Virus record (IMG/VR): IMGVR_UViG_3300005805_000056
Location: 29,637 to 93,636 of that record
Length of the DNA stretch: 64,000 nt
Source: a virus
Direction: 5' to 3' (one strand)
Under the pieces are notes generated by a model. It had not been told where the DNA came from and did no database searches. It saw only the letters and a list, made by a program, of their open reading frames with translations. Shown here piece by piece: positions 1 through 64,000 of the stretch. The position numbers and the translations under genes are program-made. Each line of letters starts with the position of its first letter. The first letter of the stretch is position 1.

Positions 1-152
1 TGATGAATGGTTCAGACGGTCTGTATGTGCCTGAGCAAAATAAGATCGATCTGACTCCGTATCACAAAAATCTTCTAAACCAGATTGTCTCAAAATTCAA
101 AGCTGAAGATGGCTTCAGTGTCTCACACACTCACCCAGGTGCTCCTGTTTAA
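1..152 (+). CDS. 3' end of a hypothetical protein (probably truncated by the window edge)
   Basis: Open frame from nt 3 (MNGSDGLYVPEQ...GAPV*) whose TAA overlaps the ATG at 152. Confidence 0.55.
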   Translation, partial: MNGSDGLYVPEQNKIDLTPYHKNLLNQIVSKFKAEDGFSVSHTHPGAPV

Positions 153-1054
153 TGTTGGTGGCTTCTTGCACATCAGGACTTTGCAATAGGATCCACTCAC
201 TGTTGGGTTCAAAAATAATCGCTGATAGTCTTAATCGTGATTTTAAGATTTATTGGCCAAAAAACAGTGAGTTGGACGTTAGCTTTACGGACATATTTGA
301 TTCAGATTTAAGCATTATTTCTGATCATGAGTTGTCATACAGGCTACTAGATGCTAGAGTCACCTGTAAAGTCTACAATGCAGGTTTAGTTCCTCCTCAC
401 GAATACACCAACATACGAAGAGATGATCCACACGACATCATAGTCATAAAGTCTTGGACTGCTCCAGTATTTTCAGGACAATTTCACACCGAAGATCACA
501 GAGATGCACTTAAGACACTTCTGTCAAGTATTCCATTCAAAAGAGAGATCTTGGCCAAAGCGTCTCCTTCGAAATACTCATCTTACATTGGAATCCATCT
601 CAGATATGGTGACTACAGGCCTGAAGGTGTAAATCACCTTGACTGCTTTAGTGGAGCCTCTGAAGAGGCATTTAAGGCTTTAATGCACAGAATTGTAAGT
701 GCAAGACCCACTACTAGATTCTACATAAGCTGTCCAAATTTACGGATAAAACAATCTCTATCTGAACATTTTCATGCTGATTATCTTGACATAAATCCCT
801 ACCGCTCAGTGGATGGTGTTAAAGACGCTGTCATAGACTTGATGAATCTAAGTGGATGTGCGTTTGTTTTTGGTTCGTCATCAAGCCAGTTTAGCCAGTT
901 TGTAGGTCTTTTGTCCAACAAGCCTGTTGGAACAATAGGAGGTCCACCAAGTCGTAGGTTTGAATTTGTAGAAGGACCATTCTCACTTGAGACCAACGAG
1001 GACGAAATGCTTAGCTGTGCCCTAAATCGCCTAGATGGATGTATGACCCAGTAG
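152..1054 (+). CDS. Fucosyltransferase-like glycosyltransferase (NodZ/O-FucT, GT-B fold)
   Basis: GLCNR N-terminal motif, IGIHLRYGD, and AVIDLMNLSGC..FGSSSSQFS GDP-sugar-binding pattern. Confidence 0.7.
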   Translation: MLVASCTSGLCNRIHSLLGSKIIADSLNRDFKIYWPKNSELDVSFTDIFDSDLSIISDHELSYRLLDARVTCKVYNAGLVPPHEYTNIRRDDPHDIIVIKSWTAPVFSGQFHTEDHRDALKTLLSSIPFKREILAKASPSKYSSYIGIHLRYGDYRPEGVNHLDCFSGASEEAFKALMHRIVSARPTTRFYISCPNLRIKQSLSEHFHADYLDINPYRSVDGVKDAVIDLMNLSGCAFVFGSSSSQFSQFVGLLSNKPVGTIGGPPSRRFEFVEGPFSLETNEDEMLSCALNRLDGCMTQ

Positions 1055-1897
1055 GAATTCGGTCTGAATGCCAGCTTCATTCATAGAATCTGTCATTCTA
1101 TTTCTTACTAAGGAAAAACCAAGGTATGGACTTGTAAATGGGTAGCGCTTAGACTTTTCTCTCATGGTTAAGCTCGCCACTCTGTCTAACTCTGGCTTTT
1201 CAGCCTGTGATATTGTTGAGTTAACCTCCTGATGTTTAAGCACTGGGATTGATGGATTGATGTCCACACAATACTGCTGTATGCCCATGATGCTTTGGTG
1301 TCCAGCATAGCGAGCTCTTATGGTATAGTCACAGTGTTCCTCACCAAATCGGCCAAATTGAGGATCAAAATAACCAATACTTTCCACGAGCTTTCTCGTG
1401 ATTGACATCATCATGCCAGTCATTCTGGAAAGCTTTTTAAGAGCAAATCCCCTATAGATCACAGGAGTGCACTTGTACTGTGTGCTTGTGAAGTCACAGA
1501 AACAAAAAAGCTCAATCTGGGTTCCATCATGAGCATCTCTATAAGCTTTGGCTGCATTTCCAACAAACTCAATATCATCATTGCACAGCAGCAAATGATC
1601 GGCTGTGGTCTCCTCCATGAACCACTTAAGTGCTCTATTGCTGTTGCCAGCAACACCCAGATTGTCTGTTCCTAGAAATGCTTGTACAGTTCCACCACCA
1701 AGAATGTGCTGTGTAGCCATCAGATCTGGTCTTGGTATCTTAGGTAAGGTGGAATTGAGCCAAAAACGAGTGGTGTCCTGCTGTCCACAGTCCTCAAAAA
1801 TAGCTATGTCTTTGACTTTGTTTTGATTCATGATGCTTTCAAGAATCTTTTGCAAGGCCGGAAGACGATTGTAAGTCAGAATGGCAATAGCAGTCAT
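1031..1897 (-). CDS. GT2-family glycosyltransferase
   Basis: IAILTYNR, GVAGNSN, LLLCNDD (DxD-like), IGYFDPQFGRFGEEHCDYTIR. Confidence 0.8.
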   Translation of the reverse strand: MTAIAILTYNRLPALQKILESIMNQNKVKDIAIFEDCGQQDTTRFWLNSTLPKIPRPDLMATQHILGGGTVQAFLGTDNLGVAGNSNRALKWFMEETTADHLLLCNDDIEFVGNAAKAYRDAHDGTQIELFCFCDFTSTQYKCTPVIYRGFALKKLSRMTGMMMSITRKLVESIGYFDPQFGRFGEEHCDYTIRARYAGHQSIMGIQQYCVDINPSIPVLKHQEVNSTISQAEKPELDRVASLTMREKSKRYPFTSPYLGFSLVRNRMTDSMNEAGIQTEFLLGHTSI

Positions 1898-1904
1898 GTG
1901 CTCA

Positions 1905-1909
1905 AGAAC
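1905..1909 (-). promoter_or_regulatory. GTTCT-class putative promoter
   Basis: GTTCTTGAG; GTTCT core 7 nt before ATG 1897. Confidence 0.55.
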
Positions 1910-1920
1910 TTGTATCTAGA

Positions 1921-2211
1921 TTGATGTCGAATCAGCCACCTATGGTTGAACCTCTGCCCGTTCAACCATCACAACCTCTTACTATTGAGCTGAGAAGAGA
2001 ACCGGGCCTAGACTGGTTTGTGCTTAATGTTAGTGATGGCTCATCAGAGGAATTGGATCCAGAAGATGCCCGTAGTTGGTTTAGAATGCGTGGGGCCAAT
2101 ATGGACGCAGTTGAAAAGGCGTTAGACTACTGTTGGAACTTCTATAATGCAACAATTGTAATCAAGAACCCAAAGACGCCCAAGCGCTCACCATTAGAGC
2201 CATTGGTGTAA
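1921..2211 (+). CDS. Hypothetical protein
   Basis: 96-aa ORF filling the gap before the protease; no motif recognised. Confidence 0.6.
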   Translation: MMSNQPPMVEPLPVQPSQPLTIELRREPGLDWFVLNVSDGSSEELDPEDARSWFRMRGANMDAVEKALDYCWNFYNATIVIKNPKTPKRSPLEPLV

Positions 2212-2300
2212 TGTCCGAAGATTAGCTTTGAAGTTCAATCATTTTAGCGCTGATAGAGATAAAACGTCTGAGTCATCGTTTACACCCTGGCTTTTAATAC

Positions 2301-3857
2301 GTGGCAAAGCAATACCTTGTTGATTCATGTGATTTCATCATTGATAGACAGAAAGGTCTAGTCAATGAAGATCTCGGTGGTGGCTTTAAGGCCACAAAGG
2401 CCATAGGTCGCCTTGGCTTTTGTGACGAAGTCAATGGTAATCGCCGAATCTATACGAGAAAAGTTTGGGAGGCCAACTTTAAGGATGGAAGTCTTCTTCG
2501 TAAGCGTTTGGCTGAGAATAAGACTTTCGGTCTTCTTGAGCATCCATCTGATGGTCAGGTTACATTGCTCAGCCCAATCAGCCACATCGTTACATCCGCT
2601 CAGCTCAATGAGGACGGATCTATAACGGGTGAACTAGTATTCCTTGACACAGCTGAAGGCCGCAAGATGCAAGCGTTGATTGCGGCTGGCTACAACCCAA
2701 CAGTCTCAAGCAGAGGCTATGGTAGCCTGGTTAAAAATTCAGAGGGTATTGACATAGTCCAAGAAGACTATATTTGCGAAGGCTGGGACGTTGTAATGAC
2801 TCCCAGCTTTTCTAATGCCGTAGTTGAGCCAGTCGGTGAATCCAAGATTTCGAAGCGCTCCGTTACTACTGTAACAGAGAGCTCGATTCAGGGAGCCAAA
2901 ACTCCAGTAGCTAAACAAACACCAAAAAATACCATGGACGCGAATCAAATTCGTCAGTCATTGCAGTCATTCGCGGGCCTGGAAGTCAGCAAGCTGACTC
3001 CACAACGGTACGCTGAAGGCATGCGCCAGATGGAAACTCTCCATCAGCATGTTGAGGCTTGGTGCAGTGAGGATACAGCTAATCGTCGTTGGGACGGAAC
3101 ACGTCTCCACGAAGAGATTACAGCCATCCAGAATACCTGGAGCTCGGCTATTGCTGCCCCCACTGCCCAAGTTGAGCGTCTCAGCGTGGAGAAGCAGAAG
3201 CTGCTTTCAGTCACCGAGAAGATCGTTCAAACCGGCGTGACCTTGAAGAACAAACTCAAGGAATCGCTTGACGCCAACACTAAGTTGATGGAGGTCAACC
3301 AACGTAACCTTGCCCGCGGCCGCGCCTGGAAGCAATTTGCTGAAAGCGTTCAAGCTGACCAGGGTACGCTGAATGAGAAGTATGATGTTGCTACCACTGC
3401 GCTGGAGATTCTGGCCAAGCGGTACAAGTCACTTCAGGCCGAGAGCAACGACTCTGTCGTTCGCCTTGGTCGTCGAGTTCTCGAGCTTGAGTTTTCTGAT
3501 AAGCTCAAGACCGATACTGATTTTGCGGCTAAGTTGAAGGAAGCTAAGACTCCAGAGGCTCTTGCCTCTCTGCGTGAGTCTATCCAGCCAGCTAAGAAGG
3601 CTGAAGCTCCTAAGGCTGCCGCGGTTGGAACCCCAGCGGCTTCAACAACCACTGTCCCTGCGACGAATGAGTCTAAGGAGAATGTTGAAACCAAGGCCAC
3701 TATTACTGAGGCCAAGGTTGAGACTTCAACCCCAGTCACTGAGTCAAAGGACACGGGCAAGCTCGGTACCATTGTGGTTCCGGTTGGCAATCCCCGTAAC
3801 ATTAGTGAGAGTATTGCCATTGCCCGTCGTCTCTCGACCTCGGGTTCACAACAATAA
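2301..3857 (+). CDS. Prohead protease (T4 gp21-like) fused to coiled-coil scaffold (gp22-like)
   Basis: NGNRRIY, GLLEHP, VSSRGYGSL, WDVVMTPSFSNA, followed by a coiled-coil region rich in xTES/LxE sites; lies directly before the capsid gene. Confidence 0.88.
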   Translation: MAKQYLVDSCDFIIDRQKGLVNEDLGGGFKATKAIGRLGFCDEVNGNRRIYTRKVWEANFKDGSLLRKRLAENKTFGLLEHPSDGQVTLLSPISHIVTSAQLNEDGSITGELVFLDTAEGRKMQALIAAGYNPTVSSRGYGSLVKNSEGIDIVQEDYICEGWDVVMTPSFSNAVVEPVGESKISKRSVTTVTESSIQGAKTPVAKQTPKNTMDANQIRQSLQSFAGLEVSKLTPQRYAEGMRQMETLHQHVEAWCSEDTANRRWDGTRLHEEITAIQNTWSSAIAAPTAQVERLSVEKQKLLSVTEKIVQTGVTLKNKLKESLDANTKLMEVNQRNLARGRAWKQFAESVQADQGTLNEKYDVATTALEILAKRYKSLQAESNDSVVRLGRRVLELEFSDKLKTDTDFAAKLKEAKTPEALASLRESIQPAKKAEAPKAAAVGTPAASTTTVPATNESKENVETKATITEAKVETSTPVTESKDTGKLGTIVVPVGNPRNISESIAIARRLSTSGSQQ

Positions 3858-3875
3858 CAACAACATCAATAAGAT

Positions 3876-5327
3876 ATGGTCATCATTGCACCTAGTGGCC
3901 GCCCTGAGCTGGCCACAGAAGGCGGTGGCGTAACACGCTTCACCGAAATCTATGAGTGGGGCAAGCGCCTGGCGGATACTGACGTCGGAGTAGCAGAGGG
4001 GTCTGATCGTGGACTCTGGGAAGCTCTCGGATGGAAGCAGTTCGTCTCGCACATGCCGGAGTACAAGCGGCCCATCGCCGCTATCATGCTCGAAAACTGC
4101 CGTCGTAAGTTCGGTCGCCTCGATGAGGTTACCCGTACTTCCAACCTCGGCACTTTCGACAAGTGGATCTTCCCAGTCATCTCCAACATGGCTGAGAATG
4201 ATGTCATCGACCAGCTCGTCGCCCTCCAGCCCATGGCTGGTCCGGTGTCCCAGATCGTCTACCTCGACATCATCACTGGTCGTCGTAAGGGTCAGACTCC
4301 TAAGGGTGCTCCGATGTGGCGCGCTCTCGGTGGTGCGGTTGACCGCGATGACGATAGCTCTGAGCTCGTTTCTAACGAGACTGGTGCTCTCGCTGGTGGC
4401 GCTGCTACCCTCGAGTGGACTCCGCTCCGTCCTGGCACTATCCAGCTGACGATCGGCAATGACACGACCACTGATGACGGCAACGGTGCGATTATCGCCA
4501 CCGGCGCTATCACAGGTGGTACTGTGAACTACGTGAACGGTGCCTTCACTGTCACCGGCGTTTCCTCCACTGCTTCGTACTCGGTTACCTACCAGTTCAA
4601 CTCGGAAGGTAATCAGTCGATCATGGACTACGAGGTCAAGATCAGCTCCACCCCTGTCACTGCGCAGGTAATGAAGCTGAAGGCCGTGTGGTCCGAGGAA
4701 GCTGATCAGAACCTCTCCGCGATGTACAACATCCGCGCTGAGTCGATTCTGCTCAACGCCATCACCAACGCGCTTCAGTATCAGAAGCATCGTCAGGTCA
4801 TCTTCGACCTGCGTGCCCGTGCTGACGCTGGTTTCGTTACCTGGGATGCTACGCCTCCCTCGAACGTCAACTACCAGACCCACAAGTACTCGTTCATTGA
4901 TGCTATGGAGACTGCCTCCAACTTCATCTTTGGTTCGACGAACATGGTTGCTGGTAACTGGGCGCTGCTCGGCCTCCAGTCCGCCACCGTTGTTGCCACG
5001 CTGCCGCACTTCGTGCCGCGTAACAACCGCGTTGAGATGCAGGGTATCACCTACATCGGTGACCTCGGCAACAAGAAGATCTTCGCTGATCCTCACTATC
5101 CGACCAACGAGTTCCTCGTTGGCCACAAGGGTGACCAGTTCCTCCGTACCGGCTACGTCCTAGCTGAGTACCAGAAGCTGTACACCACCCCTGATATCAT
5201 GCTGCCTGACTTCCTCCATCAACGGGGCTTCGCGACCAGCTTCGCGAAGAAGATGATCAACTCGAAGTTCTACGCCCGCGGCATTGTGCAAAATGCTCCG
5301 AGCTCCTTCGGTCCAGTCATCGGCTAA
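3876..5327 (+). CDS. Major capsid protein (T4 gp23-like, HK97 fold)
   Basis: AIMLEN, LVALQPMAGPVSQIVYL, KLKAVWSEEADQNL; very strong codon bias; followed by a terminator. Confidence 0.93.
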   Translation: MVIIAPSGRPELATEGGGVTRFTEIYEWGKRLADTDVGVAEGSDRGLWEALGWKQFVSHMPEYKRPIAAIMLENCRRKFGRLDEVTRTSNLGTFDKWIFPVISNMAENDVIDQLVALQPMAGPVSQIVYLDIITGRRKGQTPKGAPMWRALGGAVDRDDDSSELVSNETGALAGGAATLEWTPLRPGTIQLTIGNDTTTDDGNGAIIATGAITGGTVNYVNGAFTVTGVSSTASYSVTYQFNSEGNQSIMDYEVKISSTPVTAQVMKLKAVWSEEADQNLSAMYNIRAESILLNAITNALQYQKHRQVIFDLRARADAGFVTWDATPPSNVNYQTHKYSFIDAMETASNFIFGSTNMVAGNWALLGLQSATVVATLPHFVPRNNRVEMQGITYIGDLGNKKIFADPHYPTNEFLVGHKGDQFLRTGYVLAEYQKLYTTPDIMLPDFLHQRGFATSFAKKMINSKFYARGIVQNAPSSFGPVIG

Positions 5328-5342
5328 GCTAGCTGATTAAGC

Positions 5343-5376
5343 AAAACCCACCTGGAGAAATCCAGGTGGGTTTTTT
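5343..5376. terminator. Bidirectional intrinsic terminator
   Basis: AAAA-CCCACCTGGA-GAAA-TCCAGGTGGG-TTTTTT between convergent genes. Confidence 0.9.
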
Positions 5377-6050
5377 CATGCACGAATAACCTTACTTGCC
5401 TTGATGGAATAGTCCGTCGTTCCGTCTTTTCTCTTATATTTTACAACTTTACCCAATACGTAGACTTTTCTCCCTCCAATCAGTGGTTCAGCAACTGACC
5501 AAGCATTTGTATAGTTCACCCACACATGGTCAGCCAAAGTTGTCTTCTTGCCAAATAGCTTTACTTGACTCAACATCAAACTTTTATTTGATGTTCCGAT
5601 GAATCCTCGATGGCCGATGGTCACCGAGAAAAGGATCTTCTCTTGGCGCCCGCACAGCAGGGCCAACAACCTAGACGTATTTTTCTCAAAAAATTCCCTG
5701 AAATTTTTGACATTGTCCAGTTCAACTACTTTAACATCTTTTTCATGCTCAAAGTACTGAAGCAATGTTGTTCCACTCAGATATTTTCTGACAAGAAGAT
5801 AGTGCTCATAAGCATCTAAGCATTCATCGTACTGATCACAAAGCCAATTGTTCGTAGTAACATCGTCTAGAGAATTTAAGCCACAATCATTTCTGATACA
5901 GGGTGGCCAGAATGGACCCCTAATTAGGGCATACATTGTTCCTAAACGACTTGGAGCCGATTCAACCTTTCTGACCCAAATTTCAGGTTTATTTTTTCTA
6001 CCGACATCCTTAATCGATGTCACCAGGTTATGTCCATATGAGTTATTCAT
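5376..6050 (-). CDS. Hypothetical protein with possible C-terminal OB-like domain
   Basis: 224-aa ORF, lower GC; ADHVWV...GKVVKYKRKDGTTDY. Confidence 0.6.
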   Translation of the reverse strand: MNNSYGHNLVTSIKDVGRKNKPEIWVRKVESAPSRLGTMYALIRGPFWPPCIRNDCGLNSLDDVTTNNWLCDQYDECLDAYEHYLLVRKYLSGTTLLQYFEHEKDVKVVELDNVKNFREFFEKNTSRLLALLCGRQEKILFSVTIGHRGFIGTSNKSLMLSQVKLFGKKTTLADHVWVNYTNAWSVAEPLIGGRKVYVLGKVVKYKRKDGTTDYSIKASKVIRA

Positions 6051-6058
6051 ATGGAAGC

Positions 6059-6087
6059 AGTGTACTCACCTCACCCTAAATTGTAAA
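6059..6087 (-). promoter_or_regulatory. Sigma70-type promoter (probably early, leaderless)
   Basis: TTTACA-N17-TACACT ending 8 nt before ATG 6050. Confidence 0.65.
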
Positions 6088-6095
6088 CATTTTTC

Positions 6096-6779
6096 ATGGA
6101 AAGTATCAAGACGAAGGTAAAAGCTAAGAAGCTCGTTGACTTTGAGAGCTTGGACGAGATGGCTCTTCACGCCTGGTTAATCGTCCACGAGCACTGCCGT
6201 AAGGAGTTTTATGACAGCTGGAACTCAATTAGCTTGGCGTCTGTGGACGTGATCTCTGAGGAGTTTTTCTTTAGAAACTACCTCTGGTGCGTCTATGTCA
6301 GTGGTTTCTCAGCCAAGGCCGTGACAGCCAACTATGACAAACTTCTTGTGGCCCATAACCTGGTCGATGGCCGTGGACGCTTTGTCCCGTCAGAGATTGC
6401 CAGTCCTCCGGACAAAGATCAAGTCTTTAAGATCTGGCGAAACCATGCAAAGTTCAACGCCATCTTTAAGACCAGAGCTGAGGTAAGGGAGGGCTGGTCT
6501 CCTTTTAGAAAACGCTATCTGGAGGACAGAGATCCATTGGCCATACAAAACATCGCCTTCATGGGTCCAGCGCTCTCCATGCACCTTGCACGTAATCTGG
6601 GAGCTGTCCAATTGGTAAAGCCTGATGTGCACCTTGTTAGGCTGGCCAAGAAGTTTGGATTTGATACAGCCCACAACCTTTGTCTGGGTGCTCGAGATGC
6701 TTGTCCTCGCATGGCTGACTGGCCACTTGGCAAAGTAGATTTGCTACTCTGGTACGCTGCTGCGACGATACGTAGTTAG
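6096..6779 (+). CDS. HhH-GPD DNA glycosylase-fold protein
   Basis: IAFMGPALSMHLARNLG (HhH-like), KPDVHLVRLA, GKVDLLLW. Confidence 0.6.
   Translation: MESIKTKVKAKKLVDFESLDEMALHAWLIVHEHCRKEFYDSWNSISLASVDVISEEFFFRNYLWCVYVSGFSAKAVTANYDKLLVAHNLVDGRGRFVPSEIASPPDKDQVFKIWRNHAKFNAIFKTRAEVREGWSPFRKRYLEDRDPLAIQNIAFMGPALSMHLARNLGAVQLVKPDVHLVRLAKKFGFDTAHNLCLGARDACPRMADWPLGKVDLLLWYAAATIRS
6773..6778 (+). promoter_or_regulatory. TAGTTA-class putative late promoter
   Basis: GTAGTTAG; TAGTTA core 4 nt before GTG 6783. Confidence 0.55.
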
Positions 6780-6782
6780 TCT

Positions 6783-9644
6783 GTGACGACAGCAGCCGCT
6801 CAAGCACAAGCACTAGCCAACGGGTTGGCCCAATCAAGTAAGTCAATAGCTGACAGTACAAAGGTTACTAGTCAGTACTTTGACTCTTTTGTCAAGCGCA
6901 TCAAGGAAGCTGATGCGGTTTTCAACAGTGGTCAGATGTCTAAGACTCTGAAGGCAATCACTGGTGATGCTAGAACCGCTGATCAAGCCAGAGTGGCAGT
7001 TAGTCGTCTGTCCAACGAATACCGTCAGCTTCAAGCCTCAGTGACAGGTGGGTTGGGCACTGCCATCACCGAGATTGGAAATGCCTTGGCCCAAGCTACA
7101 GCCGCTGGTATTCCTCTAGGCATATCTCAAATCAATGACGAGCTTACCCGGCTAAATGAGATTGCTGGACAGTCTGCTTTGTCTGGTGCAGTTTCTCAAG
7201 CCTTCAAGCTTAAGACTCTGATCACGTCAGCTCTCACTGACACCAGTGATTCAGCTGGTCAGAAGATCAAGAATATCGCGGCTGGCACCCTTAAAAACTT
7301 TGAGTCCTACGAGACAGGCCTCAATGCATTGAGCATTACCATCAGCGCGGATGCTCAAACCATAGCCACTGACATCAAGAAGTTGTCCGACACCATCAGA
7401 ACCACTCAAGCATCTGATGTTGAGAATCTTCGAGCCATGTTGCTCAATCTTGGCGCTCTTCAAGAGAGCTTCCAAGCTGAGATGGACAAGAGCAAGACTG
7501 TTGTCACCCAGTTCACCAGCCAAGCTGATTTGGTTGCGGCAAGTCTGCAACGCATACGAAATGCTGACCCAACAGGAGCACTCACTTCGACAATATCTGC
7601 ATTTGAGGACTTAGTACAGAGGGCCAGGGATACATCTAAACAACTTCTTACAAATGTTGCTGAAGACAGATTTAAGCAACTGCGTGACATCAGTTTCAGA
7701 CTTATTGGTGAGATCAAGGACTCGTTGTTTGGCCAGTTGTATGGTCTTGTAAAGACACAGCTTGACGCCTTTCAGAAAGGCTTTGAAACGTTTGCCAGCA
7801 ACATTGGCACACGCAGTGTTCTCTTCGCTCAAGGTTTGAAAGCTGCCTTTCAAGGTGGTGGCACAGTGGCTACCACTGTTGAAGCCATGGCCACACTCGG
7901 CAGACTCAATTTCAAGGCTGGAACGGACGAGTTAACCACATCTGCAGCCATGGCCGTGAAGATGGCTGAGGCTCTTGGAATCAGTGGTGACAATGCTGCA
8001 CACCTGGTCTTCTACACCAAGCAAGCTGGTGTGGATCTGGTTCAGATGGGTGACACACTGGCCACCATTCGTGAGAACACTCGTCTCACAGCTGATGAGT
8101 TTGGCCGATTCACTAAGGACCTGGGCGAAGCCCTGATGATCATGGGCAACATCAGCAACTATGCCCAAGTGATCAAGAGCACACTAAAGATTGATGATGC
8201 TCTTCGTCAATTCACTGGCATGTCTGGTGACTACGTCCAGTTTTTCAAGCGCATGGCCACAACGACTGAGGGCATGCAGACAGCCATGGCGTTGGGCATC
8301 AATCCTGAGAATCTTGGCAACGACACTGAGCAGAGACGATTCATCGCCAGCATGGGTGCCTATGTGGACCAGCTGACAAAGAATCAGCCAATGCTCCAGC
8401 AGATTGCTATACTCGAGGATCTTTCAGTTCAAACTGGCCTGTCTGTGGTGTCACTTCGTAATCTGTCTAAGGCCGCTGCAGAGTTGAACTCTCGTACAGA
8501 GGATTCTATATCGTTAGATCAACGATATGCCAACGAAGTAGCAAACCTTGGAAAGTCTGTTTCATCCATATCTGAGAGCCTCCAGAAGCTGCTATCCGCT
8601 GGAATGTGGCCATTTGTTGCTGTGCTTTCACAGGTGGCTGGTGGTGTTGCTTGGCTGCTTGAAAAACTCAGAGGTCTTCCGTTGGTGTTTGAGACACTCG
8701 CCGTTGTTGGTGGTGTTGTGGCCGTGGGTGCTTTAGGACTACTAATCAACAGCATCAAGCAGTTGGCCATAGTTGCTCCTATTGCCATGGCTGGACTTCG
8801 GGCCTTAAATGCTCAACTACTGGCCACTAGCACTGGAGCAGCTGTTTCAGGAGCTATGTCAGCTGCGGGTGCTGGAGCTGGCGCAGCAGGTGCTGCGGCC
8901 TCCACAGGCATAGGGGCCATGCTAATGAATTTTCTGGTTAACCCTCTTAAGGTAGTTTTCGTGCCTGTGGCCAAAGCCTTACTAGCCTTAGTCAATCCTC
9001 TTACACTAGTTGCTGCTGCACTAACCTTAGCTGCGGGTGGAATCTACAAGCTTGTAACTGGAAGAAATCCTGTATCAGATTTAAGAGACGTAATTTCTCA
9101 AGGTAGAGAAAATGATGAAGCCAGAGGCCGTGATGCTGAATCAATCCGAAAGGCCATTTTACGTCGCACATCTGAAGCGCGTGGCGCCTCAATAAGCACT
9201 GCTGAAGGATTAACTGACGCTGAAAGGTTGAAGTCAATCACTGTTGAAGGTGCTGGTGGTCGTTCAACAAGTTTTGGCCAGATGCTTGCCACTCGTGAAA
9301 AAGACATTGCTGAAATGATGAGTGGAGCGAGTGGCGCTCAAACCATATCTGCCGCTCAAGCCGCTGAGTTCAAGAGTGAGTTGGCTCAACGTGATGTTAT
9401 CTACCTTAGAAATGCTATTGCAGCTAAGGAAAGCCAGCTTGTCACTGAGAGTCGTCCTCCTTCTAAGAATGAGACTGATCAGTTGGCCTTGCTAACTGAA
9501 ATGGTTAAGTATCTGGAGAGACAAGTATCGATTTCACAGAATCAAGCTGATGATGCTCGTAAGCAACAAGACGAACGTGACCTCTATGAGCAGATGCAGC
9601 GAATCCAGAGGTACGGTGACTACTCCACACAATCTGCTTTTTAA
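6783..9644 (+). CDS. Tail tape measure protein
   Basis: 953 aa, helical and Ala/Leu-rich, hydrophobic TM-like segments and Gly/Ala stretch in the C-terminal third. Confidence 0.8.
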   Translation: MTTAAAQAQALANGLAQSSKSIADSTKVTSQYFDSFVKRIKEADAVFNSGQMSKTLKAITGDARTADQARVAVSRLSNEYRQLQASVTGGLGTAITEIGNALAQATAAGIPLGISQINDELTRLNEIAGQSALSGAVSQAFKLKTLITSALTDTSDSAGQKIKNIAAGTLKNFESYETGLNALSITISADAQTIATDIKKLSDTIRTTQASDVENLRAMLLNLGALQESFQAEMDKSKTVVTQFTSQADLVAASLQRIRNADPTGALTSTISAFEDLVQRARDTSKQLLTNVAEDRFKQLRDISFRLIGEIKDSLFGQLYGLVKTQLDAFQKGFETFASNIGTRSVLFAQGLKAAFQGGGTVATTVEAMATLGRLNFKAGTDELTTSAAMAVKMAEALGISGDNAAHLVFYTKQAGVDLVQMGDTLATIRENTRLTADEFGRFTKDLGEALMIMGNISNYAQVIKSTLKIDDALRQFTGMSGDYVQFFKRMATTTEGMQTAMALGINPENLGNDTEQRRFIASMGAYVDQLTKNQPMLQQIAILEDLSVQTGLSVVSLRNLSKAAAELNSRTEDSISLDQRYANEVANLGKSVSSISESLQKLLSAGMWPFVAVLSQVAGGVAWLLEKLRGLPLVFETLAVVGGVVAVGALGLLINSIKQLAIVAPIAMAGLRALNAQLLATSTGAAVSGAMSAAGAGAGAAGAAASTGIGAMLMNFLVNPLKVVFVPVAKALLALVNPLTLVAAALTLAAGGIYKLVTGRNPVSDLRDVISQGRENDEARGRDAESIRKAILRRTSEARGASISTAEGLTDAERLKSITVEGAGGRSTSFGQMLATREKDIAEMMSGASGAQTISAAQAAEFKSELAQRDVIYLRNAIAAKESQLVTESRPPSKNETDQLALLTEMVKYLERQVSISQNQADDARKQQDERDLYEQMQRIQRYGDYSTQSAF

Positions 9645-9647
9645 GAT

Positions 9648-10649
9648 ATGCCCGCACAATACCCCATAAGCCAGAAACAAGGCTACATCAGCCCTCCGGT
9701 CAACACGCAACGACCGTTGGACAGACGCCCATCTGTTCTTGGTCGTCTTGTCTCACTGGGCTCTACATACAATGGCGTGGCTGACTACTTGACGAGTAAT
9801 CGAAGCAACGAGGCTTCATCGTCAACGGTTATCAACTTTCCATCGATGCCTGAGATCGTGGAGTTGGCCAGAGAGGCTGACTACCGTCAAACTTCAGCTC
9901 CATACACTCCTGACGGCATACACCTCTACAAGAAAACCAATCCTCTAAAGATTCCAATCTCATTTTCACTACACTACCAGGATCCATTCTGTAGTAAAGG
10001 TGGACTGTCTTTGCTGCTAATGTCAGCCAAGCTTCATTCACTTTTGTTGCCAATAAACAACAGCGCTGATCGCTCCAACATATCTGTTACTGTTGGAAAC
10101 TACTATAACTCTGCGGCTTCTGGCACAACTCATTCTGGTGGAGCTCCAAATCCACCAAAGGATTCATCAGCTGTTGGCACTCCAGCGTCAGTGGGCCAAG
10201 ATGAATCGATTGCTTTTAATGGCAATGCTGGTCAAGCCACAACTGTGTTTCCTCCAGCTTGTCTATTAGACTTGATATCGGTTGGTGATCGTAATGGAGC
10301 CCCTGGAATTCGGTGCTACGGCTATGTCAACAGTGTCAGTGTTAAGCTTAAAGGCCCATGGATGAGAGGTGCTGTGGAATATGGGCCAAATGGAATCAGA
10401 AACGTCCCAACATCTGCGGACTTTTCATTCATTTTCGTACATGCTCCAGGCTTCTCAAACTACTTTGGTGGAGCTGCCACATCTCCATTCCAGCTCAGTG
10501 GTCTCAGTGCTTTTGCCCAAGACGTGCTAGGAAACCTCTACAACACTGTTCCTCTAACTGAAGGTCAGCCACAACTCAACCGATATGTGGGCATTGGTGA
10601 GAATCCTAACAATCTCAATCAAAACACTGTGAGCAACCAGGGCATTTAG
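9648..10649 (+). CDS. Baseplate tube-initiator protein (gp48/P2 gpU/CIS tube-like)
   Basis: Follows the TMP; INFPSMPE..., IPISFSL, PPACLL, GYVNSVSVK, PTSADFSFIF pattern. Confidence 0.6.
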   Translation: MPAQYPISQKQGYISPPVNTQRPLDRRPSVLGRLVSLGSTYNGVADYLTSNRSNEASSSTVINFPSMPEIVELAREADYRQTSAPYTPDGIHLYKKTNPLKIPISFSLHYQDPFCSKGGLSLLLMSAKLHSLLLPINNSADRSNISVTVGNYYNSAASGTTHSGGAPNPPKDSSAVGTPASVGQDESIAFNGNAGQATTVFPPACLLDLISVGDRNGAPGIRCYGYVNSVSVKLKGPWMRGAVEYGPNGIRNVPTSADFSFIFVHAPGFSNYFGGAATSPFQLSGLSAFAQDVLGNLYNTVPLTEGQPQLNRYVGIGENPNNLNQNTVSNQGI

Positions 10650-12583
10650 ACCCACGAGAAGGTTGTGACACCTTCCTTGCTTTTCGTGGCTCTAAGGACA
10701 TGATCAGCATAGGCTGAGACTTCTGGGTGGTGATCAACCACAAAGATCAAGATTCCTAGTCTATTCGCAGTCTCTTTGAGATATGACAGTATGCACTTGC
10801 GAACCTTGGGATCCTGTGAGTTGACCACTTCATCATACCAGCGAAATCCAATACGAGAGGAAACTCGTCCAACTTCAGTAATGGTCTCAGCCACGATGAG
10901 GTTGGTTAGGCCACTCTCACCTTTTGAGTTGCCTGTTACTCTGGAAGCTCCTCGTGAATTCTTCACCTTGATGTTCAGGCAGTTTTTCTCAGCTCCACTG
11001 GTCAACTCTTTGGTTGTCTCATAGGAGATGCCCAGGGTGCCACCAGACATCCGGTGTGACAACGCCATGGACACTTGATTCAGTGGATCCACTGACCTGG
11101 AAAGTACCATGTTTGGTATGCCAGAACTGTTGAAAGCCCCAGACCAATATTCCACTACCTTGCAGAGCTCTTGATTCTCCTCTAGTTCAGCTGTCACATT
11201 GACTAGCTTTTCTTCGTACTCAATTAGACTGCTCTGCTTGGAGTCTAGCACACTTTGGGCCTTGACCACATTAGCATCAGAGGGTCCCTTGCTGAGCATG
11301 GCTACCTGAACGCTTAGGGCCGTGCACTCCTGAGTGGCCTTGGCATCCAGCTTGTCCAAGCCATCAAGCTCCGTTGAGAAGCCTCTGACCTGGTCTTTTA
11401 CATTGAGCTGGCGCTGCTTCTGCTGGTTCTCATTGATCTCATCCTGTTTGGCATCTTCACGGGCCCTGATCTCGGCAACTTGGCCCCTAAGATTCTTGAG
11501 CTTTTCAATGGCCTCACTCAGCCGATTCTCAGCCTTTTCAATGTCAGACTCAGATGGTCCCTTGTCCCATGGCTTCTTACAAGTGGGACACTCCCTGGGC
11601 TTGAGTCGCAGACTCTTCAGGTCCAGATCGGCCTTGTAGTGCTCATTGCTGGCTTGATTCTCAAGCTGAGCTATGGGTTTCATCTCAGCAGAGATCTTGA
11701 GTTTCTCGGCCCTCAGTTTCATATCCTCTGCTTCTAGGGCCTTGTTTTGTTCAGCCAGGTCATCCTCGATCTTCTTGATTTGGGCCTTGATGGACTTACG
11801 CCTCTTGGCTCTCTCATCAATCTGGCCTTTGACCGTCTCAAGCTTAGACTGGGCTTCAGTCAACTGTTGGGCCATGACTTTGGCTTGGTTTTCAAAGGTC
11901 TCCCGTTCACGCTCCAAATTCTCACCAGCCTTAACGATGCCTTGCTTTGTGGTATCAATCATCTCAAGCATGGTCTCTTTGGAGGACTTTTTGGCTGCTA
12001 CGTCACTCTTAAGCTCATTCAGTGTCTTCTTCGCTTTCTCATAATATGAAGCCCATGATGGCTGACCCAACGCAGCCATCATTAGTTCAACTGCTTGAGT
12101 TTGTGAGAGTGAGCTGAAGTCTAGATTGTCTCCGTCAATATAGACAGACCATTTTGCAACCTCTGGAGTGATGCCGAGAGTCTGGCTCAACTCATTTCTA
12201 GTGAGATCCACATGGGATCTTGAAATGACTGTGTCACCTGTCTTAAAACGAAGGCCTTCACCCGTCTTGGACAGGTCTTTGAACTTGTAGCCCATCTCAA
12301 TCACCAGGCCTTTGTCTTGGAAAGACCCCTCAACCCTGACCAACGTATTGCCTTTCTCATTCGTGCTATAATGGCCTAGGGAGGAGTATCTACCCCGGAT
12401 TCCACAGACAGCAATGCTAAGTGCCTCACCAAGACTTGTTTTTCCAGAGCCTATGGATTCAAATTGACTGGACTCATCGACACCTGAGACGAATACCAAT
12501 CCTTGGTCTGGGAACTCAATCTCTTGGTCACGGATCGTCATCCAATTCTTAAGTTGGATTTTCCGAAGCTTGAACTGTGACAT
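10646..12583 (-). CDS. SbcC/Rad50/gp46-like SMC ATPase of a recombination nuclease
   Basis: Walker A GSGKTS, central coiled coil with CPTC zinc hook, SKGE signature, WYDE Walker B, VVDH. Confidence 0.92.
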   Translation of the reverse strand: MSQFKLRKIQLKNWMTIRDQEIEFPDQGLVFVSGVDESSQFESIGSGKTSLGEALSIAVCGIRGRYSSLGHYSTNEKGNTLVRVEGSFQDKGLVIEMGYKFKDLSKTGEGLRFKTGDTVISRSHVDLTRNELSQTLGITPEVAKWSVYIDGDNLDFSSLSQTQAVELMMAALGQPSWASYYEKAKKTLNELKSDVAAKKSSKETMLEMIDTTKQGIVKAGENLERERETFENQAKVMAQQLTEAQSKLETVKGQIDERAKRRKSIKAQIKKIEDDLAEQNKALEAEDMKLRAEKLKISAEMKPIAQLENQASNEHYKADLDLKSLRLKPRECPTCKKPWDKGPSESDIEKAENRLSEAIEKLKNLRGQVAEIRAREDAKQDEINENQQKQRQLNVKDQVRGFSTELDGLDKLDAKATQECTALSVQVAMLSKGPSDANVVKAQSVLDSKQSSLIEYEEKLVNVTAELEENQELCKVVEYWSGAFNSSGIPNMVLSRSVDPLNQVSMALSHRMSGGTLGISYETTKELTSGAEKNCLNIKVKNSRGASRVTGNSKGESGLTNLIVAETITEVGRVSSRIGFRWYDEVVNSQDPKVRKCILSYLKETANRLGILIFVVDHHPEVSAYADHVLRATKSKEGVTTFSWV

Positions 12584-13283
12584 CGTAGTTAGTATGATGT
12601 TTTGTAGAACACCATTGATGGAGTCGGTGCCGTATGGGACTGTCTTTTTGACAGCAGGCCAGCACTATATCGATGGAGGAAGCTTCTACTCACCCATGGA
12701 CTTAGACAGGTCTCTTGAGGCTTTTGTCGATGATTTGAGCAGTGGAAGTGACGTTCGTATTACCCACTCTCCAAAAGATCTCGTGGACCAACTTGTGAAA
12801 AAGCATGGCCTAGTCATCGTCCACAAGAGTTCGTCCATGACCAAACCTGCGTCGAAGACTCTGAAGCTAGATGGAACTGACTACGTCTATCAGATCAATG
12901 GTGTTGATGGCGATTTCGACTTTAATCAGATACGCTCCTATGTGACGAGAGGGGTGATTAAGTTCGACACAGGGATAAGAGTACTTGACGCTGAATACAA
13001 GCAGCTATCTGACTATGTTCCAGCGTCTAAAATATCGTCCATACGACCACTCTTCTCCACACTTGTCGAACCACCATCTGAAATAGCAGATGCTAAGCCG
13101 TCTGTGGTAATAGTGGCTGCCAATCCAGCCTCTGTGCGGGCCTTAAAAGGTCAGATCGAGAACTATTTTGATATCCAACCTGAAGACACTGTGCTCTATG
13201 GTCAAAGTCTTGACCAAGTGGCAGGTGAAAGAGGAGTGGTAAAAACCTTCAAAGACATTGAAAAACAGCCTAAAAGAGCATAA
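12570..13283 (+). CDS. Hypothetical protein (likely start ATG 12594/12597)
   Basis: ORF preceded by TAGTTA at 12586-12591. Confidence 0.6.
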   Translation: MNCDIVVSMMFCRTPLMESVPYGTVFLTAGQHYIDGGSFYSPMDLDRSLEAFVDDLSSGSDVRITHSPKDLVDQLVKKHGLVIVHKSSSMTKPASKTLKLDGTDYVYQINGVDGDFDFNQIRSYVTRGVIKFDTGIRVLDAEYKQLSDYVPASKISSIRPLFSTLVEPPSEIADAKPSVVIVAANPASVRALKGQIENYFDIQPEDTVLYGQSLDQVAGERGVVKTFKDIEKQPKRA

Positions 13284-14430
13284 GCACGTGGCGAAAGGAT
13301 GTCTTTGTGAGGCTTTGAGCTTTGCCCAGCTCTTCAACCTCTCAGAGCCAAAAAGAATCGTCAGGTCAAATACTGTAAAAGGCCCACCTCTGGATGTGAA
13401 GGCCTTTGATGATGCGCAGTACCACATCTTCAACTTTAAGTCTAACCCATCTACCACGGGTTTACGTCATCACGGCTACATAAAATTCAATAAGCCAAAG
13501 AAGACAGAGGCTCTAACAGAGATACCCTGTTTAGTGGATTGCACGTGTCAAGACTATCGATACAGATGGGCATGGACAAATAAGCAAAGAGGAGCCAGCA
13601 AGGTAGGAGCCGGCTCGATGAATCAGGCCCTTAACAGGGCCCCAAGAATCACAAACCCAACAAACAGACCAGGTCTTTGTAAGCATATTTTGGCCTTAAA
13701 AAATTACCTTCAGGGTTTGATGTGGGATTTGCCAAAAACAGGAATCAAGACACCAGATGGTGTGCTATCGAATCTTGTTACCTACGCTAATAATCGTTGG
13801 ACTAATCTGCCACAGCAGATGGCTGCGGCTAGGGCCAGAGATGCAAGATTTGCTGCAGCCAAGGCGTCCTCTAGAGCTGGTCAACCTCAGCCTAACGCTG
13901 ATGAGTTACCTGGCATACCAGCTACCGAGGAGCCGCAAGCCTCAGAATTGCCACAACCACCTGAGAGTGAGCAACCTGAGATGCCTGAAAACATTGAACA
14001 GGCCCAAAAAATTAAGCCACCAGCCATCAATCTTAAACCCGAAAAGGGTCGTCCCAATGAGTCTATGAATCGAGTAATGGTAGATAGTTTGTGCAATATG
14101 AGATCTCTAACTGAGGAGCTTTCAATAATCGGTCAGCTAATTGAGGACGCTGAGGCCCAAACACCTCCTACAGAAGGTGAAGCCGCCCACTCAAATGCTC
14201 TTGACTTGCTTAAGAGCATTGACAGTGGAATCAAGTCCTTGAACACTGGCATTCAAGCTCTGTCTGCTGAGATGAAGCCAGAAGCTGATGTGGCCAAGGA
14301 AGAGGAAGGCACAGAGGCTGAAGAGGAAGCTACGGCTGGAGCTGAGGAAGCTGGCGCGGTGGCGAACCAGGCCGATGATGTTGCAAATCTTGAACAGGAA
14401 CTTCAGAAGCTTGGAGTGCCACAACAATAA
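13258..14430 (+). CDS. SWIM-like zinc-finger protein with acidic C-terminal region
   Basis: VDCTCQDY...GLCKHI; Pro/Glu-rich linker and acidic tail. Confidence 0.6.
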   Translation: MKNSLKEHKHVAKGCLCEALSFAQLFNLSEPKRIVRSNTVKGPPLDVKAFDDAQYHIFNFKSNPSTTGLRHHGYIKFNKPKKTEALTEIPCLVDCTCQDYRYRWAWTNKQRGASKVGAGSMNQALNRAPRITNPTNRPGLCKHILALKNYLQGLMWDLPKTGIKTPDGVLSNLVTYANNRWTNLPQQMAAARARDARFAAAKASSRAGQPQPNADELPGIPATEEPQASELPQPPESEQPEMPENIEQAQKIKPPAINLKPEKGRPNESMNRVMVDSLCNMRSLTEELSIIGQLIEDAEAQTPPTEGEAAHSNALDLLKSIDSGIKSLNTGIQALSAEMKPEADVAKEEEGTEAEEEATAGAEEAGAVANQADDVANLEQELQKLGVPQQ

Positions 14431-14436
14431 TTCCAC

Positions 14437-14901
14437 ATGAATCCTGGAGAATATCCACAACCTTTAGCTCGTGTAGCTCCGCTAAACTTCACTGCGGTTA
14501 ATGGCTATACGACACTTCGCCTTCGTAATTTGGCCATTGACAATCTGGCTCCTGAAGGTGTAAAGTCCAGACTGATTTTCCAGAATGTGGGTGATCAGAC
14601 CGTTACTTTGCAGCTTAAGGGTGTTGACAATGCCTACGTCTCAAGTGGCACACGTACCAACGTTGGCTCACCAGTAACACTGGTTCCCACAGGTTTCAAG
14701 TCGTTGGACTTCACACCAACTCAGACTGTACTTGAGGTTGCTTGTACCAATGGCACAAGCACTGTGCGAGCTCAGATGGAAGCTTTGATCAACTGGGAAA
14801 TCATGGCCAGCGTTAACATCAATGAGACAGGTGGAGTCAATCAGCTCTATCCTCCTTCATTTGATCAAAGTGCTGATCAGCTTCCGTGGAACTCTCTGTG
14901 A
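14437..14901 (+). CDS. Putative virion beta-sandwich (decoration-type) protein, paralogue of 36069..36578
   Basis: LIFQNVGD...TNVGSPVTLVPTGFKSL aligns by eye with LIIENTSD...TNVGSAVTVKPKGVKTL. Confidence 0.55.
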   Translation: MNPGEYPQPLARVAPLNFTAVNGYTTLRLRNLAIDNLAPEGVKSRLIFQNVGDQTVTLQLKGVDNAYVSSGTRTNVGSPVTLVPTGFKSLDFTPTQTVLEVACTNGTSTVRAQMEALINWEIMASVNINETGGVNQLYPPSFDQSADQLPWNSL

Positions 14902-15185
14902 GAGACGACATCCACAAGTTGAATTTGCCGGCTGACGCTAAGCGTTATGCCCGTCGTAGTGGGTTAAAACAGATGGGCCCCGCTGGTGTCAATCTGTTCC
15001 TGAAAGTTAATAAGCAGATCGTCAACCCCTCAAATGATGGGGTTATGAAGTCAAACGACGTATCAGCTAGCACGTCAGGTAAGCGTGGCCCTGTTCAACA
15101 CCCAGGTCTTGCTGGTTCATCAATGCCCAAAGGTGGAAGAGGCCCACGACCAAATGTGACTAGTCGCATTCTAGGTCAGAAATGA
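14886..15185 (+). CDS. Small basic hypothetical protein
   Basis: Coupled ORF ending SRILGQK. Confidence 0.5.
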   Translation: MELSVRDDIHKLNLPADAKRYARRSGLKQMGPAGVNLFLKVNKQIVNPSNDGVMKSNDVSASTSGKRGPVQHPGLAGSSMPKGGRGPRPNVTSRILGQK

Positions 15186-16459
15186 TTGAAAAGGGCCAAC
15201 TACAAGTTGATGGAACATTTCAGGTACAGATTGATTTGGGCCTCCAGTTTGACGGTTACCTGACAGTTCCTGACTTGGTTCACGAACGATCAGAGATCAC
15301 TCTGTCGATCAACAACACTGCTCGTCATTTACACCAGTTCACGACAGTCAATCTTTCCGTGGTGGATGTTCTGACGAAGAACTCCATTCTTCAAACAACG
15401 CCAAATGTCAAGATTCGAATTGGCGTGTCACAGGGCCAAGGAATTTTTTGGTTTCCTTGGCAAAAACACATCCTAATGTACACGGACATTATCCCATTGG
15501 GCAAGGGATATTCCATCACATTTGTAACTAACGACTTTCTGGGAGCAGCCAAGCGTCAATACAAAACACGCTTCCACAACGGCACGATACAATCCATAGT
15601 TGAGAAGATTGCCATTGATAATGGCCTAAACTATCTGGTTGAACCCACTCAGGGATCCTGGTCTTACATTCAGAGCAACCAAACTGACTCTGATTTTCTT
15701 GCCAAACTAGCTGTTAGAGCCGTGAATAATTTTGGGCACGGTGGGTTTAGGTATTTCGTGCAAGATAATGTCTTGCACTTTCACACTTTAGACTACGTTG
15801 CTACCATACGTAATGCCAGTGTATTTGACCTTTCTGGTACTAAAGTCGTGTTGTCAAGCAGAGTTCAGGACGCTGTGGATGAAGGTGCTCCTGGAGTAAA
15901 AGTAGTTGGCATTGATCCGTATGAGGGACAGGCATACGCTTTTGAATCTGATCCTCAGAAAGTTCCAATTCATGGCAACCAATCACCAGATCTTCAGTCA
16001 CTAAGTAAGCTGATTGTGGGTATTCACCCATCAGCCAATAGGTTTGATGAGTTAAAGGCCATGGCTCAGTCTGAATATGATTGGGCCAGAACTGACTTGT
16101 TAGAATGTGTGCTAACAGTTGAGAAGGGTTATCCAATTCAACTCAATGACATTATACGGGTCACCTTAAATTCGGCGTCATCCTCTCAATCACCATGGGG
16201 TGGAACCTATACTGTGGTGGCTGTTTCTCATGTAATCACCAAAGGCACGTCTGTCTCCACCATAAAACTGCAACGTGGAGAATTTCTTATTTCTAATATC
16301 AACAGGTCTCGTCCCGCGGATTCGATATCGACCTCTAACTATGAGGCTCCAGGTCAGCCCATAGATCTCTCTGACATATCATCCTCCTTGAGCACCAAAG
16401 GTCCTCTGGACTCATTTACAGATGGACGTTATGTCCGTGCTGTGGTGCCAACTACTTAG
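15182..16459 (+). CDS. Baseplate hub protein (T4 gp27/P2 gpD-like)
   Basis: IVEKIAIDNGL, QSNQTDSDFL, LHFHT, WGGTYTVVAVSHVI pattern. Confidence 0.75.
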   Translation: MIEKGQLQVDGTFQVQIDLGLQFDGYLTVPDLVHERSEITLSINNTARHLHQFTTVNLSVVDVLTKNSILQTTPNVKIRIGVSQGQGIFWFPWQKHILMYTDIIPLGKGYSITFVTNDFLGAAKRQYKTRFHNGTIQSIVEKIAIDNGLNYLVEPTQGSWSYIQSNQTDSDFLAKLAVRAVNNFGHGGFRYFVQDNVLHFHTLDYVATIRNASVFDLSGTKVVLSSRVQDAVDEGAPGVKVVGIDPYEGQAYAFESDPQKVPIHGNQSPDLQSLSKLIVGIHPSANRFDELKAMAQSEYDWARTDLLECVLTVEKGYPIQLNDIIRVTLNSASSSQSPWGGTYTVVAVSHVITKGTSVSTIKLQRGEFLISNINRSRPADSISTSNYEAPGQPIDLSDISSSLSTKGPLDSFTDGRYVRAVVPTT

Positions 16460-17196
16460 CCACCAATGTAGCACCCATTTCGATGGGTCTGGCGTACGAA
16501 CTCCTTGGCTGAGCTTTGGTTATGCCAAGATTCCACCAGTCCATCGTTGGTGACTTCATAGGCCACACCTTCCTTCAGTTCAATCAACGTCATGTTGTGA
16601 ATGTGATTTTTTGGGAAGTGCTGCTGACGTGACGCGATCAATACTGCAGGGGTTAGTGTGCCAGAGTCACCAATTACCAGACCATGTGCAGCTAGCAAGC
16701 TTTGCTGGTGCCTGTAGACGAACATCTTCCACTGGCTATCGATTTGTTCAAACCAAGCCAGTCCAACGGATCCCCAAGCTGGTGAAATATCACGTTGATG
16801 AATGAGTGGCCCAAGACATTCAGAGTCAACGATTGCATCAGACTTAATCTGACGATAGTTGCTGATCACTCCGTTGTGGACGAAGTGCACGCCATTGTTT
16901 GAGAAAGGATGAGCATTCTCATCACAGATGCGACCGTGTGTTGCGTAGCGAGTATGGCCAATGCCCATGCTATGAGTAGACATGCGATCTAGCCGATGGT
17001 TATGATTTCGAAGAGCAACACTCGCTGAGATCGCCTTCTTCCAGAGATCTAAGGTATAGTCTTCGCCACCACGTCGACCTACGTTGTCAATTGTCATCAG
17101 CCCAGTGGACATGGGCCCAGATGGTTCTGCCCTTCGGAAAAACTCACGAAGAAGTGACTTGCCAATGTTTCCCTTCCAACCAATAATAGCACACAT
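16456..17196 (-). CDS. Stand-alone class II (Ntn) glutamine amidotransferase
   Basis: N-terminal M-C nucleophile, GHTRYATHG, NAHPF, HNGVI, DSE. Confidence 0.88.
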   Translation of the reverse strand: MCAIIGWKGNIGKSLLREFFRRAEPSGPMSTGLMTIDNVGRRGGEDYTLDLWKKAISASVALRNHNHRLDRMSTHSMGIGHTRYATHGRICDENAHPFSNNGVHFVHNGVISNYRQIKSDAIVDSECLGPLIHQRDISPAWGSVGLAWFEQIDSQWKMFVYRHQQSLLAAHGLVIGDSGTLTPAVLIASRQQHFPKNHIHNMTLIELKEGVAYEVTNDGLVESWHNQSSAKEFVRQTHRNGCYIGG

Positions 17197-17203
17197 GATG
17201 CTG

Positions 17204-17231
17204 AGTATACCTGACTTGGAGTTTTTGTAAA
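17204..17231 (-). promoter_or_regulatory. Sigma70-type promoter (probably early, leaderless)
   Basis: TTTACA-N16-TATACT ending 7 nt before ATG 17196. Confidence 0.65.
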
Positions 17232-17235
17232 CAAC

Positions 17236-17694
17236 TTATTCTCGAATAGTTGCTTTTTGCTCGATGATGGCCCTCTCAACGTCTATGACCATATGGGGTC
17301 CAATGCGCACCCGGCGTAGAGTCCAACCTTTGTCGGCTGCATTTTTGTCCTTGGCTTGGTCTCTGATTCTGTGCCTTTTGTGCATGTGGTACCTTCTTGA
17401 GTCTAGTTCGATCAGTAGACCCAAGTTTGGAACGGCAAAGTCATAGATGAATGGTCCCAGTTTGAACTCAGCTGTGGCTTCCACATTGTTTTCTTGAAGC
17501 CACATCCTGACCTCTTTCTCTGGTGGTGTCTCGTTGTTTTTACGATTCAACCGTTGAACTCTTGGTTTTGACAGGCACTCAAAACATGTAAAGATGTGCG
17601 TGTTGTATCTGTAACCCGGCTTGTGCTTACCAAGATTTGCTGCCTTGAGTTTTTTACACTGACAGCAAACATCAGGCATTCCTGGATAGATCAT
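17236..17694 (-). CDS. DUF559/Vsr-like PD-(D/E)xK endonuclease with N-terminal zinc finger
   Basis: CxxC...CxxC, TPPEKEV, FIYDF, IELDSRRYH, RDQAKD..GWTLRR. Confidence 0.75.
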   Translation of the reverse strand: MIYPGMPDVCCQCKKLKAANLGKHKPGYRYNTHIFTCFECLSKPRVQRLNRKNNETPPEKEVRMWLQENNVEATAEFKLGPFIYDFAVPNLGLLIELDSRRYHMHKRHRIRDQAKDKNAADKGWTLRRVRIGPHMVIDVERAIIEQKATIRE

Positions 17695-17996
17695 ATCTCG
17701 TCAACCAACGCAAAAATCTCTTCAACAAGCAACCATACTTCATCTGACAGTCTAACATTATGCAACTCAAGACTTTCTGAACCTGAGAAACATTCTTTCA
17801 ACCTTTCCAGATTTTCTGGGCTTCCAAATACTTTCTTGGCTATGTCCGGAGGGACATCAAACCTTGAACCGTTTTCACAGATGATGGAAATCTCTGAGCC
17901 TGATGTCATCTTTATCCCATCATCTGGATCAAGATTTTCAGCTTCCTTACGTAGTCTATTTAGTGAGAACATAGTTATGTTGTGAGATTCAATCAA
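17691..17996 (-). CDS. Hypothetical protein (likely start ATG 17972)
   Basis: ATGA-coupled to the nuclease gene. Confidence 0.5.
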   Translation of the reverse strand: MIESHNITMFSLNRLRKEAENLDPDDGIKMTSGSEISIICENGSRFDVPPDIAKKVFGSPENLERLKECFSGSESLELHNVRLSDEVWLLVEEIFALVDEI

Positions 17997-18557
17997 CGAA
18001 AAGAGTGGTTGTACGACCCTGAGATCTTCAAGCGCTATGATACTCAGACAGCCTTACGTATTCAGGCAGAATACGTGCGGAAGCATTCCCCAAGACCTTT
18101 TCCAAGGTTCATGGAAGTCAACAGAAATAACTCTCAAATCGATACTCTTTGGCACGTTCCGTTGCCCGAAAGAACCGGCTTTTCAAGACAGCTTGACATA
18201 CCAGCAATAAACTATTTTGAAAAGCCGAATTGGACTCTTACAGCCCAAGGTTTGGTGCCTAAGAGGAACGATAGATTCTGGTTGGCCAATAGCATCCTAT
18301 CAGAAGAGTGCATAGACTATTTTCCTGAAAGAGGAGACATGGTATTTTGGAATGGATACAGATACGCAATAATTAACGTTGTACTGCCACCTGAAGCATA
18401 CTGGCAGCAGACAAATGTGTGGTTAGGAATGTATGTTGAATGCTCAATCGTTCCAGAGGGTGATGCAAAACCTCTTGTTAATGTCAGTTATGTTCATCCA
18501 ACTGAGATGAGCCCAGCAGGCCAACTGGCTCAAGAATTTGTTAGAAAAGGTCTATGA
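17982..18557 (+). CDS. Putative neck/head-closure protein (gp14-like)
   Basis: IDTLWH, PERGDMVFWNGYRYAI pattern; TAGTTA at 17972-17977. Confidence 0.5.
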   Translation: MRFNQRKEWLYDPEIFKRYDTQTALRIQAEYVRKHSPRPFPRFMEVNRNNSQIDTLWHVPLPERTGFSRQLDIPAINYFEKPNWTLTAQGLVPKRNDRFWLANSILSEECIDYFPERGDMVFWNGYRYAIINVVLPPEAYWQQTNVWLGMYVECSIVPEGDAKPLVNVSYVHPTEMSPAGQLAQEFVRKGL

Positions 18558-18904
18558 TTGACATGGTATCCATAGCAAATGATGCCTTGTCTGATACTTT
18601 GAACTCGGCCTCAGACTCCGAAAGAATGCTGATATCTGAGGCTCTTTTCAAAGAGTTTGTCGACTCCACAAGAAAACTTCCTCTGTCTGATCTTGATGCC
18701 AGAGTGGCCAAGCTAAAGGAACAGATCAACAGCTTAGCCATAGACTTAAGGTTTGAAGTCAAAGTTCAAAACTCTGAGGTTGTTATTACTGCTGAAGGCT
18801 TCTCAGACGAAACCTTGTCACGATTGACTCGTGGCACAGATTGGTTTGAGGGCCGGGATATCGGGAATGATATTCTGAAATCTATGTCTGGTACTAGTAG
18901 TTAA
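18554..18904 (+). CDS. Hypothetical protein
   Basis: ATGA-coupled ORF. Confidence 0.55.
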   Translation: MIDMVSIANDALSDTLNSASDSERMLISEALFKEFVDSTRKLPLSDLDARVAKLKEQINSLAIDLRFEVKVQNSEVVITAEGFSDETLSRLTRGTDWFEGRDIGNDILKSMSGTSS

Positions 18905-18912
18905 ATCGCAAC

Positions 18913-19179
18913 ATGAATGCCAAGCAAATCCTAGAGAAGGCCCTGGAGACAGTGGACCTGAAGAAGCCAAAGACCATTGTTGAGGCTGCTAACACGGCCC
19001 TTGGTCTTAACAACGTGAAGGTTGGTGGTGATGTGGCCATCATTGATGACCCCACATTCCCAACAGCTGGTCTCAAAGGCAAAGTCAAGAAGATCGACCT
19101 TGACAGTGGACTAGCCACCGTTCAACTCCACAACGGTGACGAGGTTCCTCTTCAAGTCAATCAACTTATTGCCCTTTAA
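18913..19179 (+). CDS. Small SH3/KOW-like protein
   Basis: VKVGGDVAII...GLKGKVKKID..GLATV; TAGTTA at 18898-18903. Confidence 0.55.
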   Translation: MNAKQILEKALETVDLKKPKTIVEAANTALGLNNVKVGGDVAIIDDPTFPTAGLKGKVKKIDLDSGLATVQLHNGDEVPLQVNQLIAL

Positions 19180-20050
19180 GGTGAATTCTGTTCGACGCAT
19201 ACTGGGTGAGTTTACTGGCACTGGTTCCATGGGCGCAGTTGAAGTTGTGCCTGTCATGGTTAACACAGCGTCGTCTACTCATCAGCAGCCTCGTCGAAAG
19301 GTGTTACCTCATCTGAGACGTAAGCGCAAACCCGTGTCTGAAACAGTCACGGCTGATGTGGCTCCTGTGCTGGTAAATCCAGCCCCAGAGCTCATGGCCA
19401 GACTGAGAGACAGAGTCAATCCTAAGGACAGGAAGAAGTCGGCCATCGAGTCAATTCTGGGAGAGGCTGAAGACAAAAGCCTAATACCAGCCGATGCTGA
19501 CCCACTTCTGACCACAAAGGAAGTTGAGGATGCAGAGAAGGTAAAGCATAACACTGTCAACTTAGACAAGGAAGACCTTCTTCAACCATCACTCGCTCTT
19601 GTCGCTCCAGACACCACTCCAAATGCGACTAAGGAACTTGATCCATCTCTAGTTCCAAATCGTGATCCGGCTTTGTCAACCATCTTGGGTGATAAGCCGT
19701 CTGCTGGTCCAACAAACACGGTTAGGACCGAATCTTCGAAGAAGGTCGAGACTCCAAAAATACAGGAGTCAGTGATCAATGAACCGAAGAGCATTGAGGA
19801 GAGTTTGCCTTCTTTTGAAATGCCCCGTCCCCCTGGAGAGTTTCTCCGGTCGATTGGTGACATTACAGGAGAGGGACGAGAAGAGAAGCCAAAGGTTGAG
19901 TTAGTCGTTGGCAACTCTTCAAATCCTGTCGGCGCTACAGTATCAGAAGGAATGTTAGGTGCTTCAGAGATGCCAACTCCTAAGGAGGCCAACATCGATA
20001 GAACCATGGACGCATTCCGAAGATTTCATCGAGTTAAAACACAAAAGTAA
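19136..20050 (+). CDS. Low-complexity putative internal head protein (likely start GTG 19180)
   Basis: Disordered; three ILG(E/D) motifs and many xxES sites. Confidence 0.5.
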   Translation: MTRFLFKSINLLPFKVNSVRRILGEFTGTGSMGAVEVVPVMVNTASSTHQQPRRKVLPHLRRKRKPVSETVTADVAPVLVNPAPELMARLRDRVNPKDRKKSAIESILGEAEDKSLIPADADPLLTTKEVEDAEKVKHNTVNLDKEDLLQPSLALVAPDTTPNATKELDPSLVPNRDPALSTILGDKPSAGPTNTVRTESSKKVETPKIQESVINEPKSIEESLPSFEMPRPPGEFLRSIGDITGEGREEKPKVELVVGNSSNPVGATVSEGMLGASEMPTPKEANIDRTMDAFRRFHRVKTQK

Positions 20051-20064
20051 TTAGAACAGAATTT

Positions 20065-22500
20065 ATGGCTACCTCACCTACGACATTCCCGGGGTTTTAT
20101 GCTTCTGTAATTGACAAGAGTTTTGCTCCTGTCACTCTCAGTCGTTTTCGTGGCGGACTCACTGGCGTTGCCAACAAGGGACCGTTCAACACTCCAACTC
20201 TGGTAAACTCTCTGACGGAGTTCGCCAACAAGTTCGGTGACTCGAATGTCACCAACGATGCTGGTTGGGCCGGTCAGTTGGCTGTGACCGCCGCTTCAGT
20301 TGCTGACTTCAGCGGCAGCAGCTTGATTGTCCGCATTGGCCATCAGTACGAGTCAACAGGCGTTGTTGACAATGCTAGCGGCGCTGCTTCTGGCACATCC
20401 ACAATCACAGTCACAAATGCCAATCACTTTACTGTTGGTGATTACATCAGAATTATTGATGCTCAAGGCGAAGTTGAGACTACCTCCAACGCTGTAATCT
20501 CTAACGTTAATGTGGGTGCGGACACCATTACTATTGATACTCCTCTGCAGTACACCTACGCGAATGGTTCAACCATCTATCGTAGCTCTCAATCTGGTGC
20601 GGCGACCTCTGCTGAAGCATTCCTCTCAGCTTTTACCTTTGTTACCAACAGAGTGGGTTCTGGTTCCTCTGCTACTGTCTCTGGAACCAAGGGTGAGTTT
20701 ACCTTGGAGTGCACTGCCGACCTAAGCAAGAAGACTATCACAGCTATCAGTGCTTCAGGCGGCACAGTGACTGCCACTACATCCTCTGCTCACAACTACG
20801 CAGTTGGTGACCAAATCAAAATCGAGAATGTTGTTGCTTCCAGTGGCAATGGTGTCTTTAACGGCACATACACACTTCTCACTGCCTCTGGTAGCACATT
20901 CACCTACGCCTCACTAACATCTTTCAGTGATACTGGCATATCAGCCACCGTTGGTGGTGTGATGACGGCTGCTGCCCTTTCTGCCGGTGATCTTATCAAG
21001 ATCAGTAACTCTACCAACCCAACAGTTGGTCTAGCGACTGATACAGGTGAAGTGCTAGTAAAATCCGTGGTGGCCAACAATACCACTGGTGGATGCACAA
21101 TCACACTGTATCCTTCAGGTGTAACCTCACTGGGTTATCAGTCTCTCCCTCTCCAAGCCAACTACACCACCGCTCGCATCTACAAGGTCAAGCGCGCTGA
21201 TGGCCTTGATAGTGGTGGCGCTTTCGACACATACAGAATTCTTCACCTGTGGGCTTCTTCTGAAGGCACCTGGGCCAACTCTGATTCAGCCACCAACTCT
21301 AACCTGGTGGTTGGTATTGGCCCTGGCTCCGCGGCTGGTTCCAAGAAGTTGCTGGTTTTCTACAACACTGAGTTGGTTGAGACGATCGACAACCTGACGT
21401 ATTTGGATTCCACAGCGGACACCTTCTTCCCAACTAAGGTCAATGCCACATCGGCTTATGTTCGCGTTGGATATGATGGCATCGCTGACGAATTCTTGGT
21501 CAATGATGTTCCTCCAGCAAACACTCTTGATGGCTGGAACATTACTAACCTCGGTGGTAAGACCAACGTTGCTAACTTCACTGGTGGCGACAATGGCGCT
21601 AACACTGAGAATTCTGACTGGGTGGGCGATCTCAATCCTACCACTGACCTCTACACTGGATTCCAGTCGTTCCGCAATGAGACTGACTACCAAGTCAACG
21701 TTCTCGCCATACCTGGTGCCACTGACACTGACTTGCAACAAAACCTTGTTCAAGTCGCTCGTGTGTTGAATGCTGTGGCCATCCTAGACGTGGCTGAAAC
21801 CACTGTTCCTCGTCAGTATGCTGATTGGCGGAATGCTGCTGGTCAGTTTACCAATCGTACAAAGATTGATGACTGGCACGGTGCGTTGTTTGCCAACTGG
21901 GTTGACATCATTGATCCGTACACCACTGAAACTCGCCGCGTTCCACCTTCAGTTGAAGTGGTTCGCTGCATGGCTCGTACGTTCAACAACGACAAGCCAT
22001 GGTACGCCACTGCTGGTGAGATTCGCGGTTTCTGTGACAACGCCCAAGGCCTCCAGTTCAGAACGATTAACTTCGCTTCTAAGACTCAAGCCTATGAGAG
22101 CAACGTCAATCTGATCGTCAGCAACAACGGACGCATTCAGATCTACGGTGACCGTACACTACAGGTCGCTGACTCGAAGCTGATGGAGCTTCATGTGGCG
22201 ATCCTGGTGAACTACATTATTGCTAACATCGGTGTCATCGCTCGTCAGTTTGTTTTCGATCCGAATGACACAGTCCTGTTGGCTCAGCTGAATCAAGCCA
22301 TTACCCAGTTCATGGACGGTATACAGAATGAGCGGGGTGTTGAGCAGTACAAGCTCGTGGTTGATGGTTCAAACAACAATGCTGAGACCCGCGCCCTTCG
22401 TGAGGTTATCATCGATCTGGGAATCGTGCCTACCAGCACGGCTGATCGGATCTTCTTGAACCTCACTGTCAATCGCAGTGGTGCTCAGCTGAACGCCTAA
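20065..22500 (+). CDS. Contractile tail sheath protein (gp18-like) with beta-rich insertions
   Basis: PGFY..IDKS, KGPFNTPTLVNS..EF..KFG, PPS, PWYATAGEIRG, IYGDRTL, FVFDPND. Confidence 0.93.
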   Translation: MATSPTTFPGFYASVIDKSFAPVTLSRFRGGLTGVANKGPFNTPTLVNSLTEFANKFGDSNVTNDAGWAGQLAVTAASVADFSGSSLIVRIGHQYESTGVVDNASGAASGTSTITVTNANHFTVGDYIRIIDAQGEVETTSNAVISNVNVGADTITIDTPLQYTYANGSTIYRSSQSGAATSAEAFLSAFTFVTNRVGSGSSATVSGTKGEFTLECTADLSKKTITAISASGGTVTATTSSAHNYAVGDQIKIENVVASSGNGVFNGTYTLLTASGSTFTYASLTSFSDTGISATVGGVMTAAALSAGDLIKISNSTNPTVGLATDTGEVLVKSVVANNTTGGCTITLYPSGVTSLGYQSLPLQANYTTARIYKVKRADGLDSGGAFDTYRILHLWASSEGTWANSDSATNSNLVVGIGPGSAAGSKKLLVFYNTELVETIDNLTYLDSTADTFFPTKVNATSAYVRVGYDGIADEFLVNDVPPANTLDGWNITNLGGKTNVANFTGGDNGANTENSDWVGDLNPTTDLYTGFQSFRNETDYQVNVLAIPGATDTDLQQNLVQVARVLNAVAILDVAETTVPRQYADWRNAAGQFTNRTKIDDWHGALFANWVDIIDPYTTETRRVPPSVEVVRCMARTFNNDKPWYATAGEIRGFCDNAQGLQFRTINFASKTQAYESNVNLIVSNNGRIQIYGDRTLQVADSKLMELHVAILVNYIIANIGVIARQFVFDPNDTVLLAQLNQAITQFMDGIQNERGVEQYKLVVDGSNNNAETRALREVIIDLGIVPTSTADRIFLNLTVNRSGAQLNA

Positions 22501-22524
22501 TACTTAATTTAACACCTTCCTGTT

Positions 22525-23154
22525 ATGGCCAAAATGAATACAAGAAACACCTGGGGTAGCATTGCTACCACTGGTGGTACTGGCATCGATCAACAGCGCG
22601 CTGATTTGTTCAAGATCAGTCTGAATCTTCCTCCTTCCATCGGTGGCACTGGCACATGGGACGAGCAGGTTCAGTTCGCTGTGGAGTCATTCCCCTTCCC
22701 TGACATGAAGGTGCAGGGGTATGACACCAAGTACCTCAATCAGACTAACCATCAGATTGGTGCTGACAATGCTACGGGTGAGATTGTCATTCCTGTGAGA
22801 TATGCTTTCTCACAGCAGACTGCTCAGATCCTCTACAAGTGGCAGTACTTGATCTCTAACCCTGTCACTGGCGGTGTCGGCCTAACATCTGCTGTTAAGT
22901 GCAACGGCGAGTTCCGCTGGTTGGTACCTGATATGGCCAAGCAGATTGCTAATGCCAATGCTCTCGGTGGCAGTGACCAGTCCGACGTTCTAAAGACGGG
23001 GTTGGTCTACAAGCTCGAAGGATGTTTCATCACTGGCCTCAAGCCGACTGACGCTGACATGAAGACAGGCAACACGCCAGTCAATCTCAGTTTCTCACTG
23101 ATGGTAGATCGTTACTACCCAATCCAGCCCAGTGGCTTGATCGTTACTCAGTAA
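22525..23154 (+). CDS. Tail tube protein (gp19-like)
   Basis: Directly after the sheath; FPFPD, LYKWQ, YKLEGCF, FSLMVDR; followed by a terminator. Confidence 0.82.
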   Translation: MAKMNTRNTWGSIATTGGTGIDQQRADLFKISLNLPPSIGGTGTWDEQVQFAVESFPFPDMKVQGYDTKYLNQTNHQIGADNATGEIVIPVRYAFSQQTAQILYKWQYLISNPVTGGVGLTSAVKCNGEFRWLVPDMAKQIANANALGGSDQSDVLKTGLVYKLEGCFITGLKPTDADMKTGNTPVNLSFSLMVDRYYPIQPSGLIVTQ

Positions 23155-23166
23155 TATCTTTACACC

Positions 23167-23202
23167 AAAATGGCCCAGAGATCCTCTCTCTGGGCCATTT
23201 TT
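23167..23202. terminator. Bidirectional intrinsic terminator
   Basis: AAAATGGCCCAGAGA-loop-TCTCTGGGCCATTTTT. Confidence 0.88.
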
Positions 23203-23205
23203 ATT

Positions 23206-23649
23206 TTAGTGGATGTTCAGCAACTTGAACATCTCAGTGACTTGTTGAACAGTGGCTGGATGGCTCAACTTGTGTTCGATCGGCTGATCAACACCAAAGA
23301 TTCCAACGGTCAACTTGTCTCCACTCGCCGTCAGTGTAGACAATGCATTCGGCCAGATAAATGTCTTCTGGCTTGAAGACTCAATACATAGAATGGCTGT
23401 GTATGCGTCCTTAGTCGTCTCCAGGGCGATTTGTTCACCAACCCTTACGATGTTATAGCGGCTGCGAATTGACTTCTCAAACTTAGACTGCTCTTCAGCA
23501 GTAATGTCTTCGAGTTCAAGGTCATGTTGAGATGAGAAGACCTCCATGCAGTTAGGACTCGTGACGACCCTCTTAAGGTCAGATGAGTTAACTGCCACAG
23601 TGTATTCTGACTGGGCACTCTCTAAGATAATGAAAGCTGGCTTCTTCAT
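23206..23649 (-). CDS. Hypothetical protein
   Basis: 147-aa ORF at the end of the modification operon. Confidence 0.55.
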   Translation of the reverse strand: MKKPAFIILESAQSEYTVAVNSSDLKRVVTSPNCMEVFSSQHDLELEDITAEEQSKFEKSIRSRYNIVRVGEQIALETTKDAYTAILCIESSSQKTFIWPNALSTLTASGDKLTVGIFGVDQPIEHKLSHPATVQQVTEMFKLLNIH

Positions 23650-23965
23650 AGTAGTTGTGGATGACTGTTAGTTTGTTGTGATGACCAACATCAATAGGTC
23701 TAGCAGCGCAGTAGTCTTTGAACTTCTGGTGCAGGTAGTCTTTGGCAGTGTCATTCTTGGGCAATTTCTTCTTATATCGACTGATGTACTCAAGAATTAC
23801 ACAGCGTCCATAGACAATTTGGCTTGAGACAATTCCAACAAACCAGATGGCTGGCAGTACTGAGACAAACCAGACACCTTTGATAAGAAGGAATGCACTT
23901 ACAAATGACAGTGGACCATAGACTACTTGGCCAATTTTGTTGATCAGCCTGAGTACTGAGATTAC
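23588..23965 (-). CDS. Unannotated membrane-protein frame with no canonical start codon at its 5' end
   Basis: 125 open codons (VISVLRLINKIGQVVYGPLSFVSAFLLIKGVWFVSVLPAIWFVGIV...KKKLP) fill a 310-nt gap. Confidence 0.5.
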   Translation of the reverse strand, partial: VISVLRLINKIGQVVYGPLSFVSAFLLIKGVWFVSVLPAIWFVGIVSSQIVYGRCVILEYISRYKKKLPKNDTAKDYLHQKFKDYCAARPIDVGHHNKLTVIHNYYEEASFHYLRECPVRIHCGS

Positions 23966-24465
23966 TTTCCTAGTTCGATGACCGTACAGTTTTTCTTCAA
24001 GGTTTCGACGGAGAGAGGTGAGTTGTCGATGGTCGAGCCGTCTTTCAGGTGCAACGTCACTGTCTTCCCGTTGAACTCGGCAATCGAGATCGCACGCAGG
24101 TTCACTCCGCTCAACGTGAATGCTGGGGTGACCAGACGTCGCTCCACCTTTTGGGTTGGACCAGCCTTGCTCGTCTGGGTCTGAGGGACCGGTGGTAGAC
24201 CCTCGCTCTTATCAATCCAAGAGTGGGCCTTCTCAGTCACAATTGGCTTTTCACCCATCAGCTTGGCAAAAAGCGGAGGGAGGTAACCGTGGTTCTTGGC
24301 CACCTTAAGCAAGGTGGCCTCAATGCCACTGGAATTGGGTGAACAGAGCTTCTGAGAAGCAAGTTCAGCCACGACAGCCGACTTAGTCAGCTTGACACTC
24401 AAAGCTTTTTCCACCTTGTTAAGGGTAGAAACTGCTTGGTCTTTGTTTAGATCACTTAGTTTCAT
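23962..24465 (-). CDS. Hypothetical basic protein
   Basis: 167-aa ORF within the operon. Confidence 0.6.
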   Translation of the reverse strand: MKLSDLNKDQAVSTLNKVEKALSVKLTKSAVVAELASQKLCSPNSSGIEATLLKVAKNHGYLPPLFAKLMGEKPIVTEKAHSWIDKSEGLPPVPQTQTSKAGPTQKVERRLVTPAFTLSGVNLRAISIAEFNGKTVTLHLKDGSTIDNSPLSVETLKKNCTVIELGK

Positions 24466-24697
24466 TGGTTCCTTTTATTACACCTGTGCTATCCTGTAAA
24501 CAAGTTTTTCTCCCCATGGTGACGTTTGACGTCGCCTTTACATCTTTATTTGTGAACTCCCAGATCTCTCCTGAGCTGTCCAGGATCACTGTGAAGAGCT
24601 TCTCAATCTCACTGCCGTAGTCTGTCACAAGCCAGACTCGGCCACGACCTTTCGGTGTTTCAACTTGAAGTGATTGTTGTACCTCTAGTATTGTCAT
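24452..24697 (-). CDS. Small phage hypothetical protein
   Basis: VETPKG..WLVTDYGSE..GEIW; ATGA-coupled to the carbamoyltransferase. Confidence 0.6.
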   Translation of the reverse strand: MTILEVQQSLQVETPKGRGRVWLVTDYGSEIEKLFTVILDSSGEIWEFTNKDVKATSNVTMGRKTCLQDSTGVIKGTNETK

Positions 24698-26430
24698 TGA
24701 AAGTTTCCAATGACAAGAATAGGAGCGGTCATTTGGCCATTTGAAGCCTCAACCTCTTTCAGGTTAAAGGCCATATCCTCAATGGCATCTTTAGCTGAGT
24801 AAACGATAGGAACACCATGAACATTCAGAGATGTATTGATCAACGCTGGATGTTCCGGATAGAGACTTCTGAGGATATTCGAGATAGGCTGAATGTTGTT
24901 TGACTCAATCAGCTGAGGTCTCCCTGAGTATCCATACTTGTTGCTGAACTTTGGATAGGGGTGCATCACACCCCTGAATCGCTCAACGTCCACAGTGGGG
25001 TGGTAGTCCAGCGTAAGGATCATGTAGTCTAGAGATCCAGCTACTCGACTGATGTCGCTGTGGTTGAAGAAAGCATGGGCATGTTGCTTCAACATCACTG
25101 GAGCCATGGGCATAACGGTGTCACGGCCATTCAGTGAATTGATAGTCGCCACATTGTCATTAAATGGCAATGAAAGAGTTGTCGTATTGCACAAGGCTCT
25201 TGGTCCAAATTCCATCGAACCTGTGACTGTATTGACAATCTTATTTTGCTTCAGCTGAGATACAACGAAATCAATATAGCTCTGCTTGTTGTTGAAGTAG
25301 AAGTGTCCAGGCCTGAACTCAGTTCCATTAGCACAGATAATGCCAGGAACACGAAGATCTCTGTGGCCCCACAGGAGGCTGTCCAGACCCATCACAGATC
25401 CCTCATTGTATCTCATCAAGCCAATGGCTGCACCTTGATCACCAGCAAGTGGCGTGGCACAGAACTCACCAGGAATCTTAGATAGAATGTGGTTGTTCAG
25501 CTTGACATTGTAGTGAAGTCCTCCAGTGACAATGATGTTGTCAATTGAGAAGTCGTCGATGATGTTCGTATAGTAGTTTTCGATGATGCACTGAACGAAG
25601 TGGCCAATGATCTTACGTAGATCAGTCTTGCCAAATGCTTCCTTATTCTTGCCAGTGATCTTCTCAATCACTTCATCAAATCTAGCCCACAGCTTATTCT
25701 TTACGCTGATCAAGCGTTCTACACTGATATAGCTTGAGTTGGAGCTTGGATCAGAAGTACGTTTTTGGAATTCATCAGCCCATTTGTGGGCCTCTGTCTG
25801 AAGATTCTTGATCTCTGAGTTGGTCAGCACTTCATCAACCCAGGTCTCATATCCTAAGAATTTATACTCATCCTGGTTTTCTTTCATGCCACAATATGAG
25901 GTGGCATACTGGTAAAGCAAGCCTAGAGAGTTTTCATAGCCATACACGCGATGGATCAGAGACATTGTGTCTGCTGCTGCATTCCACTTGTAGATGGAGA
26001 AGACTTCTTCTTTGTTTCCAAAGCCATCAGCAACACAGATATGAATGGGGTCTAGTGCTGTGGAGTGAGCCTCATAGAAAGCTCTAGCAGCCCAAGCATG
26101 AGCATCGTGATGCGTAAACTGTGGGTTAAGAGTAACGAGTTTTAGCTTGTGAGTGCTGCAAAGTTCCTCCACAAAATGTGGGTTCCAGTGCTTGTCATTG
26201 AACCCATTCTTGTGGAAATCAAAGTCATCAAACCAGTGTGATACATAGAGATACTGGGAACCCAGGACGTTGTTCTGGTGATTCTTAAGACACTCCTCGA
26301 TTGAGAGCTGAGGAAACTGAGATGAGCTCTTGATTCGATTAAGACGTTCCTCTTCATATCCAGCCACAATACGAAATTCATCCGTAGTGATAGCTGACGA
26401 GTTGTGTCCAAGCGTAAGTAGTAAGTTCAT
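24694..26430 (-). CDS. O-carbamoyltransferase (CmcH/NodU/TobZ family), probably acting on 5-hydroxymethylcytosine
   Basis: GHNSSA, EEERLNRIK, HHDAHA, DGFG, TGGLHYNVKLN, AGDQGAAIG, EFGPRAL, PMAP, NTSLNVHGVPIV. Confidence 0.93.
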   Translation of the reverse strand: MNLLLTLGHNSSAITTDEFRIVAGYEEERLNRIKSSSQFPQLSIEECLKNHQNNVLGSQYLYVSHWFDDFDFHKNGFNDKHWNPHFVEELCSTHKLKLVTLNPQFTHHDAHAWAARAFYEAHSTALDPIHICVADGFGNKEEVFSIYKWNAAADTMSLIHRVYGYENSLGLLYQYATSYCGMKENQDEYKFLGYETWVDEVLTNSEIKNLQTEAHKWADEFQKRTSDPSSNSSYISVERLISVKNKLWARFDEVIEKITGKNKEAFGKTDLRKIIGHFVQCIIENYYTNIIDDFSIDNIIVTGGLHYNVKLNNHILSKIPGEFCATPLAGDQGAAIGLMRYNEGSVMGLDSLLWGHRDLRVPGIICANGTEFRPGHFYFNNKQSYIDFVVSQLKQNKIVNTVTGSMEFGPRALCNTTTLSLPFNDNVATINSLNGRDTVMPMAPVMLKQHAHAFFNHSDISRVAGSLDYMILTLDYHPTVDVERFRGVMHPYPKFSNKYGYSGRPQLIESNNIQPISNILRSLYPEHPALINTSLNVHGVPIVYSAKDAIEDMAFNLKEVEASNGQMTAPILVIGNFQ

Positions 26431-27251
26431 GACTTAAAGAATTTCAAATCGTGGTACAGGTGGGTGCTTAGTGCAAAGGGACTTTCAAATGTGAATTCAT
26501 CGTCAAAGAAGTGTCTTAGTTGTAGCATGTCGCCTAACTCATTTGGGTGGAATGTGGGCCACTCAATGAGCGTGGCATGCTCATAGGTAAGATTCTTGTA
26601 TTCAATGTGGAGTGAACCCACATTGTGGAAATAAGTACCCACATCCAATCCTAAAAATGTGGCCATCATCTCCTGCAGCATTGTGAAAAATACCACATCT
26701 GTTCTAAACCCAAAATGAAGTTCATTTGACCTCATTGTAGTGATTAGATTCAATCGGTTATTACGAATCAGAAACTGCAATGAGGTTGTACAGATGTGGT
26801 CACTTGTTCCAGACATGGCAACCTCACGTCTGTTGAACATGATGATGGCTCTTCGTGAGCTTGGGTCTTTTCTAAGAAGATTCAGACAGTGTTGAAACTG
26901 TCTCTCCACCCAAACGTATTGACCATAGTTTGAGTTGACATCACCCTCCTGTGCTCTCTCCCACATCTGTGGGAAATACTGCTTCAACTCAGTGTTTTGC
27001 TTGCCCCAAGCGTACCACGCCCATTGAAGGGCCATATATGGCACAAAAGTAATTGGATCACTTCTAAGGGCTACAACCCTCTCTAGAGGATTATCGATCT
27101 CAATGCAGACATTGATGAACTCATGCCAATCTCCACTAATGGCATGGTGGGATGGGTTATAGTTGTCGCTTATTGGAGATACGTTGGCCTGATCAATCTT
27201 CCTGACTAATGTTGAGTAGGCTTCAGGTACATTCGTGGCGTGGATAATCAT
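26427..27251 (-). CDS. dCMP hydroxymethyltransferase (thymidylate synthase fold, T4 gp42-like)
   Basis: NSNYG, SRRA, catalytic C (HICT), MRSNE...GFRTD with Asp where ThyA has Asn, GSLHI. Confidence 0.82.
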   Translation of the reverse strand: MIIHATNVPEAYSTLVRKIDQANVSPISDNYNPSHHAISGDWHEFINVCIEIDNPLERVVALRSDPITFVPYMALQWAWYAWGKQNTELKQYFPQMWERAQEGDVNSNYGQYVWVERQFQHCLNLLRKDPSSRRAIIMFNRREVAMSGTSDHICTTSLQFLIRNNRLNLITTMRSNELHFGFRTDVVFFTMLQEMMATFLGLDVGTYFHNVGSLHIEYKNLTYEHATLIEWPTFHPNELGDMLQLRHFFDDEFTFESPFALSTHLYHDLKFFKS

Positions 27252-27859
27252 GCGATTTCTGACAGTGCTTCTTCACAGGCACTGAGTATCTGGTCTTCTT
27301 CCTTGCGCACGTCTACCTTAGTCAACTTGGACAAACCTGTAAACAACCCAATGTTCAAAGTTTCAATGAGCTGGTGCTCAATGGTCTGGGTCACCATCAA
27401 GTCGTTGGGTCTCATTGGGTCTTTGACTGTGATGGGCAAAGGCTGCATCATGAAGACAATGTCATAACGCTTCTTTGCTTTGGCCGTCTCTGTAATGGTC
27501 TTGACAAAGTTGACGTAGTCAATCTTCTGGGCATCTGTTAGAGCCTTGATGTCAATGTAGAACGTCGTGTAAAACAAAGAGTCTGCCAGACTTCTGTCTA
27601 CAAGGATCAGCTTGCCACTACCAGAGTTTGCTTCATCCTCCATCTTGATCTTCTCCATGACCACCTTCTGCTGAAGCTTAAAGTAGTTCTGGGCTGAGTT
27701 TCTAACAACGTCAATGGAGGTGATCTTGTCTCTGATGCACTCACCCACGATGTGGACCTTTGAGCCAAAGCGGTCCTTGATCTTGTGCATGAGTGTTGTC
27801 TTTCCAGCATTACAAGGACCTGAAAAGGCGAAAGTGACGTTCATACTTCTCAAGAACAT
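27248..27859 (-). CDS. P-loop nucleotide kinase (NadR/dNMP-kinase-like; likely start ATG 27844)
   Basis: GPCNAGKTT, DRSLAD, YDIVF. Confidence 0.78.
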   Translation of the reverse strand: MFLRSMNVTFAFSGPCNAGKTTLMHKIKDRFGSKVHIVGECIRDKITSIDVVRNSAQNYFKLQQKVVMEKIKMEDEANSGSGKLILVDRSLADSLFYTTFYIDIKALTDAQKIDYVNFVKTITETAKAKKRYDIVFMMQPLPITVKDPMRPNDLMVTQTIEHQLIETLNIGLFTGLSKLTKVDVRKEEDQILSACEEALSEIA

Positions 27860-27876
27860 GAACCGATGCGTGTTCT
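27853..27876. promoter_or_regulatory. Back-to-back GTTCT-class promoters
   Basis: AGAAC 27853-57 (8 nt before minus-strand ATG 27844) and GTTCT 27872-76 (7 nt before ATG 27884). Confidence 0.6.
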
Positions 27877-28705
27877 TAGTGTCATGGCAATTAAGAGTAA
27901 CATCCAGGATTTCAGACCAACACGGGAAAAGTTCTCAAAGAAAATCAGACTTCTCTCTGGTGGGTTCACCACCTTGGACTACTTTCCCAAGGGAGAAATA
28001 ACCATCTACCCATGGGACTCCAAGATGGACGATTGGGTTGTAAAGAACCAGGGTCTGGCACCCAATGATTTCTTGGTTCAGGCTGTCCAACGCATCGTTC
28101 CTCTTGGTCAGTGCCCTGTTCAAAAGCTGGTGTTCAGTGATGTTCAGACCATCTTGTTGGTTTCTCGTGCCATGAGAAACAACTCAGTCTATGCTCACCA
28201 GGCCAAGTGCACAGCTTGTGGTTTCCTCCATCCAGAGGACCATATCCGTATCCCTGATGACATGGAGATGGTGGGTGTTAAGAACGATGGCTACATTGGC
28301 CATGATACTTTTACACTTCCTGATTGTAAGGACGAGGTTTCAATCCGCCCACTAACTGTGGGTGACATTCAACGTTTGGACCAACGTACTGAGATTGAAA
28401 ACTCAACAGTAAGACGAGAGTCAGCCGAACTACTCTGGGGCATTGTTGCCGTGGGTGGTGGCAAGCCTGATTCATTGGAGGAAGTTGATCGTTGGTACGG
28501 TGCTTTGTCACCGGCTGATCAGCTCTATTTTAATCTCATGCGTCGTGAGTTGGACCCTCACCTCAGCCCTGAGATCAAATACTCATGCAATAAGTGTAAG
28601 GCGGAGTTCAGCGTGCCGGTCCAGCTGGACTCCGAGTTTTTTCGTCAGAGAGTCCGAAAGGGCCCTATACGACAGGTGGCACAGAGTGTGGATGGTAGCG
28701 ACTAA
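27866..28705 (+). CDS. Baseplate hub/tail assembly chaperone (T4 gp26-like; likely start ATG 27884)
   Basis: LVFSDVQTILLVSR, CTAC, TLPDC..VSIRPLTVGD, CNKC, ends ..EFF. Confidence 0.75.
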   Translation: MRVLSVMAIKSNIQDFRPTREKFSKKIRLLSGGFTTLDYFPKGEITIYPWDSKMDDWVVKNQGLAPNDFLVQAVQRIVPLGQCPVQKLVFSDVQTILLVSRAMRNNSVYAHQAKCTACGFLHPEDHIRIPDDMEMVGVKNDGYIGHDTFTLPDCKDEVSIRPLTVGDIQRLDQRTEIENSTVRRESAELLWGIVAVGGGKPDSLEEVDRWYGALSPADQLYFNLMRRELDPHLSPEIKYSCNKCKAEFSVPVQLDSEFFRQRVRKGPIRQVAQSVDGSD

Positions 28706-28835
28706 CTGTCGTAACATGAACGTGGATCTTCTCCAGGTCCCGGATTATGCACTTGACTGGTTCATAGAATGGCATAATGAGGCCAGCAAAGAATTACCAC
28801 CTTTTGACCCAACAATGCTAGGCAATGAATTGTAG
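28638..28835 (+). CDS. gp51/TAC-T-like extension, probably reached by frameshifting
   Basis: +1 frame open past TTTTTTC: FFVRESERALYDRWHRVW...LLQVPDYALDWFIEWHNE. Confidence 0.55.
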   Translation, partial: FFVRESERALYDRWHRVWMVATNCRNMNVDLLQVPDYALDWFIEWHNEASKELPPFDPTMLGNEL

Positions 28836-29667
28836 TCCCACTGACATAGACATCGTCATAGATGCCAGCAGCCTGTATGCTCGTGCATTTTTTGCTGCTC
28901 AACGCTCTGGAACTGACCCGGTGATTGCTGGGTTACGTTCATTCTTAGGTGTTATCAATCACACCAAAGCTACCAGAGCCATACTTTGCTGGGATGGAAA
29001 ATCCAAGTCAGAAAAGGTCCGCGAGGAAAAGCCTGAAGGCTATGATGACCACAGAGCCAGTTTCAAGGAGCATATCGATTGGCTTTGGGCTTGTCCTCAA
29101 ATTAGGTCCATGGATCATGAGGCTGATGACCTAGTCGCCTCAGTTGTCTACAGTGACTTAGTATCACAGGAGATCTATGTGGTCTCTGGTGATAAAGATC
29201 TTCAACAGCTGATGGACTGTCGCAAAGACAGAACAGTGGGTTACTATTGCCTGAACAAGAAGAAGATCCTTGACACAGATGAGGTAATTCAAAAGTGGTC
29301 AATCAAGAGGCCATCCCATATATCCATTGCTTTGGCCATTCTTGGAGATCCAGGTGATGGCATATCAGGCATCAAGGGTTGGGGTCCAGCCAAAGTGGCC
29401 AAGCTGTTTGAGTCTGTCTCAGAAAATGCCAGCTTTGAGGAAGCTGTGCTTACTATTGATGACCAGATTCCCGAGGCCCTGAAGCAAGTCTTCTATGACT
29501 GTTTAGAGGCAACCATTCTACACCAGGATGCAGTGCTGGAATCAGGCCCACAAAAACTAAATTGGCGTCATCCAAGCGAGTTAGACGACGCCAATCTGAA
29601 TGAGATACGGGAGCAGTATTCTACTGGATACTACAATGCTGCACCTGTCTCAATTGATGATATTTAG
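28825..29667 (+). CDS. 5'-3' exonuclease / RNase H (FEN/T4 Rnh family)
   Basis: IDASSL, WDG, HEADD, SGDKDLQQL, GDPGDGISGIKGWGP. Confidence 0.92.
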   Translation: MNCSPTDIDIVIDASSLYARAFFAAQRSGTDPVIAGLRSFLGVINHTKATRAILCWDGKSKSEKVREEKPEGYDDHRASFKEHIDWLWACPQIRSMDHEADDLVASVVYSDLVSQEIYVVSGDKDLQQLMDCRKDRTVGYYCLNKKKILDTDEVIQKWSIKRPSHISIALAILGDPGDGISGIKGWGPAKVAKLFESVSENASFEEAVLTIDDQIPEALKQVFYDCLEATILHQDAVLESGPQKLNWRHPSELDDANLNEIREQYSTGYYNAAPVSIDDI

Positions 29668-30101
29668 TCCTCATCCTCATTGGCCAAGACGGACTTGAGC
29701 ATCTGAAACCAACCGTTTGGATCACGCTTGCTGCTCTCAAGCTCTTCAGAAATCTGCTCCAGAATTCTGTTGTAGACGTCTTCGTTGTATTCCAGGTACT
29801 CGTCTAAGTCACTGCCCAAGTCATTAAGCAGTGCTTCAACCGTGTTACGGTCGGGCCGAAGGTGGTGATGACGCAGTCTCTTATTGGCCCACCTATCCAT
29901 CAGTTCATCAACATCCAGGTCCTCGCCAAGAGCATTTCCTGACAGGATTTTTCCTGCAAGGCTGTCTGGACCAACTTTGACTGGAGGTGGTGGCGTGCTC
30001 TTCGAGTGGCGCACGATGCCAAGCTTGTTGAGGTAGTCATCGGCACCGGCCTCACCCAGGAGGATGCTGACCAGCTTGTTGGCTCTATCTTGAGTCTTCA
30101 T
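29664..30101 (-). CDS. Acidic hypothetical (putative internal head) protein
   Basis: N-terminal LVSILLGE motif. Confidence 0.55.
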   Translation of the reverse strand: MKTQDRANKLVSILLGEAGADDYLNKLGIVRHSKSTPPPPVKVGPDSLAGKILSGNALGEDLDVDELMDRWANKRLRHHHLRPDRNTVEALLNDLGSDLDEYLEYNEDVYNRILEQISEELESSKRDPNGWFQMLKSVLANEDED

Positions 30102-30451
30102 AGTGACAGTAGTGGCAGAGGACCATACTGAGCACGGTTGAAGTAGCGTGACACAGCAAAGTCAATTGTTGAACCACTGCTCGCTGAAGCTGTCAGACGC
30201 ACCATAGCCAAGCTGGAGTTGATCTTGTAGGAGATGATCTGACTGCCACCAGCTGGGGTCAATGTGCCACTGGTATTGGCAATGTTAGCCCAGGTTACAC
30301 CATCAGAGGACTCCTGGAACTGGTAGTCGATGTTGTTGTCACCCGCATTCTTCAACGTAACGAAGAAGTTGATGGGGCTGGACTGGAGCACTCTCCACAT
30401 TTCAAGTGTGGATGACGTGACCTCGTTGGTGTCTTGGATGAAAGTATGCAT
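30098..30451 (-). CDS. Putative virion beta-sandwich protein, distant paralogue of the 14437 and 36069 genes
   Basis: VTLKNAGDNNIDYQFQESSDGVTWANI...TLTPAGG. Confidence 0.5.
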   Translation of the reverse strand: MHTFIQDTNEVTSSTLEMWRVLQSSPINFFVTLKNAGDNNIDYQFQESSDGVTWANIANTSGTLTPAGGSQIISYKINSSLAMVRLTASASSGSTIDFAVSRYFNRAQYGPLPLLSL

Positions 30452-30452
30452 G

Positions 30453-30878
30453 TTAATCTTCCTGTAGTTTTTTCAAAAGTGACTTTATCTTTGTTTCAGG
30501 GCACTCTGAAATGAGTTCATCGATCAGTTCTTGTCCACTCCGTGCACTCTCCCAGTCCTCCTCTGATCTAAGCACACGGCCACGAAGATACTTACTAACT
30601 CTGGAGTAAAATCCATAGTCACTGTCAATGTCATCTAAAAGAAATCGTTTAATTTCTTCCCTCACGTTCTCCAAAAGATTTTCAACCACCTGTATGGCTA
30701 AGCTCTCAGTTCTTGACTTTTTAGGTGGCTTGCCAGTGGGTTTCCATCCATGGTCAATGGCGTTAAGCAAACGCTTCTGACGCTCAGCTTTTGCTTTGGT
30801 AGTACTCTTGGCTTTAGTACCGCTTGGTGTTGACACACGGTACTTTCCTTTACCCACAGATTTAATTTTTACTGGCAT
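30453..30878 (-). CDS. Hypothetical protein, basic N-terminus and acidic C-terminus
   Basis: TAGTTA at 30895-30900 upstream; RTES and LLEN sites. Confidence 0.6.
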   Translation of the reverse strand: MPVKIKSVGKGKYRVSTPSGTKAKSTTKAKAERQKRLLNAIDHGWKPTGKPPKKSRTESLAIQVVENLLENVREEIKRFLLDDIDSDYGFYSRVSKYLRGRVLRSEEDWESARSGQELIDELISECPETKIKSLLKKLQED

Positions 30879-30905
30879 AAGATCTCGTTCGGTTTAACTA
30901 CAGAG

Positions 30906-31472
30906 TTAGAAGCGAAGACGCCAGACAAAAGTGGGAGCCAAGCTGGAATCCTTATTATAGCCCAGAATAACCTTTCTGGCCAAAAGAGTATTTCCACCAC
31001 CGCCACTAGACCCTGTGAATAGGCCTAATTCAGTGATAAGGTACGTGTTTGCTTCACTATAGGCTAGAGCCAGCTCTATGTCGACAATGAAAGGATACGG
31101 AAATGACGCCTTGGATATAGGCTTGTACTGGCTGTCAGGCGTACCGCTGGAATCTGAATCGTAGAAGGTCAGAGGAGATTCCAAAGCTACGTCTGTGACC
31201 TTGGGTGGGGTTGTGCCAGTTCCAATGCCAAACTGTGTGCACACATAGTTGACAATAGGACTACGAAAGCCAAAGGCGTAGGCCATCGTCTGGCGGCCCT
31301 CATCAGTGAACAGGTTGTGACCCAGAGGTATCTCGTGTTTCTGAATACCCCAACCAGATGGCTTTTTGGCCAGGGGCTTGATGAGACCCTTGTCAACAGC
31401 CTCCTGTGTGGATAATTCCCGTCCGTCTGGACGAGTCAATTTTGAAATGGTTACAAAACCCTGAGGTCTCAT
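30906..31472 (-). CDS. Baseplate/tail-collar fibre attachment protein (P2 gpH N-terminal-like)
   Basis: NLFTDEGR, GIGTG..P..TD..L, EAN...ITELGLF, LLARK, W.LRF. Confidence 0.7.
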   Translation of the reverse strand: MRPQGFVTISKLTRPDGRELSTQEAVDKGLIKPLAKKPSGWGIQKHEIPLGHNLFTDEGRQTMAYAFGFRSPIVNYVCTQFGIGTGTTPPKVTDVALESPLTFYDSDSSGTPDSQYKPISKASFPYPFIVDIELALAYSEANTYLITELGLFTGSSGGGGNTLLARKVILGYNKDSSLAPTFVWRLRF

Positions 31473-31486
31473 GCTCTTAAATACTT

Positions 31487-32083
31487 TTACGGGGTTGACA
31501 GATTTTCAACTTGGCTGATGACATTTTTGATCTCTTGAACTTTGGCTTGGCCCCTCTCTGAGAGGACAGCTGATGTGGTGTTCAAGATGTTCTTGCCATA
31601 CTCGTCAATAACAGTGGCATTTCTTTCAAGCGTGGCTGATATTTGTCCTGCAGCTTGACATGCCGCTTGGGCACATTGAAGATACTGGAGAACGCAGGCG
31701 TAATCCACGCCAGACTGAGCGATAAGTCTATCCAGTTGGTCAACTAGGCGCTGTAGTTGAAGAAATGGGTGCAGTCTTAGTCTAGCAATTAAAGCATTGT
31801 AGGCTTGGTTCAGATCTGACCTCAGCCTGTTGAGTCCTTCAGCTGCTGATGGGAGATCTAGAAATGGACATGATTGCCTGAGATTTTCGTAACTCTGTAC
31901 GTCAATTCTATCAATTGGAACAAGTTGATTTATGTCAGGTATCAGAGTGCGTGGATCAGATGCCTGCTCAATGAGCTGAGCTAACCGTCTAAGGCCATTG
32001 ACCTTGTTATTGAGAGTGTTCATCTTTGACACCATGCCACTTATGGCCGAGTCAATGATTTCACATCCATTGTAGTTTGCCAT
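31487..32083 (-). CDS. Hypothetical helical protein in the spike operon
   Basis: Coupled downstream of the spike gene. Confidence 0.6.
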   Translation of the reverse strand: MANYNGCEIIDSAISGMVSKMNTLNNKVNGLRRLAQLIEQASDPRTLIPDINQLVPIDRIDVQSYENLRQSCPFLDLPSAAEGLNRLRSDLNQAYNALIARLRLHPFLQLQRLVDQLDRLIAQSGVDYACVLQYLQCAQAACQAAGQISATLERNATVIDEYGKNILNTTSAVLSERGQAKVQEIKNVISQVENLSTP

Positions 32084-32084
32084 A

Positions 32085-32453
32085 TTACTTGTTGCTCTTG
32101 TTACAGAGTGTCAAAGCTATTGTAGCAGCTAAGGCATCAGCTGTTGTGAATGTCTGGTCAATCACCACGATTGGGCCTACTTTAACAATCAATCGTATTG
32201 CAGCTCTGGGTATGAGTGACAGTAGTTTCTCTATGATCTTCTGTAGTTGAGCCAGGGTTTTTGCAATGGCCCTCAGTGCCTCTGGTATGAGTGGAACTTT
32301 TAGCAGAGGCAGCTTGGGTGGAAATCCAAAAGAAATAGTGGGCAACGAAACTGTTGGCAATGGTAACGATATTACGATGGTAATCGTGTTCGATGCCTTG
32401 TCAACAGAGACTGATGATCTGGGCCAATTTAGACCGACTGAAGGTGTTGCCAT
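32085..32453 (-). CDS. Hypothetical Pro-rich protein in the spike operon
   Basis: Abuts the spike gene. Confidence 0.55.
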   Translation of the reverse strand: MATPSVGLNWPRSSVSVDKASNTITIVISLPLPTVSLPTISFGFPPKLPLLKVPLIPEALRAIAKTLAQLQKIIEKLLSLIPRAAIRLIVKVGPIVVIDQTFTTADALAATIALTLCNKSNK

Positions 32454-32454
32454 A

Positions 32455-33492
32455 CTATTGAGCTATTGTTGTGGTTGACCCTATCATTTCTGACGTTATT
32501 TGCACAATAGGTGGTCCAGTTGGAGATCCATCATTGCCATTTGAATGGGTATGGGAATTGAAAGCCAAAACGAGTAAATCGCTGAGTGTGACCGTACTTT
32601 TTGCGAGTGCGCCTAGTGCAATGTTTCCACCATTGATCAATATGTTTTGGGCTGACACCTGAACTCCAAGTTCACCCACAACAACGGATGATTGATCTGG
32701 CGTCGATACTGTAACAGTCGTGGGTGATAGACTTACATAGCATCCACTCCCAGTAGAAATCGCAATATTACCGTCGCCATCAAAGGCAAGAGTTGATCCA
32801 GCGGCATCTGCAAGAGTTACTGTGCCATCAATTATCGTGAACAAAGCTGCGCCGACAAAAAGAGAGTATCGTCCAACAAACTGAATGAGGTCCTCATCCA
32901 AAGAGATAGCCATGTCAGTGGCTTTGATTGAGAATCCTTTGGTTGTTTCAAAAAAGATCTGGTCCTCCGCACTTACCTGCAATGAGCTGATGATTGCTGT
33001 GATGTCCTGAACGCTAATCTGCAAGTCTTGGTTTGCTCTTAGCAGTATTCCATCGACTCCATCATCCAATAGTATAACGTTGCCTTTGGCCGTTGCAAGC
33101 AGAACAGACGTTTCATTCAACTCAACTGTGTGGCCAAACTTTGTAAGTGCTGCCCTGAATGGCCGTCCATTCTTGTCATACTGGTGAAGTGGAAACTTTT
33201 GGGCCTGTGGTCTACTTTGGGTTGCCCACTCCCACAGGGGCTTCTCTGGCTCCCCATCAAGAAAGGTCACCCACACCTGGTCACCCACATCTGGAATCCA
33301 GTCAATTCCACCAGACTTGGCTGATCCACCAGCTGGAAGTCCTCTTGACAGCGCCCATGGCAGTTGGCCAGTGGACACTTGGCTTGAGTTTCCATAGGCA
33401 ATAGGCACCCTTACCTTGAGCCTTCCAAGCTTTTCTGGGTCCCTGTTGTCTTCAACCACTCCGGTGTAGACTCCTGGATATTGTGCTTCCAT
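32455..33492 (-). CDS. Baseplate central spike (gp5/VgrG/gpV OB-fold plus beta-helix)
   Basis: GVVEDNRDPEKLGRLKVRVP, P.VGDQVWV.F..G.P..P, GHTVELN, apex HTH..G..TGPP. Confidence 0.9.
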   Translation of the reverse strand: MEAQYPGVYTGVVEDNRDPEKLGRLKVRVPIAYGNSSQVSTGQLPWALSRGLPAGGSAKSGGIDWIPDVGDQVWVTFLDGEPEKPLWEWATQSRPQAQKFPLHQYDKNGRPFRAALTKFGHTVELNETSVLLATAKGNVILLDDGVDGILLRANQDLQISVQDITAIISSLQVSAEDQIFFETTKGFSIKATDMAISLDEDLIQFVGRYSLFVGAALFTIIDGTVTLADAAGSTLAFDGDGNIAISTGSGCYVSLSPTTVTVSTPDQSSVVVGELGVQVSAQNILINGGNIALGALAKSTVTLSDLLVLAFNSHTHSNGNDGSPTGPPIVQITSEMIGSTTTIAQ

Positions 33493-34169
33493 TTAGTTAT
33501 AGTAGAATGCGTATAGTTTCCAAGAACATTTGGGGATCAGCTTCCACAGAGGGAATTGACCAACAGAGAGATGATCTTTGGTTCGTTGATTTCAAGGTTG
33601 TGGCAAATGACCTGAACTTTACACTGGACAACTCTTGGCTGTACGTCAAGTCTGTTAAGTTGCCCAATTTAGAGACCATAGCTGAAGCCTTTAAGCGTGA
33701 TTCACGCCCATATTACTTACCAGGCTATGACAAACCCATGGAGACTGTCGACATAACCTTTCTCTATCCCATACCACAGACAGGCCAAGAATACCCACCA
33801 ATCTATCACCTGCTCTATAAGTGGAGAGCCAGAGTTAGAGCTGGACGTGGTGCCATGTCTGGTGAAAGGGCTGAGTACATCTCTGAGGCCAACAACTATG
33901 GAGCCGCACTGCCTTTCAGGTGGGATCTTCCTTTGAGATTCTTACGTGGCAACAGACCCCAAGAAACTCCTACAACCTTTGACGCTTCTTCAACTGTCTC
34001 TGCTTTGTCGACATCATCAGCCCACATAATGAAAAATGCCTGGCTATCAAGCCTAGGCATTTCTGAAGTCGACACTAGTAGCCAAGCAAAAGGCGTCGAG
34101 ATCAGAACGTCATTCTACTGTGAAGACGTTTTACTCTCTACACCTGATGGCGTAAGGTACGATCCTTAA
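33483..34169 (+). CDS. Second tube-fold protein (gp54/gp19-like; likely start ATG 33507)
   Basis: NIWGS..GIDQQRDDL matches the tube's NTWGS..GIDQQRADL; LYKW; TAGTTA at 33494-99. Confidence 0.72.
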   Translation: MLPFSYSRMRIVSKNIWGSASTEGIDQQRDDLWFVDFKVVANDLNFTLDNSWLYVKSVKLPNLETIAEAFKRDSRPYYLPGYDKPMETVDITFLYPIPQTGQEYPPIYHLLYKWRARVRAGRGAMSGERAEYISEANNYGAALPFRWDLPLRFLRGNRPQETPTTFDASSTVSALSTSSAHIMKNAWLSSLGISEVDTSSQAKGVEIRTSFYCEDVLLSTPDGVRYDP

Positions 34170-34387
34170 CTAGGAATTGGTGTGTGACCCAACTTGTGTG
34201 GGGCCTCTTCCTTCTGTTTGGCCTCAGTTGACTTACGAAGTGTCTCTAGCACCCGAAGACTGTCAGAAAGAGACGGGCCAGAGGTACGAACCTTGGGCTT
34301 CTTCAATCCGCCAAGGCTTTCGGCAATTTGGATATGATCGTTGACGTTCTTCACATAGTATCTACACATGAATGGCCAGTCTCTCAT
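34166..34387 (-). CDS. Small hypothetical protein
   Basis: Fills the gap and shares a stop overlap with the convergent gene. Confidence 0.4.
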   Translation of the reverse strand: MRDWPFMCRYYVKNVNDHIQIAESLGGLKKPKVRTSGPSLSDSLRVLETLRKSTEAKQKEEAPHKLGHTPIPS

Positions 34388-35390
34388 ATCTGAGGTTCAT
34401 GCCATATTCTCAGTGGTTCCCGACAGATCCACTAGAGAGGAACTGATCATTCTATGTCCTGAGCCTAACTGTGGTGACAAGACAGGAAATAGATCAATCA
34501 ATGTCAAGTCAGGTAAGACAAACTGCTGGCGTTGCAATAAGGGTGGAGACTTTGTAAGATGGGCCAAATCTCTTGGTTACTCAATTGAAGACGGTGAAAC
34601 TCAAGCTGTTGGTCTTGATACCCTTGAGAGTCTTTCAGACGAGGTTGACAGAGTTGAGAAATCTTACGTCCCATCTCTCATCGATGTAAAACTTCCAAGA
34701 GGTTTCATTGCCTTGAGAGATGAGCCTGACTCCGCCTACTACCGTCTTATTGCTAAGATGGCAAAACGTAAGAATCTTTCCATCGAGATTTTTGCTGATG
34801 CTGGTGTGGGATTTACCAGAGATTCTGACTTCTGGGAACCCTATGCCATATTTCCAGTCTATGAATGGGACAGGGTTGTCTACTATCAGGGCCGTACATA
34901 CGTTGACATACCAGGTGAATCCACAAAGAAATTTCCTTCAAAGAATGAGCTAAAGTTTGGCTCATCATGCTGGGTTTACAACCTAGACGAGGCACGTGAG
35001 AAACGTGCTACAACGGTAGTGGTTGTTGAATCCATACTGAATGTCATGTCACTGCGACAAGAGTTTCAACGTCGTGGTATAAAGGATGTTGTGCCCATAG
35101 CAGTCTTCAAACATTCCATATCAGCTATGCAAGAGCGTAAGATTATGGCCATACGCTCAATTAAGGAGGTATGCATAATGTATGATGCTGATGCCACGCA
35201 ATCTGCATTCAAGGAGTCAAGGAAATTCATGAATAGGTGCAGATTTTCTGTGGCACACATACCACAAACGCCTGAAGGTAAAACTCAAGACGCAAATGAC
35301 AATGTGGAGTTTGCCGTGGACCAGTTTCTAAATCGCCAGTTCTATGACACAGCCGTCTCTCAACTAGAGATTGAACTACTTAAACTATGA
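34368..35390 (+). CDS. DNA primase (DnaG/gp61-like)
   Basis: CPEPNC...CWRC zinc finger, YYQGR, VVVES..N, TOPRIM YDAD. Confidence 0.87.
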   Translation: MNGQSLISEVHAIFSVVPDRSTREELIILCPEPNCGDKTGNRSINVKSGKTNCWRCNKGGDFVRWAKSLGYSIEDGETQAVGLDTLESLSDEVDRVEKSYVPSLIDVKLPRGFIALRDEPDSAYYRLIAKMAKRKNLSIEIFADAGVGFTRDSDFWEPYAIFPVYEWDRVVYYQGRTYVDIPGESTKKFPSKNELKFGSSCWVYNLDEAREKRATTVVVVESILNVMSLRQEFQRRGIKDVVPIAVFKHSISAMQERKIMAIRSIKEVCIMYDADATQSAFKESRKFMNRCRFSVAHIPQTPEGKTQDANDNVEFAVDQFLNRQFYDTAVSQLEIELLKL

Positions 35391-35962
35391 CCAAAATTCG
35401 ACCAATTGGCGAGCGCATTGCCATTGTCAACACTGAAGTGGCTTACGAGGGCAAGATTGCTTTGCCTGAGAGTGCTCACAAGACTCACGTCCACGGCAAG
35501 TGCATTGCAGTGGGATCCGGCAAATACCCTGATGGCACCACCAAGGAGATGTATGCCAAGGAAGGTGAGGTCTACCTCTACCAGATTGATGGCTCTCAGC
35601 AGGTCAATGCGACCTTCAAGGTTGACAACCAGCCTGTGCTTCTTTTGCATCAGGCCGACATGATTTGTCGTCTGAATGACAAGGTTGTAAGTTTTGACAC
35701 CATCGACATGATGGGTCACTGGCTGTTGGTTGAACCTTACTTCGAGAACAAGAGTGAGATCATCATCCCTGATTCGGCCAAGGAAACACAGCATGATCTA
35801 CACCACTTCAAGCTAGCCAAGAAAGGCCCACAAGCCGATATCAGAGCTAATGTAGGAGACGAGATTTTCCCTGCTCGTGGACGTCTTACACCTCTGAACC
35901 TGGATGGCAAGATCTATTGCTTCATCCAGGACAACTTCATTTATGGTCACTTGGAGTCGTGA
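35387..35962 (+). CDS. Tandem double-domain GroES-like co-chaperonin
   Basis: IRPIGERI..GKIALPESA..AVGSG, then a second copy MGHWLLVEP..IIIPDSAKE..VGD. Confidence 0.8.
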   Translation: MTKIRPIGERIAIVNTEVAYEGKIALPESAHKTHVHGKCIAVGSGKYPDGTTKEMYAKEGEVYLYQIDGSQQVNATFKVDNQPVLLLHQADMICRLNDKVVSFDTIDMMGHWLLVEPYFENKSEIIIPDSAKETQHDLHHFKLAKKGPQADIRANVGDEIFPARGRLTPLNLDGKIYCFIQDNFIYGHLES

Positions 35963-35980
35963 GTTTTACTCCAATAAGCA

Positions 35981-36017
35981 TTTTCACCGATCGGTGAAAA
36001 CTTCACTTTGAGTGAAG
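35981..36017. repeat. Perfect 20-bp palindrome plus adjacent inverted repeat
   Basis: TTTTCACCGATCGGTGAAAA followed by CTTCACT-TTG-AGTGAAG. Confidence 0.85.
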
Positions 36018-36019
36018 AC

Positions 36020-36052
36020 AAAAAAACGGCCCGCATTTCTGCGGGCCGTTTT
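36020..36052. terminator. Bidirectional intrinsic terminator
   Basis: AAAAAAACGGCCCGCA-TTTC-TGCGGGCCGTTTT. Confidence 0.9.
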
Positions 36053-36068
36053 GCTGTGTGGAAATGGC

Positions 36069-36578
36069 TTAGTAGCCACCGCCACCGGACACACCACCGT
36101 AGCCATCGCTCGGAGGCTGAGTGCCGTTTGGAGCATCTGGAGGATTGCCCCAGTATTGGCCGATGACCGGATCGTTGAAGATCGGATCGTAGCCCCAACC
36201 ACGCTTGCCAGCGTTGACGATGTCGACCTGAGCGCCGCGCAGATCGCCCTTGTTGCGGAATACGGTCGTTACGTTGGCCGTAACAGACTTAGCATTGCCG
36301 GAACTGTCAACACCAGAACCGAAGAAGCCGAACTTCTTAGCGAGGATGTTATAGCTCAGGGTCTTTACACCCTTAGGCTTGACTGTGACCGCCGAACCCA
36401 CGTTAGTGAAACCACTCGCAGTAAGCGTGGAGGCAACCTTAGCTTGGAACCACAGATCGTAATCTGAGGTATTCTCGATGATAAGATCGAGATTGCCAAG
36501 GCGCTCGTTAGCATACTGCAGGTAGCCATTGCACTTCGTGGCGTCCGTCCCGAAACTAACTTGACTGACTTGATTCAT
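36069..36578 (-). CDS. Probable abundant capsid decoration protein
   Basis: MCP-like codon bias, own terminator, A/C-rich leader, beta-sandwich pattern. Confidence 0.6.
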   Translation of the reverse strand: MNQVSQVSFGTDATKCNGYLQYANERLGNLDLIIENTSDYDLWFQAKVASTLTASGFTNVGSAVTVKPKGVKTLSYNILAKKFGFFGSGVDSSGNAKSVTANVTTVFRNKGDLRGAQVDIVNAGKRGWGYDPIFNDPVIGQYWGNPPDAPNGTQPPSDGYGGVSGGGGY

Positions 36579-36684
36579 GTTGTTTTGTGTTAAGGGTCCA
36601 CTCAGACCCGTTAATGTGCAGCTTAAGTGCTATATTTCGGAATACAGTCCTCCGAAACAATTCAAGATCAATCGTATAAACTAA

Positions 36685-37734
36685 TTAACCCATTAGTTCT
36701 TGGCCAAAGGCCAACAAATCCTCCTCCATGACTTGAATGCCTTTCTTGTCTGGAGGGTTATTTTTAACGTAGGCCTTCATAAGGCTCTCCACATCAAATG
36801 TCACGTCCTTTTGGACTGTTTCAACATTTGCTTGACCTGGAGCTGACTCAATATAATCATAGACTGGAATAGCTCTATGGGACAGTGGGTGCCCATAGAA
36901 TCTTTGAGCCTCTTCAAAAGATTTCAGCTTTACTTCAAATCGATCCTCTGACTCTTGTCTTACTGTGGCTTCGAACTGCTCCAAACTCTGCCGATGATAC
37001 TGCGGCATCTTAGTGTTTACCAGTTCAGCTTTACCAGTCTCTGTATCGAGAACCATAACATACTTGGTCTCATTCAGCTCACCAAAATCTTGCTGAAAGG
37101 GCGAACCAACGTAGAAATGATTGGGTTTGAACTGCTGGTGTTTGTGGATGTGGCCTAGGAAGGCAGCATCAACTTGTGGAATGTCATCAGCCACCAGCCC
37201 ATCTTGTAATGTCATGCCATGGGCCAAAGCGCCCTGGATTGAGAAGTGGCCAAGCAAGATAACCTTACGACGTGTGCCTGCAACTGTCCTGGCCTTCTGG
37301 ACAGTCTGAATGATGGTCTTCTTCAGTTCCTCCTCATTGTCAATGTATGAGACACAGGCAAATACGGCCTCACAGCCAAAGTCAATCACACCATGAGACT
37401 TTATCACAGTAAAGATACCATCATACATGACACCAGGGTGGACCTCTGTGCTTCTAAGCCACTGCTCATGGTTGCCCATGAGCTTGATGTTTCGACCTTT
37501 GAAAGCTGACAGTGGCGTCAGCACTGAGTGGATCGTGGGAATAGGAATGGCTTGACGATCATCCGTGGTGTCTCCAAGATCAATGAGGCCATCACACTTA
37601 TGCTTGTCATAGGTTTTCTTAAGAAACGCCATGAAGGTGTTGACACGCCACCTTTGAAGTGGCATGCTTGGGTCATTGAAACATCTCTCATGGCCATCAG
37701 CAGCCTGGAGATCACCATAGATGAGGAATCGCAT
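36685..37734 (-). CDS. SbcD/Mre11/gp47-like metallophosphoesterase nuclease
   Basis: GDLQ, LGDTTD, GNHE, GHF, GHIH, YVGSPFQQDFGE. Confidence 0.9.
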   Translation of the reverse strand: MRFLIYGDLQAADGHERCFNDPSMPLQRWRVNTFMAFLKKTYDKHKCDGLIDLGDTTDDRQAIPIPTIHSVLTPLSAFKGRNIKLMGNHEQWLRSTEVHPGVMYDGIFTVIKSHGVIDFGCEAVFACVSYIDNEEELKKTIIQTVQKARTVAGTRRKVILLGHFSIQGALAHGMTLQDGLVADDIPQVDAAFLGHIHKHQQFKPNHFYVGSPFQQDFGELNETKYVMVLDTETGKAELVNTKMPQYHRQSLEQFEATVRQESEDRFEVKLKSFEEAQRFYGHPLSHRAIPVYDYIESAPGQANVETVQKDVTFDVESLMKAYVKNNPPDKKGIQVMEEDLLAFGQELMG

Positions 37735-38291
37735 CAGATCAGGTCCAAAATGGCACTACGAATGGCCAAGCTATTGTCCTTGATAAATGGTCCCAGTGAT
37801 GGAGCCCATTGTAGATCAAGCAACTTGCCCAACTCAGTGTAGTGCACTTTTCGCATTTCAGGGTGCTTGTCTGGCTCCTTGTTGACCATGGTATCCAGAG
37901 TCTTCACAGGCAGAGCCATCACAGTGATCACCCAGTGCCAGTTGTCTACAACCGCGATATTTTCGTACACACCAATCATCTTGGCCTTGGTGTAGTCAGC
38001 TTCCAAGTTCAGTTCCTCTTGGAGTTCAACAGCAAACTGTTGGGCTAATGAAAAACCACACTCATGCAACCCAGATGGCAGTGACCAGCAGTTCTTAGCT
38101 GAGCGGACGTTTGGCCCACGATAGATCAAGGGGAAGTAACCCTCTGGATCAACTGCAAAGCCAGACACAGTTACATTGGGTACTGGCACGGCAGAATTAC
38201 CATCTGTGCGCCATTTCCAGTTAGCTTTGATAGGTTCAATCACAAACTCAAGAACTGTACTTAAGTCGTGACAATTGATCGAATACTTCAA
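37734..38291 (-). CDS. Nudix hydrolase (likely start GTG 38243)
   Basis: WSLPSGLHECG......ELQEELNL Nudix box; NKEPDKH; GTTCT at 38251-55. Confidence 0.82.
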   Translation of the reverse strand: MKYSINCHDLSTVLEFVIEPIKANWKWRTDGNSAVPVPNVTVSGFAVDPEGYFPLIYRGPNVRSAKNCWSLPSGLHECGFSLAQQFAVELQEELNLEADYTKAKMIGVYENIAVVDNWHWVITVMALPVKTLDTMVNKEPDKHPEMRKVHYTELGKLLDLQWAPSLGPFIKDNSLAIRSAILDLI

Positions 38292-38627
38292 TTTCTGATG
38301 GAGGACACAGAGGCCGAAAAGCTTGATGAGAAAGCCAAGGCTTATGTGGACCGCCTGCTTTTAAGGTTGATGACGTCACCAGCCTTGATGTCCTTTTTAG
38401 AGGCAACTCAGCTACTAAAAGAGGGTGATGACTACATAGTCGAACTGCTCTTCAGAAAAGTTCCTGAAGAGCAGGTCGATGTCATCAAGCAATTTATTGC
38501 TGAGCCAAGCACATCTTTTGCTTTTGAGCAGAGAGGCCAGACTCATTTTGCCTTCAGAGTCAAACTAGCTCCAAAGGATCTTGTGGATGATTCCGGGCAG
38601 GGTCCAACAACTGGTGTTGGGGAGTGA
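38268..38627 (+). CDS. Hypothetical protein
   Basis: TACTTA 4 nt before the GTG; N-terminus IDRILQFLME. Confidence 0.55.
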   Translation: MTIDRILQFLMEDTEAEKLDEKAKAYVDRLLLRLMTSPALMSFLEATQLLKEGDDYIVELLFRKVPEEQVDVIKQFIAEPSTSFAFEQRGQTHFAFRVKLAPKDLVDDSGQGPTTGVGE

Positions 38628-38817
38628 TATAGACTAGTCTCCCCATGAGAAAGTCTTTCACAATCTTACGGCACATATGGCCGCGTGACTTGACGCTGCG
38701 AATTGACAGGTCATCACGAACCTTGTCCAGAAGCTTACCATCATCACTTTCCAATCTGAAGGCGATGATGGCCTCTTTACCTGGCCGCTTGGCTTTGACT
38801 TTACCTTGTTCTGTCAT
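38560..38817 (-). CDS. Ribbon-helix-helix DNA-binding protein
   Basis: IIAFRL strand then two helices (SRGHMCRKIV); GTTCT at 38825-29. Confidence 0.6.
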   Translation of the reverse strand: MTEQGKVKAKRPGKEAIIAFRLESDDGKLLDKVRDDLSIRSVKSRGHMCRKIVKDFLMGRLVYITPQHQLLDPARNHPQDPLELV

Positions 38818-38856
38818 GGTTAAGAGAACATACTCTACCCTAGTTTACAAGAAAAT

Positions 38857-40830
38857 ATGAAATTTAGCACCATAGGAACAGAGCTGCTGCGCAGGATGGG
38901 CTTCATTGGTTCGGGTGACCCTGTCAGCTCGATTATTCCTCGTGCAAATACGCCTTCGGCTAACCAGGAGCTAGTCGACGACTTCATGGACGCTAGCCGC
39001 GTGGCTAATCCAGATACCTGGATGAAGTATGCGACTATCATGAAGCGTCCCTCATCCATGGATCAAGTGCTTGATCTTTGGGAGGAAATGGGTACCTGGG
39101 ACTTGATGGCTGCTGCTCTTACCGAGCTTGTTGAGGAAGCTACACAGCGTGATCCTATAAATCCAGGAACACTTTGGTTTGAGTGTAACGACGCCCAGTT
39201 TGAGGATGACCTCAATGAAATGCTAGATTTGATCGGCGTTGAGGACATTCTCAACTCTCAGGTCTGGTATCTAGCTGCTCTTGGAAACCATTATGAGAAG
39301 ATTGAGTATGCCCAAGGTGAGGGCGTGCTAGGTCTGCACTTCATTCATCCAAAGCTTGTTCGTCGTTACTGGCTTGAAAAGAATCGCCAGTGTATTGGTT
39401 TCAAATGGTCTGACAGAAAACCTAGAGCCAGCGATATTTTCGTCGCTGCCGATGGTGTGACTGAGATTCCTCGTGCGGCCATTGCCAGTTCACAAGGACG
39501 AGCTGAGGATCTCTGGTATCCGTGGGACATACTTCACATGCGTCGTATGTTTCGCATGCGCTCGTCTGAGTATGGCGAAGCTATCTATGATGAAGCTCAA
39601 GGCATCTACAAGAAACTACGCATGGCCGTGGACCAGATGGTTGTCCACAGAGCCCAGGTTCAGCCTGATCGTTATGTAATCAACATCGACGTTCAGGAAC
39701 AAGCCCCTGCTGACCAGATGCGTACGGTACAGCGTTGGAAGCAAATGCTTCGTTCAAAGCAATCATTTGGTGCTGGTGCCACAGACAACCTGGCGGCTCC
39801 CACTGATTTTAAGAGCTTCTACAACCCATGGGCCCTTGATTCTGTCTTGTGGGTGGCCATGCCCAAAGGTTTTCAACACACTATCTCGAAACTGGCCGGT
39901 ACTGCAAATGTGCCAGACGTCTATGACATTGAGTTGTTGACTGACCTCTTCTACTCCATCCTTGGCATGCCCAAGAGTTGGTTTGGTATTGGTGAATCTG
40001 GCGGACAGAACGCTCCATCAGGCAAGTCTTTGCTTGCTCAAGACATTCGCTTCCTCCGTAAGGTTCGTTCGATTCGCAAACCAATCCTATCACAGTACAC
40101 CTGGTTGGGTAATTTCCACGCGATCCTTAAAGGCAAGACCAATCTAGACTCGTTGAACATTCAGGCCAAGATGGCTGATATCGGTGGCCTTGAGGATCAG
40201 ATGAAGCTAGACTTGTTGTCAACACAGGCCGACATTCTTGGAAAGTTGGCTGATGTAATGGCCGCATACAACCTACCAAAGGAAGCCTGGATTGAGTTGA
40301 TCTTCAAGCGCTATCTTCGTCTGCCTGACAATGTAGTCAATGTCTTTATGACTGCCTTGCCAGCCCCAGTCGAGGCTCCAGCCTTTGAATCTAAGGGAAA
40401 GGCCGATGACTTGAAGAGAATCTTCGAGACCATTCGTTCCAGGCTTGATCCTGAAAAGACTCAGATCATGATGAAGATCAAGGCTGCTGTGGAATCATCT
40501 AGCATCGACAATCATGTGAAGAAGAAATATCGTGGAGTGCCAGATGTGCTGTCTCTTCCTCAAATCAGAGCAGGTGACAGCATCATTGTGGGTGACAGCG
40601 CTCGTATGGTTGCTGGCAATGACTTCAAAGTGGACAAGTCAGCTTTGACAGGACCAATGAGAACTCTTAATGAGAATCAGCAGAAGCCTGTGGTACAAAA
40701 GCTGGTGATCAATGAGTCCACAGAACCCAAGCCAAAGACTGAGGAGAAGTCGCAAGGACCAGCTCCAGTTTTCGAGTCTAATGAGACTGACAACACAGCT
40801 TGGCGCAAGTACACTCGACTCCATAAATGA
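38857..40830 (+). CDS. Portal protein (T4 gp20-like)
   Basis: AALTELVEEA, W.ILHMR, YGEAI, VVHR...P.R.V..IDV, LAG, ILGMPKSW, QDIRF. Confidence 0.9.
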   Translation: MKFSTIGTELLRRMGFIGSGDPVSSIIPRANTPSANQELVDDFMDASRVANPDTWMKYATIMKRPSSMDQVLDLWEEMGTWDLMAAALTELVEEATQRDPINPGTLWFECNDAQFEDDLNEMLDLIGVEDILNSQVWYLAALGNHYEKIEYAQGEGVLGLHFIHPKLVRRYWLEKNRQCIGFKWSDRKPRASDIFVAADGVTEIPRAAIASSQGRAEDLWYPWDILHMRRMFRMRSSEYGEAIYDEAQGIYKKLRMAVDQMVVHRAQVQPDRYVINIDVQEQAPADQMRTVQRWKQMLRSKQSFGAGATDNLAAPTDFKSFYNPWALDSVLWVAMPKGFQHTISKLAGTANVPDVYDIELLTDLFYSILGMPKSWFGIGESGGQNAPSGKSLLAQDIRFLRKVRSIRKPILSQYTWLGNFHAILKGKTNLDSLNIQAKMADIGGLEDQMKLDLLSTQADILGKLADVMAAYNLPKEAWIELIFKRYLRLPDNVVNVFMTALPAPVEAPAFESKGKADDLKRIFETIRSRLDPEKTQIMMKIKAAVESSSIDNHVKKKYRGVPDVLSLPQIRAGDSIIVGDSARMVAGNDFKVDKSALTGPMRTLNENQQKPVVQKLVINESTEPKPKTEEKSQGPAPVFESNETDNTAWRKYTRLHK

Positions 40831-41498
40831 CAACATCGACAGCCCATACCTTAAAGGGTCAGACGGTCACTGTTTCTGTTACTCTAACAGAGACTGATCC
40901 AGCTCTTACGTATTTGGCTGGAACGATAGATTGGGGAGATGGCACAACGACAGCCATACCCAGATCACTTAAAGTCAGCAATGAGTACTCTAGCTCATAC
41001 ACTCACACGTATGTCAACAAGGGTTTCTACGTAATAAAGGTTTCTGGCAGGAATTACAAGTCACCTCAGCCACAAACAGACCTTAACATCATCTATTTGG
41101 ATGTGGGTGCAGCACCCATAATCACTGTCAACAGAGGGTTTCTAAGAGGTCCAGTGTTGCCTGACAACTCCTCAGTGGGTGACTGGGTGTTAAATGGCGG
41201 ATCAGATGTTCAAGTTATCATATCTGATTTGAGGAACCTCTTACTCACACAGAAGGGTGAGCGCCTCATGAATCCTGACTTTGGAACTCAAATAAACAAG
41301 TTGGTATTTGAGCCAGACACATCAGTTCTAGAGGCCCAAGTTCAACAGGAGGTTACTCAAGCAATTGCAAAGTTTGAACCCAGGGTCAACATTCTTTCGG
41401 TCTCAACTGAGAGGCTGCCCAATGACAGGCAAGTCAATGTTGCAATTCAGTTTCAAGCACTAAATCAGTTTCTCACTCTTGGTCTCAACTACTCATGA
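40827..41498 (+). CDS. Baseplate wedge gp25-like protein with N-terminal PKD domain
   Basis: IDWGDG..HTY (PKD) plus LLLTQKGERLMNPDFG..FEP..FEPRV. Confidence 0.88.
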   Translation: MTTSTAHTLKGQTVTVSVTLTETDPALTYLAGTIDWGDGTTTAIPRSLKVSNEYSSSYTHTYVNKGFYVIKVSGRNYKSPQPQTDLNIIYLDVGAAPIITVNRGFLRGPVLPDNSSVGDWVLNGGSDVQVIISDLRNLLLTQKGERLMNPDFGTQINKLVFEPDTSVLEAQVQQEVTQAIAKFEPRVNILSVSTERLPNDRQVNVAIQFQALNQFLTLGLNYS

Positions 41499-41830
41499 CC
41501 AAAAAGCCAAAGTCAATCACCAAGTCAAAGATTATTCGACGTTTAATGACGGATTGCGAATTATCGTACGTTGATGCCAATAAAGTCCATGACTGTCTTG
41601 TCAGTACTATCGAAGAGGCTGTGATCAATCTAAACAAGATAAGTCTGGGTCATGTGGGCTCAATTACTCCCAAAGTAATTAAAGGAAAGTCTGTTTCGAT
41701 GAATTTCAAAAGATCCAAGAAAGGAGTTGAGAAAGTACAACGATACTTTTTCTTGGACGAGAGAGTCAGATTCCATCTTAAGCTCTATAAGTCTTTTGCT
41801 GATAGGGTCGAATTCAATTACAACCCATGA
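41495..41830 (+). CDS. HU/IHF-like DNA-binding protein
   Basis: ITKSKII..A..V......I...L....I.L..VG; basic. Confidence 0.6.
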   Translation: MTKKPKSITKSKIIRRLMTDCELSYVDANKVHDCLVSTIEEAVINLNKISLGHVGSITPKVIKGKSVSMNFKRSKKGVEKVQRYFFLDERVRFHLKLYKSFADRVEFNYNP

Positions 41831-43164
41831 TTACTCCACTTATACTTCCAAAAGCCGCTGGTCTAGATTATGGCAACGGTGATGTAAGACACCTTACATC
41901 CACTGACGCAAACTCGGCCTCGACCATATCCTATGCCACACGTAATCTGGCTGAGAGAGACAATATCCTGGCTCGGGTAATAAACTCTATCATCTCAGAG
42001 GTCAATAACAAGGAGCAAATTATTGACTTGCAGGTGCCACGAATCTCGTTGGCTGCATCGCAGTCAATCGTTGTTCTCAACTACAGAATTCCTAGTGGTT
42101 TTGAGGCCAGAGTGTTGAATGCTGTGGTGTCTTCAACACCTAGCAATCTGGTTCGACTGGAAGTATTGTGGTCCTCAGTCTATGGTGCCACCACAGGCAC
42201 CTCTATTACCTCAACTCTTTCTGAGGTAAGTGGACAGACAGTTTTCTATGGTGAAGGTGAGTTCATCGTGAAACTCACAAACATTGGTAGTGCAACTGCA
42301 GCTGTTTGTGGCGATGTTCAAATCACCATGAGACCTGTGGCTGAGGTACAAGGTTCATTGCTGGTTCCAACACTCGTTACGCCTATCAGTGGTGGTTCTG
42401 GAGCGGGTGAATCTGGTTATTCGGGCTTTTCAGGAGTATCTGGTTTCAGTGGAACAAGAGGCGCATCAGGTTTCAGTGGCTTTTCTGGTGAGACGGGCAC
42501 AGATGCATTCACAACCACGAGTGCATTGTTTATTATGCCCTCACCTTCTTCGAATGTTACTGTTTCAGTAGCGGATACTAGCTGGATAGTGGCTGGCCAA
42601 GTGGTCTATGTTCAGACTGCTGGTTATTTCGTAGTCGCCAGCATTACTAATTCCACAACTGTCGTCCTGACTAACACAGGTTATGCTGGCAATGCAGCAG
42701 CGGCAACCAACATTACCTCTGGTAAGAAAGTAGGTCCAGCTGGCATTAGTGGAGCGTCTGGAGCATCTGCTTCTTCTAACACAATTACCACTGGTACCAC
42801 AACAATCTCAACCAATTACACTGGAACAACCACCGCCGGATCTGGAAGTTATTTGGCTGTGACTAACGGCGCTAATAGCTATGTGGTGGCCACAACTACC
42901 TTGACAATTGGTGCCAACACATTTACTATAGTACAAGGTCAACTTTTGGTGATGCTGCAAAGTGGTGATTTGACTCTTACACTATCATCGCCATTTACTA
43001 CATCTAATACCTTTACGACTGTAACGGTGGATGATGCATTTCAGGCCAGTGGACAAACGTTCAAAACAATAGTGTCTTCCTCTCAGCTAAAGATAACACT
43101 CCCTGCTGGATACACTGCTGACACTCGTGTGTCGATATCATTTATTGGTGTTGTTGTCACCTAG
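41827..43164 (+). CDS. Tail fibre / baseplate fibre protein
   Basis: NLAERDN coiled anchor, (SGxSG)n collagen-like repeat, Thr/Ser-rich beta domains. Confidence 0.7.
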   Translation: MITPLILPKAAGLDYGNGDVRHLTSTDANSASTISYATRNLAERDNILARVINSIISEVNNKEQIIDLQVPRISLAASQSIVVLNYRIPSGFEARVLNAVVSSTPSNLVRLEVLWSSVYGATTGTSITSTLSEVSGQTVFYGEGEFIVKLTNIGSATAAVCGDVQITMRPVAEVQGSLLVPTLVTPISGGSGAGESGYSGFSGVSGFSGTRGASGFSGFSGETGTDAFTTTSALFIMPSPSSNVTVSVADTSWIVAGQVVYVQTAGYFVVASITNSTTVVLTNTGYAGNAAAATNITSGKKVGPAGISGASGASASSNTITTGTTTISTNYTGTTTAGSGSYLAVTNGANSYVVATTTLTIGANTFTIVQGQLLVMLQSGDLTLTLSSPFTTSNTFTTVTVDDAFQASGQTFKTIVSSSQLKITLPAGYTADTRVSISFIGVVVT

Positions 43165-44250
43165 TTCACTCTGCACGTACTTATCAGGACAGTCTGGCCA
43201 ATACTTTACAAAGCACTCTTTGATGAGTGCTCTATAACACTTAAATCTCTGAGTCATTGTCATGCTCGTGTTTAACATGGCAATGACTTTTTCTTTTATT
43301 GGATTCAAGTCAGCTGACTTTTCTAACATTCTACGAACAAGTTCACGGCCTAGTGGTCCACGGTAAATGGCTGTTTCACGTGGATCGTGTTTGTATGACC
43401 ATGTCTTGAATCTGAAGAGTCGATTAAGCTCTAAAGGTGTCCATGGGTGATCTAGGGCTGACACAATCCAAGACCCCGTCTGGTCTTCTAAATAAACAGT
43501 GCACTCTCCAGAGTAACGTATTCCACCACCTATGGCGCTATTATCAATTTTCAGACGAATTTTTCCAATATTTATTTTTCCACATGTATCACCAGAGATA
43601 AAAGACAATACTAAGGATGCAGTTTGGGCTGAAACATCACTCGGATAGTTTGGCGTGGTGAAGTTTACATCACCCGAAGTTTTGGTAGTTGACCCAGGTG
43701 TTCCATCAGCATTTTTATATGTCCATGTGGCCGTTGTTGGTTGGAAAGTGTGTCCACCACTTGGAAATGCTGCATACTTAATTCCATTCTGATAAAAGAA
43801 GGAAAAATTCATGCTAGTCCAGCCGGTAGAAAGATACACTTCCCATGTAACCACTGTCGACTGAGTGGCTTCAAAATCGCATGTTACTCCAACATTTGGT
43901 TGAGCTTGACCCTCTGGGGCCAAACTAAAAGCTTCTGTATTAAGCTGTGTTGTTATTGTTGGAAGTCGTGGAACGCCATAAGGCGAAAGACTTGCCGGAA
44001 TTCTGTAGATTATTCCGCCTGACCTTATCTGTAAAGTGACAGTTCCAACCTTATTGCCATATCGCGTGGGAACTGAATCATCATACGGCGTTGGAGCATT
44101 GTCAAACACGGGCTCATTTAGTACTGTGACACCCAAATGTGATAGGTCAATGGGCAGCGCCTCGTGATTTTTAAGATTCTGAAGAAGCTTATCAACGCTG
44201 CTACTCAGAGTGTCTGTGGCTCTCTCTGTGACTAGATTTGATGAGTTCAT
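43138..44250 (-). CDS. Putative fibre/spike protein with CFI-box-like C-terminal domain
   Basis: Shared N-module with neighbours; GSWIVSAL...LFRFK...G.ELV tail. Confidence 0.5.
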   Translation of the reverse strand: MNSSNLVTERATDTLSSSVDKLLQNLKNHEALPIDLSHLGVTVLNEPVFDNAPTPYDDSVPTRYGNKVGTVTLQIRSGGIIYRIPASLSPYGVPRLPTITTQLNTEAFSLAPEGQAQPNVGVTCDFEATQSTVVTWEVYLSTGWTSMNFSFFYQNGIKYAAFPSGGHTFQPTTATWTYKNADGTPGSTTKTSGDVNFTTPNYPSDVSAQTASLVLSFISGDTCGKINIGKIRLKIDNSAIGGGIRYSGECTVYLEDQTGSWIVSALDHPWTPLELNRLFRFKTWSYKHDPRETAIYRGPLGRELVRRMLEKSADLNPIKEKVIAMLNTSMTMTQRFKCYRALIKECFVKYWPDCPDKYVQSELGDNNTNK

Positions 44251-44495
44251 GGCACGATCTGCGAAGGAACGTAGTAAAGTACGTTGTCAACTTTTATCAC
44301 ACTCACTCTTCCATTTGAGCCTGGCCAGGATTGACCCGCACTATCTTTGTAGGATGTTGCTGGGTTTGTTATGGCATGCCCCAAATGTGTTTGGCCATGT
44401 GTCTGCTCAGCGTGAGTTTCTAACAAATCTCTAATCTGGTTGATTCTCTCCTGCTGTGTGGCGAGTTCAGCCGAAGTTATGATTCGTGTGTTCAT
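44247..44495 (-). CDS. Small protein consisting only of the shared fibre N-module
   Basis: IIT...LETHA...H...LYYVP. Confidence 0.55.
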   Translation of the reverse strand: MNTRIITSAELATQQERINQIRDLLETHAEQTHGQTHLGHAITNPATSYKDSAGQSWPGSNGRVSVIKVDNVLYYVPSQIVP

Positions 44496-45613
44496 GGATT
44501 ATAGACCACCGAAATAAAACCAGTTGATGATATAATAGTCACCCCAAATCGGTATGTGACTCCGTTGACAACGACAGAATATGCTCTGTCAACATCTTCA
44601 AAAGGTTGAATAGAAAGTTGAGTTACAATGGCTGTCTTGGCATCTGACGTCAGGTCACTGTTCTGTACGTCCAAGATTACAGCGGCCATGCCGGCCTCCA
44701 TCTCATCTTGGTTAGTAAATAGAATGCCTTGAAAGCTGAAAGTATTAGACGCAGACTGGTATGACTCAAATGGGTCCAGACCTGTTGGAACAAGTGTTCC
44801 ATATGTTATGCCAGCTGGAAGGTTAAAGACTAAGCCAGCGCCAATGGTATCTTGTTGGTTTACTATCCTTATTGAGTATGTACCAGCGTTAAGATACACT
44901 GTCTTTTGGTTTGATACCACTCCATTTTGTGTCCATACACCAAACCCGTGTTCCCAACCATTCCAACCATCTGCCCATGAGTTGTCTATGATAAGATTTC
45001 CATCAATGTACAACCAAGATGCATCATCTGAGTTTAAGTAGAAATTGTAATTTCCTGATGTCTCTACAATGATATCACCTGTGATAAGAGCGATGTATGG
45101 AACTCCACCAATAGGAAGCCATGAGTAGCCAAAATTGGCTTCAGACACTGAAAAGGTTTTTCTGAGGTCAATGAAGCTGGCCTGTGGGTTGACATGAATT
45201 CCAGGGCCATCACCGGCTGTCGCAAACTCATGTGCATAGTATCTTCCAGGTATTCTTTTTGTCGTGTCTGGTCTATAGCCAAGTGATGGATTACTTGGAT
45301 TGATATACATGTTAGATATCAACCCATAGATTCTAACAAGAAGATTAGCTGTTGTGGGTATGAACTGTGGGTTCTGTGCCACAGGCAGATACACTTTTTG
45401 AGGGGTACCAGTATTAGCTTGGGCCCCTCCAATAACCAAACTGAACGGACTCAGACTATTACCACCTGAGTCTGCAAATAGATAGGACACAACACCTTCA
45501 TCGTCATGAGCATCAATTCCTTTTGCTGCATGACGAGCGAGGGTGTTGTTTATTGCATTAACTTGAATTTGGCCCGATGAGGCCTGAGAGTCCGTCAGTA
45601 GTGGCGTATTCAT
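44492..45613 (-). CDS. PA14-domain (glycan-binding) virion protein
   Basis: G.Y.FYLNSDDASWLYIDGNLIIDN, VYLNAGTYSIRI. Confidence 0.8.
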   Translation of the reverse strand: MNTPLLTDSQASSGQIQVNAINNTLARHAAKGIDAHDDEGVVSYLFADSGGNSLSPFSLVIGGAQANTGTPQKVYLPVAQNPQFIPTTANLLVRIYGLISNMYINPSNPSLGYRPDTTKRIPGRYYAHEFATAGDGPGIHVNPQASFIDLRKTFSVSEANFGYSWLPIGGVPYIALITGDIIVETSGNYNFYLNSDDASWLYIDGNLIIDNSWADGWNGWEHGFGVWTQNGVVSNQKTVYLNAGTYSIRIVNQQDTIGAGLVFNLPAGITYGTLVPTGLDPFESYQSASNTFSFQGILFTNQDEMEAGMAAVILDVQNSDLTSDAKTAIVTQLSIQPFEDVDRAYSVVVNGVTYRFGVTIISSTGFISVVYNP

Positions 45614-45990
45614 TATCTAGTGGGTGGCTCTGGAAGCTCTTCTTCCTCCTCAGTGGCAGCCACACCCAATCTGTCAGCCAATGTCTCCTCGTCCTTGGCG
45701 ATCTCTTCCTCTTCTTGTCCAGGAGCTGGTTCAAGAAGCATTGGACTAAGAGCATCATCAGCCTCAGACTTGGCCATATTTGGGTTGTCAGACGTGCCTT
45801 CCTTCTTGTCACCTTCTTGGCCCGGTTCTGGCATCTTTTCCAAGTACCAGTTGAATCCTTCGAGCATTTCATCGGCCTCTGGTCCCATGCCTGGGCTCTT
45901 TTGAAGGGCGTTACGAAGCACTAGGATCTCTCCGTAGGTTAACTCAGCACTATAGGTGTTGAACTGTCCAGCTTGTTTCTTTAGTTTCAT
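45613..45990 (-). CDS. Acidic hypothetical protein
   Basis: First gene after TAGTTA at 45998-46003. Confidence 0.6.
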   Translation of the reverse strand: MKLKKQAGQFNTYSAELTYGEILVLRNALQKSPGMGPEADEMLEGFNWYLEKMPEPGQEGDKKEGTSDNPNMAKSEADDALSPMLLEPAPGQEEEEIAKDEETLADRLGVAATEEEEELPEPPTR

Positions 45991-45997
45991 GCAGCAT

Positions 45998-46010
45998 TAA
46001 CTACAGTTCT
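45998..46010. promoter_or_regulatory. Fused divergent promoters TAACTA-CA-GTTCT
   Basis: TAGTTA (minus) 7 nt before ATG 45990 and GTTCT (plus) 7 nt before ATG 46018. Confidence 0.65.
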
Positions 46011-46017
46011 TGTCCTT

Positions 46018-46236
46018 ATGAAAGAATTCCTAGGCAAGGTCAGGGATGGGGACTTTAGTCTGGATGACCCAGAGTTTTTGGACCAAGCTTTCAAGCATAG
46101 AAGATTTCTACGCATTGAGGGTACCCTAAGTGAGATAACATCAGTTCAAGACATCACTGAAGAGAACCAGATAAAGGAAGTAAGACTATCCAGCCGTGGA
46201 TACAAGATGGTTGGCCGTAGAAAACTTTTTCGATGA
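46018..46236 (+). CDS. Small hypothetical protein
   Basis: ATGA-coupled to the GT9 gene. Confidence 0.55.
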   Translation: MKEFLGKVRDGDFSLDDPEFLDQAFKHRRFLRIEGTLSEITSVQDITEENQIKEVRLSSRGYKMVGRRKLFR

Positions 46237-47360
46237 ACATCATAACGTTTCACAAGCACGTTGAGCTTCATTTTAACAAGAGCTCAGGCCAGTCAGTGTT
46301 CAAAGGTCTTCCTGGACTAAACTACATCTTTGGCCGCGCTCAACTTGTAAAACTGGCTGGAAGTCAAGAATTTAACTCTTCCATCCTCAAACAATCACTT
46401 CTAGAACCTCGTCTAGCTAATTTTGTAGCCAGAGAAGGTGAAGGCGGCACAGTCCTAGTTTACAACGGGTGTGGTGGGTATGGTGACCAGATAATGACCT
46501 GGCCACTTACACTGATATTGCACAACATGGGCTACAAAGTTCATGTGCTTGTAGACCCGGGTAATGCGGAATGCTGGTCCAACTTTCCATGGATTCAATC
46601 TGTAAATGTGTTGCCGATTGATCTCTCCATCTTCAATCTGTTCGATCACCACATCATGATGGAAGTTGTGGCCAATCTAGATGAGCATTCGCCACAACTT
46701 CACCCGCTAGACTCAATGCTATTCAAAATTGGAATTGACCCTAGTAAGGTTGATCCTGGCCTTAAGTCTGTTGCTCCAAATTTTACCCTGGACGAGACGG
46801 CCTTGGCGGATAAAGTTGTTGGAAACATGCCTATCGGCATATTTCAACTTTCAGCTGCATCACGTGTTAGATCTCTCACGCCAGACGAATCGGTGAGCCT
46901 GTTGCTTCATGTTGCAAAGTCTTTTCCAAACTTAGTTTGGTATGCCATCTATGATGGCATTGGTCATACTCATGTCTTCAATGACATGCTTAAAGATCAT
47001 CCTATAAATGTTGTGCCATATGTTGCACCGAACTTGAGAGTTTTGTGGGCAATGATTCAAAAAGCCAGAATTTGTGTTGCACCTGATAGTATGGTTGTCC
47101 ACATTGCCGGGTCCATGGGTGTTCCATGCGTTGGGCTTTGGGGACCAGTAAGGCCTGGTACTCGAGTGAGTTACTATCATCACCACTACTCCATCTTCAA
47201 ACAAGACGCCTGTCATATGGCACCATGCCATGCTTATACGTCATCTTTTCCACGGTATTGTCCAACAGCTCAGATGCCGCAATGTGCTGTTTTGTCCGCA
47301 ATATCTTTCAATGAAGTTGTCGATAAAATTAGGTGTGTACAAGACACCGTAACCAAATAA
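46233..47360 (+). CDS. GT9-family (heptosyltransferase-like) glycosyltransferase
   Basis: GGYGDQI, APDSMVVHIAGSMGVPCVGLWGP, C..PC. Confidence 0.85.
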   Translation: MNIITFHKHVELHFNKSSGQSVFKGLPGLNYIFGRAQLVKLAGSQEFNSSILKQSLLEPRLANFVAREGEGGTVLVYNGCGGYGDQIMTWPLTLILHNMGYKVHVLVDPGNAECWSNFPWIQSVNVLPIDLSIFNLFDHHIMMEVVANLDEHSPQLHPLDSMLFKIGIDPSKVDPGLKSVAPNFTLDETALADKVVGNMPIGIFQLSAASRVRSLTPDESVSLLLHVAKSFPNLVWYAIYDGIGHTHVFNDMLKDHPINVVPYVAPNLRVLWAMIQKARICVAPDSMVVHIAGSMGVPCVGLWGPVRPGTRVSYYHHHYSIFKQDACHMAPCHAYTSSFPRYCPTAQMPQCAVLSAISFNEVVDKIRCVQDTVTK

Positions 47361-47382
47361 AGGGGCGTCCCGCGGAGTAGAT

Positions 47383-48045
47383 ATGTCAAGCATAGATGTA
47401 AACTTCCTGAGAGATGGCAACCCAGGAGTATTCGATGAGGTTGTCACACGCAATGGCTATGGAATCCAGAAAGGTTGTTTCAAGGGTCAATTAGTCATTG
47501 ACTTTGGAGCCCACATTGGAACCTTTGCCTACATGGCTCACTCATTGGGTGAGGCTGAAAGGGTTGTCTGTGTGGAACCCAACCCTAGAAACTATGAACG
47601 TCTTGAGAGATGTTTTGGTGGTCATCACCAATTCTTTCTTGAAAATAGGGCCGCAAGTCGTGATTACACCCCTGTGAGAATCAGTGATTCTGACAATGTT
47701 TCAACGACTGGTTCTGTTGGCCATCTTGTGAACAGTGTGCCACTTCAGGAATTTGTCCACCGATTTGCTGAGTACAGAGGAAAAGCCACACTCAAGTGTG
47801 ACATCGAAGGTGGTGAGTATGATGTGCTATGGACCTGTCATAGAAAAGAAGTCACGTTCTTCAACACCATACTGCTTGAAACCCATGACTCTGTTGAAAG
47901 ACACTTAGCCATGAATGAGTACCTCAAGCTTTTTGGCTACAAGATTTCTAGTCAACATCAGATGTTCAAATGGGACGTGTTGCCAGATGGTAGTACCACG
48001 AACTGGCAACCACTCAATGCTTGGGTGTCTCGATTCGATCTATGA
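47383..48045 (+). CDS. FkbM-family SAM methyltransferase
   Basis: VIDFGAHIGTF, VEPNPRNY, LKCDIEGGEYDVL, ETH. Confidence 0.88.
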   Translation: MSSIDVNFLRDGNPGVFDEVVTRNGYGIQKGCFKGQLVIDFGAHIGTFAYMAHSLGEAERVVCVEPNPRNYERLERCFGGHHQFFLENRAASRDYTPVRISDSDNVSTTGSVGHLVNSVPLQEFVHRFAEYRGKATLKCDIEGGEYDVLWTCHRKEVTFFNTILLETHDSVERHLAMNEYLKLFGYKISSQHQMFKWDVLPDGSTTNWQPLNAWVSRFDL

Positions 48046-49790
48046 TTTTCCTTCGCGAAACAGCTATCTATCTCCACATTGAAGGTGATGCCAAAGAGCT
48101 GTCAGCTCTTATTGACGAGACAAAAATAAGGCCACCAAACTATTGGCGTGCAGACTCATACCAGCTTTACAAGATGACTGGTGGTGAGAAAGGCTGGGAC
48201 GGTTACATGCGTCTGATTGAACGTTCAGCCGCTCAAGCTGGTAAAGCTCTTCGTGGACTTCAGGACTCCATACTTGAAGCCTGCAAGAAGCTAAACATCG
48301 AAGTCAACAAGGACAAGCTGATCAAGAGTCCATTTCATGGTTTGGTTGTTGATGACATTCCTGATGATCTTCTTGTTGCAGACTTTGATCTTGATGGCAA
48401 CCAGAAGTCATGCATTGCATCCTGGTTGAATCACGCCCATGGCGTGCATAAAGTCACTGTCAGTGGTGGTAAGACAGCCATGTTTTGTGCTGCGGCTGCC
48501 ATGATCAAGAGAAGGTTTCCTGAGTCAAGATTCCTCTATCTTACACCTACAGAACGACTCATCAACCAAGTTTATCGTGAGTCACGAAAGTTTCTTCCTG
48601 ACTGGGACATCACTCAGTTTGGTGGTGGCAAGAAAAATTGTGAAGGCAAAGACATGGTTGTGGCGACTGCAGCTTGTATGCATGCCAACTACGATGAGTT
48701 GACCTATGAGAAGTGGTTCAGGACTTTCATGACAGTGCTTGTGGATGAGAGTCACCATTCTTCTAGTGAGAGTTGGCAACGCATCCTTCTTTCAACTCCA
48801 GCCTTCTTTAGGCTAGGTGCCTCAGACACCACTCGTGAGGATGATGTGGTGTCTTTTTCAAGGATCCATGGACTTGTGGGTCCTATCAGGAATCGCGTTG
48901 AGGTTGACCCACTGATTCGTGTGGGTCGTGTGGCCAAACCCACCATCTATATCGTTGACAACCTAAATTGGAAAGACAGGTTTGCTCATCTGCCTCATAC
49001 AGCCAGACCTGAAAGTCCAGCTTGGGCGTTAATTGACAACGAGTGGAAGAAAGCCAAGTACATTGGTCCAGTCTTTGAGAAAGCTGAACCAAACAAGAGC
49101 ACTGGCAACTACAGACAGGGTGAGGAGGACGGTTATGCGAGAAACAAGAAAGGTGAGCTGATACCAACTCAAAATATGCATCACATTCAAGTGGATGACG
49201 ATGATATTGAGATTGAATCTCGTTGGTGTTTGCTTGAACGTACCAATGACTTGGGCATCATTCAGTTCAAGGAACGAAACAACTTGATAGCTGAATGGGC
49301 CAAGCATTTCTCTGACCAAGGACACCCAACACTTGTTGTTGCCACGCGGACTTTGCACATCCTTATCTTGCAAGCCTGCATCTCCAAAGTAGTGGATCCA
49401 AGTCTTGTAAAGATCCTTTTCTCAACCCATGATTCAACTGAAAGAGATGAGACTTTTGAATGGCTCAAGAAAACGCCTGGAGCTGTCCTGATCACGCCTC
49501 TTGTCAAGGAGGGTGTGAGTATCAACGAGATCCGTGGTGGCATCGTGGCTGACCATGTGGTTTCTCACGAGCTAATGTCTCAGATCATTGGTCGCTTCAT
49601 TCGCCAGAAGAAGACTGGCAAGAATGAATGTGAGATCGTGATGTTTATCGACAGACAACACCCACGACTGAAAAAGAATGGTCTAGCCCTGTTGGAAAAG
49701 CTAGAGAAGATTCGTGGATATGAGTATGTGTTCCCAGTCTTGGGACCAGACACGAAGAGTAAAGGCACTCGTTATGAGTGCCTATTTTAG
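48021..49790 (+). CDS. SF2 DNA helicase (UvsW-like; likely start ATG 48042)
   Basis: SGGKT, YLTPT, DESH, EGVSI, QIIGRFIR. Confidence 0.88.
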   Translation: MGVSIRSMIFLRETAIYLHIEGDAKELSALIDETKIRPPNYWRADSYQLYKMTGGEKGWDGYMRLIERSAAQAGKALRGLQDSILEACKKLNIEVNKDKLIKSPFHGLVVDDIPDDLLVADFDLDGNQKSCIASWLNHAHGVHKVTVSGGKTAMFCAAAAMIKRRFPESRFLYLTPTERLINQVYRESRKFLPDWDITQFGGGKKNCEGKDMVVATAACMHANYDELTYEKWFRTFMTVLVDESHHSSSESWQRILLSTPAFFRLGASDTTREDDVVSFSRIHGLVGPIRNRVEVDPLIRVGRVAKPTIYIVDNLNWKDRFAHLPHTARPESPAWALIDNEWKKAKYIGPVFEKAEPNKSTGNYRQGEEDGYARNKKGELIPTQNMHHIQVDDDDIEIESRWCLLERTNDLGIIQFKERNNLIAEWAKHFSDQGHPTLVVATRTLHILILQACISKVVDPSLVKILFSTHDSTERDETFEWLKKTPGAVLITPLVKEGVSINEIRGGIVADHVVSHELMSQIIGRFIRQKKTGKNECEIVMFIDRQHPRLKKNGLALLEKLEKIRGYEYVFPVLGPDTKSKGTRYECLF

Positions 49791-50365
49791 AGATCCAGCC
49801 AGTCTAGCCAACCATTCATAGTCCACTCTGTCCTGGCCTCTGGGAATCTCTTCAAGTACAAGTCTTTTAGGCTGGACTTGGCAATCTTCTCTTCAGCCTC
49901 TGGCCAGCGTGCTTTCAAGGCCTTTGTTGCATACGTGTAAGCCTGGGCTGGATTTTCAGCCAAAGCACTGAGTACCCTTGGGTTACTCGTCTTTTTGCCA
50001 TTCAGAGCAGACTTGATTTCTCGGTCCTGCGCTGCTTTCATCATCAGGTCATATCCACCCACACGGTGTTGTGATGATATTTCGCCAGGAGGTTGCTCAT
50101 AGATGTCAGCATGTGTGGCATCCTGTTTGTGAGCCCAACCAGAAACCCATCGGCCTCTGTACTTGTCTCGAGCATATCTGTTTTGTCCAGATTTGTCTCT
50201 GTAGACAATTCTCGCTTTAGTGCCTTGATTCTTTAAGAATCGCATCACTGCTGGCACATCCTCAACAGGGACACGTCCTAACCACGAGGGTGTTCTGTGG
50301 GTTCCCTGGACATTCTTGGGCTTGGCCTCACAGACGAATGATACAATGAAATCAATGGTGCTCAT
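49787..50365 (-). CDS. Hypothetical protein
   Basis: N-terminus IVSFVCE; RWPEAE repeat-like unit. Confidence 0.6.
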   Translation of the reverse strand: MSTIDFIVSFVCEAKPKNVQGTHRTPSWLGRVPVEDVPAVMRFLKNQGTKARIVYRDKSGQNRYARDKYRGRWVSGWAHKQDATHADIYEQPPGEISSQHRVGGYDLMMKAAQDREIKSALNGKKTSNPRVLSALAENPAQAYTYATKALKARWPEAEEKIAKSSLKDLYLKRFPEARTEWTMNGWLDWLDL

Positions 50366-50694
50366 ACACCCAAAATCTTTGAGATGTCTCGCGTGGCTTT
50401 AGTTCCAATCTTGGATAGCTCTTTCTTGTCATCGTCTGTGTCCATGGGACGATTGCGATTGTTCATCGCTGAGGGAGGAGCATAATCACCTTTTTCTAGG
50501 CGACCTAGAATGCGATTGGCAATACGTGACAGATAGTTCTCAAAGTCTTGTGTCGCACGACCCACTTGAATCTGCCAAGATTGTGGACCCATGGCATTCT
50601 GCAAACCATTATCAGGCCGTAGCGTCTCTGCTTTGGCCTTGAATGATTGCACCACAGGTGCGAGTTGTTTCTTTGAGATAGGCATGTTAGCCAA
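50362..50694 (-). CDS. Hypothetical protein
   Basis: Coupled ORF ending ISKILGV. Confidence 0.55.
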   Translation of the reverse strand: MANMPISKKQLAPVVQSFKAKAETLRPDNGLQNAMGPQSWQIQVGRATQDFENYLSRIANRILGRLEKGDYAPPSAMNNRNRPMDTDDDKKELSKIGTKATRDISKILGV

Positions 50695-51634
50695 TGATGC
50701 GATTCACCACACCTGTCTTCTTAGACTCCTTGATATTTCTGGAGTCACGCAGACGCATGATGACATCATCCACTGGGTCACCGATGGCAAAAGCTCCGGC
50801 AATCAGTTCACGCAAGTGACCAAAGGAAAGTCCCTCAGTCTTCTTGGCCATGTCTTGAATCTGTGAGTCTTCAGCAAGGCCTTTGAGCTTATGGCTGAGG
50901 TACTTCAGACGGTGTTCAAACTTGGGCGGACCCACATAGATCCGTTTGTCAAAACGACCAGGACGTTGTAGTCTTGGCGATAGACGATCGATGTAGTTTG
51001 TCGTGGCAAGGTAGCAAACTCTGTCAACCTTAAGGTCACCATCCATCAGACGAAGGAGTGTGCGCTCGTCATAGGAGGCCAGCTCATCTGCCTCCTCAAA
51101 CGTAACCACAATACGACGTTCAGGTTCAATCTGCCGGACAGCACCCAGAGCGCTGGAAATCTGATCTGGAGAGTTAGCCATCAGCACGATATCTCCATTC
51201 TTAGCCATGGCCTCACCAACTTGCTGAAGAGCCAAACTCTTGCCAGATCCAGGAGGACCATAGAGAATGATGCCACGTGACTGCATCAAGCCCAGCTTCT
51301 TGTAGTGCTCCTTACGCTCCCAGAATGTGGCAATCTCATTGACAGCTTTGTGCATGGGTGAATCCTCAAACACCATCATCTCGTCAGTGTTTGGCTGGAT
51401 CTGTTCCAGGAACATGCCACTCATGTCATGGCCAATCTTGTAGGCACCTGGAGTCAGGCTATCAGTAAGTGTCACATCACCCACTGGACGAAACTGTGGG
51501 CCAGATACCGTATACTTGAAAAAGCTCTTAGGAACTTCCTTCACACTCTTGGGCATGGCTTGGCGAGGTTGGTCATCAATGTCATAGGATCCCTCTGACT
51601 CGCCTAGAATTCTCAGCGATGTAGTCTTTCGCAT
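50687..51634 (-). CDS. AAA+ ATPase (classical clade, single domain)
   Basis: RGIILYGPPGSGKS, FEEAD, ATTN..DRL..RL.RPGRFD; TAGTTA at 51639-44. Confidence 0.9.
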   Translation of the reverse strand: MRKTTSLRILGESEGSYDIDDQPRQAMPKSVKEVPKSFFKYTVSGPQFRPVGDVTLTDSLTPGAYKIGHDMSGMFLEQIQPNTDEMMVFEDSPMHKAVNEIATFWERKEHYKKLGLMQSRGIILYGPPGSGKSLALQQVGEAMAKNGDIVLMANSPDQISSALGAVRQIEPERRIVVTFEEADELASYDERTLLRLMDGDLKVDRVCYLATTNYIDRLSPRLQRPGRFDKRIYVGPPKFEHRLKYLSHKLKGLAEDSQIQDMAKKTEGLSFGHLRELIAGAFAIGDPVDDVIMRLRDSRNIKESKKTGVVNRIIG

Positions 51635-51660
51635 GGCCTAACTACTCGCGTAAGTATCTT

Positions 51661-52383
51661 GTGCTGACGACTGAGCAGATTCAATACGCCGTCGATAAAA
51701 AGACGTACCAGTTTCAATTTTGGAAGCTAGTGTGGACAAGCCCGCAGACACATGTTTTTCAAAGTGATGACAACTATGGTCTGCAGCATGTTATCATTAC
51801 GCTCTCAAACAACAAATTTGCCAGGGTTCAAATTGATCTGGGCTACACCACATCATCTTGGTATGATTGTACGTTGGAAGATGTCCAAAATATGGCCTCA
51901 GTTTTCTACCAAAAATGGGGTCCAGATCCTGGTTCAGTCTGGCAAGGCACGGCCTCTCTTAACGGAAACTATGGTCCTATTGGAACCCACGTTGAGATTA
52001 TTGGCACAAAGTTGCTGGGAACCACAATAATGTTTGGTCAAATTGAGGTCACACCAGAGACTATAACTGATAATTTTGTAGCATTTGAAGTGCCTCCAGT
52101 GGCAGATGGAAATTATGTCATAACAATTGATGGCACAGACATTGGCACATTTGGTGTTAGAGAGCCCAACGATACACCACTTATCACCTATGTTGTCCAG
52201 TCAGAGTCACTCTATGTGACTATTGTGGGTGATGGCTTTCACTCCAATGAGACGACAATAGTAATGTTTGGTGTAACATACAATGCTAATGTCATAAAAC
52301 CCACTGAGTGTAACTTCCTTGCAAATGTAGTCATGGGTCCTTTTGTGTTGACTACCCCTCATGGGTCAGTCTCCTATCCCTAA
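51661..52383 (+). CDS. IPT/TIG (Ig-like) domain protein
   Basis: GPIGTHVEIIG, FEVP, VTIVGDGF, LTTPHG repeats. Confidence 0.6.
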   Translation: MLTTEQIQYAVDKKTYQFQFWKLVWTSPQTHVFQSDDNYGLQHVIITLSNNKFARVQIDLGYTTSSWYDCTLEDVQNMASVFYQKWGPDPGSVWQGTASLNGNYGPIGTHVEIIGTKLLGTTIMFGQIEVTPETITDNFVAFEVPPVADGNYVITIDGTDIGTFGVREPNDTPLITYVVQSESLYVTIVGDGFHSNETTIVMFGVTYNANVIKPTECNFLANVVMGPFVLTTPHGSVSYP

Positions 52384-52400
52384 CCAGTAGTTACCTTGCT

Positions 52401-52868
52401 ATGCCAGCCAAAGGCAAAAAATTCTCAAAGAGCTACACAGACTCTAAGACAGGCAGAAAGCGTACTGTTTCATATGGAGCCAAAGGCTACAAAATCAAGC
52501 CTGGAACTTCAGCTGGTGATTCATACTGTGCTCGATCCTATGGAATATCCAAGAAAGCTGGGTATGATTGTGCGGGCAAAGATAGAAATAAGCCCAACTG
52601 TCTGAGTCGAAAGAAGTGGCATTGCCGTGGCAAAAAGAGTGTCAAAGAGCACATTGATGATGTCATCAATGACATGCTTGCTGTCTCTTTCCAGACTGAA
52701 CCCAAGTCTAACAAGGTAAATTTAGGAGAACCCCATGAACTGGCTCCAGAAGATAATCGCAGCGCTCAAATTGGTCGTTCAATTATACAGCTTGCCCAAG
52801 AACTTGTTGATCTTCACTCTCAAGAGGGTGAAGACCTGGATCTTGAGTTTGAAGAAGTAACTGTCTGA
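52401..52868 (+). CDS. Phage protein with basic Cys-rich N-domain and acidic tail
   Basis: VSYG..GY, YCARS.G, CLSRKKWHC; TAGTTA at 52388-93. Confidence 0.6.
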   Translation: MPAKGKKFSKSYTDSKTGRKRTVSYGAKGYKIKPGTSAGDSYCARSYGISKKAGYDCAGKDRNKPNCLSRKKWHCRGKKSVKEHIDDVINDMLAVSFQTEPKSNKVNLGEPHELAPEDNRSAQIGRSIIQLAQELVDLHSQEGEDLDLEFEEVTV

Positions 52869-52871
52869 TTT

Positions 52872-53330
52872 ATGCCATTTGAGTACCATGCCAGAGTCAG
52901 GCAAGTCGTTGATGGTGACACCATTATTGTCGATATCGACTTGGGCTTTGATGTGGTCCTAGCTAACCAAAAGGTTAGATTCAATGGCATTGACACGCCT
53001 GAGAGTCGTACTGCTGACAAGGTTGAAAAGGTATTTGGTCTTCACAGCAAGGATTTTGTCAAAGGATTTGTTGATAAATGCCAAAACCAGGTGATAGTTC
53101 GCACCTATCTGAGTGATTCCACTGAGAAATTTGGCCGAATCCTGGGTGACATACTAAATCCCAACGACACTAGTAAGTCTCTTAATGAGATCATGATTGA
53201 GAGTGGACTTGCGGTAAAATACTTGGGTGAGAACAAGGCCCTGGTATCAGAAGCTCATCTCAAAAACAGAAAACGCCTGATTGACTCAGGCGCTGTAAAG
53301 ATGACATACAAAGAAGCTGGAGTTTCCTAG
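52872..53330 (+). CDS. Thermonuclease (SNase-like) nuclease
   Basis: VVDGDT, VRFNGIDTPE, EKFGRILG, LNE.MI..GLA. Confidence 0.9.
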   Translation: MPFEYHARVRQVVDGDTIIVDIDLGFDVVLANQKVRFNGIDTPESRTADKVEKVFGLHSKDFVKGFVDKCQNQVIVRTYLSDSTEKFGRILGDILNPNDTSKSLNEIMIESGLAVKYLGENKALVSEAHLKNRKRLIDSGAVKMTYKEAGVS

Positions 53331-53986
53331 TCTTTGAAGCCTCTGGCTTTTCTCTCTTTGTAGATTAAGTTGTCTCTTCTTCCTGCCTCTGAGTTGATTC
53401 TCGTCAACTCATCTGTCTGGTATTTGAACCATTCATGCTTGATTGGTTGCTTGTTCACATGAGCTAGCTTGCCCATGCTGCTCATTATCTCTGTCTGCTC
53501 ACAGTCACAACATTCTGATTCGTAGACTGGATTATAGATCCAACCAAAGTACCTGTAGCATTCATTAGTCATCACTGGCAGTGTGATAAGATCACGCCAG
53601 TGATCTCCTAAACGTGGATCATCATTGTAATTGATCATCCACGCCCATGGGTTTTCTTTGATGTCTTCTCTGATCTGAGCATCCCAACCCTGATGAGGAA
53701 TCATATCATCAGCCACTGCCACAAGAATGTCCCACCCATCCGGTGAGATACCATGATTTATGGCTGCAATTTTCCCCTTGGGTGGTGTCACTGTCAGCCC
53801 AATTCTTTTTGGACTGCTTCTAGACCCGTAGTCTCTTGATAGATCCTTCGGCCAGGGATCATCCTCATCGACTGTTACTAGAAAATCAACCTTGTCAAGA
53901 TCCTCACAAGTAAAGATGTAGTTTTGGAAGTTTTCCTTAAACTGATTCCACCTGTGCTTTGTGGGATATTTGACTAGTATTCTCAT
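53327..53986 (-). CDS. GT-A fold glycosyltransferase
   Basis: YPTK.R, VTVDEDD, GKIAAIN, VADDMIP, WD, IYNP.Y.S..CD. Confidence 0.75.
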   Translation of the reverse strand: MRILVKYPTKHRWNQFKENFQNYIFTCEDLDKVDFLVTVDEDDPWPKDLSRDYGSRSSPKRIGLTVTPPKGKIAAINHGISPDGWDILVAVADDMIPHQGWDAQIREDIKENPWAWMINYNDDPRLGDHWRDLITLPVMTNECYRYFGWIYNPVYESECCDCEQTEIMSSMGKLAHVNKQPIKHEWFKYQTDELTRINSEAGRRDNLIYKERKARGFKD

Positions 53987-54972
53987 ACTGCCACTTCAGC
54001 CTTAATTGTTGGGTGGCTGCTGTAACCAACCAGCTGAATGTCATCAAAATTGAAACTGAAAAGGTCTGTCTTTGCAAGATTCAACGTGACATACGGAGAT
54101 GTGAATGGAGCCCGTGTCAACTGTAGCTTGGCCTGGTCTATGTGGTTTTGGTATAGATGGAGGTCACCATAGGTGTGGATAAACTCACCAGGCACCATTT
54201 CCACACAGTGTGCCATCATCTGAAGGAGCAGAGCGTAGCTGGCGATATTGAATGGCACACCCAGGAAGAGATCACAGCTGCGCTGGTACAGCAAGCAGTT
54301 GAGCTTGCGTCGACCATCTGAGAGCACCTCTGTGTTGAAGTGAAACAGCACATGGCAGGGTGGCAAGGCACAATGATCCACCCAGTAGGGATGCCAAGCA
54401 CTCACAATCATGCGCCTGTCATCCGGGTTGGTCTTAAGCTTGCCAACTACTTTCTTCAGCTGGTCAACAGTGTCAAGAGCATCAAATCCATTAGCTGATG
54501 CAATGGTCTCATAGTCATTGTAGAAGGGGAAAGCCCTCCACATGCTGCCATATGTGCCCATTCCCAAGTCACCCCAACGATTCGCAAAGACTGAGGAATT
54601 TTTGATTTCCTTAATAAAGTTAGACTGAGAAAGTTTTTGCACTGGCACCTTTATCAGGGTGCCAGCTCTTCCCTCAATATCAAACTCAGGAGTGCTTAAG
54701 TAACGCTGGTAGGCCCAATCGTCCCAGATGTGGACGTCATTATCCACCAGGTACTTGATGTTGGTGCTGCCACTGATGAACCAGAGCAGCTCGTGAACAA
54801 TGCCCTTGAAGAAGACCTTCTTGGTAGTCAACAGGGGAAAGCCCTGAGACAAGTCAAATCTGGCTTGGGCTCCAAAGACACCAATGGTGTCCACGCCTGT
54901 CCGATTTTTCTTGGGCTTTCCCTCCTGTAGGACCTTCCTAAGGAGACCCAAGTAGGTCTCGTCATGTATCAT
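53983..54972 (-). CDS. thyA: Thymidylate synthase
   Basis: RTG, FPLLTTKK, ELLWF, DRRMIVSAW, LPPCH, QRSCDLFLGVPFNIASY, GDLHLY. Confidence 0.97.
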   Translation of the reverse strand: MIHDETYLGLLRKVLQEGKPKKNRTGVDTIGVFGAQARFDLSQGFPLLTTKKVFFKGIVHELLWFISGSTNIKYLVDNDVHIWDDWAYQRYLSTPEFDIEGRAGTLIKVPVQKLSQSNFIKEIKNSSVFANRWGDLGMGTYGSMWRAFPFYNDYETIASANGFDALDTVDQLKKVVGKLKTNPDDRRMIVSAWHPYWVDHCALPPCHVLFHFNTEVLSDGRRKLNCLLYQRSCDLFLGVPFNIASYALLLQMMAHCVEMVPGEFIHTYGDLHLYQNHIDQAKLQLTRAPFTSPYVTLNLAKTDLFSFNFDDIQLVGYSSHPTIKAEVAV

Positions 54973-55172
54973 TGGTTAACAACAAGGATGTAGGAATTCT
55001 TCAGTACATCACCCCACAGGAGCAGTGATCCACTTTTCCCCTCACTGATGACATCAAGATTCACAGCAGTGGCCTGGGCCATGAAGTCACGAATCTTTGC
55101 TACGTCTGTGTCAGGATCTGTCTTGATTTCGAAGGCCTTACCGTTTGGCAGATAGATGACATGCTTTGGCAT
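54969..55172 (-). CDS. Small hypothetical protein
   Basis: GTTCT at 55182-86, 9 nt upstream; coupled to thyA. Confidence 0.55.
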   Translation of the reverse strand: MPKHVIYLPNGKAFEIKTDPDTDVAKIRDFMAQATAVNLDVISEGKSGSLLLWGDVLKNSYILVVNQ

Positions 55173-55196
55173 AGGTTACCTAGAACCTATGTGGGG

Positions 55197-55943
55197 TCAC
55201 AGCCCAAGAATTTTGTCGATTGACTGGGAAACTTTGCTGTCCAACAGGTTAGCTCCAGTCATCAGTCTCACAAACTTGTCCTCGTAGCTGGTTCCCTCAA
55301 CGTAGGGCCAGAACTGGTCGATGGCCTTACCTTTCTCCACACATTTGTCATAGGCAACCTTGGCCATGACCTCCCTCATGGGAACCTCAATGCCATACTG
55401 CTCAGTGAAGAGTCTCATGAGTGTCTCAACATCAAGATCGTCCATGGGGTCGATCTCCATCTCATGGGCCATCCAGTGGTCAAAGCTGTCCGGATCATAG
55501 GCCTCTCCCCAGCGGTCATTACGGTATCTGGCCTTGAGCTCTTGGGTTGTGGATGCATACTCACCAGGCCCGGTCACTCTCACATAGACACTGGCAGGTG
55601 AATCACCCGCAGGACCATAATTCATACCAGAACCCACGACTGGGTACATGGACATGTCCTCTCTGGTGTCACCCGTTACTTTAGGCATGATTTTTCCCGT
55701 GATCATGCCATCTGGCAGCAAACCACCAATGTTCACATACTGATTGAAGACTGTGAATGAGGGACCCATGGACCACAAAAATTCAGCTATGAGCGGTGGT
55801 TTAGGGTTGACTTTGACAGAGAAATTGTCAAAGGCAGCCATGACTGACACAGGGTTGCCAGAGCCAGCCATCATGCCAACCTCGACGCCATATCTTCCAC
55901 CCAATTCACGGGATCTTACTGCCCAATCGGATCGTGTGCTCAT
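55197..55943 (-). CDS. Hypothetical protein
   Basis: ATGA-coupled operon member; ends IDKILGL. Confidence 0.65.
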   Translation of the reverse strand: MSTRSDWAVRSRELGGRYGVEVGMMAGSGNPVSVMAAFDNFSVKVNPKPPLIAEFLWSMGPSFTVFNQYVNIGGLLPDGMITGKIMPKVTGDTREDMSMYPVVGSGMNYGPAGDSPASVYVRVTGPGEYASTTQELKARYRNDRWGEAYDPDSFDHWMAHEMEIDPMDDLDVETLMRLFTEQYGIEVPMREVMAKVAYDKCVEKGKAIDQFWPYVEGTSYEDKFVRLMTGANLLDSKVSQSIDKILGL

Positions 55944-56407
55944 TTGTAGCTCCTCATGACTAGGTTAACTAACTCTGGTTCGTTGGGCAGCACGCCTTTG
56001 TCAATCATCTCCTTGACACACCAATCCGCCATCTCTACCATCACATCCTCTGGAAGGGCATGGTTTTCAAATTGAGTGTAGCCTTCCTCCTCTAACTTCT
56101 GAGTGGCCACAACGATAAATTCATCAATCAGGTCCTGTGAGAAATCCTTGTAGCTTGGAAACAAGTATGCATTTGGCAGGTTTGATGCCAGACGGTCAAT
56201 GTATGCGGATGCGCCCACTGGGTATCTCACTTCTTTCCGCTCAAAGTAAGAAGTGATATCTTCTTTGCTCTTAATATGGCGATCACGCATCGCACGATAG
56301 AGAGCCTTCTCAAAAAGCTCATCCTTTCTCAGCTTCTTAAACCCCAGCAGGGGGTCCTCCTTGAAGGGATCCCAGCCATGGATAAGATCCTCTGGCGTGA
56401 TGTTCAT
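55940..56407 (-). CDS. Acidic hypothetical protein
   Basis: ATGA-coupled operon member. Confidence 0.65.
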   Translation of the reverse strand: MNITPEDLIHGWDPFKEDPLLGFKKLRKDELFEKALYRAMRDRHIKSKEDITSYFERKEVRYPVGASAYIDRLASNLPNAYLFPSYKDFSQDLIDEFIVVATQKLEEEGYTQFENHALPEDVMVEMADWCVKEMIDKGVLPNEPELVNLVMRSYK

Positions 56408-56964
56408 CTGTACAGCACCTCCATGGCGTCCAGGTCATCCAGGCGATGATAGGAGATCCACCCATTGACATAACCTTCAAGGTGCCTTCTGATTTGACCC
56501 CAAAGATCCTTGCCACCACTGTCTGCCTTCCAACCCATCTCATTCAAGTTGAAACCGTGTGATTGAAGCTCGTCCCTTACTCGTCTGTAGATGGACGACT
56601 TGATAAGAGCCTTGGAACCAGTGCTGCGTTCCTCGATGGGGTAGTAGATGGCCAGAGCTGGGTACATGGCCTCGTCATAGTTGGACCTCTCGTCAAGGTC
56701 ATCAGTCCACTGCTCCTCATCTTTCCAGTTAGCCTTGAACTTCTCCAAGTTGTCCAGGCCAACTATCTCCTTGAGCATGGCATCCAGGTCCAAGCCAAGA
56801 AAAATCCTCCAAGCTTTGGCATACTTCTCCTTGGTGCTCATCATAACAGTTCCACGAAGGATGTCCTCAATGGAGTCACCAGATTCAGAGTCAAGAATGG
56901 CGTCTACAAAGTTTTTCATGTTATTCGCGGTAACCAGTGCTGGAGATAAAGTCATGCATGTCAT
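56404..56964 (-). CDS. Acidic hypothetical protein (likely start at MKNFVDAIL)
   Basis: FVDAILDSE shared with the neighbour's FVDAILGE. Confidence 0.65.
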   Translation of the reverse strand: MTCMTLSPALVTANNMKNFVDAILDSESGDSIEDILRGTVMMSTKEKYAKAWRIFLGLDLDAMLKEIVGLDNLEKFKANWKDEEQWTDDLDERSNYDEAMYPALAIYYPIEERSTGSKALIKSSIYRRVRDELQSHGFNLNEMGWKADSGGKDLWGQIRRHLEGYVNGWISYHRLDDLDAMEVLYR

Positions 56965-57373
56965 CCATGATGATCTCTGACATTCTCAAGAAGGCTCTGG
57001 AGTCCAGGTCATTCATAGTTGGCAGGCCAGCAGCCTCAATCAGCTTGTGAGTGAGGTCATAGGTCTTGATGAAAAAGCGATCCTTTCCAGCCTTAGCCAT
57101 GCTCTTAAGATCGCTGGGAAGCTTGGATCTGACTATGCGCTCATGCTCCTCAGCCACATCATCCTGGGCCTCCTTCCACAGTCTGGGCATCTGAGTCTTG
57201 ATATAGCTCCAGATAGTTTTCATCTTTTGCAGAGTCACATCTGGATCCTCAGAGAAAGGATCACCCATGAGGGACAGCTGAACAGAGAGTGGTCCTGGAA
57301 GCTCAACCTTGTTTTCACCCAATATGGCATCAACAAAAACTGAGTTGCTCCACATTTTGATTTCTGTTTTCAT
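56921..57373 (-). CDS. Hypothetical protein
   Basis: N-terminal FVDAILGE. Confidence 0.65.
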   Translation of the reverse strand: MKTEIKMWSNSVFVDAILGENKVELPGPLSVQLSLMGDPFSEDPDVTLQKMKTIWSYIKTQMPRLWKEAQDDVAEEHERIVRSKLPSDLKSMAKAGKDRFFIKTYDLTHKLIEAAGLPTMNDLDSRAFLRMSEIIMDDMHDFISSTGYRE

Positions 57374-57897
57374 TTGAGTTTTTCGTGGGAGGCCAGCCCA
57401 GAGAAAAGTTTTGGTTTGGAATCTTTTAGCACAGGTAGACCCATCCTACGCATGGCTTTTTCAACCTCCTCATAGACATGGTATACGATAGCAGAGTCAC
57501 TGTACCTGTCATAGATAGATGCAGACTTTCCAGATTCCCGTATGATATAGTCCACAAGGACGTTAGCTGCAGTCTTAAGGATCATCTCCTCTAGCAGGCT
57601 CTGTTCCACACGTTGATTTCTGAGGTTGTTGGACACTGGATCCACGATCTGGTCAATCTTTTGGTGGATATCCGGAATGTGGTCTATGACCCAATCCTCA
57701 ATTAGCTTGTAGCTCTCCTCTGGTCTCTCATTGAAGGGGTCCTCAATGGAGAGTATTGCTAGGATCTCATCCACAGGCACCAACTTGACGACAATTGGTT
57801 TTCTCTGTTGGACCACACTGTCAATGACTAGTTTAGCTCGGGCTCTCACTATGCTGCTAACTACTTCAGGTGGGAATCTAGACATAAACTTACGCAC
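57370..57897 (-). CDS. Hypothetical protein
   Basis: First gene of a five-gene coupled operon. Confidence 0.6.
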   Translation of the reverse strand: MRKFMSRFPPEVVSSIVRARAKLVIDSVVQQRKPIVVKLVPVDEILAILSIEDPFNERPEESYKLIEDWVIDHIPDIHQKIDQIVDPVSNNLRNQRVEQSLLEEMILKTAANVLVDYIIRESGKSASIYDRYSDSAIVYHVYEEVEKAMRRMGLPVLKDSKPKLFSGLASHEKLK

Positions 57898-57899
57898 TT

Positions 57900-58135
57900 A
57901 ACGGAGAGTCGGCATGACTCTCCCTATAGTAATATGGACCATATGACCGGGGAGAGCCAGAGCCAGCTGCAGTTAGCAGCAGAAACATCGTTAGCACCGA
58001 AGCACTAAGGAGTGAGTGCAAAGTCCAGAGCAGCTCTCCCACTGACGAGCTCTCTAGCACAGCCTGGTACCTTTCATACGGAGTAGTTTGGTTCTTCTCC
58101 AGTGGATATGACCACTCAAGCTTGCGAGGTATATG
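57900..58135. other. Hairpin-rich non-coding region
   Basis: GGAGAGTC/GACTCTCC, GCTGC/GCAGC, GCACT/AGTGC, AGTGG/CCACT stems; GGGAGAGC(57950)/GCTCTCCC(58033) long-range stem. Confidence 0.6.
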
Positions 58136-58137
58136 GG

Positions 58138-58188
58138 AAATTAAAAGCCCAGGACACCCCCGGACCATGGATAGGGGACGTCCTGGGC
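58138..58188 (-). terminator. Intrinsic terminator
   Basis: GCCCAGGACGUCCCC...GGGGGUGUCCUGGGC-UUUU; the G.U pairs form only on the minus strand. Confidence 0.75.
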
Positions 58189-58276
58189 ATGTCAGAAGGT
58201 TGCGGGTCGCTGCGTCAAGTGACGGCTGGGAGAGTTGCCGTTGTCAGGTGACAGTTGCGAGAGGCAAAGTTTCGAC
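58138..58276 (-). ncRNA. Candidate small RNA
   Basis: GTTCTTGG motif (core 58284-88) with no start codon after it; internal hairpins; ends in a 15-bp stem plus UUUUAAUUU. Confidence 0.5.
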
Positions 58277-58301
58277 GTTACCAAGAACTTGTTTCAAAAG
58301 A

Positions 58302-58307
58302 TAGTTA
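58302..58307 (+). promoter_or_regulatory. TAGTTA-class putative late promoter
   Basis: ATAGTTAA; TAGTTA core 6 nt before ATG 58314. Confidence 0.6.
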
Positions 58308-58313
58308 ACTCGT

Positions 58314-61300
58314 ATGGCAGTTTCTGTACTACCAGAGAATTTTTTCGTTGATCTGTTGCCAACGAAAATCATGGAGTTGGACACCACTGGGGTGTTGCAT
58401 GCGACATTGTCTGGATTCCAAGATCGCTCAGACGACATTCGTGCTTACGTTTCATTCATAAACAAGCTCATTGACCCTTTTGCTGGCTATCCCATTGCTG
58501 GAACATGCGTGGCCACAAATTACACAGATGAGTTTGGTCTGAATGTAACACGCACCGTTCTGACATTTGACCTGCAGTCAGATCCAAGCTATCAGGCTTT
58601 TGAGGCTGGTAATCTTACCCAGGACGAGGCCAAAGCCTGGATGGGTGAGGTGCTGTCGATCGATCCAACGGTCATTTCTAGTGTCACCACAACCATAGAT
58701 CCTTTCAAGACTGTCTATGAGCCCATGATTGGCTACCTGGCCAAAAACCTGGGCGTGGTGTTTCCGACATCAAATGCTGATGACCCTAGAAATGCTGAGT
58801 TGGTGGCCAGCCAATTTTCTAGACTTCCCATCAAGGGAACAGCCAAGTCTATTGAGATTGCAGGTCTTATTGCTGGCTTTGATTCAGTCCACGTCAACCC
58901 ACTGTGGGGACGTTTGTCGCCAAGAAATCCAGTAGACATTGGTCTTAGTGTAAACAACCAAGATTTTTCAGCGATTACCTTGGTTGAACCCACGATTGTT
59001 CCAAGTGAGTTTTACGACCCACTAGACTACCGTGACGGACCATTCTACACTTGGTCAACTCGTCTTAGCCTTCTCAACAGCACTAACTTTGTCTCACAGG
59101 CCAACGGGTCAAATCCGTACCTTCGTTGGAAAATTGGTGGTTTGCTCGCCACTAATTTTAGAGGTGTCTATAACACCGCTTCAACCTACAACAAGGGTGA
59201 TATCGTTGTTTCAACGACTGGACGTACCTTTCTTGCTCAGACCACTACAACGTCCATACCACCGACTAGCTTTGTAACTGCTAATTTTCTGATGCCAGAG
59301 ATTGACTCGAGTGTGTCAATCTCTGTTAGCAACTCCTCTTGGATGACAGTTGGTCAGCCTGTTTCAGTCTATGATGCTGGCACACTAGTTGTAGGTTCGA
59401 TCAGTGGAACAACGGTAAACCTCATCAATAAGGGAGCAAATAACAATCTTGCCCCTGGAATAACTGTCAATGCTGGCAGTGTTATCGTTTCACAAGATTC
59501 TTCCATCTGGCTTGAGATAGAGGCCCCTTCTGCTAGCATCTATACTCTCTCAGGTGGTCTTCCAAATGTTGAGTCCTCAGCTGATCTATCATCCACAATA
59601 AAGGTTGAAGGTCTAGCTGAAGGCGAATCCTTCAATGGATTGCAGGTTGTTGTCGAAAATGTCAACAATGTCATCTCAACGATCGAAACCCTGTCAACTG
59701 ACCCATCGACTGTTGTTGTCACAACACTTCAGCCTCATGGTCTGACCACAGGTTCATATGTTTTCATCAGCAACGTATCACCATTTGATTATGTTGGTCT
59801 TTATACTATAACTGTAACGGCGTCTAACAAGTTCACATATAGTCTTCCGTCTAACATTTATGTTGCTGGCGTGGCTGCAGATGGAATCGTACCATACTAT
59901 AGTAATGGTGATTTTGAAGTCACCATTTTTGATCGGTTGTCAAGCATCAAATATAGGACTAGCTACTACAACTTGGTGTTGACTGTTAATGAGTCAACGA
60001 TTCAAGCCAGATCTGTTCCAGTAAAGCCGAACCCTGATGTAATAAAAGGTGTCAATGAGGGTTCACTAACTGCTGTACCACCTTACTTTCCATTTAGTGG
60101 TACAACCGAGGTTGAAGGAAATACGCCACAAGTCAACACAGCATGGTTAAGTACTCTTGCCGCTGAGACTGATTCCATACTCAATTCTGTAAAACCTGCT
60201 ACTCGATACGTTCGTAGTTTTAGCACTGGCGTTCTCTACGAGGATCAAGTTGGATACGCTGAGTACGCCAACCAAACTCTTATCTTTAGTGCAACTTCAC
60301 CGCTTTCTGGCACCATAACGGGCCCAATCTATCCGCGCACGGCCAGAGTCACAATTGTACGTACGCCATCTGTTACGCAGTTTTTTAGAGTAGTGTCTTT
60401 TGGTGTTGATTCGCCCACTATCACAATTAGTCCTGAACTATTGTTGACATTCAACGCAATTGTGGGGACTCAATACAGGATTGATTCAAAAGACAGCTTA
60501 TTCGACCCTTGGTATCCAGCATCACCAGTATTTGTTGCCACTTCATCCGTAGTATATTACCAACTTGGAGTTTATGAGGCAGCTGAATTGGTTGGTCAAT
60601 CAGATGAGAATGACCCAGATCAAGTTTCATTCTCTACAACAGCTACGTTCGGTGTAGTAACTGTAGACCTCAACTACTATTCTGGAGTATTCAGTGGAAC
60701 ACGACCTGCGCAATTTCCTCCTAGCGATTCTGTAATCGCCAATTGGATTCTCACAGACACAGGCACTATTCGAACTGAACCCACAACTGTACAAAAGCAA
60801 GCGGGCACACTTGGATTCTTGCCTAGAGCTGAGGACCAGTTTGGTTATTCGTCTGGCACTGCTGAGTTTGGCAGTCGTCCAACTCAATACCCTGATGTCA
60901 ACGAGTGGACAAGGCCACTGGAGCGTGAAGTTCTTGACAGAGACCTTGAGATTGTTTACGGAAACGAGGAAAAATTCCCTGGAAAATTCATAGCAAGTGC
61001 TGATTCAAACGACGGCGTTACGTACGGACTCTTCCTTGTTCCTGGAATTTTCCCATACCGTTTTAGGTTCAGTGAGTTAGTGGGCAAAAACCCACTTCAG
61101 TCCTTGGCTTACAGTGGAAACAGCCTGTACTATGTGGGAATACGATATGGCCAAGTCATGGCCTGTCCTGAGCGCACATTTTCGCAGTCCATGCAATCTG
61201 GACTCAGTGCTTGGATTCCATTTAATGCCCATCCTGATGATAATCTTCAGATTAACTCAGTGTACCCAACTCTGGGTGTCCTAACAACCACTGGTCTTGT

Positions 61301-64000
61301 TCCTGAGGACAGAGTGTGGAATAACATTCGTGGCTGGATAACCCACTGTCATGGTCTTACGTCATCATTGTCTGTTGATCCTCTTCTCGACGAGCTCAGC
61401 TTCTCATTTTGGATTGATCCACAAAACAGTGCAACTCTAACAACCATCCTGACTCTGGGACCAATCCAGATCAAGATGGCTAGCACTTCAAGCTTACAGG
61501 TTTTCTATGGTGGATCGCTCGAGGCCACCCTGTCCATTTCTGGTTTCTCGTATATCAGTGTATGCCAAAAATCAGGAGCACTTGTTGTAGGTGTTAATGG
61601 ATCCACAGCCTCATACGCTGTAACGCCCACAACCACGCCTTTCTACGAGTTGACATTCAGCTCTGACTCTAGCAACAGCTATTACATCCAGGATTTCAAG
61701 CTGTGGTCTGTCTTTAAGACTTCATCAGAGATTGCTAGCTATTACCAACCAACGATTGTACCAACCACAATTGCTTCACTTCCAACGCCTATTGAGGTTT
61801 CTACCACAGGCGATCGTTGGTTCCTCAAGGTATTGTCAAGTGGTTTTGTTACAACTGGACTTCAGCCTGAATCCAAGTTGGTAGAGGTCAGTGATCAGTA
61901 CAACTCAACAACTGGTGGAACAACTGTTGAGACAAGTCAGGGTACTATCACTCAGTATCCTGGAAATCTTTTGCCTGTTGCAAACTATGATATACAAGGC
62001 CGATTCATTGCTGACTCTGGCCGAAATCTTGTTGGAATTCCAGGTGGAACTGTCCCAACAACTCGTAAACTAGGCGAGGCTTTTCTGCCAACTAGTGCCA
62101 TCAATCGTGCTCCAGCATCGCCAACTACTGGACTTCCCAGCGGCATAAACCCTGAATGGTTGAATGACACTTCAACAGGTTACATTCGAGTGGTTTCTGC
62201 ACCATTTTCAAGCACTGGTGGTGTTGTTAGCACACAGTCCACTGGAACTGTATCACCATGGCCGAATCCAGCCTACAATACAAACCCTCTTGTTGACAGG
62301 ATTTGGATTCAGGGTGATAGTGGGACCATTTACCAGTTGGGCGTTGGTGGCTATGAGCTGAGCCCAACATTCAATGTGGCTGCTATAGACCCCAATGAGA
62401 TGGGTGAGTGTCCGTCTGGAGCAGTGACCATCCTTACAAATGGTTCAAATAAACTCTCTGTAAATTCATCGAATGTTGTTTACGCCACTGGCACAGTAGA
62501 CACAACCACGCCTCGTACCTATCTCTATCGTCACAGCTACCTAGTCTACACGTTTAGTGCAAGTGAGGGTTGGATACCCACTGAATCGTCGTCACTTTAC
62601 GAAGGTAATCCGTCTTTATATTCGACAGGCCAGTTGATGTGGTCTTCAACTGCTGGTGCTTCTACTTTGACTCCTGGTCATTATAGAATTAAGATCACAG
62701 CGTACAATCACGGACGTGTTGCCAGCACATTCAGAGGTTTTGACGTTGAAGTCACCATTGGACAGAATGTAACTTTCCCGCTGGTTCTTTCACCCAACTC
62801 AACTGAAGAGGAAACATACTATGACTTCTATGTTAGTGAGACGATTGTTGCTCCATGGCTTGTACAGATTTATTGGGGTGGTATTGTTGATGATCCTACT
62901 AGAGGCATTACCTATCAGTTGGTTGTCACTGGCATCGAGTTGGACAGACTTAAAACCCAGGTTTACAGGGTTGGTCCAGGTACCTCACTAGTAGAGATTA
63001 GCACGACAGCTTCAGGTACAACTCCTGTCCAAGATCTTACGCCTGGTGGTTGGATGGCTGAAATCTCCAACACTGGCACTATTGGTGAGTGGGTACATGA
63101 GGCGAATGTTCGCCCAAATGTAGGAGGCATTGAACAACCTTACACACTGTCTGAACTGTTGACCATGTCGACTGACGAGAAAGTCAGTCGAGTTATGCTT
63201 AGCAATGACTACGCAGGTCAGACTGTTGTACCAGATCCAGCGTCACCCACACCTCCTTCAGTGGTCTCACAATCTCAAACTCTTTCACCCAGTACGTCAC
63301 CCGTTCAAGTGGGCTACGGATTAGGTATTGACGTTGTGGCCACCAACACTGTAAATTACTTGTGGTATTTCTGGGATAATTCAGTTGAGGTAACATCTGA
63401 AGGCACAATACAGAAAACAGTAAATCAAGGTGGAAATCTGGTGTGGACCTGTGTGGTTGCTGATGAGTGGGGCCAGTCTGATTCAACTACTGGCACCATT
63501 TCTGTTAATGCACCACCTGTCATTCGCTCGGCTTCTTTGTCGAATAATGACTTACCTCCGATTTACAGCACAACTCTTACTACTTTAGTTTCTGATCCGG
63601 ATTCATCATCGCCCATTACAGTTTGGCTTGATGGCGAAACACCCGTGACGGTATCTACCTTGGACAGTGGAACCACCCAAGGTACTGCTACATTTACTTT
63701 TAATGTTAGCACCAGTTCCACCAAAGTTCTTCACGCAGTTGATTCCAATGGAGGAACTACTCTTCTGGACATTGACATTCGAGCCTTAGCCTATAAGCCC
63801 ATAGTCGCTGCCGTCATCGCTGAACCGAGAACCCAACGTATTGGCACAGTCCCAATACGTTTTACATGCCGCGTTACTGATCCCAATGGAGGAGGCACAC
63901 CAACGTTTGCTTGGGATTTCCTGACTTCTAATGGTTGGGCTGAGGCCGATTTTAGTGGTGTTACTGGATTTAGCTCAATAACTGGTGGCTATACTAGCAC
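58314..64000 (+). CDS. Giant baseplate wedge/fibre protein (P2 gpI/gp7-like N-terminus; LamG-, CBM- and PKD-like domains), 3'-truncated
   Basis: MAVSVLPENFFVDLLP...IGYLAKNLG...IKGTAKSI...GF; frame open at every point checked up to the window end (~1895 codons); absent from the ORF track, consistent with no stop codon. Confidence 0.8.
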   Translation, partial: MAVSVLPENFFVDLLPTKIMELDTTGVLHATLSGFQDRSDDIRAYVSFINKLIDPFAGYPIAGTCVATNYTDEFGLNVTRTVLTFDLQSDPSYQAFEAGNLTQDEAKAWMGEVLSIDPTVISSVTTTIDPFKTVYEPMIGYLAKNLGVVFPTSNADDPRNAELVASQFSRLPIKGTAKSIEIAGLIAGFDSVHVNPLWGRLSPRNPVDIGLSVNNQDFSAITLVEPTIVPSEFYDPLDYRDGPFYTWSTRLSLLNSTNFVSQANGSNPYLRWKIGGLLATNFRGVYNTASTYNKGDIVVSTTGRTFLAQTTTTSIPPTSFVTANFLMPEIDSSVSISVSNSSWMTVGQPVSVYDAGTLVVGSISGTTVNLINKGANNNLAPGITVNAGSVIVSQDSSIWLEIEAPSASIYTLSGGLPNVESSADLSSTIKVEGLAEGESFNGLQVVVENVNNVISTIETLSTDPSTVVVTTLQPHGLTTGSYVFISNVSPFDYVGLYTITVTASNKFTYSLPSNIYVAGVAADGIVPYYSNGDFEVTIFDRLSSIKYRTSYYNLVLTVNESTIQARSVPVKPNPDVIKGVNEGSLTAVPPYFPFSGTTEVEGNTPQVNTAWLSTLAAETDSILNSVKPATRYVRSFSTGVLYEDQVGYAEYANQTLIFSATSPLSGTITGPIYPRTARVTIVRTPSVTQFFRVVSFGVDSPTITISPELLLTFNAIVGTQYRIDSKDSLFDPWYPASPVFVATSSVVYYQLGVYEAAELVGQSDENDPDQVSFSTTATFGVVTVDLNYYSGVFSGTRPAQFPPSDSVIANWILTDTGTIRTEPTTVQKQAGTLGFLPRAEDQFGYSSGTAEFGSRPTQYPDVNEWTRPLEREVLDRDLEIVYGNEEKFPGKFIASADSNDGVTYGLFLVPGIFPYRFRFSELVGKNPLQSLAYSGNSLYYVGIRYGQVMACPERTFSQSMQSGLSAWIPFNAHPDDNLQINSVYPTLGVLTTTGLVPEDRVWNNIRGWITHCHGLTSSLSVDPLLDELSFSFWIDPQNSATLTTILTLGPIQIKMASTSSLQVFYGGSLEATLSISGFSYISVCQKSGALVVGVNGSTASYAVTPTTTPFYELTFSSDSSNSYYIQDFKLWSVFKTSSEIASYYQPTIVPTTIASLPTPIEVSTTGDRWFLKVLSSGFVTTGLQPESKLVEVSDQYNSTTGGTTVETSQGTITQYPGNLLPVANYDIQGRFIADSGRNLVGIPGGTVPTTRKLGEAFLPTSAINRAPASPTTGLPSGINPEWLNDTSTGYIRVVSAPFSSTGGVVSTQSTGTVSPWPNPAYNTNPLVDRIWIQGDSGTIYQLGVGGYELSPTFNVAAIDPNEMGECPSGAVTILTNGSNKLSVNSSNVVYATGTVDTTTPRTYLYRHSYLVYTFSASEGWIPTESSSLYEGNPSLYSTGQLMWSSTAGASTLTPGHYRIKITAYNHGRVASTFRGFDVEVTIGQNVTFPLVLSPNSTEEETYYDFYVSETIVAPWLVQIYWGGIVDDPTRGITYQLVVTGIELDRLKTQVYRVGPGTSLVEISTTASGTTPVQDLTPGGWMAEISNTGTIGEWVHEANVRPNVGGIEQPYTLSELLTMSTDEKVSRVMLSNDYAGQTVVPDPASPTPPSVVSQSQTLSPSTSPVQVGYGLGIDVVATNTVNYLWYFWDNSVEVTSEGTIQKTVNQGGNLVWTCVVADEWGQSDSTTGTISVNAPPVIRSASLSNNDLPPIYSTTLTTLVSDPDSSSPITVWLDGETPVTVSTLDSGTTQGTATFTFNVSTSSTKVLHAVDSNGGTTLLDIDIRALAYKPIVAAVIAEPRTQRIGTVPIRFTCRVTDPNGGGTPTFAWDFLTSNGWAEADFSGVTGFSSITGGYTS

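Follow-up and report, generated by a model that had tools for sequence, protein, structure and literature searches.

Three short start-adjacent signals, probably promoters of leaderless or near-leaderless mRNAs, in an uncultured T4-like jumbo myovirus

Start-adjacent signals in the window

The window analysed here, 64,000 nucleotides (positions 29,637 to 93,636) of IMG/VR record IMGVR_UViG_3300005805_000056, is part of the genome of an uncultured T4-like jumbo myovirus of about 200-240 kb which makes no use of Shine-Dalgarno sequences. About half of its independently started genes are preceded, at a fixed distance of a few base pairs, by one of three short DNA signals. All the TAGTTA, GTTCT, sigma-70-type and variant sites listed in the first-pass annotation were found in place and on the strand given for them; with two further sites, they are as follows.

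Sigma-70-type sites
6059..6087 (-): TTTACA-N17-TACACT, 8 nt before the ATG of ORF 5376-6050(-)
17204..17231 (-): TTTACA-N16-TATACT, 7 nt before the ATG of ORF 16456-17196(-)
24472..24500 (-): weaker sigma-70-like site, tgTTTACA followed by TAAAAG or TAATAA, before ORF 23962-24465(-), with the ATG 6-9 nt downstream

GTTCT sites
1905..1909 (-): 7 nt before the ATG of glycosyltransferase gene 1031-1897(-)
12606..12610 (-): 22 nt before the ATG of gp46/Rad50-like gene 10646-12583(-)
27853..27857 (-): 8 nt before ATG 27844 of a dNMP/thymidylate-kinase-like gene, in an operon with a dCMP-hydroxymethylase-like gene and a carbamoyltransferase gene
27872..27876 (+): 7 nt before ATG 27884 (273-aa ORF), divergent partner of the 27853 box
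38251..38255 (-): 7 nt before GTG 38243 of a NUDIX hydrolase gene, followed by an Mre11/gp47-like gene
38825..38829 (-): 7 nt before the ATG of 85-aa ORF 38560-38817(-)
46006..46010 (+): 7 nt before ATG 46018 (72-aa ORF, then a heptosyltransferase-like gene)
55182..55186 (-): 9 nt before the ATG of 67-aa ORF 54969-55172(-), then thymidylate synthase

TAGTTA sites
6773..6778 (+): 4 nt before the GTG of 953-aa ORF 6783-9644, overlapping the stop of the upstream gene
12586..12591 (+): 2 nt before ATG 12594 (229-aa ORF), at the head of a divergent unit with a 10-bp gap
17972..17977 (+): 4 nt before the GTG of ORF 17982-18557
18898..18903 (+): 9 nt before ATG 18913 (88-aa ORF)
30895..30900 (-): 16 nt before the ATG of ORF 30453-30878(-)
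33494..33499 (+): 7 nt before ATG 33507 (220-aa ORF), divergent from the baseplate-hub gene
45998..46003 (-): 7 nt before the ATG of ORF 45613-45990(-), abutting the divergent GTTCT box at 46006(+) in a 27-bp intergenic gap
51639..51644 (-): 4 nt before the ATG of AAA+ ATPase gene 50687-51634(-)
52388..52393 (+): 7 nt before ATG 52401 (155-aa ORF)
58302..58307 (+): 6 nt before ATG 58314 of an ORF of >1,895 aa running off the contig

TAGTTA variants
20048..20053 (+): TAATTA, 11 nt before the sheath ATG 20065
22501: TACTTA, before the tube gene
31478..31483 (-): TATTTA, 5 nt before the ATG of ORF 30906-31472(-)
38258..38263 (+): TACTTA, 4 nt before GTG 38268
38841: TAGTTT, a candidate variant before the portal gene

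The enrichment of TAGTTA and GTTCT lies in their position and not in their overall frequency. On the 93.6-kb contig, TAGTTA is found 2-16 nt upstream of 11 of the 95 true ATG/GTG gene starts as against 10 of 6,690 other ATG/GTG triplets, and GTTCT 7-9 nt upstream of 10/95 as against 7/6,690 (Fisher's test, true starts compared with every other RTG triplet, p = 7e-16 and 3e-15, respectively; within the window, p = 4e-15 and 7e-9). In total number both are at chance, judged by dinucleotide-preserving shuffles: the window holds 15 copies of TAGTTA (16.0 +/- 3.9 expected) and 6 occurrences of GTTCT-N7-RTG (6.6 expected). Of the 18 TAGTTA copies on the contig, 12-13 fall 2-22 nt before a start. The first-pass claim of three distinct start-adjacent signals is borne out. 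The spacing of TAGTTA from the start codon in the window (2-16 nt, mostly 4-9) is also within the range of ribosome-binding elements.

That most transcription-unit starts bear such a motif proved too strong a statement for the exact words, which stand at 19 of the 44 uncoupled starts in the window; the count is 25/44 when one-mismatch TAnTTA variants are included. Of 56 uncoupled starts, 25 have a motif. None of the three words is found before roughly half of the uncoupled starts, among them those of the major capsid, protease and baseplate-hub genes. Within genes, GTTCT is depleted on both strands beyond its lower-order composition (maximal-order Markov model, p = 1e-4 sense and 2e-3 antisense), as is the antisense complement of TAGTTA (p = 0.009). 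For TAGTTA on the sense strand no significant depletion is left after correction for lower-order word biases, and depletion is a general feature of TA-rich words.

Translation signals and gene junctions

The absence of Shine-Dalgarno sites noted earlier was confirmed, a 4-mer core being present at -20 to -5 in 14 of 101 genes against 14.4 expected, which is the background frequency. Internal genes are coupled, as had been proposed: among 45 coupled genes there are 27 ATGA overlaps and 5 one-base overlaps. None of the 45 has any of the three motifs, so that GTTCT is not equally common before operon-internal genes. Starts adjacent to a motif are ATG or GTG only.

Eight of the 12 divergent junctions in the window measure 45 bp or less, and a relative has a 13-bp divergent junction, catGTTCTtagagaacATG; such junctions leave no room for 5' untranslated regions. 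In L017, GTTCT-N7-start follows directly after terminator-like hairpins. Of 23 TAGTTA sites, 22 have a pyrimidine as the fourth nucleotide downstream and 22 a purine as the fifth (15/16 when start-codon purines are excluded, in a hand count from printed sequences), as bacterial RNA polymerase usually prefers at -1/+1. No -35 element was found beside either TAGTTA or GTTCT.

Conservation and division by gene function

Relatives whose marker proteins are 36-44% identical and whose GC contents range from 49 to 61% share both words and their spacings. In one of these, G006 (223 kb, 98% complete), an ATG or GTG, never a TTG or CTG, begins exactly 4 nt after 29 of the 50 TAGTTA copies; GTTCT-N7/8-start occurs at 33 sites, against about 1-3 for each other spacing. 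G006 also has 25 full sigma-70 start-adjacent promoters, in 17 of which the ATG follows the -10 box by exactly 6 nt, and the distance from GTTCT to the start equals that of the sigma-70 -10 box. By its geometry, this set shows a phage family predicted to make leaderless mRNAs from unambiguous sigma-70 promoters.

Individual sites also recur. TAGTTA at 12586 is conserved in L005 and L007, and that at 30895(-) in L005, L007 and L008; the ortholog of ORF 17982-18557 in a 36%-identical relative retains TAGTTA-N4-GTG, and the distant relative G001 has the TAGTTA of the 18898 site at 6 nt. Three of the proposed TANTTA variants have an exact TAGTTA as counterpart in a relative: before the sheath gene of G001 (at 16 nt), before the G006 ortholog of ORF 30906-31472(-) (at 7 nt), and as TAGTTA-N4-GTG before the G006 ortholog of the gene starting at GTG 38268. 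For the TACTTA of the tube gene, conservation fails already in relatives of 84% identity.

TAGTTA and GTTCT are divided between different classes of gene, in accordance with the earlier annotation, both here and in the near-complete relative. GTTCT goes with replication and nucleotide genes: here, glycosyltransferases, the dNMP kinase, NUDIX and ThyA units and a sigma-like gene; in G006, DNA polymerase, ligase and helicase. TAGTTA goes with virion genes, among them those for the head-tail adaptor, tail/Hoc-like and baseplate hub proteins and the neck-sheath region.

Candidate sigma-like factors

The first-pass annotation had called for two phage specificity factors, and candidates for these are encoded by two adjacent genes just upstream of the window, at -4337..-3297 and -3343..-1802. 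For the first (ORF L002:10299-11339), all of the top 50 or so Foldseek matches are sigma factors, and the model aligns with sigmaE region 2 bound to -10 DNA (VIA Z 11.1, rmsd 2.2 A, 91/91 residues). The C-terminal domain of its family matches PHROG 836, 'late transcriptional activator', in 14/14 members (best E 2e-10), and 3/14 members give weak matches to the gp55 PHROG. This 346-aa candidate sigma-like protein is modelled as joining a sigma-region-2 domain to a C-terminal Mor-like late-activator domain. The second (ORF L002:11293-12834) aligns with a sigma4 domain (Z 7.9, rmsd 1.9 A, 62/62 residues), and nearly all of its top matches are sigma factors, with Z scores below 8; the model suggests an ECF-like candidate (sigma2 plus sigma4) with a C-terminal extension. 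Searches of the sigma-like proteins with the Pfam sigma region-2 model and against PDB chains by sequence gave no match, and an hhalign comparison with T4 gp55 was negative.

A proposed three-class promoter system

We consider it probable that the three signals are promoters giving leaderless or near-leaderless mRNAs, and this is our best reading of the sequence. Each gene that is not translationally coupled to the one upstream would have its promoter so near the start codon that the mRNA begins there or a few bases before, and the genes downstream in each unit would be translated by termination-reinitiation at ATGA or TAATG. A ribosome-binding site would not be needed, since the messages would begin at or beside the start codon. 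In the first class, ordinary promoters of the host sigma-70 type (tgTTTACA-N16/17-TAYACT) would have their ATG where a transcript usually begins. In the second, GTTCT would serve as an element at the -10 position only, exactly 7 (rarely 8-9) nt before the ATG or GTG of replication, nucleotide-metabolism and DNA-modification genes. In the third, governing mainly virion genes, the -10-only element would be (G)TAGTTA; it continues as N3-pyrimidine-purine, and transcription would probably start (+1) at that purine. The second and third classes may be read by the host RNA polymerase core with the phage-encoded sigma-like proteins.

The proposal of leaderless mRNAs fits the sigma-70 class, which is predicted to be leaderless by its geometry. 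TAGTTA transcripts, by contrast, would not be strictly so, because their predicted leaders in the window span 0-12 nt: none when the start codon is 4 nt away, otherwise 2-12 nt. GTTCT would be the middle class, an order in time that we infer from gene functions only, and that the start-adjacent architecture is the cause of the scrambled gene order is speculation. Overall, the interpretation in the first-pass annotation is partly supported. We found no published description of such a start-adjacent three-class promoter system.

Alternative explanations

The alternative that survives best, though we think it unlikely, is that TAGTTA, GTTCT or both are non-Shine-Dalgarno signals acting in RNA, which recruit ribosomes within short 5' untranslated regions and are required only where ribosomes load afresh, not at coupled genes. 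The confinement of the motifs to uncoupled starts is equally a prediction of that model, the 4-9 nt spacing of TAGTTA resembles that of a Shine-Dalgarno site, and where such sites are lacking some other signal might be required. Moreover, GTAGTTA is complementary to UAACUAC, a conserved stretch of 16S rRNA helix 18; but in the ribosome this helix is base-paired, and chance alone would give a match to a 7-mer in 1.5 kb of rRNA in about 9% of cases. Signals for ribosomes should not partition by gene function as these words do, nor do they account for GTTCT occupying the place that the -10 box takes in genuine sigma-70 promoters of these genomes, for depletion on the antisense strand, or for a pyrimidine-purine at fixed distance from TAGTTA wherever the start codon lies. 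Before the gp46-like gene, GTTCT stands 22 nt away here and 8 nt away in the distant relatives G006 and G001, a difference tolerable for a promoter but not for a ribosome-binding site. Finally, with 10-45 bp between divergent genes, each promoter would have to lie in the coding sequence of the neighbour, where no conserved element is found.

It is more improbable still that the words are operators of a phage regulator, at translation-initiation regions or in start-adjacent DNA, and not the promoters themselves. T4 RegA represses a set of early mRNAs and controls genes of the replication and nucleotide-metabolism type; GTTCT marks just this kind of set, and a position next to the start codon would suit an operator. 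The units would, however, then be left with no visible promoter or ribosome site, and 13-bp divergent junctions leave no room. The geometry identical to that of the sigma-70 -10 box, and the location of GTTCT directly after terminator-like hairpins, also argue against operators. No gene resembling RegA was among those identified here.

Least credible is that TAGTTA(A/G) provides stops in two frames (TAG, then TAA or TAG one base on) as a by-product of coupling in which upstream translation ended just before the restart: 9 of 12 start-proximal copies in the contig do read TAGTTAA or TAGTTAG and some overlap an upstream stop codon, as at 6773, but 6 of 11 exact start-proximal copies head divergent units that have no upstream translation, TAGTTA is invariant where any combination of stops would serve, in G006 the word does not regularly continue with A or G and then a stop, and GTTCT and the pyrimidine-purine signature are left unexplained.

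Comparison with known systems

In T4, gp55 recognises the late element, an 8-bp TATA box some 6 nt before +1, in concert with gp33 and the gp45 sliding clamp, and late mRNAs carry Shine-Dalgarno leaders. T4 late promoters have one short element, roughly a helical turn ahead of the transcription start, and show no conservation at -35 (PMC2988020). The TAGTTA class proposed here shares this single short -10 element without -35 conservation, before virion genes of a T4-like myovirus, and its first candidate reader has a sigma region-2-like fold, as gp55 does, in a family with weak matches to gp55 PHROGs. The systems differ in the word, (G)TAGTTA in place of TATAAATA; in its distance from the inferred +1, about 5 nt here; in the predicted transcripts, which are leaderless or nearly so; and in the size of the reader, since the candidate has 346 aa with a Mor-like C-terminal domain and gp55 only 185. 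Counterparts of gp33 and gp45 were not identified here.

Temporal classes in SPO1 are set by the phage sigma factors gp28 and gp33/34, and the promoters of SPO1, phiEco32 and 7-11 are two-part (-35/-10) or longer elements with normal leaders. Both phiEco32 and 7-11 are listed as phages with their own sigma factors (PMC8948821). The present proposal resembles SPO1 gp28 and gp33/34, phiEco32 gp36 and phage 7-11 in that phage sigma-family proteins would redirect the host core polymerase, but the elements here are of 5-7 bp, -10-only and start-adjacent.

In phage Mu, Mor and C are activators: small dimeric proteins, not fused to others, whose binding sites lie upstream of sigma-70 promoters. The likeness lies in the PHROG 836 match of the first sigma-like family; unlike in Mu, the domain is here apparently fused to sigma region 2, and no upstream binding site is conserved.

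Translation of leaderless messages that begin with GTG is poor in Escherichia coli. Many of the leaderless candidates here start with GTG. In mycobacteria leaderless translation needs an ATG or GTG at the 5' end and nothing more, and GTG is functional there whereas TTG and CTG fail (PMC4633059). The arrangement predicted here resembles the leaderless mRNAs of Actinobacteria and Deinococcus-Thermus in having a -10 element 6-8 nt before ATG or GTG, no Shine-Dalgarno site, and an ATG or GTG that would be both transcription start and start codon; it differs in that a whole phage genome would be organised by three classes of promoter, whose words in two cases are not those of sigma-70.

Genome and gene content

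The source contig, an IMG/VR record, is linear and 93,636 bp long, with a CheckV completeness of 41%; the window covers bases 29,637-93,636 of it. Related contigs range from 199 to 238 kb and are 82-98% complete, which puts the full genome at a probable 200-240 kb. A codon-usage scorer provided a set of 101 genes, of which five had their starts corrected by inspection. The window was found to house the following features:

2301-3857, gp21-type prohead protease
3876-5327, gp23-type major capsid protein
20065-22500, tail sheath
32455-33492, minus strand, gp5-like baseplate hub
38857-40830, gp20-type portal
encoded in the window, Rad50/gp46-like and Mre11/gp47-like nucleases
encoded in the window, thymidylate synthase, a carbamoyltransferase and several glycosyltransferases

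This gene complement therefore identifies the virus as a distant T4-like myovirus. The capsid protein is 30% or less identical to those of cultured relatives, and at the nucleotide level no GenBank phage is related to the sheath gene. The ORF at 37734-38243 (minus strand), upstream of the gp47-like gene, was suspected from this T4-like position to encode gp55, and turned out to encode a NUDIX hydrolase. At the far end of the window, an ORF (58314-63998) whose product exceeds 1,895 aa and has no Pfam match continues past the end of the contig; before it come a TAGTTA box and a gap of 416 bp in which the hairpin gggagagtcatgccgactctcc lies.

Signals before start codons

Every motif site reported in the first-pass annotation was recovered in its place and on its strand. 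By overall count, neither of the two short words exceeds chance: the window has 15 copies of TAGTTA, where dinucleotide-preserving shuffles have 16.0 +/- 3.9, and GTTCT-N7-RTG was counted six times, with 6.6 expected. The signal is positional, as had been proposed, and for both words the enrichment over background is pronounced. TAGTTA stands 2-16 nt upstream of 11 of the 95 true ATG/GTG starts and of only 10 of the 6,690 other ATG/GTG triplets (Fisher p 7e-16), while GTTCT stands 7-9 nt upstream of 10/95 and 7/6,690, respectively (p 3e-15). The spacing of GTTCT is sharply peaked, with nine sites at exactly 7 nt compared with about one at each other spacing. The claim that most unit starts carry a motif was too strong: the motifs are there, at 19 of the 44 uncoupled starts in the window in exact form and at 25 of 44 if one-mismatch variants are allowed.

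The reported absence of Shine-Dalgarno sequences was borne out over all 101 genes, the GGAGG-type core 5-12 nt before the start being no more frequent than background (4-mer core in 14 genes, against 14.4 expected by chance). Internal genes do use coupling, with 27 ATGA overlaps and five one-base overlaps among 45 coupled genes.

The third signal resembles a host promoter. Four strong tgTTTACA-N16/17-(G)GTAYACT sites are present in the contig, two of these in the window, each with an ATG 7-8 nt past the -10 box. In a 98%-complete relative (G006; 222,710 bp, 53% GC) the number rises to 25, the -10 box there being TATAGT with a TG extension, and at 17 of the 25 the ATG follows exactly 6 nt past this box. 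The sites in both genomes combine a TTGACA-like -35 and a TATAAT-like -10 hexamer, 16-18 bp apart. Judged by its sequence, this class is an unambiguous sigma-70 promoter about 30 bp long, in which the ATG occupies, by geometry, the position of transcription start; from the 17 sites with 6-nt spacing it follows, again by geometry, that the phage family would make leaderless mRNAs. A generic sigma-70 scan gave no overall excess of promoter-like sites.

Promoters or ribosome signals

It is likely that TAGTTA and GTTCT are also promoters, and several independent lines favour this. The alternative, already raised for GTTCT in the first-pass annotation, is that the words act at the RNA level as a signal to the ribosome. 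If GTTCT served ribosome binding in this way, it might be expected to be as common before operon-internal genes, and it is not: none of the 45 coupled genes has any of the three signals. Taken on its own, this distribution also fits a signal for the loading of fresh ribosomes. The remaining evidence makes the ribosome-signal explanation improbable.

The first line concerns the bases that follow TAGTTA. Over 23 sites (12 in the contig and 11 in the distant relative G001), the fourth base is a pyrimidine in 22 and the fifth a purine in 22; if sites whose purine falls within the start codon are set aside, it is still found in 15 of 16 cases, as counted by hand on the site sequences. The pair keeps a fixed distance from TAGTTA while the start codon shifts, and would correspond to the -1/+1 preference that bacterial RNA polymerase usually shows. 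Neither word is accompanied by a -35 element, and the information content upstream of the starts at the 23 TAGTTA sites is confined to the hexamer and a G at -1, with nothing at -35. The position of GTTCT equals that of the sigma-70 -10 box.

Secondly, the words sort by gene function, which would be unexpected of a ribosome signal. The division originally noted in the window, with TAGTTA before virion genes and GTTCT before genes such as those of nucleotide metabolism and glycosylation, was confirmed both there and in G006. TAGTTA heads genes for the head-tail adaptor, the neck-sheath cluster, and tail/Hoc-like and baseplate-hub proteins; GTTCT in the contig heads glycosyltransferases, dNMP kinase, the NUDIX hydrolase, the ThyA unit and a sigma-like gene, and in G006 it heads DNA polymerase, NAD-ligase, a helicase and a ThyA-like gene.

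Thirdly, the arrangement of the sites is very compact. Eight of the 12 divergent junctions in the window are of 45 bp or less, and in two relative contigs (L022 near 2338 and 18605, L021 near 11018) divergent pairs are only about 13 bp apart, with interlocked palindromic boxes such as catGTTCTtagagaacATG in which GTTCT-N7/8-ATG is read on either strand. In another relative contig, L017, GTTCT-N7-start lies directly 3' of terminator-like hairpins, and one such site heads a sigma-like gene. The gp46-like gene has GTTCT at 22 nt here and in 81%-identical relatives, and at 8 nt in G006 and G001, a shift that a promoter can tolerate and a ribosome site cannot.

Finally, GTTCT is depleted in gene interiors on both strands (51 against 83 expected; 69 against 97; maximal-order Markov model), as is the antisense complement of TAGTTA (4 against 11.8, same model). 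The depletion of TAGTTA on the sense strand is not significant after maximal-order Markov correction, and that seen with synonymous shuffles had to be discarded as a specific signal, being largely an effect on TA-rich words in general. For these two reasons word depletion is only moderate evidence for promoters.

Among other words, the AT-only palindromes ATTAAT, TTATAA and TTTAAA are wholly missing from gene interiors over the whole contig, where about 20 would be expected from synonymous shuffles; for TTTAAA even a maximal-order Markov model predicts 9.4. AATATT and GCCGGC are likewise depleted, and TGGCCA is not significantly over-represented in gene interiors (109 against 96.8 expected, p = 0.12, maximal-order Markov). 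The missing palindromes may reflect avoidance of restriction sites or of -10-like TA-rich words.

Genes for tRNA were uninformative as an RNA-only test of promoter function. G006 encodes at 206066-206140 (6066-6140 of its piece L035) a tRNA with anticodon CTA, of amber suppressor type and labelled tRNA-Pyl by ARAGORN, and there is no box upstream of it; a scan of 140 kb from the same genome gave no Rfam match. In the source contig, tRNA-Ser(TGA) (contig 11102-11189, minus strand, in the upstream piece L001) has TAAGTTA 2 nt before its 5' end. The stop codon of a small, uncalled ORF immediately precedes this tRNA gene; the ORF would encode about 120 aa of membrane-like, Cys-rich sequence, and both features sit in a 502-bp gap adjoining an early sigma-70 promoter.

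Conservation and variant boxes

Both words are retained in relatives. In G001, whose sheath is 36% identical and whose GC content is 59%, TAGTTA occurs 11 times, always on the coding strand, compared with five copies of a control word, and orthologous genes keep TAGTTA-N4-GTG. Nine contigs with sigma-like genes of 36-44% identity have a modal TAGTTA spacing of 4 (10 of 21) and a GTTCT spacing that peaks at 7-8 (16 sites). G006 contributes 33 GTTCT-N7/8-starts and 29 TAGTTA-N4-starts, the latter made up of 16 ATG and 13 GTG, with no TTG or CTG.

These comparisons separated the variant boxes of the first-pass annotation. TATTTA at 31478 (minus strand) and TACTTA at 38258 both align with an exact TAGTTA in the G006 orthologs, and the TAATTA of the sheath gene at 20048 has an exact TAGTTA counterpart in G001. 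The TACTTA of the tube gene at 22501 is probably not a site, to judge from its lack of conservation: it is missing from relatives as close as 84%, and more distant ones lack a box at that position altogether. The TAGTTT before the portal gene at 38841 is an unconfirmed candidate. The ORF at 51661-52383 (240 aa), divergent from an AAA+ ATPase gene, has TAAGTA-N4-GTG before its start, possibly a further variant of the late box; its assignment as a sliding clamp was unsupported, and language-model features (score 0.86) point, weakly, to an Ig/TIG-like product instead.

All three boxes are missing before the major capsid gene, in the source contig as well as in G001 and G006. Its upstream region (window 3850-3875, and the equivalent place in the two relatives) is a conserved CA/A-rich leader free of Shine-Dalgarno sequence, for example caacaataacaacaacatcaataagat before the ATG, and translation of the most abundant protein may begin from an unstructured leader of this kind.

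Sigma-like proteins

Two phage promoter words would call for two phage specificity factors, and two genes just upstream of the window are sigma-like by their predicted structures. They are adjacent and overlapping (contig 25299-27834, or 10299-12834 of the upstream piece L002):

-4337 to -3297 (before window base 1), sigma-like ORF of 346 aa, its own start preceded by GTTCT-N7-ATG
-3343 to -1802 (before window base 1), sigma-like ORF of 513 aa

For the first of these, an AlphaFold (AF2) model built from 12 homologs has a pLDDT of 75.5, and all of the best 50 or so Foldseek matches listed are sigma factors. Residues 20-121 superimpose on region 2 of sigmaE bound to -10 DNA (4lup_A; VIA Z 11.1, rmsd 2.2 A, 91/91 residues), so that the protein is predicted to carry the sigma region-2 fold, the domain for -10 recognition. 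In its C-terminal third, all 14 family members match PHROG 836, the Mor-like 'late transcriptional activator' (best E 2e-10). Three of the 14 give weak matches to the gp55 PHROG (E 0.003-0.009), and the ortholog in the relative G007 gives a weak gp55-profile match (E 2e-4); the gp55 profiles phrog_234 and phrog_12791 found no match in the contig or its close relatives, and hhalign against T4 gp55 alone was negative. The single sequence has no match in Pfam, PHROG or PDB sequence searches. Because there is no Pfam Sigma70_r2/r4 match, the protein is termed sigma-like and not a member of the family.

The second ORF, also without a match in Pfam, PHROG or PDB sequence searches, gave a model of pLDDT 70.8, and nearly all of its best 50 structural matches listed are sigma factors. 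Its organisation would be ECF-like, with a putative sigma2-like domain (about Z 6) and a putative sigma4-like domain (against 3vfz_A, Z 7.9, rmsd 1.9 A, 62/62 residues), and its sigma matches all fall below Z 8; it has in addition a linker rich in Cys and, at the C-terminus, a YjbR-like domain (Z 9.5). On the strength of these models the two proteins are credible candidates for the predicted specificity factors. A six-frame search of the contig gave no PF04542 match, nor did G006, G007 and the further relative G008 give one, and the sigma-like family has no relative among 185,579 species genomes. T7-type RNA polymerase (PF00940) was matched neither in three near-complete relatives nor in any control genome, an uninformative result.

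An integrated view

The three-class promoter interpretation is partly supported, and the system favoured by the sequence comparisons would combine phage-specific, -10-only promoters with leaderless expression. It is tempting to go further, and to suggest that a whole clade of T4-like phages of about 200-240 kb (47-61% GC) conducts its entire expression without ribosome-binding sites. Three promoter classes, one for host sigma-70 and two consisting of phage-specific -10-only words, would place transcription start on or next to the ATG/GTG. The phage words would be read by factors of a new kind, namely a fusion of a gp55-like sigma region 2 with a Mor-type activator and an ECF-like sigma whose C-terminal extension is sensor-like. 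One module of 10-15 bp would thus serve both to recognise the promoter and to initiate translation, and would allow divergent pairs only 13 bp apart. We offer this joint reading tentatively, as possible rather than probable.

Confirmation would make this the first lineage of large phages to express its early, middle and late genes alike from mRNAs with no leader or almost none, with two short phage-specific promoter words in place of the T4 box TATAAATA, and it would show how far the T4 late scheme can drift while the virion module remains recognisable. The fusion of sigma2 and Mor would add a new architecture to the known promoter-specificity factors. For an abundant group of uncultured phages, gene finders would gain an exact rule for where genes start, and synthetic biology would gain a very compact promoter-plus-start module; the hosts would be expected to translate leaderless mRNAs efficiently.

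Comparison with known systems

No published account of these words or of this architecture was found in the literature. The closest known system is T4 late transcription, which works alike, yet the present system is not a strict member of it. The T4 late promoter consists of a TATA box of 8 bp that lies one helical turn ahead of the start, without conservation at -35, and is read by gp55 (PMC2988020). A single element at the -10 position without a conserved -35 is common to both. The T4 consensus is TATAAATA, whereas (G)TAGTTA is found in the contig and in all relatives examined; the transcripts here, unlike those of T4, are predicted to be without leaders; the candidate factor differs from gp55 in its architecture; and the partners gp33 and gp45 are not among the genes identified in this 41%-complete contig. 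The start-adjacent geometry is shared with leaderless genes of Actinobacteria and Deinococcus-Thermus, and leaderless translation in mycobacteria obeys an ATG/GTG-only rule (PMC4633059), as do the TAGTTA-N4 sites of G006.

Follow-up and report, generated by a model that had tools for sequence, protein, structure and literature searches.

A kinase, thymidylate synthase-fold and carbamoyltransferase cassette in an uncultured jumbo myovirus, a candidate module for cytosine hypermodification

The gene set for replacement of cytosine by carbamoylated 5-hydroxymethylcytosine has been known since 2021, and the general reading of the present locus in these terms is supported and already known. One thymidylate synthase (TS)-associated phage carbamoyltransferase converts 5-hydroxymethylcytosine (5hmC) to 5-carbamoyloxymethylcytosine (5cmC) in vitro. 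With carbamoyl phosphate and ATP it turns 5hmdC in single-stranded DNA, and 5hmdCTP, into 5cmdC, and its specificity for 5hmdC refers to the substrates tested, a panel that did not include 5-hydroxy-dC (PMC8670742). Modified contigs are the only ones in which the carbamoyltransferase gene is found together with Asp-type TS homologues (PMC8670742). Among the papers found, none reports 5cmC in virion DNA of a cultured phage; the in vitro product is that of this relative. For the TS-fold partners, residues of the active site are informative (E. coli numbering). An acidic residue at L143, admitting water, is a marker of 5hm-dCMP synthases, and D169N with N177D is the published diagnostic of flavin-dependent 5-hydroxy-dCMP synthases (PMC13326640).

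The window analysed here (the whole stretch of DNA, 64,000 nucleotides) comes from an uncultured phage of ~230 kb whose source record is 41% complete. Four ORFs stand in a row on the minus strand, in the order kinase, TS-fold protein, carbamoyltransferase and 81-aa ORF (Table 1). The junctions are, in order, gcATGAtt, tcATGAac and caATGAca, each with a 4-nt overlap of stop and next start. These sequences and the ORF coordinates bear out the three ATGA-coupled genes of the preliminary description. The true start of the kinase is probably ATG 27844 rather than 27859, since its homologues begin MNV. Full-length homologues of the carbamoyltransferase, with 30–100% identity, are found in 65 viral loci of IMG/VR, and we surveyed 6 kb around each on its contig. 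A TS-fold gene is present in 55 of the 65 loci and a kinase of the P0001 family in 36, so the cassette is no chance juxtaposition. The kinase family is almost restricted to the neighbourhoods of these carbamoyltransferases. All 77 TS-fold ORFs near them have Asp at N177 and keep the catalytic Cys. The phage that carries the cassette, a jumbo myovirus, has a genome of about 230 kb.

Table 1. Position of the cassette genes and of other ORFs discussed in the text
Feature	Coordinates	Strand	Remarks
P0001, P-loop kinase, TMPK/dNK fold	27248..27859	-	203 aa from ATG 27859
P0002, TS-fold cytosine-type enzyme, Gln-for-Glu58 subfamily	26427..27251	-	274 aa
P0003, NodU/TobZ-type O-carbamoyltransferase	24694..26430	-	578 aa
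P0004, small ORF	24452..24697	-	81 aa; ATGA-coupled to the carbamoyltransferase; no family match
P0005, ORF	23962..24465	-	167 aa; 14-nt overlap with P0004; no family match
ThyA, canonical thymidylate synthase	53983..54972	-	In-genome comparator; PF00303, 345.8 bits
P0007, Nudix-like ORF	37734..38291	-	Named in the preliminary description

Two further assignments to the pathway are not retained. The small downstream ORFs, once listed as candidates, have no match in Pfam or PHROGs (P0004 and P0005 alike). Among the carbamoyltransferase loci of IMG/VR, P0004 homologues occur only in the close relatives L011–L015, and those of P0005 only in L011–L015 and L032. The 230-kb relative G006 has no match to P0005, and the small ORFs are absent from it and from all other lineages. 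P0007 was taken for a Nudix enzyme that may remove dCTP. Its NUDIX Pfam score of 15.7 bits lies under the cut-off of 21.1, and the PHROGs (phrog_1198, 7e-5) and PDB (MutT/NUDIX, E 0.006) matches are weak. Its box GLHECGFSLAQQFAVELQEELNL keeps the ExxEE core, but compared with Gx5Ex7REUxEExGU the Glu of Gx5E, the Arg of RE and the final Gly are replaced. The gene is coupled to one for an SbcD-like nuclease. There is no GTTCT upstream of P0007, and neither the dCTP-removing role nor the link through the GTTCT class is supported.

The carbamoyltransferase P0003 matches both Carbam_trans_N (1e-17, 65 bits) and Carbam_trans_C (1.2e-24, 87 bits) in Pfam above their cut-offs, and in PHROGs it is a Nol-like carbamoyltransferase (phrog_1601, 2e-63). 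PDB matches to NovN, GdmN and TobZ span both halves of the protein, and the N-terminal Kae1-like and C-terminal YrdC-like domains place it in the TobZ/NodU family. Judged by eye against the printed sequence, its motifs are common to the validated 5cmC enzyme (PMC8670742). In the same comparison both enzymes have MEFGPRALCNTTTL, where other family members have RALGN. The domains and these motifs agree with the CmcH/NodU-family call made earlier. P0003 is ATGA-coupled to the Asp-type P0002 on phage DNA, and its sequence assigns it to the 5hmC carbamoyltransferase clade tied to Asp-type TS-fold genes.

P0002 matches Thymidylat_synt in Pfam (PF00303, 1.3e-15, 57.7 bits, cut-off 24.3), and PHROGs calls it thymidylate synthase. 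In the PDB its sequence is closest to MilA (1.5e-21) and T4 gp42 (1.2e-20), with TS at ~1e-11. The AF2 model (pLDDT 89) has MilA (TM 0.75) and T4 dCH as top folds; the TS fold matches too. Cys154, Arg133, Arg174 and Ser175 align with C146, R126, R166 and S167 of E. coli and are invariant, and the fold, the catalytic Cys and the phosphate-binding Arg/Ser define P0002 as a member of the TS superfamily. P0002 contains RSNELHFGFRTD and the true ThyA of this phage RSCDLFLGVPFN; ThyA has Asn177, Glu58 and Leu143 in the alignment. The reported Asp in place of the Asn of ThyA is correct. Asp185 of P0002 (at N177, in FRTD) aligns with Asp179 of T4 gp42 (FRND), which makes the enzyme cytosine-type. Asp151 (DHIC) sits at L143 and aligns with T4 DFMC, where ThyA has Leu. 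Where the catalytic Glu stands (E58 in E. coli, E60 in T4), P0002 instead has Gln76 in LQWAWY, against RELEWY in T4 and AEALWY in MilA. This Gln is invariant in the P0002 subfamily and is kept in the 25 nearest cluster representatives from a search of 1.8 billion, so it is a mark of the subfamily, not decay. At D169, the pterin contact, P0002 reads RSNE instead of RSND (Glu177), and the position is Glu or Asp across the subfamily. RB69 gp48 reads RSQN here. The P0002 pattern fits neither 5hm-dCMP synthases nor flavin-dependent 5-hydroxy-dCMP synthases.

Genes for Glu-less TS-fold proteins keep close company with the kinase. In 24 of 24 loci they lie directly beside a P0001-family kinase with a gap of at most 58 nt, and none occurs in the 29 kinase-less loci. 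Two complete genomes carry a Glu-less TS gene. G006 (230,253 bp, terminal repeats, rated 100% complete) has 63 of 128 ORFs in common with the source record in synteny, and it has the same kinase–TS(Gln)–carbamoyltransferase cassette plus ThyA. A further TS-fold gene of G006, of the canonical E58/D169/D177 type, lies just downstream of the gene for a class II ribonucleotide reductase, and this reductase region is absent from the 41% complete source record. Bacteroides phage BF503P2 likewise has one Glu-less and one canonical Asp-type TS gene. The gene content of the source phage may differ from that of G006, as their proteins are only about 35–55% identical, and none of the contigs with a canonical hydroxymethylase gene can be linked to the lineage of the source phage.

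As it lacks the catalytic Glu and as such Glu-less enzymes are always encoded beside a dedicated kinase, P0002 probably provides an extra pathway step rather than a T4-type hydroxymethylase. Of the cytosine hypermodification operon originally described, the cytosine-directed C5 module with a carbamoyltransferase of the TS-associated phage clade stands, but a plain gp42-type dCMP hydroxymethylase is not supported, given Gln at the catalytic Glu, Glu at D169 and the separate canonical enzyme in G006. At a probability of about one half, we consider that the P0002–kinase unit is added to a canonical hydroxymethylase located elsewhere in the genome and that the carbamoyltransferase most likely leads to 5cmC DNA.

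A linear T4-like pathway is possible but doubtful. P0002 would be the dCMP hydroxymethylase despite Gln76, P0001 would phosphorylate hm-dCMP, P0003 would carbamoylate 5hmC, and the phage would need no second Asp-type TS. MilA and T4 gp42 are the best matches of P0002 in both sequence and fold, and Asp at N177 and L143 are published hydroxymethylase markers. P0002 also retains Gly173, an acidic 169 and a Trp at the W80 position, which the subfamily conserves, and with them it may yet work with methylene-tetrahydrofolate as an ordinary hydroxymethylase. The 93.6 kb of the source record contain no other Asp-type TS gene, and the same single-copy state is seen in four related fragments, although the source record and these relatives are just 10–41% complete. 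All characterised hydroxymethylases aligned (T4 gp42, MilA, SP10 and SPO1-type gp29) have Glu at E58/E60, and the joint presence of Glu-less and canonical TS genes in both complete genomes also speaks against the linear pathway. In T4 gp42, replacement of this Glu by Gln reportedly leaves the enzyme severely impaired (Hardy et al. 1995).

That P0002 is folate-independent is unlikely. It would then be a flavin-dependent dCMP hydroxylase (RB69 gp48/AfhB-like) or a Cys-dependent C5-methylene exchanger, and the final base would not be 5cmC but, for example, carbamoylated 5-hydroxycytosine or a further substituted product. N177D TS-fold enzymes without folate chemistry do exist (PMC13326640); RB69 gp48 is without Glu at E58, with Phe instead, and the HY126 dCMP hydroxylase structures 9iqu and 9iqc are among the matches of the P0002 model. 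In Bacteroides-phage-like contigs, 'class B' TS genes, also Glu-less, adjoin the same kinase family and bear the D169N signature, and Glu-less genes are added to the canonical enzyme rather than replacing it. P0002 itself, however, fails the diagnostic, with Glu rather than Asn at D169. It keeps Gly173, which is Val in RB69 gp48, and its clade is separate from class B in a quick tree. The 5hmdC specificity of the validated carbamoyltransferase, within the panel given above, also speaks against this reading.

The kinase P0001 matches AAA_28 (2.9e-14) and weakly dNK (3e-5) in Pfam, and 'thymidylate kinase' (1e-15) in PHROGs. The best Foldseek matches of its AF2 model (pLDDT 93) are TMPK, dCK/dNK and AbmG with TM 0.5–0.7, at a probability of 1.00 for TMPK and dCK/dNK. 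The family profile weakly matches S. aureus TMPK (7.6e-5) and Giardia dNK (8.9e-5) over the DRS region, and the FSGxCxxGKTT P-loop and DRS are invariant in the family. The P-loop, the DR(S/Y) motif and the fold make P0001 a member of the TMPK/deoxynucleoside kinase superfamily, and the proposed supply of hm-dCMP to the dNTP pool is plausible from this predicted fold. In other lineages the partner of the kinase is instead a TS paralogue of the hydroxylase type with D169N, or a UDG domain fused to it. Membership in the T4 gp1 dNMP kinase family was rejected: the 25-sequence profile A2 has no match at E ≤ 1 anywhere in the T4 genome, and gp1 (1DEK/1DEL) is absent from the best 50 fold matches of the model. 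Identity as a kinase of 5-hmdU in DNA (5-HMUDK), known from thymidine-hypermodifying phages, was rejected as well, with no match to PF18748 (HMUDK_HMUD1) or PF18723 at E ≤ 0.1, whereas SP10 gp186 matches both strongly. Kinase–UDG fusions in at least five distinct related loci, in which the UDG domain, of base-flipping fold, is family-4-like with GEAPG and HP[TA] motifs, hint at action on DNA, not on free nucleotides. That the kinase phosphorylates the hydroxymethyl of 5hmC in DNA, with phosphate or carbamate as leaving group for substitution, is nevertheless highly improbable: the fusions recall the kinase–glycosylase-fold fusion of SP10 gp186 and 5-HMUDK likewise adjoins a TS-fold hydroxymethylase, but hhalign of P0001 with SP10 gp186 gives a probability of 1%, the P0001 fold is that of mononucleotide/nucleoside kinases, the source record has no UDG domain, and a phosphorylated hydroxymethyl cannot accept a carbamoyl group.

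In the preferred reading, with a canonical hydroxymethylase elsewhere, the cassette would be a hypermodification module, and cytosine would give way to a carbamoylated derivative oxygenated at C5, most likely 5cmC. Bulk 5hm-dCMP would probably come, as in G006, from a canonical dCMP hydroxymethylase encoded in the 59% of the genome outside the record. P0002 would bind or transform a dCMP derivative, and the kinase would convert the modified dNMP to the diphosphate, as input for NDP kinase of the host and the polymerase of the phage. The carbamoyltransferase is expected to use carbamoyl phosphate and ATP, via carbamoyl-AMP. By analogy with the in vitro activity of its relative, it would add the carbamoyl group to the hydroxyl, either of the nucleotide or of nascent single-stranded DNA, and the outcome would be restriction-resistant DNA. 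We tentatively suggest that the Glu58-less TS paralogue and the TMPK-fold kinase that abuts it constitute a two-enzyme unit not yet described, on top of the carbamoyltransferase and the canonical hydroxymethylase. In that case the phages would produce a second cytosine derivative or one processed further, and Gln-type enzymes would add a third catalytic class to the cytosine-directed TS homologues, beside folate-dependent hydroxymethylases and flavin-dependent hydroxylases.

The cassette resembles several known systems in part. The T4 hmC pathway (gp42, gp1, gp56 dCTPase and glucosyltransferases) also has a TS-fold enzyme, a kinase and a hydroxyl-directed transferase acting in turn, and gp42 shares with P0002 the Asp (Asp179) and the catalytic Cys. 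P0002 differs at Glu60, where it has Gln, and at the D169 position, where it has Glu; nothing in T4 is matched by the kinase profile, and the transferase adds carbamoyl where those of T4 add glucose. MilA, the CMP hydroxymethylase of the mildiomycin pathway (PDB 5b6d, 5jnh), is the best P0002 match with Asp at N177 and L143, but its Glu is retained (AEALWY), its substrate is a ribonucleotide and it belongs to an antibiotic pathway in Streptomyces. RB69 gp48, DLP3 gp80 and HY126 AfhB (PMC13326640) have, like P0002, the TS fold, N177D and no Glu at E58, and in the clusters of such flavin-dependent 5-hydroxy-dCMP synthases a gene for a TMPK-like kinase likewise lies close to the TS homologue. P0002 is without their D169N and keeps G173, and the RB69p045 kinase matches the P0001 profile at the P-loop only. 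5-HMUDK also stands beside a TS-fold hydroxymethylase, at times fused to a DNA-glycosylase-fold domain, but it has no sequence or profile relationship to P0001 and its fold class is different. The system of Yang et al. (eLife 2021; PMC8670742) has the same two-domain TobZ/NodU carbamoyltransferase beside an Asp-type TS homologue on a phage contig, with signature motifs in common and an identical predicted product. Its partners are PRA-PH and dCMP deaminase, and a kinase is not mentioned. Here, no dCTPase, dCMP deaminase or dUTPase is found in the 93.6 kb of the source record; the source phage, a jumbo myovirus, has instead a dedicated kinase and a Glu-less TS paralogue.

The kinase (P0001), the TS-fold enzyme (P0002) and the carbamoyltransferase (P0003) make up a cassette for cytosine hypermodification that is real, conserved and of an already-known type. 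What varies, as read from the sequences, is that its TS paralogue is of the Gln type and goes with a dedicated kinase. The cassette is surrounded by tail genes: upstream are those for sheath and tube, and downstream lie a FEN-type exonuclease and a weak match resembling a baseplate hub. Each junction of its four genes is an ATGA overlap, and a 167-aa ORF follows next, overlapping the 81-aa ORF by 14 nt. Since kinase homologues begin at MNV, the true start of P0001 is probably ATG 27844. The three coupled genes of the preliminary description are borne out by the ORF coordinates and by the families, which Pfam and PHROGs confirm. Its contrast between Asp in the cassette enzyme and Asn in the phage's own ThyA also holds, with RSNELHFGFRTD in P0002 versus RSCDLFLGVPFN in ThyA at the same site. 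The window corresponds to bases 29637–93636 of a 93.6-kb IMG/VR virus record with a completeness rating of 41%, which implies a genome of ~230 kb. A megablast comparison of the cassette with 50,697 phage records gives no match, i.e. no close cultured relative, and the tail sheath is only ~25% identical to jumbo-phage sheaths. The IMG/VR records 3300008107_000088 and 3300032238_001072 are close relatives. Just past the tail tube gene (window 23167–23201), 15 bp pair perfectly in a stem that includes 7 G-C pairs and has T runs on both sides; it is oriented toward the end of the minus-strand block of genes and resembles a two-way terminator.

Cassette genes and the thymidylate synthase gene in the window
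Feature	Coordinates	Strand	Basis
P-loop kinase P0001, 203 aa	27859..27248	-	Pfam + PHROGs
TS-fold protein P0002, 274 aa	27251..26427	-	Pfam + PHROGs
Carbamoyltransferase P0003, 578 aa	26430..24694	-	Pfam + PHROGs
ORF of 81 aa	24697..24452	-	ATGA overlap with P0003
ThyA, true thymidylate synthase	53983..54972	-	345 bits

Carbamoyltransferase domains are enriched on cytosine-modified phage contigs, and they co-occur with TS homologues on modified contigs only (Yang et al., eLife 2021, PMC8670742). With carbamoyl phosphate and ATP, one such enzyme turns 5hmdCTP, and 5hmdC within ssDNA, into 5-carbamoyloxymethyl-dC; that description concerns one enzyme in vitro and says nothing of a kinase or of a second TS-like enzyme (PMC8670742). 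Among the open-access PubMed Central and bioRxiv papers searched, no other names carbamoyl-hmC in a phage. By eye, P0003 shares with the enzyme printed in PMC8670742 the motifs LLLTLGHN.SAI, THHD.HA.AA, DGFGN, EDEYK.LGY, PLAGDQG, MEFGPRALCNTTTL, NGRDTVMP.APV and LINTS.NVHGVPI. Full-length homologues of P0003 occur at 65 IMG/VR loci (identity 30–100%) and in Bacteroides, Acinetobacter and Xanthomonas (Xp15) phages. A TS-fold gene lies ≤6 kb from the homologue at 55 of the 65 loci, and all 77 TS-fold ORFs near P0003 homologues carry the catalytic Cys and Asp at the position of E. coli N177. Because of the shared motifs and these Asp-type neighbors, a predicted cytosine C5 modification ending in a carbamate, an already-known kind of pathway, is well supported. 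To this extent the proposed carbamoylated-hmC route stands, while the plain gp42-type hydroxymethylase identity given to P0002 does not stand with it. As the route is known, one more member adds little. Two enzymes annotated as thymidylate synthase, Xp15 gp36 (L004:7591-8412) and Acinetobacter phage MD-2021a thyA_2 (L005:8092-8895), have Asp at N177 and are therefore probably dCMP-directed. Phage records label many Asp-type enzymes ‘thymidylate synthase’, so that knowing the product of P0002 would also improve annotation. The gp40 protein of Xp15 and the equivalent Acinetobacter protein, both encoded upstream of the transferase, were considered as TS-fold candidates and rejected as not having this fold. 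A PRA-PH (MazG-like) gene follows the transferase in Xp15 and the Acinetobacter phages, in agreement with PMC8670742.

The best sequence matches of P0002 are MilA (1.5e-21) and T4 gp42 (1.2e-20), with TS at ~1e-11, and the predicted fold (pLDDT 89) also best matches MilA (TM 0.75) and T4 gp42. In E. coli TS numbering, the nucleophile C146 (Cys154 in P0002) and the phosphate-binding residues R126, R166 and S167 (Arg133, Arg174 and Ser175) are kept. Asp185, of the cytosine type, occupies position N177, which governs pyrimidine choice, and Asp151 occupies L143, which is acidic in hydroxymethylases. Three sites are changed: the catalytic Glu E58 (T4 E60) is Gln76, the pterin contact D169 is Glu177, and the deoxyribose contact H207-x-Y209 is HIEY. 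Among the best 150 matches from 1.8 billion cluster representatives, 25, including nearly all of the closest, have Gln at E58, always together with the Cys and Asp185, and most other matches among these 150 have Glu; Gln76 is thus not decay. The present work defines this as a Gln-type active-site signature.

TS genes without Glu at E58 (Glu-less) occur at 24 of the 65 loci, and in all 24 a P0001-type kinase gene abuts or overlaps them (gap ≤58 nt). The 29 loci without such a kinase have no Glu-less gene, and 21 of them have only the canonical type, with E58 and D169 kept and Asp at N177. The dedicated kinase family is strictly paired with Glu-less TS paralogues across several phage lineages. 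Two complete genomes are available for checking, Bacteroides phage BF503P2 and the IMG/VR genome G006 (230,253 bp, terminal repeats, completeness rating 100%), and in each the Glu-less and canonical enzymes occur together. G006 has 63 of the 128 ORFs of the present record, largely in synteny, and its kinase, Gln-type TS and carbamoyltransferase cassette occupies the corresponding position, behind the tail tube gene. ThyA is present in G006 too, and ~580 bp downstream of its class II ribonucleotide reductase gene lies a canonical E58/D169/G173/D177 TS-fold gene (L091:1414-2244). A tubulin/TubZ-like protein (L103:2191-3396, G006 182191–183396) is encoded ~1.2 kb upstream of this reductase gene, from which a single ORF separates it. 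A ribonucleotide reductase is absent from the present 93.6-kb record. Matches of its other ORFs to G006 are confined to ~1–83 kb and 197–229 kb, plus one near 152 kb, so a canonical hydroxymethylase may lie in the unsampled part of the genome. No contig with a canonical TS gene could be tied to the present lineage: one protein query gave no match, and flanking genes place contigs L110/L111 only within the same broad phage group. We favor P0002 as an added enzyme beside a canonical hydroxymethylase, with a probability of about 0.5. A simpler and more doubtful explanation is that P0002 is itself the dCMP hydroxymethylase; Asp185, Asp151 and the MilA and gp42 matches speak for it, Gln76 against it. 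Folate-independent chemistry is unlikely.

In fold, the AF2 model of P0001 (pLDDT 93) resembles thymidylate kinases and kinases of the dCK/dNK type (TM 0.5–0.7). The profile of the family has weak matches to S. aureus TMPK and a Giardia dNK over the P-loop and an invariant DRS motif. This fold favors a mononucleotide substrate, and P0001 would then be a functional analogue of T4 gp1. The profile finds no match in the T4 (including gp1), SP10, Xp15 and Acinetobacter phage genomes, alignment with RB69p045 is limited to the P-loop, and a protein atlas look-up returns viral AAA_28 clusters only. Among cultured phages, this kinase type occurs only in the six Bacteroides phages that carry the transferase as well; Xp15 and the Acinetobacter phages do not have it. 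Assignment as a 5-HMUDK, a kinase acting on 5-hmdU in DNA, was rejected by Pfam and by hhalign/profile comparison with SP10 gp186. At loci L016, L019, L022/L023 and L071 the kinase is fused to a UDG domain in which GEAPG and HP[TA] motifs occur; L069, truncated where its contig ends, is probably a sixth such case. In the fusion genes (L022:7736-9025, L016:8140-9414, L019:7532-8866, L071:4480-5934) the UDG domain is C-terminal and family-4-like, Fe-S cysteines are not evident in it, and the gene adjoins the carbamoyltransferase. The fusion would allow a DNA-level role; that the kinase works on DNA is very improbable.

No dCMP deaminase, dUTPase, MazG or UDG was found in the 93.6-kb record, and BLAST with PRA-PH, deaminase and UDG-domain queries gives no match in this record or G006. 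A pathway role of the Nudix enzyme (37734), earlier suggested as possible and put in the same GTTCT class, is not supported: the Nudix-like ORF is below the Pfam cut-off, three box residues are missing, and no GTTCT lies upstream. Its stop overlaps with the beginning of a gene for a 349-aa SbcD-like metallophosphoesterase (nuclease; window 36685–38291, minus strand; phrog_100, 7e-35), and the G006 homologues of the two are neighbors as well, with their order on the strand reversed. The window shows no enrichment of GTTCT-N7-8-ATG, with 6 matches versus 6.4 expected. The ~40-nt gap between the kinase and a divergent 279-aa gene (window 27845–27886) contains AGAAC-N16-GTTCT on the minus strand, so that each gene has a GTTCT 12–13 nt before its ATG. 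The small downstream ORFs, once pathway candidates, have homologues only in close relatives (L011–L015, L032) and are absent from G006. Two phrog_14945 ‘glycosyltransferase’ ORFs, at window 53327–53986 (minus) and G000:C1:18012-18692 (plus), match the same G006 region, and one of them overlaps the ThyA stop by 4 nt; a GT9-like ORF of 405 aa is at G000 19819–21036.

TS homologues with N177D and D169N, RB69 gp48 among them, are flavin-dependent 5-hydroxy-dCMP synthases (2026 paper, PMC13326640). Twenty Glu-less ORFs in Bacteroides-phage-like contigs (class B) include 16 with Asn at D169. Class B comprises BF503P2_00036 (L003:7456-8262), which keeps Asp at D169 unlike those 16, and 19 IMG/VR ORFs such as L037:8373-9206; the gene comes directly after the kinase as a second TS-fold gene, with Met/Leu/Ile at E58 and Leu/Met/Asn at G173. 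The D169N members have the RB69 gp48 signature, so phages carrying them may make 5-hydroxycytosine as well as 5hmC. The P0002 clade is separate from class B in a quick tree, which suggests, within that method, that the Glu was lost twice. The P0002/P0001 pair could bring to light a cytosine modification, or a chemistry of the TS fold, that is new. In our alignment the residues of RB69 gp48 are Phe (E58), Asn (D169) and Val (G173), whereas P0002 has Gln and Glu at the first two and retains Gly173, a combination that fits neither characterized class of cytosine-directed TS homologue.
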